From Chiloscyllium plagiosum (Eukaryota): a stretch of DNA of 48,927 nucleotides. The first letter of the stretch is position 1. Every line of letters starts with the position of its first letter. Below are positions 1 to 48,927 of this stretch, piece after piece. The notes beneath the pieces were generated by a model. That model saw only the letters and a list, made by a program, of their open reading frames with translations, did no database searches and was not told where the DNA came from. Position numbers and translations under genes: made by a program. Where the stretch lies: assembly GCF_004010195.1 (NCBI RefSeq), contig NC_057719.1:21919895-21968821 (forward strand), written 5' to 3'.

Positions 1-105
1 TTGCCTCCCATTCAAGTGTCTACCAAGATGCACCTTAAATGTTACTAACATGCCAGTTTCCATCAGCTCCACTGGCAGTGTGTCCCAGGCACCTACCACC
101 CTCTA

Positions 106-285
106 GGAGAAAGTGAGGACTGCAGATGCTGGAGATCAGAGCTGAAAATGTGTTGCTGGAAAAGCGCAGCAGGTCAGGCAGCATCCAAGGAGCAGGGGAA
201 TCGACGGGCTCATGCCTGAAACGTCGATTTCCCTGCTCCTTGGATGTTGCCTGACTTGCTGCGCTTTTCCAGCAACACATTTTCA
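106..285 (-). mobile_element. Penelope-like element terminal-repeat mini-insertion (family A), fold-back
   Basis: About 64-bp inverted arms 143-206 and 222-285; the same terminal sequence recurs at 922-1176 and 11351-11528; flanked by imperfect duplication acctaccaccctctagga / acccaccacctagga. Confidence 0.8.
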
Positions 286-510
286 ACCCACCACCTAGGA
301 CCAGTGAAAGACTTTTCCCTGCACTTTTCCCCTAAACTGTCTCTCTCTCACCTTGAAGCTGTGCCTAATTGTAGTCAACCTTTCCATCCTGAAAAAAGCC
401 TTTAACTATTCACCCTATCTATGCCTTTCATAATTTTGTAGACTGCTATGATGTTGTCCCCTCAGCCTCTGACGTTCCGGTGAAAACAATCCGAGTTTAT
501 CCAACATCTC

Positions 511-835
511 AAGGCGGATGGATAGGGGTAGTAGACAAAGTATTTCCCTGGGGTGTGGGAGTCCAGAACTAAAGGGCATAGGTTTAGGGTGAGAGGGGAA
601 AAGATTTAAAGGACCTAAAGGGCAGAAGGTGGTATTTGAGCTGTCAGAGGAAGTGGTGGAGGTCAGAACAATTACAACATTTAAAAGACATCTGGATGAG
701 TATATGAATAGGAAGGGATTATAGGGATATGGGCAAAGTGCTGGCAAATGGGATTAGATTAGGTTAGGATATCTGGTTGTCATAGACAAGTTGGACCAAA
801 GGGTCTGTTTCCATGCTGTACATCTGTATGACTCT
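511..835 (+). mobile_element. CR1/HER1-type LINE 3' fragment nested in the minus-strand CR1
   Basis: Typical 3' UTR ending ...gggtctgtttccatgctgtacatctgtatgactct, the same family as 9581, 19241 and 46371. Confidence 0.85.
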
Positions 836-921
836 CATAACTAAATGCTCTAGACCAGGAAACATCCTGATAAACCTTCTCTGCACCCTCTCCAAAGCAT
901 CCATGTCCTTCTGGTAGTATG

Positions 922-1176
922 AAAATGTGTTGCTGGAAAAGCGCAGCAGGTCAGGCAGCATCCAAGGAACAGGAGAATCGACGTTTCGGGCATAAGCCTT
1001 TCCTGAAGAAGGGCTTATGCCCAAAACGTGGATTCTCCTGTTCCTTGAATTCCTGAAGAAGGGATCATGCCCGAAACGTCGATTCTCTTGTTCCTTGGAT
1101 GCTGCCTGACCTACTGCGCTTTTCCAGCAACACATTTTCAGCTCTGATCTCCAGCATCTGCAGCCCTCACTTTCTC
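922..1176 (+). mobile_element. Penelope-like element mini-insertion (family A): inverted partial terminal repeat + two tandem hammerhead units + complete 3' end
   Basis: Perfect 15-bp target-site duplication ccttctggtagtatg at 907-921 and 1177-1191; inverted arms; 50-nt tandem unit. Confidence 0.85.
1053..1080 (+). ncRNA. Minimal type-I hammerhead ribozyme motif (core intact, one stem II mismatch); a mutated tandem copy lies at 1003-1030
   Basis: CTGAAGA-A-GGGA tcat GCCC-GAAA-CG-TC; the ACGT palindrome forms stem III. Confidence 0.65.
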
Positions 1177-1392
1177 CCTTCTGGTAGTATGGTGACCAGA
1201 ACTGCAATGCAATATTCCAAATGTGGTCTAATTTAAGTTTTAGACAGCTGTAACATAACTTGCCAACTTTTAAATTCAATTTCGCAGACGATGAAGGCAA
1301 GAGTACTATATGTCCTTCACCACCTTACCCACCTGTTTTGCCACTTTCAGGGATCAGTGGACCTTTACGCTCACATTCTTCTATATGTCAAC

Positions 1393-1960
1393 ATGTTGAC
1401 CTATATTTCAAAGGGAATGGAATGTAGAAATAAGGAGGTCTTGTTAAAACAATACCAGCCATTAGTCAGACCAGACCTGAAATATTGTGAACAGTTTTGG
1501 TCTGCTTATTGAAGAAAAGACATGAGAGCTTTGGAGGCAGTACAGAGAAGTTTTATTATGTTGGTCCTGGGTATGGAATAACTATCTTTGAAAGAGGTTG
1601 AGTATGTTGGATCTATATTCATTAGGATTTAGAAGAATGAAATTCTTCAATTATTAGGTGCAGAAAGGTTGTTTCCCTTGTGAGAGTCTAGGACCAGAGG
1701 GCATCATCTCAGAGTAAAGGGTCACCATATAAGTCAGAGATGAGGACTAATTTCCACTCTCAGAGGGTGGTGAATTTGTGGAACTCTTTACCATAGAGGA
1801 TTGCAGAGTTTGGGTCGTTAAGCATATTCAAGGCAGAAATAACCAGATTTTTAATCAGTAAGGGAATTAAGACAGAAATGTATAGTTGAGGATTATCAGA
1901 TCAGCCATGAATAACAGAACAGAGTCAGTGGCCTGTGTCTTATTGTCCTATGGTGATGTT
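1393..1960 (+). mobile_element. 5'-truncated CR1 LINE
   Basis: Translation MLTYISKGMECRNKEVLLKQYQPLVRPDLKYCEQFWS followed by a CR1-type 3' UTR. Confidence 0.85.
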
Positions 1961-2299
1961 CCCACATTGAACAATGAAGAGATGCTATGTTAAGCTGGTA
2001 GACAAGCTAAGTTCATATCTAATAGTTAATCTTCTATAGTGAAATTTTAGTGGTGTCCATGAACCTCTATTGATATTTGCTGAGGTAAGGCAAGTGAATT
2101 GTATTGTTCACTGCAAGATTCACTTCTAACATGTCCTTGGATTCTGGCCATGTGGAGGGGAAACATCCTATAAAGAGAACAAGAATATAATCAAAGGAAA
2201 TTGTGAGGAAGCCATTTTCATAAGCTCTTGAGAATAAACAATGTTGGGATATAAAATATATATTTGAATTTGTGTTGTTTTTCAATAGTGCATTGCATT

Positions 2300-2620
2300 T
2301 TTGCTTTTTACTGAGAGACAGCTCCCATCTCAACTCCTGTACATGTTCCAGTTTGAGTGATCCTAACAGTTCTGGTTCTCTCCTCTCTTGTGCATCCCTT
2401 CCTCCCTTTATGCTACTATTGGTTGGGCCTTCTGCTGCTTCAATCATCCTTGAATAGCCTCCTTGCAAACCACTCATCTTGACTGAATTATTTGTCATTT
2501 TGATTTGGTATCCCCTGGCTCAGCATCTGTTTGATTTTAAAGATATCTCTGTGAAACACCTTGAGGCTTGTTGCTTCCTTGGTACAAACATATGTGATCA
2601 AGTGATCTTTTGCTGCTTTG
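2300..2620 (+). mobile_element. Ancient L2-like LINE 3' relic
   Basis: Degenerate tail ...ctctgtgaaacaccttgagg... resembling the L2/Deu-SINE 3' end; highly diverged. Confidence 0.35.
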
Positions 2621-3877
2621 TTGATCATGCCTCCCCACTACCCTTACGTTTTAAATGAAAATAAAGTCAAAGGCTGGCCAAAAGGTGAGCTATTCATCTT
2701 CAAGGATGTGCATCATTTTCAAATATGTTTGATCATTCTTGTAAGCTGTGTGGTTACTTATAGAATGAGATATGTTACACTGAATAACAATTGCAATCTG
2801 TCTGCATATTTAACTGTGCTTTAAAGTGGACTATCTTAATACTCTAAATGAGACAGAAGGTTAAGACTCAGTAGATTACAAATCGGAGGTTGATGCTTTG
2901 GCAGTAAATTACTTGGTAAACTTGTTCCAAATGTGTTCATGCCTGACAGCTCAAAATTACCAGTTCTATGTTTAGCAGCAATATCTGAAACTAATGAATT
3001 AGGCATGAAAACTTTGGAACAAGAAGTGTTTATTTTGTGTTCAAAACTCAGTACCATTTCCTTGCTAGGGTGTGTCTGAACATGCACGTGTATAGTAGAT
3101 TTTCCAATCAATTACTCCGAATTATATGGGTTTTCACACAGAACATAGAACGCAGTAGCAGGAGAAGGCCTTTTGTTGCTTAGAACCTGTTCTGTTAGTG
3201 AATAATATCATGGCTGATCTGATTGTTGCCTCAACTTTACTTGCTATGACTCTCTTTTTGAAAACTTTGTCTAAGTCTGCTTTAAGTAAATTCAATGATC
3301 CACTGTTATCTGGGAATGAGTGGTCCACACACTAATGACCTCTAAAAAAAAAGGAATCTCTTTCTTATAAGGTTAAAAATCACTCAACACCAGGTTTTAG
3401 TTCAACGGGTTTATTTGGAAGCACAAGCTTTTGGAGCACTGCTCCTTCATCAGGTGGTTGTGGAGTGTAATGTTGTGGGACACAGAATTTATAGCAAATG
3501 TTTACAGTGTGTGTGCGGGGGGGAGGGGGGGGTGGGGAGGGGTGGAGGGGTATGACTGTCTGTGCCAATGTTTGTGTATATGTATGTGTTTGTGTGTGTA
3601 GTGCAGTGGGGTCACCTGCAGTGTGACATGAACCCAAGGTCCCGGTGTGAGGCCAACCCCATGGGTATCGAATTTGGCAATCAGCCTCTGCTCGGTCACT
3701 TTTCGTTGTTGCCTATCCTGACGTCCGTCTTTGAGGATGGTCACCCGAAGGTCCAAGGTTGAACACCCTGGAAGCTCAGGTGTTCTGTGAGTGGAGGGAA
3801 CACTCCTGTCTGTTGATTGTTGTGCGGTGTCCATCCTACGAATTGTCATGGTTGAGGATAAAGCAGATGAGTTGTAA

Positions 3878-5090
3878 CTTCATCCTTGATCGTAACGTTT
3901 TCACCTTTGATAACCTGTTCTTCATCCAGACACACGGAACAGCCATGGGGACCAAACTTGCACACCAATACGCCAACATTTTCATGCACAAGTTCAAACA
4001 AGACTTCTTTTCTGCACAGGACCTCCAACCAACAAGAGACACCACTTATATTGACAAACTTTTCTTCCTCTGGACCCATGGTAAGGAATCACTGAAAGAA
4101 CTACACAGTGATATCAATGAGTTTCATCCCACCATCAAACTCACCATAAACTACTCTCTCGTATTTGTCTCCTTTTTGGATACATGCATCTTCATTAAGG
4201 GTGCGCACCTCAGCACCCCACTCTACCACAAACCCACGGATAACCTCACGATGCTACACTTTTCCAGCTTCCACCCAAAACATGTTAAAACAATGACCCC
4301 CTATGGACAAACCCTACGCATAAACAGGATTTGTTCAGATGAGCGGAATGTGATGTACACTTGGAAGTACTCAAGGATGCCCTCATAAGAACGGGATATG
4401 ATGCTCAACTCATCGACCACCAGTTCTGACATGCAATAGCCAAAAATCGTAATGACCTCCTCAGGAGGCAGACATGAGCTGCAACCAACAGGGTACCCTT
4501 TATTGTCAAGTACTACCCAGGAGGTGGAAAACTACGCCATGTTCTTCAGAGTCGGCCATGCATTATTAATGAGGCACCTTGCCAAGACCTTCTGCACGCC
4601 TCCACTTCTCGCCTTTAAACAGCCACCAAAACTCAAACAGATCATTGTTCACAGCAAATTGCCTGGCTATCAGGACAACACTATACAAATTCATCATGGA
4701 GGACGCTGCAAGACGTGTCAGAATGTCGGCACGGATACCACCCATTACATGTGGGGACACCACCCACCATGTACGCGGCAGGTACTCATGTTGTCTATCA
4801 AATACGCTGCAGGCAAGGATGCCCTGAGGCATGGTACATTACTGAGACCAAGCAGAGGGTACGGCAATGGATGAATGGACACCACACAACAATCAACAGA
4901 CAGGAGTGTTCTCTCCCAGTCGGAGAACACTTCAGCGGTCCGGGCTATACAACCTTCGGGTGACTGTCCTCCAATGTGGACTTCGGGACTGGCAACAACG
5001 CAAAGTGGCCGAACAGAGGCTGCTTGTCAATTTTGTACCCATGGGGATGGCCTCAACCGGGACCTTGGGTTCATGTCATACTGCTGGTGA
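3878..5090 (+). pseudogene. PLE reverse transcriptase + GIY-YIG endonuclease, frameshifted
   Basis: QTHGTAMGTKLAHQYANIFM, TYIDKLFFLW (YIDD motif mutated), VSFLD, YHKPTD, CKTC linker and VVYQIRCRQGCPEAWYITET spread over several frames. Confidence 0.92.
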
Positions 5091-5105
5091 CCCCACTACA
5101 CCACC

Positions 5106-5106
5106 C

Positions 5107-5140
<34 letters not shown>
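5106..5140 (+). repeat. (CA)n microsatellite in the PLE 3' UTR
   Basis: Direct read; the inverted copy has (GT)n-rich sequence at about 3506-3600. Confidence 0.9.
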
Positions 5141-5141
<1 letters not shown>

Positions 5142-5509
5142 AGTTTGTGGGGTGAATTTGTATTTGCAGAATTACATTTTATTTTGCTCAAAACTGCATG
5201 TATCCATGTAAGAATCTGCAAATCCCTTTTTTAGATTAGAATCAGTCTGAACATTGGGGCACAGACAGCCTCACAGAGGGTACCTCACACCTTCAATGCA
5301 TTATCTGGGCCAACATGGCACCTATTGTTAACGTTTACTTGAGAATGTAACTTTTAGAATGTTCTGGAATTTACATATGAAAGAGCTGAAACCAACATGC
5401 TCATTCTAAAACATGAGAAACTTAACATACAATCCAGGTCTTTTTCAATTACATCACACTGTAAACTTTTGCTATAAATTCTGTGTCCTATGATCTTGTA
5501 CTCCACAAC

Positions 5510-5544
5510 CACCTGATGAAGGAACGGCACTCCGAAAGCCAGTG
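5510..5544 (+). ncRNA. Degenerate hammerhead motif in the family-B terminal repeat
   Basis: cac-CTGATGA-A-GGAAC ggc ACTCC-GAAA-GC-CA-gtg; U16.1 is changed to C and stem II is mismatched. Confidence 0.55.
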
Positions 5545-6856
5545 CTTCCAAATAAACCTGTTGGACTATAACTTGGTGTTGTGTGATTTTTAACTTTGTA
5601 CACCCCAGTCCAACACTGGCACCTCCAAACCTTTCTTACAAGGGAAGCCTTTTATTCTTAAACTGTGTCCCCAATTCTAGTCTTGCCTACAAGAGAAAAC
5701 ATTCTCCTCGCATCCACTCTGTCAGGTTCTGTCAGGACCTTCTACGTTTCAAAGTGATTCCATTTCATACTCCCAAATTCCAATGGATGTAGACTCAATC
5801 CGTTCAGGTCTTCTTCCTAAAGTAAGCCCTTCATCCCAGGAATAATAGTGAACTTCCCTGAAATGCTTCCAACCCAATTGTTTCTTTTCAAATGGAAACA
5901 AAACTGAAGATGGTATGTAGCAATAGTCTCACCAAGGCCCTGTTTGTCTGCAGTAGAACTTTTCTACTTTAATATTGCATTCCCTTTGCAATAAATGGCA
6001 ACATTCCATTTAATTATTCATGTACCAGATTACTCTGCACTTCTAAGTCTCTCTCCATTTAAATAGTGTACACTGCTTTTTCATTTTTCCCACATTATAC
6101 AGCAACTTTCAATTTTTTTTTTGCCAACTCACTTATTCTATTTACAACCCTTTACAGACTCTGCTTCTTCTTGACAACTTGAATTCTAATTTATCTTGGC
6201 GTCATCAGCAAATTTAGTGACCATGCATTTGGATCCCAGTCCAAATAATTGTGTGTATGTGATGCCTCAATATTGATTCCTGTGATACTCAAAAAGTTAC
6301 AGCTTGCCAACCCAAAAAGAGCCATTTATCCCTCCTCTTTGCTTCCTGTTAACAACCATCCTTTGTCTATACACATGTCACCTCCTACAACATTGTTCGT
6401 ATCTTGTGTAGCATTCTTATCAAATGCCTCTTAATAATCCAAGTTCATGACAAGTTTCCTTTCATCCAACCTGCCCATAACCTCCTCATAAAATCTCCAA
6501 TAAGTAGCTAAACATAATTTCACAAATTCTGTAACAACCTTGGAATCCAGAATGTTCCAAATAAGTTGTAACTAATTTAGAAAACATTATAGGTGACCTT
6601 TGACCTTTACATTTACATACCACGGTTTCAACAACTACCATATTTCACGTTTTTGCTTTTTCTGATTTTATTTACAACAAGGTTCGGAGTTTGGCTTATG
6701 AAATTAAGAGAACAACATTTTTACCTAATTTTGACATCATCCATACAAAGCATAATCATTGGCTGGAATATCAAGACGAGGATAATTGGAAAAAAATGTA
6801 TAATTCCCCTTCTTTCTGATTCCATTTGCTTGTTTGGACAAGATTACAAAAAAAAA

Positions 6857-7110
6857 ATTGCATTCTACAAACACATTTCCTGATCACTGGACATCTCAAA
6901 GCATTTTACAGACAGTAAAGTACTTTTGAACTGCAATCACTGATGTAATCAAGGAAACAAATTTAATAGCACTTAGCAAACCAAGTAATCAGCTGATACA
7001 AACTGTCTCTGAATCCAACTTTTCAGCTAGTGTTAACCCCTAAAAGTAAACAGCATAGTAAGAAGACCTCATTTTTTGAACTGTGAGATTTGGAATAACA
7101 CAGTGCTCTA
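6857..7110 (-). mobile_element. Ancient Deu-domain SINE relic (AmnSINE/SacSINE-like)
   Basis: ttgcattcta...catctcaaagcattttacagacagtaaagtacttttgaactgcaatcactgatgtaat resembles the reverse complement of the Deu-SINE 3' region. Confidence 0.5.
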
Positions 7111-8094
7111 TCAGACTGTTAAAATCATAGATGGAATGAGACATATTCACCTTGATCACCTGTTTTAATGTATCTCAACATTGAAACAGATTTATGATCT
7201 GTTTTACTCATTTTGGTCGTAAATCTCACTCCAACATTTCCCCAGTTCCAAACAACTACATCACCCAGCCCTCGGCGATTCTCACTTCAGACACCCGATA
7301 ATTCACTCCACGCTTAAAACGGGATGAATTCTGATTAGTAAGATTGTTCATTTCCTTTCATTTGTCACTTTTCATCTCTATTTAATTACCTTGGATGTTT
7401 CTGGGTGGTTAATTGTTCCGCCAGTGAGCTAACTCTGATTATTTACTCAGGTCTTGTGGGTTACCATGATATCTTTTACCTACTTACTGAGAACAATGTC
7501 AGAGGAATTGTAATTCTGCAGTAGCATCATTCACTTATAATTGCCAGCAAGTAGAAATGTGCATCTCAGCACGTCAAAGAATTTGTGACTACTTTGGATC
7601 TAGCAGACCACAATTAATGGATGTTTATTTATAAGCATCAGATTCAACTCCCAAAATGAATAGCCCTTTTCACTAAAGAATGCTTGCAAGCTCACTTGAA
7701 AGTAAATAGATTGTTGCATGAAAATAAAACAGCATGTGGCATGTCTCAGTTCTCAGTCTGCCTCTATGGGTCACATTATAATTTGTGCATTCACTCCTCA
7801 GTGTAAAACATTGCTGGTGGTTAAAGGACTACACTCAATTAGAGAAGGCAGCGTTTTCATTGCTTATTGTGGAATTATTGCAGGACTTTTCAGTAGCTAC
7901 TTTGATTCAGCACTTAGAAATCAATATGACAGATACTTAATAGTGGGAGTGTGGAGGGCAAAACTTCAACAGCTGGGAAAACAACTTGGAGAATCACCTA
8001 AGTCCAATATTTCTGGCATAAGCAGCAAGTCACTTGCCAATTATCAGCATTGGAGTGTGCAGTGAGTGTCGTCTGTGCTGCTGAGCATTTCAGT

Positions 8095-8335
8095 GTGGTT
8101 CAGAGGCTCAGTGATTAGTTCTGTTGCCTTATAGCGCCAAGGACTCGATTTCGGTCAACTGTCGGTGTGGAGTTTCTTCCTGTGTCAGCATGGGTTTCCT
8201 CCTGAAGTCCAAAGATGTGCAGGTTAGGTGGATTAGCCTTGCTAAATTCCCTTAGGTGTCCAGGGATGTGCAGTCTACGTGAATTAGACAGGGTGATAGG
8301 GTAGGGAGATGGGTCTGGGTGGGATGCTTTTCAGA
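8095..8335 (+). mobile_element. Degenerate HE1-type SINE
   Basis: Matches 9951-10255 (gtgtggagttt..., gggtttcctcc..., gtccaaagatgtgcaggttaggtggatt..., gggtctgggtggg). Confidence 0.75.
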
Positions 8336-8684
8336 TTTGTAAAATTCAAATTAAATTTGAAAAATAAACAAACTGGAATTAAAAGCTAATGATATAATCA
8401 TTATTCTTTCCATATGCTCCTTCTAGTTGTTAATGATATCCTCGTCAACTCTGAGTGACAAAGAGCAAGGTATTGCAAATACCTTTAGCTTCAGGGTGGA
8501 AAGAGGCTGATCTATGAAAAGAATGGTCATATTTCACTTTCATAGTTACTACCAATGCAATCAGTTATCAGTCTAGCCTGAGGTTGTAGGTAGATTTCAG
8601 TGAGAACAACCTTACTTAAATGCAGATGTCTGACACATTGTTCCTTGCTGAGTTTCAGTTGGAGAATTGATTTCTGAGCAGAAA

Positions 8685-8880
8685 GAAAACCTGAAAGAAC
8701 TGCAGATGCTGTAAATCAGAGACAAACATAGAAATTGCTGGAAAATGGAGGAAGAGGGAAAGGCAGAGAAGGGTTCTCAACCTGTGGTCCTTAGAAATCT
8801 GAGGAAGGGTCACTCAACCCAAAATGTTAACTCTGATTTCTCTTACAGATGTGGCAGAACTACTGAGCTTTTCCAGTAAC
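8685..8880. mobile_element. PLE terminal-repeat fold-back relic with a mutated hammerhead at 8799-8829
   Basis: actgcagatgctg...ttgctggaaaa arm and ...cttttccagtaac arm; CTGAGGAAGGGT...ACCC-AAAA-TGTT. Confidence 0.6.
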
Positions 8881-8894
8881 CTGGCCTGCACAGA

Positions 8895-9055
8895 ATTTTT
8901 TAAAAATGCTTTGAGGAACTCATTGCTGAGTGAGCATTTATTGCCCATTATTGTCCCTAATTGCTCACAGGGAAGTTAAAAGTCAACCTTGTTGCAAAGG
9001 GTCTGTAAAAATTGATCATCATCTGGTTTATAAAAAATGATTTTCCCTAAACAAA
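8895..9055 (-). mobile_element. Degenerate SINE 3' part sharing its tail with the L2/Crack-like LINE
   Basis: gcatttattgccc...ccctaattgc is the reverse complement of the tail seen at 43215-43235. Confidence 0.45.
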
Positions 9056-9154
9056 GTGTAGGTACAATGTAAGAACTCAGTCTAGGTTCTAGCAAAGCTA
9101 TTTGACTCCATTGCTCAGTGCAATACTGGTCCAACCAGGCAAACAGGAGCTGAA

Positions 9155-9575
9155 TTCCAGGAGGGAGTTGAGTTAGCTTAAACATTAAAGTAACATTTGG
9201 CCAATTGTAGCATTAAGGATCCAAGACTTTAAATCAATGGAAACCTTGCTGGAGTCAAAACTTGCACAAACGAAGAGGGTGATAGCTTTTTGGAAGTCAA
9301 TTATCTTGCTCCAGTATATAGCAACATGAGTTTATCAAGGCAATGATCTAGGCCCAAACATCTTCAGCTGACTTATCAATGTCCTTTCTTCCATGATGAC
9401 GTGAGAAACAGTTATACTCACTGATGCTGGTGATTAATGCACTTTCTGATTCCCCAAAATCATTTCGCCATCCGCAAGACATAAGTCAGTAGTGTGATAG
9501 AATATATCCACTTACCCAGGTGAGTGCAATTGCAATAGCACCCAACAATTCAACAACATCCAGGACAAAGCAATG
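9155..9575 (+). mobile_element. Degenerate L2/Crack-like (CR1-group) LINE fragment
   Basis: Similar to 42070-43230 (caacatccaggacaaagca; ctaggcccaaacatcttcagctg...atcaatg RT motif region). Confidence 0.55.
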
Positions 9576-9950
9576 CAAAAAGAGTCATAGAGTCATAGAG
9601 ATGTACAGTGTGGAAACAGACCCCTCGATCTAAATTGTCCATGCTGACCAGATATCCCAATATAATTCAGTACCATTTGCCAGCACTTGGCCCATATCCC
9701 TCTAAAGCCTTCCTAATCAAATACCCATCCTGATGCCTTTTAAATACTGCAATTGTACCAGCCTCCACCACTTCCTCTGGCAGCTCATTCCATACACGCA
9801 CCACCTTCTGCATGAAAAAGTTGCCCCTTAGGTCCCTTTTAAAAATTTTCCCCCCTCACCCTAAGCCTATACCATCTATTTCTGGACTCCCCCACCCCAG
9901 GGAAAATAATTTGTCTATTTATCCTATCCATGCCCCTCATGCTGGGTGTG

Positions 9951-10255
9951 GGGCGGCATGGTGGCTCAGCGGTTAGTACCAGGGTCCCAGGTTCAATTCC
10001 AGCCTCAGGTGACTGTCTGTGTGGAGTTTGTACATTCTCCCCATGTCTGCGTGGGTTTCCTCCGGGTGCTCCAGTTTCCTTCCACAGTCCAAAGATGTAC
10101 CGGTCAGGTGAATTGGCCACGCTAAATTGCCCATAGTGTTAGGTGTATTAGTCAGAGGGAAATGGTTCTGGGTGGGTTACTCTTCAGAGGGTCGGTGTGG
10201 ACTTGTTGGACTGAAGGGCCTGGTTTCACACTGTAGGGAATGTAATCTAATCTAA
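9951..10255 (+). mobile_element. HE1-type tRNA-derived SINE, full length
   Basis: Pol III A box tggctcagcgg and B box ggttcaattcc, V-domain-like core (gtgtggagtttg...tgcgtgggtttcctccgggtgctcc), and a LINE-like tail ending (aatct)n. Confidence 0.92.
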
Positions 10256-10810
10256 TGATTTTATAAACCTCTATGAGGTCGCCTCTCAGCTTTCAACACT
10301 CCAGGGAAAACAGCCCGGCCTATTCAGCCTCTCCCTGTAGCTCAAATCCTCCAACCCTGACAACATTCTTGTAAATCTTTCCTGAACCCTTTCAAGTTTC
10401 AGAACTTTCTTCTGATAGGAGGGAGATCAGAATTGCACGCTATATTCCAACAGTTGCCTAATCAATGTCCTGTACAGCTGCAACATGATGTCCCAATTCC
10501 TATACTCAATGTTCTGACCAATAAAGGAAAGCATACTTCACTATCCTATCTATCTGCGACTCAACTTTCAAAGAGCTATGAACCTGCACTCCAAGGTCTC
10601 TTTGTTCAGCAATACTCCCTAAAAACTTACAATCAAATATAAAAGTCCAAATCTGATTTGCTTTTCCAAAGTGCAGCACCTCACATTTGTCTAAATTTAA
10701 CTCGATTTGCCACTCCTCAGCCCATTGGCTCACCCGATCAAGGTCCTGTTCTAATCTGAGGTAAAGGACCGCAATTTCCCCCCAGACGTAGTCGACGATG
10801 CCCTCCATCA

Positions 10811-11350
10811 GGTTCCTCTATCTCTATCCATTCCAGCATGCACACCTGCTATTCAAATGTTTCATTCACTACAAAGTTCGTTTCATTCGTAAAGACCGAA
10901 GCAAAAAACTCATTTAGGGATTCTCCTACCTCCTCAGACTCCACGCACAAGATCCCTATGCTATCCCTGATTGGCCCTACTCTTTCTTTGACCATTCTCT
11001 TATTCCTCACATAAGTGTAAAATGTCTTTGTGTTCTCCCTAATCCGTTCTTCCAAGCCTTTCTCGTGCCTCCTCCTGGCTCTCCTCAGACCATTTTTGAG
11101 CTCCTTCCTCGCCTGCCTGCAATCCTCTAGAGCTGAGCTTTACCCTAGCTTCCTCCACCTTTTGTAAGCTACCTTCTTCCTTTTCACGAGAAGCTCCACC
11201 GTTCTCGTCATCCAAGGTTCCTTTATCTTAACCCTTATTGCCTGTCTCAGAGGGACATATTTATTCATCACTCGCAACAACTGTTCCTTAAACAGTCTCC
11301 ACAGGCCTATAGTGCCTTTACCATGGAACAATTGTACCCAATCCATGCTC
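10811..11350 (-). mobile_element. Internal CR1 ORF2 fragment (endonuclease-RT linker) embedded between PLE sequences
   Basis: KEPWMTRTVELLVKRKKVAYKRW and ENTKTFYTYVRNKRMVKERVGPIRD...LNEFFASVFT. Confidence 0.9.
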
Positions 11351-11528
11351 CCTCACCTTGACCTCCCTCCACCTATCGCATTTCCAAAGCCCCTCCCCTA
11401 AGTCCCCCCTCCCTGCTGGACACACTTTCCTCATTCCTGAAGAAGGGCTTATGCCCGAAACGTCGATTCTCCTGTTCTTTGGATGCTGCCTGACCTGCTG
11501 CGCTTTTCCAGCTACACATTTTCAGCTC
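11351..11528 (+). mobile_element. PLE 3' terminal repeat (family A)
   Basis: Near-identical to 1049-1145; preceded by a pyrimidine-rich PLE 3' UTR. Confidence 0.85.
11433..11468 (+). ncRNA. Minimal type-I hammerhead ribozyme motif, core intact
   Basis: CTGAAGA-A-GGGC ttat GCCC-GAAA-CG-TC (11437-11464); perfect 4-bp stem II, ACGT palindrome, short stem I. Confidence 0.75.
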
Positions 11529-11596
11529 TAACCTTCTTCACTGTCCACTACACTTCCAATTTTGGTGTCATCTGCAAACTTACTCACCACCCATCC

Positions 11597-11946
11597 ATCA
11601 TAGAATCCCTACAGTGTGGAAGCAGGTCATTTGGCCCAACATATATACACCAACCCTCCGAAGAGATCCCACCCAGACCCATTCCCCTGCTCTATTATTC
11701 TACATTTCCCCTGAATAAAGCATCACACCTACACATCGCTGAGCACTCTGGGCAATTTTTTTTTAAGCTTGGTCAATTCACCTAACCCACACATCTTTGG
11801 ACTGTGGGAGGAAATTGGAGCAACCATAGGAAACCCATGTGGAGAATGTGTAAACTCCACACAGATAGTTGCCTGAGGCTGGAATCAAACTCAGGCCCCT
11901 GGCGCTATGAAGCAGCAGTGCTAACCACTGAGCCACCGTGCTACCC
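11597..11946 (-). mobile_element. HE1-type SINE, full length
   Basis: The reverse complement begins gggtagcacggtggctcagtggttagcactgctgc, has a B box (gagtttgattcc) and ends in an (attctatg)-type tail. Confidence 0.9.
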
Positions 11947-12096
11947 ATTTTCACAAAGCATCTTAACAGTCACTACCTGAACAACTTGTACAAAGTGGCA
12001 ACAGTATCTAACATCAAAGGATCCACTACAAGAACTCAGCAAAGCTTTTTCAGCAGCACTGTCCAAACCTGTGACCTCAGCCATAGGTAAAAAGCC

Positions 12097-12520
12097 GGTC
12101 ACTGCCCATTTCAAATCCCTCAACCGCTCCCTTTCCGACATGACCATCCTTGGAACAATACCTCACCTTTTGCCTGGGCAGCCTACAGCCCAGAGGACTC
12201 AACATTGAGTTCTCCAGTTTCAAATAATATTCCTCCCCATCCCCCGACTCACTTCCCAGCCTCTTCCCCTCCCTGCCACCAACCGGATTCATTCCTCCCA
12301 TTGACCAACCAGGTTGTACCCTCTGCCTGTCTTCACTTATCCCCACTTCACCACCCCCTTTATCTGCAGCTCCCCCCACACCCATCCCTAGTCATGAAGA
12401 AGGGTTACACCTGAAATGTCAACTTCTACACTTCCTCCTGATGCTGCCTGGCTTGCTGTGTTCTTCCAATCTCCTGCTTGTCTATTTTGGATTCCAGTGT
12501 CTGCAGCTTTTTTTGTCTCT
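12097..12520 (+). mobile_element. PLE 3' fragment (third family) nested in an L2/Crack-like relic (about 11950-12645)
   Basis: GIY-YIG C-terminal remnant (EQYLTFCLGSLQPRGLNIEFSSFK), C-rich UTR, mutated hammerhead 12394-12420, ...ttccagtgtctgcagc end. Confidence 0.8.
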
Positions 12521-12732
12521 ATAGGTAAAATGGCAGCAGGCATGTGATTATGTCATCACCTCCAAGATCACTTTAAATTTCACGATACCTTCACAAGAAG
12601 CATTGTGCAAGTAGGTGTACCACATGGACTGAAGTTATTCAGGAATGATTTGGAAGTGCCGGTGCTGGACTGGGGTGGACAAAGTTAAAAATCACACAAC
12701 ACCAGGTATCATCCAACAGGTTTATTTGGAAG

Positions 12733-12767
12733 CACTAGCTTTCAAAGCACTGCTTCTTCATCAGGTA
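12733..12767 (-). ncRNA. Minimal type-I hammerhead ribozyme motif, core intact
   Basis: Minus strand: tac-CTGATGA-A-GAAGC agt GCTTT-GAAA-GC-TA-gtg; stems pair allowing G-U; AGCT palindrome. Confidence 0.7.
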
Positions 12768-13038
12768 GCTGTGGAGCAGTATAAGACTTTATAGCAACAG
12801 GACTGCAGTGTCATGGCATGTAATATTTAGCAAATTTAGCTTAAGTCTTTCATCTTTCAGAATGATCACGTTAGTTTTGATTCCTTCATATATAAATCCC
12901 AGAACTTTTTAGACATTACATTCTCAAGATAACTTTTAAAAATAGGCGTCATCTCAACTCAGATGGCACTGTAATCCTGTTGCTATTTTTTAAAAGTTGC
13001 TGTTATAAAGTCTATGTCTTATGATTCTGTTCCACAAC

Positions 13039-13073
13039 CACCTGATGAAGGAGTGGCGCTCCGAAAATTAGTG
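13039..13073 (+). ncRNA. Minimal type-I hammerhead ribozyme motif, core intact
   Basis: cac-CTGATGA-A-GGAGT ggc GCTCC-GAAA-AT-TA-gtg; stem I cac/gtg, 5-bp stem II, AATT palindrome. Confidence 0.72.
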
Positions 13074-16000
13074 CTACCAATAAAACCTGTTGGTCTGTAA
13101 TCTAGTGTTGTGTGATTTTTAACGCTATTCAGAAACATTAGAAACGTTGCATTCAGTGACAGATACCAGAGGCTGAAGATTGTTTGGCCAGAGTCTAAAT
13201 ATATACTTGTCTCGTCAGAATGTTACTGCAACTCACACATCATGAAACACCACCACAATGATTAATTGATCCTGATACATGCAGATATGAAGGCACAGAG
13301 TTCTCATCAATTATCTCCGAATTAACAATATTCCCCCTTCGCTGTGTTTGCTCTCAGGCATCCCTATCTGACCCTATTAGATGGTAACTTTCACATCAAC
13401 TTCGAAAGGACAGTCAGGATGGACAATAAATGCTAACTTTGCTCGTGATTTTTACAGGCCATGAAAGAATGAGAAAAAGGTACAGTAATCATGACACATG
13501 CACTGATCAATTGATGTGACTGTAAAGGCATAACGATAACAATAGATAAAATGACTGGTGTAACACTCACCCAAAATCTTTCAAGCAAAGTGTTTGAGTC
13601 ATGATTTTCATGTTCTTCAGATAAGCAGAAAGTTGGTTCAGAATGCCTTTTGCAACGTTCAATTTTGCGCCTCCTCAGTTACTACCATAGTTTTCTGGGC
13701 TATTGCCTTATTGTGTATAATCTGAAAAAAATCTCTGCATGAAGTTCAAATATAGTGCAACCAATTTATAACTCGCATGTCGTGTAACGTAGAGCTATGT
13801 TTTATCCCGTAGAGCTGATGTCTAATCTCGAATCTGCCATTTTCTCCTTCTTCCAAGTTCTTCCTCTATGGAAGTTTAAAGTGTGGTGGCTGGCTGTAGG
13901 ATTTCAAGGCAACTCAAATGGAATTCAGCTGGGTCTGGTGTATGTTGTTGAAATTGCCCCATGATTCATTCAGTTTCATCTGCAGCACATCCATGAAACT
14001 GCGTGAAAGCAGTGACTGCTTCAGGTTTCTGCTAATCTTATCCATCAGCACATATAGTCAGACAAGTGCAAGTCTCATAAGTTTGAGTTGAAGGCTTTAT
14101 TAGCAACAATCTGAGTATATATGAGAACTATTCTGAGTTGAAGATTTGTTCCATTGAAGGTCCTACCTCATGCATCCCCTCAGATGGCCCTCCCTCCTGG
14201 GTAGACTGAGTTACAAAGAGCTGTTTTTTGATGAGCTGTGATAGCGCTCAACACTTCTTTTTTTATATATTTATTCTTAGGATGTGATGAAGGCTCATCT
14301 TTATTACCCATAACTAACAGTTGTTAACATTGTTTAAGGATTGACAAAAAGAAGGAGAGAAAGGCAGTGATTTACATTTAAATAGCACCTTTCGTGATCT
14401 CGGCACTTCCCAAAATACATAACAACCGTTATTTTACTTTCCTATGATAGGAATACCTCTTGTAATCAATACTGCTCAGAGAAAAATAAAATCATTCTTA
14501 TATGATAAAGCCCTCTTAAATTACAATGTTTGATTCCCAGTTTGGGTGCTTTTTGTGCAGTGAAGCTGTCGTAAGGAGCATTGGTTGAGAAATTGCAGAC
14601 CAGAAGCTACCAATTTTCAATTTATTTAGGTTCATAGAACTGGAAGTTAGTGACTTCCGGGCCAATTCTCCCTGTAAACTCTGCTTAATCCCAGAAGTCC
14701 CCAATCTGGGAATCAGCAGAGTATCCAGTTTATCTGCCATCACCGTTGATTCCACTCACACATACATTGTGATTGCTCCATTCCTATCTTCCTAAGTTAA
14801 CCTTTTATATCCTTGAGAGCATGTATAGATGAAGTAAATGGGTACGAATCATCCAGGGCGCAGTGCGCTGTAGTTCAGATTGAGTCAATTATGCAGCTCT
14901 GTTATTAGTCTACAGAAGCAGAAGATGGAATAATACATGCTCCAAATAACACTTGAAAATGGTCGATTCCATTACGAATGTGATGTCTTGTGGCCAGGTA
15001 ATGTCTCTGTATCAATAAGTGAGTACAAAATACATGACAATAGTAAAATGACACTCATTTGGTTTCCCTAGTTTTTTGATACTCAAAGATGTCAGGATCT
15101 GATATGATATTCAAGGTGAACTTTTAAATGGTGTAAAGAGCTTGGAGTGCTTAAGGCCTCCTATCTGTTTTGTAAAACAGTAATCTCCTGAAATTTCATG
15201 GAACTATAAACTAATAATTTGTTGTTTAGTTTGTTTACTATGAGGTTTCAATCAGTTCTCTAGTGCAATGTTGCAGCTGCAGACTACTGCTAGCTAAGTG
15301 GAATTTTCAAGGCCATTGTGTGTTTGTTGCTATATGTTGGATGACAATAGAATAAGGTCATGTTCAAAAGGAAACTCATGTTGCCTCAATATCGACCTCG
15401 ACACAGTAATTTCATTTATTACCTGCTTAATCATCATATAATTACTATTCATATTTTATTAATGGATGTCTTGTTTCTTAAGAATCTAAAAATATCATAG
15501 CTATTAGATTTCAAGTATCTGTTTTCCATTCACATGTTCATCATTTTCTTTCATAAAACAACATCATAAGGAATTGACTAAGACAGTCTGTGTCACCAAC
15601 TCTATCTCAGATAATACCAAATGACATACGCATCGAACAGACAAATAATATCGAATAATCTAATCTTTCTCATTTAGTTTCTAGTGCTGAAACAGAAATA
15701 TAAGTGTCTTATGTGTAATGTCGATGGCCTGATTTTGTATGAGAGCAATGCATTATTGGTAATACGTGATAACGTTTTGCTGAGGGGATGAATTAGAGTT
15801 AATAGTCAAAATCACAAGTGTTAGGAGAATGGCACCTAACCATTTGGAATGACAGAGATAAAACAGAAAGTTCAAAACCTGGGATGACCACCTAACAAGA
15901 AAGCAATTTATATTTCATGTAATTAACCATTCTAATACATTTCACAGGAACATTATCAATCAAGATTTGATACTGATTGTGAGAGTAAGATAGGTGAAAA

Positions 16001-16224
16001 ATATGAGTTTCCAGAACCATACTAAAATGAGAGGAAGAGGTAAAGAGTCAAAAATGGCTAGAAAGTGAATTCAAGAAAGTAAGGCCTAGGAAGCTGAAGA
16101 TATGGATGTCAAGAATGGGCTGATGAAAATCAGGATGCTCACAAGGCGAGACTTGAAGCAGTGAAGAGGTCTTGGTGCAGGAGAGCCCAGGGAGGTTAGA
16201 GGTAGGACTACATAAGCTCAGAAG

Positions 16225-16573
16225 CTCTATAAATGGAAAACTGCAGAAAATTGCTACACATAGGGACTTGCGGACATTTGTGCATGAAACACAGAAAGCT
16301 AGCACAGAGGTGCAGTTGGTAATCAGCAAGGGTAAGGCAATGTCAGCCCTTATTTCAAGAGATTGGGAGTATGAGAGTAGAAAAGTCTTACTGCAATTGA
16401 AAAGTTGCTGGTGAAACCACATTTTGATCAGAAGGGAAATCAAGTGTTAGGGAGTAAGGTTTGGAAAGTGGATGTGAGGAATGTTGAATCAGCCATAATC
16501 CTATTAAATGATGAAGCAGATATGAGAAGGGAATGGCTACTCCTTTTTCTACTTCTGCTAGTCTTATGATTAT
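16225..16573 (+). mobile_element. Internally deleted CR1 LINE fragment
   Basis: NGKLQKIATHRDLRTFVHETQKASTEVQLVISKGKAMSALISRDWEYESRKVLLQL plus a CR1 3' UTR. Confidence 0.75.
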
Positions 16574-16579
16574 GGAAGA

Positions 16580-17040
16580 TCCTGGCATTCATTAGTATCC
16601 CCATCACTGAATCCTTCACTACCAACATCCTAGGCTTACTATTGACCACAAATTGAAATGGATATGTCATGTCAGTACTGTGGCTACAAAAGCAGGTCAC
16701 AGGCTATGAATCTTCTAGCACAGAATTCATCTCCTGTCCTCTGTCTAGAAGACACAAAGAGGGTGAAGGAATACTCCATGCTTACCTAAATGAGTGCAGC
16801 TCCAAAAACACTCAAGAGGCTTGACACCATCTCGGAGAAAGCAGTTTGATTGGCATCACATCCACAAACATTCACTCCTTCTACCACTGATGCTCAGTGG
16901 TAGTTTTGTATACCACCTACAAGATGCACTGCAGAAATTCACCAAGCATCCTTAGACCACCTTCCAAATCCATGAGTTCAACCACCTGGAAAGGCAAGGG
17001 CAGCAGATACATGGAAACACTTCAAAGTGCAATTCCCCCC
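16580..17040 (+). mobile_element. L2/Crack-like LINE 3' fragment
   Basis: Homologous to 42640-43060 (catcactgaatcc...caacatcct...ttgaccacaaattgaa; gagtgcagctccaaaaacactcaagaggcttgacaccatc). Confidence 0.75.
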
Positions 17041-17714
17041 CCCACCACCAATCATGTTCTCCCTAATCTGTTTCTTTTACTGAGTCCAGAGTGAATACAG
17101 AAATGTCAAATAAAGGAGTCTGGCACAGCTTGTCTGACTGGAGATGGAGACAAGGTCACTATCAGCTTCATAAAGACCTACACATAAGGCAGAAGGAGGA
17201 GGCTTACCTCACGAAACCCGCCAAAGTAAGGTGGCTGGACAGTTTCTGTGTTAACCTCTTGTTTTAACTTACATTTGATCATAGTGTGCCAGCTGCAACG
17301 TATTCATAGATATGGTTATTCCATAATGGACAGTGTTGACCACTTACAGCAATGCTTTACCAGTGCAACCATCTCTCTAAATAGCCAATTAAATGCTTAC
17401 TACTGGATGACATGCTGCTACATGACACATAGGTAAAAGCCAAAATTAACTATCAGATTGAAATCTAGATGGATCTTGACATAGCAAATCCCTGGGAGAC
17501 GACCAAATTATATTTGGCATAAATATTTACTGTCAAACTGATTGGGTTGCAAGAAGGGACAGATGAATCATGTAACCCTGTTCCTCGAAATGAGGGCATG
17601 AACATGTCTCTGCGTGAATGCTCCGATATATCAGACTTCGAACCTGCATTCCTAAAAATCCTACAAGAACAGATATCAGCTCCTACTCCCCTTATGGCAG
17701 AAGATTGCACAGGA

Positions 17715-18266
17715 GTAAGGTTGCACTTGGAGTATTGTGTTCAGTTTTGGTCACCTTGTTTTCTGAAGAACGTTATTCAACTGGAAAAGAATACAGAAGA
17801 AATTTTCAAGGCAATACCCCATCTGAGTTATAGGGAGAGGTTGGACAAGCTAGCACCTCTTTCTTTAGAGCGTAGGAGACTGAGGGGGAATCTTACAGAA
17901 AGGCATAAGATCATGAGAGGCATGGATAGAGTGAATACACTCAGTCTTTTATCCCAGGGTTGGGGAATCGAGGACCAGAGGGCATCAGTTTAAGATTAGA
18001 GGGGAAAAAATAAAAGGGAACCTGAGGAGCAATGTTTTTACACAGAAGGTGATACGCACATGAAATGAGCTGCCTGTGGAAGTCATTGAGGTGGGTACAT
18101 TAACAGTACTGAAAAGGCAATTGGACAAATACACAGATAGGTAAGGTTTAGAAGGATCTGGGCCAAGTGCAGGGAAATGGGGTTAGCGTGGATGGATCTT
18201 TTAGTCGGCATGGACCAGTTTGGGATGAAGGGCCTGTCTCCTTGCTGTAAGACTCTATGACTCTCT
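17715..18266 (+). mobile_element. 5'-truncated CR1 LINE
   Basis: VRLHLEYCVQFWSP...LSYRERLDKLAPLSLERRRLRGNL...KIMRGMDRV; (atgactct) tail. Confidence 0.92.
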
Positions 18267-18272
18267 AAGATT

Positions 18273-18356
18273 CCAAATAAACCAGTTGGACTATAACCTG
18301 GTGTTGTGTGATATTTCACTTCATCCACCCCAGTCCAACACCGGCACCTCCAAGTC
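18273..18356 (+). mobile_element. PLE family-B extreme 3' end inserted into the CR1 tail
   Basis: Matches 5548-5630; 16-bp duplication atgactctctaagatt (18257-18272) / atgactctctgagatt (18357-18372). Confidence 0.85.
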
Positions 18357-19240
18357 ATGACTCTCTGAGATTTACTGTGATTGCATAAGATTTTAGAATC
18401 AAAATTCCTATAAGATGCAGAAGAAAGGAGAACCCAAAGTCAGAATTATCCAATCGAGTAGGTGAAGAGAGCATCCAGGCACAGTCAGCATCATCTTCCC
18501 CGGGCATTAGAGAAACATTGAACTTGTGAGGAAGCAGGTCAGAATGGGAAGCTACAAATCATGAATAAGTTTCGAGATCTACCTCATTTACTCAGCAGTA
18601 GGACAAGTACACTGTTTACCTGTTCAGAACAGGCCCAGCCTGAATTCAGAAGTTATACATAAGGGGCCATCATAGAGAATCCTGCCTCCAATTCAGACAC
18701 CTACAATTTTCACAGAGAGGAGGAGTGGGGTCAGGTTCCAATTTGTAGATCTGTAGTACATGGAGACAACCACTTGTGTTAGAAACTACCTCAGGTTGAT
18801 CTGATTGTGGCCAGTGGGATTTACAAAATATGAGCTGTATACTTTAGATCTGTTAATGAAAGGTCTAAAACTACCAGAGTTCTCCGCAGATGTAGAGTAC
18901 TCTTTTGGAGAGGTAAGGCATCCTTGTGGTTAGGGTCCAGGGTCTTCTTTAAGAAAGATTAGGTACCATTTAAAAGTAGACATAAATGTTCACAAAGAAT
19001 GCTTAAAATTATTGCAAGTGTAAATCTCATTGCAATGTCAAGATCATTTGAATTGTCAAGATAGCTGCCAAAAGCAACTGTCAAATTTATAGTTTTTATT
19101 CATTCCTGAGGTGTAGATATTCCTGCCAGCTCTGCATTTATTGCACATCCCTAATTATCCTTGAAAAGGTGGTGGTAACCCACTTTCTTAAACCATAGCA
19201 GTCCTTGAAGCGTAAGTCATTAAAATTGCTGCTTTCTAGT

Positions 19241-19880
19241 AGAGTCATAGAGATGTACAGCATGGAATCAGATCCTTCAGTCCCACTTGTCCATGCTGAC
19301 TAGATATCCTAAACTATCTAGTCCCATTTGCCAGCACTTAGTCCATATCTCTCTAAACTCTTCCTATTCATATACCCATCCAGATGCCTTTTAAATGTTG
19401 CAATTGTCCCACTTCCTCTGGCAGCTCATTCCATACACGCACCACCCTCTGCATGAAAATGTCCCTTAGGTTCCTTTTAAATTTTTCCCCTCTCACTTTA
19501 AACCTATGCCCTCTACTTCTATCCCATCCCAGGGAAAAATCTTGTCTATTTACCCTATCCATGCCCCACATGATTTTATAAATCTCTATAGGGTCACCCC
19601 TCAGCCTCCGACGCTCCAGGGAAAACAGACCCAGCCTATTGAACCACTCCCCACAGCTCAAACCCTCCAACCCTGGTAATATCCTTGTAAATCTTTTCTA
19701 AACCATTTCAAATTTCACAACCTTCCAATAGGAGGGAGACGAGAATTGCACACAATAATCCAAAAGTGACTTAACCAATGTCCTGTACAGCTGCAACATG
19801 ACCTCCCAACTCCTGTACTCAATACTCTGACCAATAAAGGAAAGCATACCAAACGCCTTCTTCAATATCCTATCTACCTG
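19241..19880 (-). mobile_element. CR1/HER1-type LINE 3' fragment
   Basis: EGLSCGEWFNRLGLFSLERRRLRGDPIEIYKIMWGMDRVN...; agagtcatagag tail. Confidence 0.92.
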
Positions 19881-20067
19881 ATTTGAAGAAAGTGATTATC
19901 TGTTGTTTAAAAAAAATCTTAGTCAGCACTTGCTATTTCATTCTGTCTATTGACAGATGTTTGAGGGTTATCCATTACAGTATTGCACAACTGATTTATC
20001 AGGGTTTCATTACTGCAGTGGGTGACTATCAGTCTGCAGTTTCATCCACAGCTAAAAATGGTTTGTC

Positions 20068-20156
20068 ATAATGTGGAGGGTTTGGTATTGGACTAGGGTG
20101 AACAAAGTTAAAAAAATCACACAACACCAGGTTATAGTCCTACAGATTTATTTGGG
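20068..20156 (-). mobile_element. PLE family-B extreme 3' end fragment
   Basis: Reverse complement of the 5548-5630 sequence (caaagttaaaa..tcacacaacaccaggttatagtcc). Confidence 0.8.
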
Positions 20157-20499
20157 ATTTGAAACACCTTGAAAAACCTTAAAACTTCCAATGCTTATTC
20201 TTCAAGAAATTATGATGAAGATAAAGGCAGTCAATGGGATTTTGTCAACGATAGATTTTTTTAACAAGTTAATTCATCAATAGACACTGAAAAATGTTGT
20301 AGAATCTTTGCATGAATTGAAATCTGCCCATATTGGACACCGTCTAATTTGGCATGGTAGGTGGAAAGGCAAAGGATGGTTGGTCAGTAGCATGAGGTGG
20401 GACTAAGGTGATGTAGTTTAAAATATAACGTTTGTTTTGTAGCCAATTTGATATCCAACATGCTGTCGGATCCTTGGTTCCACATTCTAGGAGTGTAGA

Positions 20500-20815
20500 G
20501 CATGTAGAGTTAGAGGTCATAATTGAAAAATAAGGGGGTGCCCATTTCAAACAGAGATGTAGAAGCCTTTTCTGTCTGTCTCTCTCTCTCAGAGAGTTAT
20601 GAGTTTGTGGAATTCCCTTCCTCAAAGGTAGTGAATCCAGAAAATATATTTAAGCTTTATTCTTGATTACCAAGGTGGTGAAACGTTAATGGGGTATGCA
20701 GAAATGTAGAGTTGAGGTTAAAATCAGACCATCTGTGATCTTACTGAATGGCAGACCGGACTCATGGGGTCAGGTGGCCTACACTTGTTACTTGTTTGTA
20801 TGTTCTTATGTTTCC
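20500..20815 (+). mobile_element. Degenerate CR1 3' fragment with an internal (CT)n run
   Basis: ...tctcagagagttatgagtttgtggaattcccttcc... and tail tgtatgttcttatgtt. Confidence 0.65.
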
Positions 20816-22730
20816 CACAGCCCACTGTTGTGTTTAAAACCTGCAATCCCCAACTTCCTCAGAAATAAACTCCAATGTTTGAGGGCAATTTCTTCTGGGT
20901 TGGTTTTATGGATTCAGCAATTGTCCTAAACCTGCACCATCCAACGCCGAATGCAAAATTTCTGGTTTATGTTTCTTCACAGCATTGATTCTCACTGTGG
21001 TGCCTAAATCTGTGAACTTACACTGTAATTGTAGTCATTCAGCATTGGTTCAAGCAATGTGAGTACACATATAATTATACACAGCAACTTTAGCAGCCAG
21101 TACATCAATGCACATCCCTCAATAGTGGGTAGAGAGGAGCTGTTGTGCCAAGTCCAAAGCATGTCTCCATGTAATTGAAAAACAAGTCCAACAAAACAAA
21201 GTTAGGAGTGGTTGAATTCAGGAAATATGTTGTTGGCCAAAAATCAGTCAAGCTTATTGTTTGCAAAATGCCAAGGGTATGGGAGTGGAGGAGGTATTTT
21301 AACCAACACATTTGAATGCATTTTTGGACATTGATGTGTATTCCTACGACATCGATTCTAATTCCATAAGGATATGCTAAAAGGCTTACATCTGCCCTGC
21401 AGTAATGCTGATTATCTTATTTGGTTGAAACACTTAGATGCCAGCGAATTGGTATTCAAGTAAAAAAAAAATCACATTTTTTCTATTAGTATAAATTTAA
21501 TCCTTACTGGGCATCCTGCTAGCTTTGAGATAACCCACTGGTAAAGAGGAAGCAACCTGGCAAACAGCTCAACCATGCTGAGTAGTAGGACAAAGAAAAG
21601 AAGATCAGACTACACTTAAATGCTTAATTGAAAGCCACAGTCTCTATTCTGTAAACATTTTGGTATGGTATAAATTACCACCAGGAGTGTCACGAGAAAA
21701 TAATGCGACAAAGTGTCAAGATAGATAGTGATAGGAAAATATTCTCAGCATCTATGAGTGACTGGACAGTGATTTTTCAACATTTTGTTTATGTTCTTGT
21801 GAGGTGTTTCAAGACTCAAGAAGCTTGCAATGATAAATACATTGGAAAATGATTCAAGGTATCTTTATTCCCCATAAGGCAATGCATCAGAGTAAGTTAT
21901 TAATTCACTTATTTTGATTTATAATTATTTCATTCTGACATAATTATGGTATTAGTAAAATTATCCCACTCAATACAATTTTGAAACCAATATAAAGCAA
22001 TTTAGAATACCTGCACTGAACTAATAATAAAAGGTCTGTCAGAAATTTGCTTGTGCACTTCGGTCATGCTATTAATTGCCTCTGCTTATTATGTGTAATT
22101 GAAAAGAACATGTGAACATACTGACCCAACTCTGCAAATTGGCCATAGTATTAATTTTGCCATGACAAGCACAATAGGTTCTAATATACAAAAATGGAGA
22201 ACACAATTTGAATCTATTATATGTGTGCCTATTTCTACTTTTACAACATCAGACTACCATGAAGTCCAGCCATCACATTTCTCTGGATTTCTATGGTTCC
22301 AGTCTTAATAGGTTTCTAGGCTCCTTTCACAGTCTGCCAAATCCTCTACTGCTCCTTGTGGATATTGGGACTGTTAGGAATGTATACATCTGGTAAATGT
22401 CCTTCTTAAACTTTGTTGGGAATTTAGCTAAGGAATCAGAGATCGGGACAAGAGTTTAGTCATCCAATCAAACAATCCCAGGCAAAGTGTAAGGAACAAT
22501 CTCCTCAACCGTGACACCAATTAATAAACATGTGTGAGAACTTCCCAACTTCAGTGCTCAGCATGAGAATGAACTAAACGTTTGGCACCAGTTTAGGGGC
22601 GCAGTTTTGTGCTCTGGGCTTATACCAATCTAAAACGTTGAAAACGTTTCAATTTTGAGAAATCATTCATTCCACCTATCTGGCTGGATTTCTGCCATTT
22701 TAAAATACTGGAACTAATAAATATGACTTT

Positions 22731-22786
22731 CCCTATTGTGTCACATACAGGCATCAGACCCTATTGTGTCACATACAGGCATCAGA
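22731..22786 (+). repeat. Perfect 28-bp tandem duplication
   Basis: ccctattgtgtcacatacaggcatcaga x2. Confidence 0.97.
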
Positions 22787-22902
22787 CATGAAAGAGATTC
22801 ATAGGAAACTACTGGCATGAATTAGTCCAATGCCTACAATTGGAAAAATGATAAATTCATGATCACTGAATGAAAATGTGACTACTGGAGGCATGTATCC
22901 TG

Positions 22903-22990
22903 AGTTGAAAAGTGTGACGGTGGAAAAGCACAACAGCATCTGGGGAGCAGGAGAGTCGACATTTTGGGCATAAGCCCTTCAGCAGGAATG
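22903..22990 (-). mobile_element. PLE family-A terminal fragment with a mutated hammerhead
   Basis: gaaaagtgtg..ggaaaagcacaacag..gagcaggagagtcgacattttgggcataagcccttcagcaggaat. Confidence 0.7.
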
Positions 22991-23184
22991 TCATGTATGT
23001 TGAGTCAGACAAGAAAAATAGAACTTTCCAAACTTTTATTGTCAGGAATGTACATTCTTTAAAAAAAATTGCTGTATAACCACAAATGCAATTTAAGTTG
23101 ATTGTTAAAATGTAGGCTGGAAATGTGCTTAGTTATTTTCATAATGTGCTATATGTGCAAGATTAAACCCTCACATTTCAAGGA

Positions 23185-24272
23185 AGATGTCTACATAGTT
23201 TTCAGTAAGGCATTTGATAAGGTTCCGGAGAATAGATTGTTTGGCAAGGTTAGATCAAATGAAATACAGGGAGAACTAGCCATTTGGATACAAAGTTGGC
23301 TTAAAGGTAAGAGACAAAGGGTGATGGTGGAGGGTTGATTTTCAGGCTGGAGGCCTATGACCAGTGGATCAATGCTGGGTCCATTGCTTTTTGTCACTTA
23401 TATAAATGATTTGGATGTGATTATCGGAGGAATGGTTAGTAAGTTTGCAGATGACACCAAAAGTAGTGGACAACAATGAAGGTTACCGTAGAGTACAACA
23501 GGACCTTGAGATAGGCCAATGGGCTGAGGAGTGGCAAATAAAGTTTATTATAAATAAATAAGAGGTGCTGCATTTTGGTAAGGCAAATCAGGTCAGGGCT
23601 TATACACATTCTGGTAAGATCCTTAGGAATGTTGCCAAACAAAAAGTCTTTGCAATGCAGGTTCATAGTTTCTTGAAAGTCGAGTTGCAGGTTAATAGGG
23701 TCGTGAAGAAGGCATTTACTAGACTCGCCTTTATTAGTCAGTGCGTTGAGTATAGGAGTTGGGAGGTCATGTTGAGGCTGTACAGGACATTGTTTCAGCT
23801 GCTTATGGAATACTCCGTGCAATTCTGGTCTCCCTCTGAGACGAAAGATGTTGTGAAACTTGAAAAAATAGATTTACAAGGATGTTGCAGGGTTGGAGGG
23901 TTTGATCTATAGGAGACAATGAATAGGCTAGTTTTGTTGGAGCATTGGAAACTGAAGGGTACCTTATAGAAGTTTATAAAATCATGAGGGTGATGGATAG
24001 GAAGATAGTGAACGTGTTTTCCCCAGGCTATAGGATTAAAGGGCACAGGTTTAAAGTGAGGTGGAAAGATTTAAAAGGGACCTAAGGGGCAACTCAATCA
24101 CACAAAGGATGGTACATGGATGAATAAGTTGCTAGAGGATGTGGTGGAGTATTTGGATAGGTATATGAATAGGAATATGGGCTAAATGCTGGCAAATGGG
24201 ACGAGATTAATTTGGGATATCCAGTCGACATGGACAAGTTTCACATTGTACACCTCTATGACTGTATGACTA
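23185..24272 (+). mobile_element. CR1/HER1-type LINE, RT domain to 3' end, decayed
   Basis: DVYIVFSKAFDKVP...WIQSWLKGKRQRVMVEG, KFADDTK, LHFGKANQ...YSVQFWSP; (atgact) tail. Confidence 0.92.
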
Positions 24273-24463
24273 AGAATGGCATGAAAACAGAAAAAAAAAA
24301 CAATAACTTTAATAGTTATGTGATGTATTATCTTAGATAACCAGGAGCTGCATTACTTCCAGTTCTTATAAACACTGTTGAACCACGCATGGAGGTTTTG
24401 ATGCCAGAAGTTATCCTTTGTTAAAACTAAAATCTCTTATTCTATTCTTGGCCTTCTGGCTTA

Positions 24464-25815
24464 GGCCCAGAATTTGTGAGGAGTTTTGGCATTGAACTGT
24501 CAATGTTCACTCTCATCGTCCCATTGAGTCTGACCCCACCTTCAGGATTTAGCGCAAACACAGCTTAAAGTGGAAATTCTAAGGTTATGGCCTGTCATTC
24601 AGTGCTCTGGGTCCACACTCACTCCAAGTCCAGCAATCATTGAAATTATTTGATGCAATGTATCTTTGTACTTTTCCACTTCCACATCTAAATAAAAGTG
24701 AAATGTAACTGGATTTTTTTAACAATGTTCTGAGTAGTGTTATGAAGATTTAGGTGTACTGTATCTTTAAGAGAGTTAAAAGCTAGCAGAACTACATGAC
24801 AGCACCAAGTGTTCTAAACAAGATATAACGTAACATGTGGCTCAGTAGCTAGGGTAGCTGGTTGCCTGGAAACGACAAAACAGGTTTGAATTAGGTCAAT
24901 CAGTTTAAATTATACCCCCAAAAATACCAAACTCCAATCAAGTTTGAAGTTAGTACATTCACAATCTTAAAAGCCAATGACATAATCTGATGCTTTGAGG
25001 GTATAACACCGGGGAAAATTGAACAATGGGGAGGACAACTGCCAAGCCACCAGCATCTGCTGACTGCCCGGAGAATAGCTCTCTTAAAGGTAACTTTATC
25101 GATCAATAACCTGTGAAGCAGAAATCCCAAAGAAGAAACAAAGAAGATGGAGGAAGAGAAGATTCAACATCTGTCTGGTTTTTTTGAAAACTTGAATTTC
25201 GGAAGATCTTAATCGGGTGTTTTATCAGACTAGCATTGTAGAAGGGGAAAGTAAAAGATAGGTTGGAAGAAGGAGTTGTAAATAGTTGTTAGTTAATTAT
25301 TCTCTGCTGTACCTTAAGAAATAAAGTTGTTAATTTTTACTTCAAAATAGTTCCTGGCCTCTTGAATTTTCATAGATTACTGCGCAGGATCAATCTTTTC
25401 TGTGTTGCTGGTTTAAATTAAGCAGGAGGGTTTACCCCGTGTAGTAACAATACAATTAACACTAAACAATAGATATGACTCTGAAAAGTAAATTTATGTG
25501 GATGAAATGCTGACAAATTTCACAGATCTTTAGATCAGATTTTCTGAATAATCATATCTTTTTAAAGTTAGCTCATGATTTTCGAGATTCTACCTTCCCC
25601 TCATGTAGAGATTGAAATCTTTATTTCACACTGTAAATTTTCTAAAAATGATCATTGATCATGATTGGTGGTCCATAAGAACTCTTTAATGTAATTGGCT
25701 ACGTAGGAAGCTTGTTGACTTCACTGCAACTCCAAGACAGAAAGCCCCATTAAACAATACTGCAATCAAATGCATGCCAAAAGGGAACATTCTCTGCCAA
25801 ATCGCAAAATCTTTC
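24464..25815. mobile_element. Possible old non-autonomous DNA element (Harbinger-like 5' end tta|ggcccagaattt) hosting the solo LTR
   Basis: GGCC start after TTA; the flanks of the LTR read as one AT-rich element; the right terminus is not clearly identifiable. Confidence 0.25.
24738..25449 (+). mobile_element. Solo LTR (LTR retrotransposon, probably Gypsy-type), 712 bp
   Basis: Termini TGTTAT...GTAACA (short inverted repeat), several CCAAT motifs, gggtataa TATA-like box near 25000, AATAAA near 25320; flanks gtag/atac match only 2/4. Confidence 0.7.
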
Positions 25816-26026
25816 AGATCAACTTCCTTTGAGATATGCTTGATCACCACTGTTTCATCATTTACCAAAAACCATGGGGCATAATCATTATCACTCTCAT
25901 GAACTTTATCATATTTATTTTCTTCCTCATTTTGGTTTCTACATTGTGACTAGTTTTAACCAGGTATCAATACATTTATTGCAGGTCACATTTTTTAGCT
26001 TCATATTCATATGGAATGTGCTTTCA

Positions 26027-26362
26027 TAGAACATAGAACAATACAGTGCAGAACAGGCCCTTCCATGTTGGATTTTGTGCCAACCTGTGAACTAATCCAA
26101 GCCCATTCCCCTGACACTATCCCATCATCATCCACGTGCTTATCCAAGGATTGTTTAAATCTCCCTAATGTGGCTGAATTAACTACATTGGCAGGCAGGG
26201 CATTCCACACCCTGACCACTCTCTGAGTAAAGAACCTGTCTCTGACATCTGTCAGAAATCTATCACCATTCAATTTGTAGCTATGCCCCCTCATACAAGC
26301 TGACGTCATCATCCAAGGAAAAAGATTTTCACTGTCCGCCCTATCAAATTCTCTAATCATCT
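26027..26362 (-). mobile_element. CR1 LINE 3' fragment
   Basis: KMIREFDRADSENLFP...RGHSYKL...RFFTQRVVRVWNALP; (catagaa)2 tail. Confidence 0.9.
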
Positions 26363-27744
26363 TCATTTGGCTCAGTTAAGAATTGGGAACATAGTAGCCT
26401 AGATAAATGACTGGCAGTTTTGAAACTATGTTGGTTTTCACACTGGACACTTGGACTTGCACTGTTTATTATGGAGTAACTTAGAGAGTAAAGAGCTTTC
26501 AGTTGTAATTTGTCCACAATTATTGACTTTTTGGGCATAGGCTTTGCACAGGGATTACGGAGATTTCTATAATTTCCTGGATGAGCTGACAGCACCATTT
26601 GGCTCTAAAATTAATTTAAAATATGTTGTATAATCAATAATTTTTTTGCAAGCATACTATTTCTCAAAAGTTAGATCAGCAGGCCTTTTAGAAGGTGTCA
26701 ATATTTTTAGCAGTCCCCCGCACAGAAGAAGTTTGATAACTGGTGGGAAGTGTCTACCATTACTTGTTCCTGTGAATATCTATTTTGTACTGTGTACAAG
26801 CTGGTGTTGTTTTGAATCCCATTTTATTTCCTTGCACATGAGCTAGTTTGCATAAGCATCTTTGCAAATAATGAATGCATTAAAATAATTATACCTAAAT
26901 TGGTAAGGCAGATGATGGATGGGTTGCTTGGAGGGATATATTTGATTTACAGACACAATGGAGAATAGAAAACCAAATGATGCTTTTTTCTGCCATCATT
27001 TTCAAGCCCTTTCCTCAGGGCTGTGAGTAAGTGATTGAGCACGTATCGAAACATGAGCAACTCCCAAGAAAGCAGAGATTCCTACTCTCCTTTGCTTCTG
27101 CTGGTACAAGATAGTTTGTGAAATATGGAACATCATTACCCACGTACTTGTTCACCTTCCAAAACCTTAGCAGAGGTCATTCATTTCATTCAAGTTGCTG
27201 TTTACGACAAGCAATAGCTTGTACTGCTGGTTACTAGGTAATCATTGCCCCTAGCTGTCAAACGTCTTGTCAAAACAATCTTCCAATGAAAGGAGTGGAT
27301 GAGGGGGGGGAGTTAGGAGGAAGTGACACCTGAGGTCAAGAATTTTATGTGGATTCCATCACAATCAGATAAGGTTATTCTTTTAAATCATGTTTGCCTT
27401 CGGCTTTTTTTGCCGCAGTTGATAGTCTTTATGAAGTTAAACCACAATGATGTACTGTATCTAATGGCATCCTGTTTAACTATGGTTCATTTGCCTTCAT
27501 ACTAAAGGATTGGTGCTCTGTGTGGTGAAAGATGAATCCTTCAGAATTGTCCTTCATTATTACACAGGTGGAGATTTTTAAAAAATGTGAGTCTAAATAC
27601 ATAATCTGTATGACAGCTTAAAAAAAAGGCTTACTTTAGAAAAGTCACCATGTTGCCTAAATCGACAATACTAACTTACATTAATGCAGCTCCTTCAACA
27701 TAGAAAATATTTCAAGACTACTAACAAGAGCAGAATCAACCAGC

Positions 27745-28725
27745 TTGCCACTGGTTGGTGCCACGTTTAGCATAAAAGGAAGTAGTTGTCATTGTTGAAG
27801 GTCAATCCCTGGGTCACATCTGCAAAACTCCTGGATTCAACCACTCTCACTCTAAGGTGAGAAGTTGGGATGTTTGCTGATGACTATGAAATATTCAGTA
27901 TGATCCACAACCCCTCAGACAAGATAGCAGTCCAAGCCTACCATTGGCAAGATATGGACAACATTTAGCCTTAGGCTGAGAAATGGCAAGTTACCCTAAT
28001 TCCACATGAATACCAAACAATGACCATCTACAATACAAAATAATCTAACTGTCTCCCTTCAACATTAAATATCATTACAATGGAAGCTTCAATCATCAAC
28101 ATTTTGGGACAGTTAACATTGACCAAAAATTGAACTTGACCAACAGCATAAATGCTTTGGCTTTACAAGCAGCTCAGTGGCTGAAAGCTCTGGAGTAACT
28201 AATCAATCTCTAATTCCCCAAATGCTACTCACTGTTGATAAGGCAATGTCAGGAATATAGTGGAATCTTCTCTACTTGCCTGGATGTATGCAGTTCCTAA
28301 AACATTAAAGAAGGTAAATGCCATCCAAGATGAAGTAGCCTGCTTTACCGGTGAGCCATCCACCATCTCCATCACCAACACACTCTGGCAGTTGCAATGT
28401 GTATCATATACAAGATGTACTGCAGCAAATCACTGAGGCTCATCTGATGGCACCCTCCAATGCTAAGAGCTCTACCACCAAGAGGCAGCAGACACATTGG
28501 AACCTGAACATGGTGGAGTTCCCATCTAGATGTCATCGTGTCTTTGAGCTTTATTGCAGTTTCGTTATTGTCATTGAGTCAAAATCCTGGACCTCTTTTG
28601 CTAACAGCAGTATGGGTTACAGCAGCACCACATAGACAGTAGTGGTTCAAGAAAGCAACTTACCACCACCTTCTCAAGGGCAATTATAGATGGACAACAA
28701 AAGCTCATATTCCATGAATGAATAG
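27745..28725 (+). mobile_element. L2/Crack-like LINE, RT C-terminus + 3' tail, decayed
   Basis: atgtttgctgatgac (MFADD) near 27870; colinear with 42420-43230; tail accaccaccttctcaagggcaatt...catgaatgaat. Confidence 0.8.
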
Positions 28726-29199
28726 AAATAAAGCTATACACAGAATAATCTGCCTTCGGCAGTGCCTCATGATTTTCTGCAACAGAAGTTTGTAAATATG
28801 TTTTTTCTTAATCTGCAACTCAAAAATTCACGGATACAACTGTCCAAGCAAAGATTACTAATGCTCAACTTCTATAACACTGGAACCTCCTATCACCTTA
28901 AGAAGACATCACAGAAATCAGCCACATGTTCATTCACTGCTCTATTCAATTCCTGCAAATTGAAAGATTTATTGTTCCAAGACTGTGAAAATGCTATTTA
29001 AATGATTCTTAATGCATGTTAAAAGTGTGATTGCTTGGGAGCATCAAAAGACATCTCTTCTGAGATACTCAAAGTTCAGAAATTTGGTTGAGGGAACAAA
29101 TGTTGATTGTGGCTTTTCAGGGAGACAGCATAGGTACTGCTGGAGTGGACACCACAGAGAAAGAGACACTTGGTAAAATAAGATTCTCACTAATTATCA

Positions 29200-29860
29200 A
29201 TAGATTGAATAATGGTATATCAAATTTTGGAACACAAGGAAAAAAGTCACAATTTGTCCCAGAGAGAGTCATCAAAGTTCTGACAGTGTGCTGAATAATT
29301 TTGCTACAGCCAGAGGTTATCATAAAACATAGTCACAAATAGTGGAAGACAAGGAGGAGAAGAATTCTTCCTCTTTGTGGCTATTCAAGAGTTCTTGACA
29401 AAATAAAAAGGCTCTTGTCGATCTGTAGAATGGACCAATAGAATTGTGCATCATTTATCTTCTCACCACTGGTACTGGAAAATTGCCAAATGTGTTCCCC
29501 AGCTAGCAGAACAGCGTCCAATTTTTTCTGGATAGGGGAATAGTTTAGCATCAATTTGCAGGCTTACTTGTAAATTATATCAAAAGAGACTTGGCTGTCC
29601 AATTGTGTCTTATCCCCTCTCCACTGATTTTGCAAACATTTTTCAGGTCAGAATCAGTTAGTTGAAACCAACTCTAAAATGCCTTAAATTTAAGAGGCAA
29701 TTCATCATCTGAAACAGAATTGGATAAGCTTTTTCCAAGAAGGGATATGGAAGGATATGAGAAAGAGAACTGGGAATTAGAGCAGGAAATGTAGTTGTAG
29801 AGCTGACAGTGGTGCACGATTGGTGGGACAAATGACTTTTTATCCAGTGACTATGATTTC
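29200..29860 (+). mobile_element. Very old CR1 relic
   Basis: CR1-like 3' UTR remnant (ggatatggaaggatatgag...aaatgac...ctatgatttc). Confidence 0.4.
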
Positions 29861-30454
29861 AGCAAGTACTTAAATGTGATTAATTTGTCCTTTGGACAAT
29901 TAACAGTTCTGCTTTCACAATAAAATATGCAATAAGAGTTTCATGATATGTTTTGTTCACTGAGCATAGAGAGCTTTCTCATGCTTTTGTCTGAAACTGG
30001 GTCCAGTACCAGATCCCTGTGGTGCACAGTTCTTCATATTATCCTACTTGTCGTGGGTGGACATGCTGGGAGATTTCGGGTTCCTTAGTGCCAGTGCTAT
30101 ATTTGAAGTCCAGCTATGCATCTGGTCTTGTGCTGCCAGTCTGGAGTTGCCTTTTACCATACATCTTCGTGGGAGAGCAACTACAAACTAATGCTTCTCA
30201 TTCCACATAGGAGGTAGAGCTGACAGTTCATTGAACATAGAATTGCACAACCTTACTGTTATGAAAAGACAAATTGAAAGTTCTGATGGTGCCACTTTCT
30301 GCAGGGTGAGGGGGTCCTCAGATGTCCACCTTTTCCCTCAACCAAAGATTGCTTGCTCCTTTGTTTGGATGGCAGTGTTCACTGTGTTGGACCCATCTCT
30401 TGCACTTCTGCCCTCACTTCCTCACTTCCCTTCCACAATTCTGATCCGGTTCTG

Positions 30455-31736
30455 AAATCAAAAAATACTGAAAATCACAGCAAGTCAGGCAGCATCCACA
30501 GAGGGAGAGCAAACTAATGTTTTGAGTCTAGATGACTCTTCATCAGAGCTCCCCGCTATCCAAAGCCCTAGCCACACTTTCCTATTAAAGCAGCAATTGA
30601 CCTGTGCTTCATTCAATCTAGTCTGCTGTACACGCTGCTCACAATCTGGTCTTCTCTACACTGGGGAGATGAAACATAACCTGCGTGTCTGCTTTGTAGA
30701 ACATTTACACACTGTCCACAAAAACCACCCTGATTTTCTGGTTGTCTGCCACTTCAACACACCACCATGTTTCCTGGCCAACATTTCTGTGTCTGGCCTG
30801 CCTCAGAGCTCAGCACAAGCTCGAAGAACAGCATCTTGTTTTCCAATTGGCGACCCTGTAGCTTTCAGGACTTAATACCAAATGCACTTGAGGGCCTGAA
30901 CACCTTCTTCTATGTTATTTACCCACATCCACACCCCAGCCCCAGTCATTGCATGGTTTGCTTCTGGAAAGGTAAAAACAAGGACTGCAGATGCTGGAAC
31001 CAGATTCTGGATTAGAGTGGTGCTGGAAAAGCACAGCAGGTCAGGCAGCATCCGAGGAGCAGGAAAATCGACATTTCAGGCAAAAGCCCTTCATCAGGAA
31101 TACAGGCAGAGTGCCTGGAGGGTGGAGAGATAAATGAGAGGAGGGTGGGGTGGGGAGAAAGTAGCATAGAGTACAATAGATGAATGGGGGTGGGGATGAA
31201 GGTGATAGGTCAGAGAGGAGGGTGGAGTGGATAGGTGAAAAGGAAGATAGGCAGGTAGGACAGGTCATGGGGACAGTGCTGAGCTGGAAGTTTGGAACTG
31301 GGGTGAGGTGGGAGAAGGGGAAATGAGGAAACTGGTGAAGTCCACATTGATGCCCGAGGGTTGAAGCGTTCTGAGGCGGAAGATGAGGCGTTCTTCCTCC
31401 AGGCATCAGGTGGTGAGGGAGCAGCGGTGAAGGAGGTCCAGGACTTCCATGTCTTCAGGAAAGCCAATTCATTCTCAACTACTTCTGGTCTCCATTAGTC
31501 ACTTTTCTTACTTTCTGGCTTACCATTATCCATCTCTGTCTAACTACCTTTCTCTCCATCTGGGCTCTGTTTTCACTATTGTTTACTACCGCACCACTGT
31601 CTTCAACACATAAACCTCTTTTTCTGAGCTGCTATCAGTTCTGAAGAAGGGCCAATGGACCCAAAACATTAACTCCGCTTTCTCTCCACAGATGCTGGCT
31701 GACCTGCTGAGTTTCTCCAGCAATTTCTGTTTTTGC
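30455..31736 (+). mobile_element. PLE (GIY-YIG remnant) with an inverted 5' terminal repeat, interrupted by another PLE
   Basis: QQLTCASFNLVCCTRCSQSGLLYTGEMKHNLRVCFVEHL; inverted termini; mutated hammerheads at about 30517-30546 (-) and 31641-31671 (+). Confidence 0.85.
30972..31452 (-). mobile_element. PLE 3' fragment (family A-related) nested in a PLE
   Basis: GIY-YIG C-terminus, purine-rich UTR on +, hammerhead motif 31070-31097 (-); duplication cttctggaaag (30961-30971) / cttcaggaaag (31453-31463). Confidence 0.88.
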
Positions 31737-32070
31737 TATCTTGCAGTTATTGCTACTTAAGGGCCAAGCCACACAGCTTATCTGTCCTTCGATTCATCCC
31801 ATCTCATGACTCTAAGTGAATGCTGCTCTTTCCCCAGTGCCAAAGTGTAACCTAACATTTTCTCCTTCTATGTCTGACCATCACATACAGCAAAAACATC
31901 AAATGGTTACAAATAAAATCACTTTTATTCAGCAACAGCAAAAGTGAACAAAACTAAAATGGACAGAAGCTGTATTTGTCTCTAGAAACAGAAAAGTGCT
32001 GCTTGTCTTTCAAGCACTCGCACAAACTTAAACAATGAATGAACACTGCACTCAACTCACGTTTCCTGGA

Positions 32071-32200
32071 TGTCAATGAAGTCGTGCTTGGTTTGTTGCG
32101 CTTCATACTGCTGTACTCTATCAGGAAGAAGATGATGTTCCTCCTGCACAAATCCTTATCTTCCTCCTTGGAAAGCTGCTGCCACTGTCTCAGCTCTTCA
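32071..32200 (-). pseudogene. Possible Myb/SANT-like (Harbinger ORF) remnant ending at a GTGAGT donor
   Basis: QLSKEEDKDLCRRNIIFF...SLTSRK|gtgagt loosely resembles the Harbinger Myb/SANT first exon. Confidence 0.25.
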
Positions 32201-32639
32201 GAGTTTATCATATCCCTTTGCTGTGCTAGGATTATATGACATGGTCTGTTTGGAGTGTTCTGCAAGGTGCCCTCCCTAACTGATTGAAGCCTCAGAATAC
32301 AATCTTCAGGTGGCATATCATCTTTTCCATGTGGCTCTGAGTGAAAAATAGACTATATCATATCTATGCTTAACCTCGGTCAGGGTGTTGTGGTCACAGC
32401 CAGTTTACATCTGCAGTGCACATTTACAATTGCATGAGTATGGAAGGCAAAGCAAGGCAAGCCTGGCAGTGTGAGTGTCAGTCTCAATACAATAATCAAA
32501 GGCTGGCAAATCTCCATGTGCCTTTCATCCAGACACTCCCTGTTGAGTCTATCAGTACTGATCCTCCCAACATTCCTAAACACCACTTAGAATTAAGTCT
32601 TTAGCTGTGAATGCTACTGCCAAGCCCAGTTTTATTCAT

Positions 32640-32800
32640 GTCCAATATTATGCTGCACTGTCCTCCCATTGAGGCCACAGTTGCTGACTCTTGACAACCA
32701 CCCATCATCCCATGTCTTCCTTTTGTATGTTGAATATTCCCCACTTCACAATTATTTTCCTCTCTCCATCCCAGCTCCAGTCGCTGGAATTGCGTTTCTC
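32640..32800 (-). pseudogene. Myb/SANT-like DNA-binding domain remnant (Harbinger/NAIF1-MSANTD type)
   Basis: Manual translation: KRNSSD.EL... then, after frameshifts, YKRKTWDDGWLSRVSNCGLNGRTVQH, matching the K-x-x-W...V-S-x-C...R-T-x-x-Q pattern. Confidence 0.4.
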
Positions 32801-33305
32801 CACTTGCCTACTGCAGCAGTAGCCCCTGATAACAACCCTTGATTTTCATTGAAAGATGTAAAATACTATCCAGCACATATCTACCCTGATGACTGATCAT
32901 TGCTGGCAACCATGATAAGTTCTCTGACTTTGTGTGTGCGCTAAAAGGCAAGTCAAGACACAAGTATGCTTTTAACTTCTGGCTGAAGGGGCAAAGTACA
33001 AAATGGCATGGTCAGACAAGGCAAGGCAGGATTGCTGAGAGGATTGCATGAAATGAGTGAGCACTGAGACACTAAGTGAGCTGTCCTGAGACACTCACTG
33101 GTCAAATTTATGCAATGGATCCCTGACTCTGTGTGCAAAATATGGTGGTAGCTGCCATATAATTAAAGATGTGCAGCATTGAAGTGCAATATTGAAATAT
33201 TATAAGTGGGTCAGTAATAGTGCCACTGAGGTTAGCTTTTCTCAGATGCCAAGGATGTGGATGTGATGTAGATGCTGATCATTGAGTATACCCTGAGATA
33301 TTAGT

Positions 33306-33785
33306 AAGGTAAAAACAATGACTGCAGATGCTGGAAACTAGATTCTGGATTAGTGGTGCTGGAAGAGCACAGCAGTTCAGGCAGCATCCAAGGAGCTTTG
33401 AAATCGATGTTTCGGGCAAAAGCCCTTCATCAGGAATAAAGGCAGTGAGCCTGAAGCGTGGATAAATAAGCGACATTTCCGCCACTTCCAAACAGACCCC
33501 ACCACCAGGGATATATTTCCCTCCCCACTCCTTTTCGCCTTCCGCAAAGACCGTTCCCTCCGTGACTACCTGGTCAGGTCCACGCCCCCCTACAACCCAC
33601 CCTCCCATCCTGACACTTTCCCCTGCCACCGCAGGAACTGTAAAACCTGCGCCCACACCTCCTCCCTCACCTCTATCCAAGGCCCTAAAGGAGCCTTCCA
33701 CATCCATCAAAGTTTTACTTGCACATCCACTAATATCATTTATTGTATCCGGTGATCCCGATGCAGTCTCCTCTACATTGGGGAA
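33306..33785. mobile_element. PLE (family A-related): minus-oriented terminal repeat joined to a plus-oriented linker/GIY-YIG fragment
   Basis: RHFRHFQTDPTTRDIFPSP..FRKDRSLRDYLVRS...CHRRNCKTC..TCTSTNIIYCI...LLYIGE; hammerhead motif 33406-33433 (-) CTGATGA-A-GGGC tttt GCCC-GAAA-CA-TC. Confidence 0.9.
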
Positions 33786-34103
33786 ATTAGGTAATAATAA
33801 GCTGTTAATGCATGCTAATGTATAAAAGCTAATCTGCCATGAATCCTTGACAGGAATCTCATTTCACTGTTCAACACTTGGGTAGAAATAAAACATTTTG
33901 TTCTGGTTGAAGCTTCTTACTAATCTCATCAGATTTTCCCAAGTCTCTGACCAAAGCCCATGTTGTTGAGTTCCTGGGAAGATTTTACCCTGAATTATGA
34001 ATGAGACAGATTTCTTGAAGATTATTAACAATGCTAATTATTTACACTGTTATGAGATTTGTGTCTTACATATGGTGTGATGACAGGCTTGCTGATAGTA
34101 CAG

Positions 34104-34191
34104 GGTCAATAGGTGGTGGGAAAAAAAACAGCAGGTCAGGCAGCATCTGAGGAGCAAGAGAGTTGACATTTTAGGCTTAACCTTTCATCAG
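34104..34191 (-). mobile_element. PLE family-A terminal fragment
   Basis: cagcaggtcaggcagcatctgaggagc...ttcatcagg; 18-bp duplication ggcttgctgatagtacag (34086-34103) / ggctggctgatagtacag (34192-34209). Confidence 0.8.
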
Positions 34192-36177
34192 GGCTGGCTG
34201 ATAGTACAGCTACATCATATGAGTGTAACACTAGACACAATTGACTGACTACACAGATAGATTTGCATTGTGATCTCTGAAGATGAGGTGAGGACCTTTG
34301 CATTGGCACATTACATGCTCTGATATCATCGAATCATTCAAAATGTTTGCTGTCTTTCTGGGATCTATGCAATAATGTTATGTAAGTATACCTTGTGTTC
34401 ATTGTTATTTTGAATACATGAACTTACCAGCATCAAACTTAGAAGAAAGTTACTGCAGACAATGGGCCACCTAACTTCAAATTATATTAGAGGAGAATTA
34501 TCAAATTGAGTTGAAAAAAGTGGAAAAAATGTAGAATTAGTGAACTGAAGCAGCTTTTATCCACCTTACGGTATGCCAATAAACCTTTGTCAATCCCAAT
34601 GGCCATAGGAAATAAACAAGATTATAAAGATTTCAAATTGATTTACGTAAGCAAGTAATTCTTGCATTGAACCACAGTTGCCAGGAGCACATACCTGTAT
34701 TGAGCAATCATAGGCACGGTCCTTGTGAGCTTTTTTGTTAATCAATACTTCTGAGGGCGGCACTAATGTTTTCCCAGTCAAATCCTACGCTCAAGGCTAT
34801 GTGCCACAAAGCCAAGTTTGGAAAAAAAATATATTTTGCACAAACTATAGAATTATCAGGAGAGATAAATTGAGGAACAGGATTGCCACGGAAGACTAGT
34901 TGCCAGTGAGCCAACTTTCCAAACAATAGTGCCTCAGTTAAATGGATCATGTGCTTGGGTCAACAGATTGCAGGATATGTGCCAGGAACTCGACTGGTAG
35001 ATGAAGAGGGAACGGAAGCAAAGACAGCCAAGAACAAATTGGAAAAGCTCTTGTGTTCAATGTCACAGAAAAGGTATCACTTAGGAAGTGGTGCAAAAAC
35101 TTGTTGGAAAAAACATGTTGGAGTGGAAAAGGGTGTACCCAGATGATTTACCCTTTGAGTCCTGAACCTCTGTGGTCTTAGACTGGTGTCCTATTTTAAA
35201 GTGCATCTGGCTAAGGATGTAGAGATTTGTTGTTCATACATTTGGTGGGGCAATAGATTCAGTTGATCCATCAGACTCTAAAGTTGTTTTCCTCTAATCA
35301 TGTTAACGCGAACCCACTTTACATCCAAAAGCTCAGTCCAAAGTCATTTGTGAGGTTAAAATATTTGATGCAACAAAAAAATCAGGTTTTCTTCCTGATG
35401 TCTTAATTTGCCTAACATGCAGACAATAGCTCAAACTCAAAATAATCTGTGTGACACACTTCAAGACATTGAGATGTTGCATGGTGCTACAAAGATACAA
35501 TTTGTTTTCAGCTCGTTTGCAACTGACTGAATAGTGAAGCAGATCACTGATACATTGTTCAATGGGCAGACAATTTAATTGCAATTAGATTGAAAATACT
35601 GCAAAGCCACAAATCAACTCCAACCCTCTCCCTCTAAAATTCCATATCACTGAGACGAGTTGCTCACCATCGATTCACACGATTACTGGGATCACCTATT
35701 TTATCTTTGTCAATGATATACATTGCTTAAGCTTATCTGCAGCTGAAGCTTGTGCACATACTTCTGTTTATCGTTAGACTTTGCATCCTGAAGTTTACAA
35801 CCGAACACACATGCTTTCAGTGGCAGTGGGGTGAGGGAATGTGGTATCGGAAGGGTGAGCAACATGTTAAATATGTAAGGTGGCTAGCCCAGCACCTTCC
35901 TGTTCACCCTGACCCAAATGCTATGAAACTGAGGTACAGAGACCCTGCCTTTAGGCCTGTCAGGGCAATTAATCTCCACTTAAGACCTCCAATATACCTT
36001 TATTACGATAAGGTGGGAAGATTGAAAAGAGTGATTTCTCACCCAAGGTAGAAGGTAGGAAGGAAGGGATTGGAATGGATGCTTTCTTTATGGAGATGCC
36101 ACAAACCCTCTCTCCACCCACAAGATTGTACACTTTTTTTTAATCTCCTACTTGGACTTCAATATTCAACCCCATAA

Positions 36178-36638
36178 ATCCCTCTCCCCAGTGGGTGACC
36201 ATCTGGTGACCATCTTTGATCTCCATAGACCTCTTTGCAATTCCAGTATTGCCACAACTGAGCATGACTTGGTGTCAGTCATTGTTTAACTCTCTGAAAG
36301 ATGTGTTCAAACATTTTACTGCATTAAAGGTGCTATGTAATAATCGCGACAAAATATAACAAACTATTACAGTGATTTGTTTACATCCCATGTGCCTTTT
36401 CCAACTCTACTTCATCTAGCCATTTAGCCAGGCCTTTTATTTCTCTCTTTTATGTGGCAATCTAACTGGTCCTTCAAATGTATTGCAGTTACTTTCCAAT
36501 TTGTAACTGTTCTCTACCTGAAGAAATTCACTAGCCACTCATATTTGTCAGATGCAGAAGTGAAAGGATGTGAAATTATTTTGGATGGAGGTCTTGCTCA
36601 ATATGCAAGAATTTTGATAATAGTCATAACATATTCCC
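36178..36638 (+). repeat. Diverged direct repeat, copy 1
   Basis: Colinear with 41153-41646 (tctggtgaccatc.ttgatctccat, agatgtgttcaaaca, taaaggtgctatgtaata, aatataacaaactatta, ctgaagaaa, ggatgtgaaatta). Confidence 0.85.
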
Positions 36639-36859
36639 GCACCAAACTAACCCCCTACCTGCTTGCTTTTGTTGTACAAGGGAATTCAGTGCATCAAGGT
36701 CATCACTGTCTGTGATCAATTAAAATTGGAATGTGCAGGTGAACATTCTGGGCTGTAGTCAAATGACACAATTTTGTGGCAACTTATGGACCCGGGATTA
36801 TGTGATAATGAACAGATGTAACTTTGGTTTCTATAGAAGCAGAGACTTGGCTCATGGCC

Positions 36860-37210
36860 GTCCTGAGACAGCAACAGAAAGCTGCCAAGCTGAATATCTC
36901 ATTTCAATGTAACCACCTAGATCATAGTCAAACACATTAACAGTATCTTGGAAGCAGTGTATCAGATGTTTAGACAAATCTGTCAGTGGCATAGAATACA
37001 ATGCTGCCAATTGTAATGTGCTACATGCAAAAACATAGAAACTGTGTGCAGCTAGAGGATGAATTTTAAAAGGGAGTAGGACAGGAACCTGAAGATGAGG
37101 GACAATGAGGGTTATAGACAAAAAGGAGGGGGCTGGAATTAAGTGTGATGACACTTCAAAGAACCATTGGAGACACAACTGGGCTATTTCTGTACTAATG
37201 TTCCAAGATA
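36860..37210 (+). mobile_element. Old CR1 3' relic
   Basis: Degenerate CR1 3' UTR features (gaaactgtgtgcagctagaggatgaattttaaaagggagtaggacag...ctatttctgtact). Confidence 0.45.
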
Positions 37211-37514
37211 ACAACTTGGGGCCAAAAACTGAACAGAACGATAATGAAGAACTATAATTTTGCAGAGAGCTTGGGTGATATGATAGGGACTGTCACAGTA
37301 GTAGTCTGCCAAGACAATGAGTTACAAAGCTGACACATCTGTGCTATACATCACTCAAATATATTCTCACTAATATGGGCCTCTGCACTAACTGAACTAC
37401 AATAGATCCTATTCACGATTCTAAAAAAAATCTCTTTTGACATATACTGAAACATGACTCCCTATTTTAGAATTTCTTGCCTTTCTGTCAGCAGAATACC
37501 TAATAAGTTTAGAT

Positions 37515-37862
37515 CTAAAATGAAAACAGCAAGTGCTGGAGAAAATCAGCAGGTCTGGCAGCATTTGTGGACAAAGTTAAAAATCGTGCACACTAGATTA
37601 AAGTCCAACAGGTTTGTTTGGAGGTACTAGTTTTTGAAGCACTGCTTCTTCATCAGGTGGTTCATCAGGTGACAACCATCTGATGAAGGAACAGAAATCT
37701 GAAGGCTAGTGCCTCCAAATAAACCTGTTGGACTATAATCTGGTGTTGTGTGATTTTTAATTTTGTCCACCCCAGTCCAACACCGCCTCCTCCAAATTGT
37801 AGCATTTGTGGAGACAGAAACAGAGCTAATATTTTTGAGTCAAGTTTGACTTATTTCTGGAA
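37515..37862 (-). mobile_element. PLE terminal relic (as at 30455) interrupted by a family-B mini-element
   Basis: aaaacagcaagtgctggagaaaatcagcaggtctggcagcatttgtgga...gacagaaacagagctaatatttttgagtc. Confidence 0.7.
37572..37800. mobile_element. PLE family-B fold-back mini-element
   Basis: About 90-bp inverted arms; perfect 12-bp duplication agcatttgtgga (37560-37571 / 37801-37812); two mutated hammerheads. Confidence 0.9.
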
Positions 37863-38159
37863 TCAAGATTAGATTAAATGTATCTCCTGGAAGCCATTTC
37901 AGCATTAGTTCTGTGATTATGGATAGACCCAAAAAATAGATTATATTATTTTTATTTGTATAAGGTGGATTATTGGAGGGTACCTTCAGATATTGGTGCT
38001 AGTGATGCTGGTCCTTATAGAACGGACAACCCCAACTCAACTTTCTAGCCTCTGGTAGAAGTTAGAGGCATTCCATGGTGTTCTTTGTTGGCTCCTCCAT
38101 ATCTCACTCTATGCAGGAGGATGCCAGACCTTTATTCTTTTTGTGATGTGAATTCTGAC

Positions 38160-38355
38160 CTTAGAAAGGACCTGTGCTTTTTCTGATATTTCCCCAAACA
38201 CAATGATTGGAAGCGTGACCAATGGATCCAGCCACAGCAGGGATTGTTGTTGCTGATGTACAATGTATTGACGGCGTAGAGAAATGGAGGAAAAATGCAT
38301 GTGCCAGCAAGCCCAGGATCAGCAGCAAACTCCAGCGAATGCTAAACAGCCTCCA
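38160..38355 (-). pseudogene. Probable Harbinger Myb/SANT ORF remnant, divergent from the transposase
   Basis: FS..SLE..LL-like start, ...WGKYQKK...-like end with AAG|gtcaga donor; position next to the transposase. Confidence 0.35.
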
Positions 38356-38389
38356 CATGATGGGGTTGAACTGAAGGTCCTCTCAGTAG

Positions 38390-39236
38390 CTACAGGATGC
38401 AAAGAGTCTCTCAACCTTGATACCATTTTCTCCAGATGAGTGAAATGCAGTGTTGCTACAGGCCGAGGATATTCTGGGATACTGTCACTGAATTATGCCA
38501 TCTGCTGAAGCAAAACCTGTGATAAAAGGGTTAAGGCTTCAGTCAAGGTTAGTGATTTGAAAGAATTGGTGGCTATTCTATTATAGCGGTTATCAAGTGG
38601 ACAGTACACTAAATCTGTATTTTACTGTCTGCTTCCAAGGAGTCACTGAGGATCTCTCAATCCTCACTTCCCAGTTGCAGAGGGGCTGATACTGATGCAA
38701 TCTGTGCCAGTCACACATCTTCATTTTGTTTCCCTGTGACATGATCAGTGCTGCAACCTGGAGGGTGAACTTCGGTAATATAACTCTCTTCAGCCATGTT
38801 CAGGGCATGATAGGCTGTCGGCATGTCACATTGAAGGTACTATATCGCAATGCAGCTGAGTTTATCAATAGAAGAGCACTCCATTCCATTAATGTGCAAG
38901 ACATCTGTGATCATCATTAATGTATCTTGGTTACCTGTGCCAGGTGTCCTGGGCATTGCCATTATTCCCATAGCCCTGAGAACCCCCATGTTCCTACTTC
39001 ATTTGAAAAGCCAGATACCTTTCTGGGACTGGGAGACAAAGGCTACCCTCTGCCACCACAGCTGGTAACATGACAATGGTGGTACAATGTAGATATTTCT
39101 TTGACTGGGAGCCTGGTGAAGCAAATGATAGGTGCCCTGATGAGGTATTGATGCTTGGATCAATCTTGCGGGGTTCCTGAACTATCGTCCAGGTAGAGTG
39201 TGCTGCATTATCCTAGCATGCTGTTCACTGCACCCC
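38390..39236 (+). pseudogene. PIF/Harbinger DDE transposase (HARBI1-like), decayed
   Basis: FLQMSEMQC...TVTELCHLL, VQGMIGCRHVTLK...FINRRALHSINVQDICDH, CARCPGHCH, GDKGYPL (from 39032), KQMIG...CLDQS...RVCCIILACCSLH; stops and frameshifts present. Confidence 0.9.
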
Positions 39237-39334
39237 TAGAGCATTCAGCAAGGGGTTGTGCTGGATCCTGAAAAGCTGTCAGATTGGCAGCAGTCATCTG
39301 AGGGGAAGATGAGAACATTGAGCTTGAGGAACAT

Positions 39335-39585
39335 TGGAACATAAAAACAGGAGCATAGTAGGCCATTCAGCCACTCAAAGCTGTTCTGACATTTAAAGAG
39401 TTCATGGCTGAGCTGTGGCATAACACCATATGCCTGCCTTTGGCCCCAATCTCTGAATACATTTGCTCAATAAAAAATTAACTCCCTCATATTTAAAATT
39501 GACAACTTATCCAACATTCACTGGCAGTTGTGGAAGAGAGATCCATATATTTACTACCCTTTGTTGAGACAAGTGCTTCCCAATT
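39335..39585 (-). mobile_element. CR1 3' fragment
   Basis: ggaacataaaaacaggagcatagtaggccattcagcc...catggctga tail. Confidence 0.7.
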
Positions 39586-39609
39586 ATAACAGGCTGTTAG
39601 TTTCTAGTC

Positions 39610-39768
39610 ACTGTTTCAAGACAGTAGCTTTTCGTTCCAGACTAATTTGATTAATTGAATTTAAATCCCCCAGCTGATGTAGTAAGACTTAAATTCGTAT
39701 CTCCAAATCGTTAGATCAGACCTTAGGATTTCCAGCATAGTAATATCACCACTGTTCTAGCATGCCCC
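39610..39768 (-). mobile_element. Degenerate tRNA-derived SINE head
   Basis: The reverse complement starts ggggcatgctagaacagtggtgatatt (A-box-like) with a B-box-like gaatttaagtc. Confidence 0.45.
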
Positions 39769-40469
39769 ATATTATCTTCTGCGCGATGGAGCACTGCAGC
39801 ATCAAGTACAACTTGGCAGACATGGCCTAACTAACACCTTGTTCCAGTAGATTCAACCTGGGGACAGTGATCTCTCATTGATTGTATTTTTTTTCATTCT
39901 GAAAAGGCAAGCAATCATTGTCTGTTTCCAAAGATAAATACAGCTTCTGTCTGTTTTTGATTTTTTTTCGTTCGCTTTTACTGTTGTTGAATACAAGTGA
40001 ATGCTTGAACCATTTGGTGATTTTCGAATTTGTGACAACCCCACTTTGAAGAATGAGAAGATGTTAGTCTACACTGGACATTGGAGACAGAGTCGTGGTC
40101 TCTTAGTCAAGGTTGTAAGATGGGATCAGGCTAAGGATGGGTAAGCTAAATAGTGTGGTCCTTAAAAAGCGATTGATGAAACAATGTGTGCTTGGACGTG
40201 AAATAATATTCAATCTATGTGCCCTGACAAGCTTTTGTTTTGGGCTGCCATCCCACTATGTGCACAGTTAATGGTGACTCTAGACAATCATCTCTTGGCC
40301 ATGTACATGGCTGGGTTTTAAAAAGACATTGACCTTAGGGATCCTGAGATGTCCCAGTTGTGGTCAGTACTGGCGACAGCATGTTGAGAATACATTGAGT
40401 GGGATGCCATATGGGTGTGTTGCATAGGTAAGGAGGCAAGTTGGGGAAGACAGAGTGAGAAACTCACTA

Positions 40470-40691
40470 CAGAGGAACATCGATTATCCGAAGGACATGG
40501 GTGGGGAGCACTTTGTTTGGTTAATCACATTCCAGATCATTGAATGCTGGATAACATAGTTTAGTCAAGCATCAGGACCTTGCAATCTCGCTGGATAATC
40601 CGATATTCAGATAATCAAATACCAGATAACAGTGTGGCCGACCTTGTGATCTTGCTGAATAATCGAATGCCAGATAATCGAGCTTCCTCTG
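40470..40691. mobile_element. MITE, Tc1/mariner (pogo/Tigger-like), 222 bp
   Basis: TIRs cagaggaacatcgattatc / gataatcgagcttcctctg (17/19), TA on both sides (40468-69, 40692-93), internal gataatc repeats. Confidence 0.9.
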
Positions 40692-41152
40692 TACATGGGG
40701 AGAAAGTCTCCAAAATTGACAGCCAATTTCTGGTAACATTTAGCCCAATGCCTACTTCAAAGGACTCCTTTCAGGTCGTCCATCTGTGACAGCCATTTGT
40801 CAAGGTCCAGTATTTTGCATTTCTTAATGTCTTCCCAAGGTTGTAAGGAGACCATCATTTATGACCCAACCCTCAGGGTGGTCCAGTGGTTTGCTTACCT
40901 TCATCTTCCAGGAGCATTGCAATTTTAAGAAATTCGCCTTATCTCCGTGAAATTCACTTCAATTCCAACCAGCTCAAACTTTTAAAAAACATGTCTTCAA
41001 AAACAGCTCATGACTCACAAAAATTTATCCAGAAATGTGTCACCAGTTATTCACCATCATTCGGACATAGTCCTTGCTCTCTTTAGCTAACAGACAACAG
41101 GAGTGTGCCACATGGATTGCAGCAGTTTAATAAGGTGGTTCACGACCTCCTA

Positions 41153-41646
41153 CATCCCTTTCCCTCGTGGGACTTATCTGTGTCTGGTGACCATCCTTGA
41201 TCTCCATGGACAACTTTGTAGTCCCAAAAATGCCCACAACTGAGTGTAACTTGGAGTTATTCATTGTTTGTTAACTCTCCACAAGATGTGTTCAAACAGT
41301 TTATGAAATTTAAAGGTGCTATGTAATAGTATAAACACAATATAACAAACTATTAAATGTTTTTATACACCACATATGCTTTCTCCCACGTTACTTCATC
41401 AAACCCAATTAGCAAGTTCTTCTATTTCTTTCTCCTTAATTGACCAATCTAGCTTTCCCTTCAAACATAATGCAAATACTTGCCTCAATGAGGTGGCAAG
41501 TTTCACATTTTTATTATTCTGTATCTGAAGAAAGCCACCAGCCACTTATGTTTATGAGGCGCAGAAATGGAGGGATGTGAAATTAGGTTAGGTGGAGGGA
41601 TTTGCCAGTATGTAGGCCATAATTTGATAACATTCATACATAGCCC
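41153..41646 (+). repeat. Diverged direct repeat, copy 2
   Basis: See 36178-36638. Confidence 0.85.
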
Positions 41647-43205
41647 TACATTTTCAAATGATTTTAAATGCAAAATTCTCTTCCTTATCTTCCTTCAGTG
41701 CCTGTGCATATAAGACAGTACCCAATCTCTGGACTTATTCCTTCCAAGAATCTATTTCTATTCTTTAATGAAATGGTTTCCTGGGAAACCAAAGCAGATA
41801 GCCTGTATTGGTCACAGTTTGTATAAGAGGACACCAAGCTTCTATCAGTAAATATAAAGCTGACCTGTTCTTTCCTAGATATATTTGTTCCTCTGGTGCT
41901 CATCAAATAATGTACTAAAAAATCCTTTTAAATAGCAGTTGCAACCACAAAAAGTCACAGCTGCACATCTTTTTATCAAGTACCAATATCAGCAAGATCC
42001 AATGAAAGACCACTCCATGCTGGGAGATAACAGTGCAGTTACATTCCCAGAACCAATGTGGCACTGTGGAGAATTGCCTCAGTTTATCCTGCCCACACAA
42101 AAAAAAGCAGAATAAATTCAATCCAGCCAATGACTTCCCATTCACCTAATCTCAATCATCAGCAAAGTAAAGGAAGGGGTCATTGACAGTGCAGTCAACT
42201 GGCACTTACTCAACAATATCCTGCTCATTGATGCTTCGTTTGGGTTATGCCAGTGCCACTAAACTCCAGAGTCTAGTTCAAACATATACAAACCACCTAC
42301 TCTCAAGAGGGGAAGACTGGATGAGTCAATGGCAATCAGAAGTAGGAGTTCTTCAAGGTGATGCCCCCTCAACCCAACCATCTTCAGATGCGCTCTGTTC
42401 CATCACAAGGTCAGAATTGGGAATGTTCACTGATGATTACACCATTAACAGCTCCTCAGTTACTACTAAAACCACTAAAACCATTAAACTACTAAAGCAG
42501 TTCATGTCCAAATGCAGCAGAATCTAGACAACATTCCGTCTTGGGCTCATAAGTGGTGAGTAATATTAATTCCACACAACTGAAAAGCAAAGACTATCTT
42601 CAACAAGACAGAATCAGACCATTGCTCCTTGAAATTCAATGGCATTATCATCACTGAATTTCCAACTATCAATATCCTGGGGGTTGCCATTGGCTGAAAC
42701 TGAACAGGACTAGCTAAATAAAGACAGTGCATAAAATGCAGGTCAGGGTCTGGGAACTTTGCAGCTGACTTCCTGACTCTTCAAAGCCTTTCCACGAACT
42801 ACAAATCACAAGTCAGGAGTGTGATGGTATATCCCCCACTTGCCTGATGAATGCAGCTCCAACAACACTCAAGAGGTGACACCATCCAGGACAAAGCATC
42901 CATAAACATCCACTCCCTTCACCACCAATGCTCAATATCAGCAGAGCGTACCAGCTACAAGCTGTACTTCAGCAACTCACCGAACATCCTTCGACAACAC
43001 CGCCCAATTCTTCACCTTTGAATACCTAGGAGAGCAGGTACATTTACAAGTTCACCACCAAGTCACACACCATCCTGACTCGGAACTATATTGTTGCTCC
43101 TTCACTGTCAATGGGTCAAACTCTTGGAAGTCTCTTCTAACAGCATTGTGGATCTACCAACACCACTAAATGAACAGCAGTGGTTCAAGATGTCAACTCA
43201 CCACC

Positions 43206-43503
43206 ACCTTCTCAAGGGCAATTAGGAATGGGCAATAATATTGATAGGTGTAGGACAGATGTCAGAGGTAGTTTCTCTATTCAGAGAGTAGCAAGGGCAT
43301 GGAACACACTACCTGCAACAGTTGTAGACTCGCCAACTTTACAGGCATTTAAATACCTTCTCAAGGGCAATTAGGAATGGGCAATAATATTGATAGGTGT
43401 AGGACAGATGTCAGAGGTAGTTTCTCTATTCAGAGAGTAGCTGGGGCATGGAACACACTGCCTGCAACAGTTGTAGACTCGCCAACTTTACAGGCATTTA
43501 AAT
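43206..43503 (+). repeat. 149-bp tandem duplication (146/149 identical)
   Basis: Copies 43206-43354 and 43355-43503. Confidence 0.95.
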
Positions 43504-43632
43504 GGTCATTGGATAAACATATGGATGAAAGTGGAAGAGTGCAGGTTAGGTGGACTTCAGATTGGTTTCACAGGGTGGTGCAACATCGTGGGCCTAAGGG
43601 CCTGTACTGTGCTGTTCCATTCCGTTCTGTTT
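43240..43632 (+). mobile_element. CR1 3' fragment (same family as 26027-26362), partly duplicated
   Basis: DRCRTDVRGSFSIQRVAGAWNTLPATVVDSPTLQAFKWSLDKHMD; gggcctgtactgtgctgt tail. Confidence 0.88.
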
Positions 43633-44339
43633 CGTGTTGGCCTAGCTAGCAATGCCCACATCTTGCCAATGATGGTGTTTTTTTAAAAAAATTGGCTGCA
43701 GGTGTCCACTAACCTAACTGGTTCTAATATTTTGGTATTAAGGCCAGATAATTCCTTTGGTATCGCTGTGAAACACATTTACTCAAGCAGCTCATGCAAA
43801 CAAGTATGAGGAAAATCTTTACAGTGAAAGCCATCTGTTGCATGAAGATTGTTCAAAAATAAATGCAAACCAGAGACAGGGTGCGCTTGAAAAGCACAGT
43901 AACACCTCCTAGATTTTAAATAAAGCAAAAACTTCTCATTCCATGCAATAATTGGCTATTTATACTCCAGGCCTGAAATCACTCAAACTGTTATCAGTTT
44001 TTAATTAAATGCAGAACTATTTAAACGTTCCAAAAAGACAACTAATTGAAATTAATGCTTTTCACTGATATTGTCACTTCATTAATCGTAGCTTGCAATT
44101 TCTACAGCCACAACATAGCTTGATCTGATGCTTGTACTGAAACATTTCTTTGGAGTAGTTGAATACCCATATCAAAGTGATGATAGCTTGTAGCTTATTT
44201 AAACTAAACCAGAGGTAAATTACTACATATTGAAAATATTTAATCATTTTGCCTGATAGGAGCATCTCAGTGTTATCAACAAATATAAAATAGACATTCA
44301 TAAAGGGATGAATGATGTAGTTTTATACTGAGGCTTTTG

Positions 44340-45437
44340 AAGAATATAAGAACTAGGAGCAGGAGTTGGCCATCTGGCCCACCAAGCCTGCTCTGCCATT
44401 CACTAAGATCATGACTGACCTGAGCTCTCACTATGACCCTCAATTCCTTTACTGTTCAAAGAATTGTCTATCTTTGCTTTAAAAACATTTACTAAGGAAA
44501 CCTCAGCTACGTCACTGAGCAGGGAATTCCACAGATTCACAATGCTCTGGGTGAAGAAATTCCTTCTTAATTCAGTCGTAAATCTGCTCCTCCTAATTTT
44601 TAGGCTATGCCCTCTTGTCCTAGTTTCATCCTCTCTAACTTTATCTTATCTATTCCCTTCATAATTTTATATGTTTCGATTTCTAAATTTCAGTGAGTAC
44701 AATCCCAGTCTACTCAGTCTTTCCTCAACCCCCTAAACTCTGGAGTCAACCAATGAGCCTCCTCTGCCCCCTCTCCAGTGCCAGTACATCCTTTCTGAAG
44801 TAAGGAGAACAAATCTGCATGCAGTACTCCAGGTGTGGCCCCACCAGCACCCTATACAGCTGCAACATAACCTCCCTGCTTTTAAACTCAATCCCTTTAG
44901 TATTGAAGGATAAAATTCCGTTTGCCTTCTTAATTACCTGTTTTACCCACAGACCAACCTTTTGTGGTTCATGCATAAAGACACTCAGGTCCCTCTGCGC
45001 AGCAGCATGGTGTAATTCTTATACATTCAAATAATAGTCCTTTTTTCTGTTATTCCCACCAAAATGGATGACTTCACATGTATTAACATTGTACTCCATC
45101 TGCCAGACTTTTGCCCACTCACATAAACTATCTATGTGACTTTGCAAAGTTTCACAATGCTCTGCACACTTTGCTCTGCCACTCATCTTAGTGTCATCCG
45201 CAAATGTCAACACACTACACATGGTCCCCAACTCCAAATCTTCTATGTAAATTGTGATCAATTGCAGTCCCAACACTGATCCCTGAGGCACACCACTAGT
45301 CAACCAGAAAAATAGTCATTTATCCCTACTCTTTGCCTCCTGTTAATTTAACTAATCCTCTATCCATGCTAATACATTGCCTGTAACATCATATATCTTT
45401 TTTCTTATACAGCAGCCTTTTGTGTGGCACCTTGTCA
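44340..45437 (-). mobile_element. CR1 LINE, RT domain to 3' end, decayed
   Basis: TSGVPQGSVLG...FADDTKM...WQMEYNVNTCEVIHFG; IKKANGILSF...LVGPHLEYC. Confidence 0.93.
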
Positions 45438-46370
45438 TAAAATTAATGATCTTTTAAAGGAAACTTTGCACTGACAGAGATTTCTATGTCAGATGCATAA
45501 TTTAGCAGCTTGAAATAAACAAATGTCATTTGAAAGAAAATTATACATTCTTGCTGGGCTTGTGCTCTTCTTTAAATCTGTCATTACATATGACTTGTGT
45601 ATTATGATTGCTCTTACTGCCATTTAGCCCCACATTCAGCATTCCCTGGAAAGACTCTTTAGTGAAAAGCATTAGACACACCACTTTGCTTTGTAAGAGG
45701 GGTTTCTAAGGCAGCACAAATATTACCCCTGCCACAAGATCAGCCAGAGTTCATGGAGAAAGCAACCACTGTAACCTTCTGAGTGCAGACAGTGATTGCC
45801 AATAAAATCAACTTCACCAGATGTTGCTCACATTCTGATAATATCTGTTTAAAAATGAACCTTCATAACAGGAACGTAAATAGCTCTATAGTGCAAGTCA
45901 AAAGTATTTAGAAATCAGAGCTCGTTCAGAAGAAATATCACAAAATGTGATACTCTGTGAGTGCATACCTTGTCCATCTGCTTCATTCAGAGTGTCTGCA
46001 AAAGGCTGGAATATGTGCTTTCCACTTTTCCCAATGGCAGTTAAACAAATAGGAATTTTAAAGGGATTATTTCAATCTGGAATGAATCTCCATATATGCA
46101 CACTTTAGGCAACCGAATCAGGCTTTTGGGTCAGGAGGAAGGACGTGGAAAAGTTTGCATTGGGACTTGGGGTTCAGCTGTCTATGTGAACTGAGAGTAG
46201 CATTGGGTCGAAGTGGAGGTAGAGTTGGTCAGGTGTTTGCAAGTTGAATTTGGGATGGGACAGTTCCGGTTGGATGTCGAGCCGCGAGTGGTAAGTCAGG
46301 TTGGGTGCAAAAAGGGGAGATTGTATGGTTGTTGGGGAGAGTCAGGATGGGAGGGTGTTCACAGGGGTTG

Positions 46371-46917
46371 TCATAGAATCAGAGAGTCATAGAGATATAC
46401 AGCACAGAAACAGACTCTTTGGTTCAACTAGACCATACCAACCAGATATCCTAAATTAATCGAGTCCCATTTGCCAGCATTTGGCCCGTATCCCTCTAAA
46501 CCCTTCCTACTCAGATATCCATCCAGATGCCTTTTAAATGTTATAATGGTGCCAGTCTCCACCACTTCCTCTGGCAGCTCATTCTATACATGCACGACCC
46601 TCTGTGTGAAAAAGTTGCCCCACAGGTACTTTTTAAATCTTTCTCCTCTCAGCTTGAACCGCACCTTCTAGTTCTGGACTCCCCCACTACAGGGAAAAGG
46701 TCTTGCCTATTTACCCTATCTATATCATGCATGATTTTATAAAACTCTATAAAGGTCACCTCTAAGCCTCCAACATTCCAGGGAAAACAGCCCCAGCCTA
46801 TTCAGCCTCCTTCTACAACATAAACTTCCATCCATGGCAACATTCTTGTAAGTCTTTTCTGAGCCCTTTCAGTTTCACAACATCCTTCCTACAGCAGGGA
46901 GACCAGAATTGCACACT
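46371..46917 (-). mobile_element. CR1/HER1-type LINE 3' fragment
   Basis: Near-colinear with 9581-9941/10257-10440 and 19241-19755. Confidence 0.92.
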
Positions 46918-47099
46918 AATGTGAGTAATTGGTTGGTTAGTTGTAATACTAGCCATTATTTAAGGCAGGTTTTAATTCCGCTAACATTTCCTAGCAACCT
47001 ATTCAGATGAGTCAATCAGACCCCGATGAGGAATCCAATGCTTAAATGATAACTTCTTGGGTAATTACCACAAAGTCTGTGCATTGATGCTTTACATGG

Positions 47100-48330
47100 T
47101 CCTGATGTGCATTTTCTGTGACACATCTGGTGTGTCCTCGCAGCTACTTTCATTCTCCACACAGGCTATTTGCATTCCTAACTTTATAGTAGCAGCAAAT
47201 TTAGATATATGATATTGTTACTTCATTTCAATAAATATCTCAGGCATTGACCCTTGTGGTAACCTGCTACTTACACTGTATTAGCCCAAAAATGATCTAT
47301 TTATTTCCCCACATTTTTTATCTGTCTGGCCACCAATATTGAATCCAGTTGCAACTAACTGGATGCTTTTTGAAATTCCTATTGCTATTCACCCATTGTT
47401 TTCCTCTAATCCAGCCCACTAGCCTCAACATCAAAAAACCAACCGGTTTGTTACACATGACTTCCAATTCCTAAATCTGCCTTGGCTTGGTCCAATTTTA
47501 TTATCATTCTCTCAGCACTCTTTCAAAACATCCTTAATAATGATTCAATATTTTCCTAACTATTGAAGGTCAGGCTAACTGACCTAAAGTTCCCCAATTC
47601 TCACTTGAACAATAAGGTTACAGTTACTACTTTAAAATCCATGGAGACTGTTCTAGGCCCAGAAATTTAGAAAAATCAATGCCAATGTGATCTTTGTCAC
47701 TGGCACTTCTAAAAGCTTAGGATGAAGGCTATCAGTCTGGGGACTTGTCAGTTTTCAGTTCCATCAACCTCTTTCGTATGCTATATTTTCATTCCTAATA
47801 CAGTTCCTTTAAATTAATTTTTCTCAATAGAACCTTGGTTCCCTACTTTCTGAGATTTTAAAAAATATTTTCTCTTTCGTTTAATATCTTTTCCACTTAA
47901 TTGCAATTTCTCCTCTGTCTGCCTTGAAGTGGCCCACTATTTAGCATTCACTAATCTCTTTGTCTGCAGAATGTTCTGCAATATAGTTTTATGTCTCTCA
48001 CTATTCATTCTCATATTCTGTTTTCTTACTCTTTAACAATTGTTAAATCCTTTGCTAATTTCTAAAATCCTTCCAGACCTTCGGCTACTCCTCTTTTTTG
48101 AAACTATTATAAGCCTCTTCCTCTAATCTAAACTTGTTAGGCATGGTTAGATACACTTCCTAATGGTTTCTATTTTTTTAGTGCAATCTATATTCATTGT
48201 GAACTATGGATTAATTCTTTAAACTTCTACCATTGTTTTTTTACCAAGATATTTTTAGACTAGCTCACTGACCTATGTTGGGCAACTTGTTAAAGCTACA
48301 TTTTGTTCAAATCTGAATCTGGTTTAGGGC
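47100..48330 (-). mobile_element. Old internal CR1 ORF2 relic
   Basis: Degenerate motifs on the minus strand (gcagcaaattt = KFA.; gtcaggctaactgacctaaagtt = NFRSVSLT; tctggggacttgtc = DKSP). Confidence 0.55.
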
Positions 48331-48440
48331 AACTAAATCATCCTTCAAACTTAACATCAAATTCAACCTTATTATAATCACTCTCAAGTGCAAAGGTTTC
48401 ATGCTTCTCCTACTTTTTCCAATTTTGGGCAGCATTAATA

Positions 48441-48927
48441 ATAGAACGTAGAACATAGAAAAGTACAGAACAGAACAGACCCTTAGGCCCATGATGTTGT
48501 GCCGAGACTTAATTCTAATGTAAAATATAGTAACTTAACCAACGCACCCCTCAACTCACTGCTATCCATGTGCATGTCCAGCAGTCGCTTAAATGTCCCC
48601 AATGACTTCGCTTCCACCACCACAGCTGGTAACGCATTCCATGCATTCACAACTCTCTGCGTAAAGAACTTACCTCTGATGTCTCATTTATACCTTCCTC
48701 CTAATATCTTCAAACTATGACTTCTCGTACCAGTCCATCTTGCCCTGGGCAAAAGTCTCTGGCTATTGACTCTATCTACTCCTCTCGTTATTTTGTACAT
48801 CTCAATCAGGTCTCCTCTCTTCCTCCTTCTCTCCAGAGAGAAAAGTCCGAGCTTATTTAACCTTTCTTCATAAGGCAAGCCATCCAGTTCAGGCAGCATC
48901 CTGGTAAACCTTCTTTGCACCCTCTCC
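48441..48927 (-). mobile_element. CR1 LINE 3' part, continuing beyond the window
   Basis: QRRFTRMLPELDGLPYEERLNKLGLFSLERRRKRGDLIEMYKITRGVDRV; (atagaac) tail. Confidence 0.93.

Follow-up and report, generated by a model that had tools for sequence, protein, structure and literature searches.

Minimal Hammerhead Motifs in Dispersed, 5'-Truncated Penelope-like Elements of the Shark Chiloscyllium plagiosum

Results and Discussion

The window analyzed here, a stretch of 48,927 nucleotides from Chiloscyllium plagiosum (NC_057719.1, positions 21,919,895 to 21,968,821), very probably carries minimal type-I hammerheads within terminal repeats that belong to at least three families of 5'-truncated Penelope-like elements (PLEs), which likely matter only within the element's own RNA, the scattered copies likely being inert, decaying passengers. 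Judged by domain features, the carriers appear to be dispersed, 5'-truncated terminal repeats of Neptune-type PLEs. Neither the kind of motif nor the element that carries it is new, and the window in itself is unremarkable; what it shows is the PLE minimal hammerhead described earlier (Cervera and De la Peña 2014, PMC4209133), in a genome with an unusually high load.

Terminal-Repeat Copies in the Window

BLAST searches with natural copies located 23 terminal-repeat pieces in the window, namely ten of family A, eight of family B and five of family C. Eighteen copies span the core within positions 980-37720, and together with a 5'-clipped piece at 203 they account for the "about 19" motifs counted by eye in the sequence-only reading. 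All core bases are kept in six of these 18 copies, four of which retain the palindrome too. A strict hammerhead descriptor matched the window six times, against a mean of 0.24 and a maximum of 2 in 100 dinucleotide shuffles; when the palindrome and a stem I of at least 2 bp were added, there were four matches against 0.02 in shuffles. The same reading had spoken of a dense array, a term that does not describe the pieces, which are dispersed, with 470/Mb in the window compared with 318/Mb across 80 samples of 10 kb each, taken at even spacing (Poisson P about 0.05). Among 32 window ORFs of at least 100 aa, Pfam gave two weak matches, to RVT_1 and to a DUF, and no host gene.

Family A comprises, as delimited by BLAST, a head-to-head pair at 102..285 with both members clipped inside the ribozyme, and a cluster of three copies at 920..1177, made up of an inverted copy with a mutated core (C3 at about 1007), a decayed plus-strand copy (C3 1003) and a plus-strand copy with an intact core (C3 1053, H17 1080). 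At 11350..11529 (+) lies a consensus-perfect minimal hammerhead (C3 11437) followed by a CR1-type LINE; a LINE subfamily as carrier of this copy was ruled out, given that insert lengths vary from locus to locus. The remaining members are a decayed copy at 22896..22990 (-, C3 22985), a copy joined to the 3' end of the endonuclease gene at 30963..31450 (-, C3 31097; core intact, palindrome and C11.1 mutated), a minus-strand copy with an inverted plus-strand linker/endonuclease fragment at 33307..33760 (C3 33433) and a decayed, family A-like copy at 34112..34192 (-, C3 34191). Family B includes the coding locus described below, two head-to-head partners at 12645..12776 (-, C3 12764, H17 12736; core and AGCT palindrome intact) and 13000..13123 (+, C3 13042; core intact, palindrome AATT), and two pieces without a ribozyme at 18271..18361 (+) and 20064..20155 (-). 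Family C is present at 8793..8880 (+, C3 8799, G12 lost), at 12394..12520 (+, C3 mutated), at 30452..30875 (-, C3 30546, G12 lost; the plus strand here carries an inverted GIY-YIG fragment) and at 31635..31723 (+, C3 31641, G12 and palindrome lost), and as a remnant at 37523..37796 beside a decayed family B head-to-head pair (C3 37656 on the minus and 37680 on the plus strand).

Five of these copies had been named as intact, and both core and palindrome were indeed found, by C3 position, at 1053(+), 11437(+), 12764(-) and 13042(+), while the copy at 33433(-), with H17 at 33406, keeps its core but has lost the palindrome, ACAT replacing ACGT. When folded in their own flanks, the 11437 and 13042 copies form stem II with a probability of about 0.7-0.8, compared with 0.01 for the 1053 copy, whose stem II has only 3 bp, and 0.00 for the 12764 copy, in which stem II is weakened and a G-U stands at 10.1-11.1. 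The predicted scissile positions fall on the very bases proposed earlier as cut sites, C11464 and A13070. The 1053 and 11437 copies share strand and palindrome and lie 10.4 kb apart.

Association with Penelope-like Elements

The proposal that these motifs belong to PLE terminal repeats is borne out by the adjoining sequence. Between 3735 and 5647, in family B, a broken reverse transcriptase (RT) fragment (3735..4388, +) is followed by a frameshifted CX4CxxC linker zinc finger and GIY-YIG endonuclease (EN; 4440..5200, +) and by a 3' terminal repeat (5393..5647, +; C3 5513, U16.1 lost), with an inverted 5' copy alongside (3366..3752, -; C3 3453, G12 lost). The order RT, EN, terminal repeat recurs in two further loci (L045 and L094). 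Genomic relatives, at about 81% identity for the RT fragment, score above the Pfam cut-offs in two of the eight fragments tested, with 30.2 bits for PF00078 in L038 (cut-off 29.6) and 23.8 bits for PF01541 in L002 (cut-off 22.6). Moreover, the 5' extensions of terminal-repeat copies run unbroken into endonuclease and RT sequence, the linker and endonuclease of families A and B align with each other, and the DKG motif occurs in both coding families, as PADKGG in L046 (family B) and L090 (family A). Only broken ORFs, and no intact full-length one, were found in the 19 long loci examined, and a PDB sequence search with the RT gave nothing below E 0.76.

In families A and B, RT and EN are separated by a CX4CxxC zinc finger, a feature described for Neptune and Nematis by Craig et al. 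(2021, PMC8557442). These EN+ PLEs also share with the shark elements a C-terminal GIY-YIG with CCHH, the linker (CX2-5CxxC), the DKG motif, inverted 5'-truncated copies (arms I5, I23 and I24 in the window) and a tail, features from which the probable clade is drawn here. In contrast, Penelope/Poseidon lack this linker zinc finger, PAc Poseidon of the green anole (Frangieh et al. 2024, PMC11167929) being the element compared here.

Ribozyme Core and Covarying Stems

The core (CUGANGA, GAAA and UH), the extra base after A9 and the G10.1-C11.1 pair are all present, and the 13 core bases, extra base and pair are kept across four families whose stems differ by compensated changes. Covarying stems in several families, as the sequence-only reading had claimed, were recovered: 134 of 154 cells pair, against a shuffle mean of 91 and a maximum of 106 (5000 shuffles), in 14 hand-picked natural copies for which stem II pairing was one selection criterion, and 9 of the 11 pairs of helices I and II show double-sided changes. 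Pairs were counted by script, MAFFT having put family B one column out. The palindromic stem-III seed (15.1-16.1/15.2-16.2) was likewise confirmed, as ACGT in families A, C and D and AGCT in family B, its 4-bp duplex being worth only -1.7 to -2.5 kcal/mol. In the commonest subfamilies, stem I consists of 2 bp, a U-U mismatch and one further pair, with a pairing probability of at most 0.03; because this stem is so short and improbable, the "intact" family A motifs may, on modeling grounds, be poor ribozymes.

The type-I core, the extra base between 9 and 10.1, G10.1-C11.1 and the palindrome are also shared with the minimal hammerheads of metazoan PLE terminal repeats, as are the many covarying families per genome, the predominance of single motifs from truncated PLEs and the nearby pairs on opposite strands, whereas the main subfamilies here have a shorter stem I (PMC4209133, available portions).

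Genome-Wide Load and Decay

The expectation of a very large number of motifs genome-wide proved correct, as one exact family A pattern matched 70,570 times and its control 0 times. An intact-motif density of about 34/Mb (56 in 1.63 Mb) was found, and the samples point to a genome total of about 120,000 intact motifs out of some 1.1 million pieces. For comparison, about 9,000 motifs were reported in Xenopus and 4,000 in coelacanth, although descriptors and genome sizes differ, and the available portions of that work, with one of its two supplements, mention no cartilaginous fish (PMC4209133). Most copies have decayed, and this genome still has over 70,000 intact-looking ones. In 145 copies, CpG sites were changed in 21% of cases versus 3.9% at other core bases; after insertion, CpG decay would thus take G12, C17 and the palindrome first. 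The 3.9% at non-CpG core bases is slightly below the 5.6% of the 3' flank (P=0.017). Weak selection could account for this, although differences between subfamilies contribute to the flank value.

Copy Ends, U6 Joins and a Model of Replication

The 5' ends of family A copies lie within 10 nt of C3 in 80/140 cases, and in 81/135 of a second sample. Copies beginning at the cut site, on the other hand, were ruled out as a rule, with only 5/140 and 5/135. Since most copies have their start a short distance 5' of the ribozyme, their templates were uncut, although RT stalling at the hairpin is another possible cause of this accumulation of ends. In a small sample, solo copies showed no sign of a preceding cap-derived G (9/24, against an expected 38%). 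The 3' ends fall in two clusters (94/276 and 141/276), and more than half of family A copies are non-coding stubs of 90-130 bp. PAc Poseidon of the green anole similarly has two RT start sites, an optional 30-40 bp tail and uncut RNA as the main template, with no RNA-seq ends at the cut site (PMC11167929, available portions).

Joins between U6 and family A sequence fall exactly at G1.1, the predicted scissile bond, in four of six U6-PLE loci, which is indirect evidence from pseudogenes for what may be occasional cutting in vivo. A pattern search for such joins gave 3 matches against 6 in the control, with one real U6 join and no enrichment. The U6/LINE-1 chimeras made by RtcB likewise link a U6 that ends in a T tract to retroelement RNA, a ligation that needs a 5'-OH, the end left by a hammerhead; the L1 joins occur at variable positions, in contrast to the single bond seen here (Moldovan et al. 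2019, PMC6789731, available portions). Such joins are not reported for PAc Poseidon in the available portions of PMC11167929, and we found no report of U6-PLE joins or of shark PLE hammerhead counts in the literature searched, which was without subscription journals, Repbase and the supplement of a bioRxiv study of retrozymes.

Overall, we propose that the element transcript would start a few bases before the ribozyme, and that reverse transcription would have two alternative start sites, about 90 and 125 nt downstream. Uncut RNA copied back to the transcript start would yield the 90-130-bp stubs and the head-to-head pairs. As published work suggests, the ribozyme would have no stable helix III and would fold only as a dimer through ACGU/AGCU or with the element's protein; occasional cutting in germ-line cells would leave a 5'-OH at G1.1, as the U6 chimeras suggest. 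A broader reading stands at about an even chance: roughly 100,000 intact motifs, about ten times the published vertebrate counts found, with U6 joins as a record of in vivo activity and a ribozyme at the transcript 5' end that switches between templating and processing, not an insertion step. On this reading, a leader of about 30-35 nt would be lost on cutting, and the remaining RNA would carry a 5'-OH open to ligation.

Alternative Explanations

It had further been suggested that some motifs cleave host pre-mRNA, which the data do not favor. Dense intact copies in long introns would have to dimerize, or bring in the PLE protein, often enough to matter, and this we regard as unlikely. A density of about 34 intact motifs/Mb corresponds to about 5 on the sense strand of a 300-kb gene, the 1053 and 11437 copies share strand and palindrome, U6 chimeras indicate that cut ends do arise, and copies of the family occur in poly(A) RNA. 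However, sense depletion is absent, with 18 sense and 10 antisense intact motifs in 862 kb of inferred introns (two-fold depletion rejected, P=0.0008) and 141 versus 120 for all pieces, a LINE control being likewise unbiased (46 vs 50), which leaves the sensitivity of the test unproven. Moreover, the palindrome duplex is weak, minimal motifs are reported inactive as monomers and weak as dimers (PMC4209133, available portions), and the anole motif requires the element's protein, whose inferred binding region, the first 172 nt of the ORF, short stubs may lack (PMC11167929, available portions). Because published monomers are inactive and the anole motif is protein-dependent, a cleavage test in Mg2+ alone could yield a false negative. 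Poly(A) single-cell reads matched 11340-11640 in one set (2,212, with 37 at 99% identity or more) and not in another (0); because so few reach that identity, they come mostly from other copies and possibly from a related species. They show no pile-up of starts or ends in this interval, including 11465, such a library being a poor assay for cut ends. Lone intact copies thus likely do not cut host gene transcripts.

It seems improbable that the short copies form a non-autonomous class of their own, whether SINE-like or retrozyme, that replicates independently through cleaved or circular RNA. The abundance of non-coding stubs would suit it, and animal non-LTR retrozymes, reported in one chondrichthyan, share the type-I hammerhead and an origin from PLE terminal repeats (bioRxiv 10.64898/2026.07.22.740005, available portions). 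Retrozymes form tandem arrays, though, in which each unit keeps an intact hammerhead, whereas the copies here are dispersed or inverted and continuous with PLE coding sequence; the one tandem pair (1003/1053) has a broken first copy, and copies start upstream of the ribozyme instead of at the cut. More improbable still is that the motif acts as a promoter or protein-binding hairpin and only resembles a hammerhead. An Rfam scan of the window had no hammerhead covariance-model match among its three matches at E up to 1, stem I of family A is marginal, and hammerhead mutants leave insertion in vitro unaffected (PMC11167929, available portions). Against this stand the core kept in four families with compensated stems, the U6 joins at the scissile bond, and the homologous anole motif, which cleaves and in which C3G/G8C rescues (same source).

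Conclusions

The terminal repeats are thus best read as PLE hammerheads, the role of which is an open question (PMC8557442, PMC11167929, available portions). Their high load makes this genome suited to asking whether tens of thousands of latent ribozymes burden the host, to which the first test, made here, answers no. Moreover, the 5' ends beside the ribozyme, together with the U6 joins on the scissile bond, provide a testable model of where the PLE transcript may start and of its probable cleavage in vivo.

Hammerhead copies in the window and their carrier elements

A plain scan of the window found CTGANGA...GAAA at the positions listed in the sequence-only reading, which had counted about 19 motifs between 980 and 37720. 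BLAST with natural copies as queries recovered 23 terminal-repeat pieces, which fall into family A (10), family B (8) and another group, C (5); 18 of the pieces span the core inside 980-37720. The full set of core bases is retained in six copies, named by C3 position and strand (1053+, 11437+, 12764-, 13042+, 31097- and 33433-), and four of these also keep the palindrome, as compared with 0.24 and 0.02 matches, respectively, in the shuffled window. The copy with H17 at 33406, previously called intact, reads ACAT at the palindrome and is therefore not intact. When folded with 160 nt of context, stem II forms in 11437 and 13042, not in 1053 or 12764. Copies 11437 and 13042 are the two best; their palindromes differ (ACGU vs AAUU), and they cannot partner each other. 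In copy 13042, both palindrome bases at 13067-13068 are altered (AGCT to AATT), and the site is still palindromic, probably by chance. An Rfam scan of the window returned no model matching hammerhead motifs.

At 3735-5647 (+), an RT fragment, a CX4CxxC linker, a GIY-YIG endonuclease and a family-B repeat follow one another in this order, accompanied by an inverted copy at 3366-3752; genomic relatives continue it as far as the DKG motif. Family A is likewise linked to coding sequence at genomic loci L088-L096 and at window copies 31097 and 33433, and in family C a piece of the endonuclease lies inverted at 30456-30875. Pfam cut-offs were passed by two of eight fragments (one RT, one GIY-YIG), and no intact ORF was seen among the long loci examined. 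The linker finger is a mark of Neptune or Nematis PLEs (PMC8557442), and its carriers may belong to one of these types.

Structure and covariation

Pairing was evaluated in a hand-picked set of 14 natural copies representing four families, stem II pairing, and not stem I, being among the selection criteria. In this set 134 of 154 cells are paired (shuffle mean 91, maximum 106 of 5000), slid controls gave 56/126 and 43/126 vs 110/126 in the true register, and 9 of 11 pairs changed on both sides. Stem I is weak in the commonest subfamilies (C-G, U-A, U-U, A-U) and consists of four Watson-Crick pairs in one subfamily. The motifs share all four features that Cervera and De la Pena (PMC4209133) give for minimal hammerheads.

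Genome-wide load

Exact-pattern searches of the 3.56-Gb genome counted 70,570 family-A motifs, a figure that falls to 46,320 when the loop is narrowed, and 4,066 family-B motifs, with controls at 0, bearing out the very large number that had been anticipated. Eighty evenly spaced 10-kb stretches of large contigs (767 kb without N) held 244 pieces, or 318 per Mb, which scales from these contigs to about 1.1 million pieces. Pooled samples totalling 1.63 Mb contained 56 intact motifs (34 per Mb; 95% range, 26-45), extrapolating, again from large contigs, to roughly 90,000-160,000. At 470 per Mb the window lies only slightly above the sample mean (P about 0.05), and the motifs do not form the "dense array" described before. 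The samples also contained family D, the fourth, whose stem II is longer; it is absent from the window.

Insertion and decay

Family-A 3' ends fall in two clusters, about +90 and +125 from C3 (94 and 141 of 276), as would be expected if RT began at two sites, as it does on the anole element (PMC11167929). In two samples, 80/140 and 81/135 copies start within 10 nt of C3, and 5/140 and 5/135 at the cut site; it follows that the RNA templates had not been cut, which agrees with the anole paper. These 5' starts are most simply read as transcription beginning shortly before the ribozyme, the rival being RT stalling; a cap-derived G before solo copies was not detected in a small sample (9/24). After insertion, CpG sites changed in 21% of cases vs 3.9% for other core bases, leading to loss of G12, C17 and the palindrome.

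At 11515-11590, the 3' end of the 11437 copy joins CR1-type LINE RT sequence at the very base that is also the junction in loci L002, L003, L004 and L005, and 16 exact matches to this junction occur genome-wide. Because insert lengths vary between junction loci and L002 carries a target duplication, these are independent insertions; a tail variant and the target have about 6 nt in common, which suggests microhomology-guided insertion. CR1/L2-type LINE fragments are numerous in the window (9580-10820, 17800-18120, 19240-19880, 23436-23912, 26007-26375, 43206-43649, 44640-45315 and 46375-46871), and 43206-43503 holds a 149-bp tandem duplication of 98% identity.

Cleavage of host and element RNA

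Host pre-mRNA cleavage was evaluated in 11 gene spans inferred from ordered Pfam exon hits (9 on +, 2 on -; 89 sampled stretches, 862 kb), all of glutamate-receptor type. Their inferred introns hold 18 sense vs 10 antisense intact motifs (P=0.18) and 141 vs 120 pieces overall; within these inferred spans the counts reject a two-fold depletion on the sense strand (P=0.0008). The test is limited by a LINE control that is likewise unbiased (46 vs 50), and splicing may tolerate intronic cuts. Separately, G000:C13:63.7-65.9 Mb holds a large cluster of ANF-receptor-domain genes, presumably V2R-like chemoreceptors. RNA reads contain family-A sequence, with no pile-up at the predicted cut site in this weak assay. 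In addition, minimal motifs in the literature show no cleavage as monomers and weak cleavage as dimers (PMC4209133), and the anole motif requires the element's protein (PMC11167929). Altogether, the proposed cleavage of host pre-mRNA is unsupported.

Evidence on element RNA comes from U6 copies, of which 48 matches (46 loci) were scored out of 453,147 candidates and all examined. Family-A sequence is joined to U6 at 6 of the 46 loci, exactly at G1.1 in four (L103, L120, L167=L180 and L173, the last with two junctions) and in the endonuclease region in two; a pattern search for further joins added nothing. RtcB ligates U6 to 5'-OH ends (PMC6789731), the end left by a hammerhead. The G1.1 joins give indirect evidence that element RNA is occasionally cleaved in vivo. 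At L173 (G000:C31:9507000-9508000) the two chimeras lie head-to-head, both joined at the predicted cut, and resemble a PLE-type inversion of ligated RNA. Many U6 pseudogenes have one tRNA-like SINE sequence behind them, often directly after the U6 T tract (L101, L108, L109, L113, L118, L121-L126, L170, L171, L174, L177, L183-L185); further U6 copies precede a common non-PLE repeat (L102, L105, L110, L116; three of four in one cluster on C21) or a tRNA-like sequence (L104).

Our literature search returned no report of U6-PLE joins and none on shark PLE hammerhead counts, although one Cervera supplement and the bioRxiv supplements might name a cartilaginous fish. Overall, the motifs are real and were correctly identified as minimal hammerhead motifs of PLE terminal repeats, a known class of which these copies are a further case.
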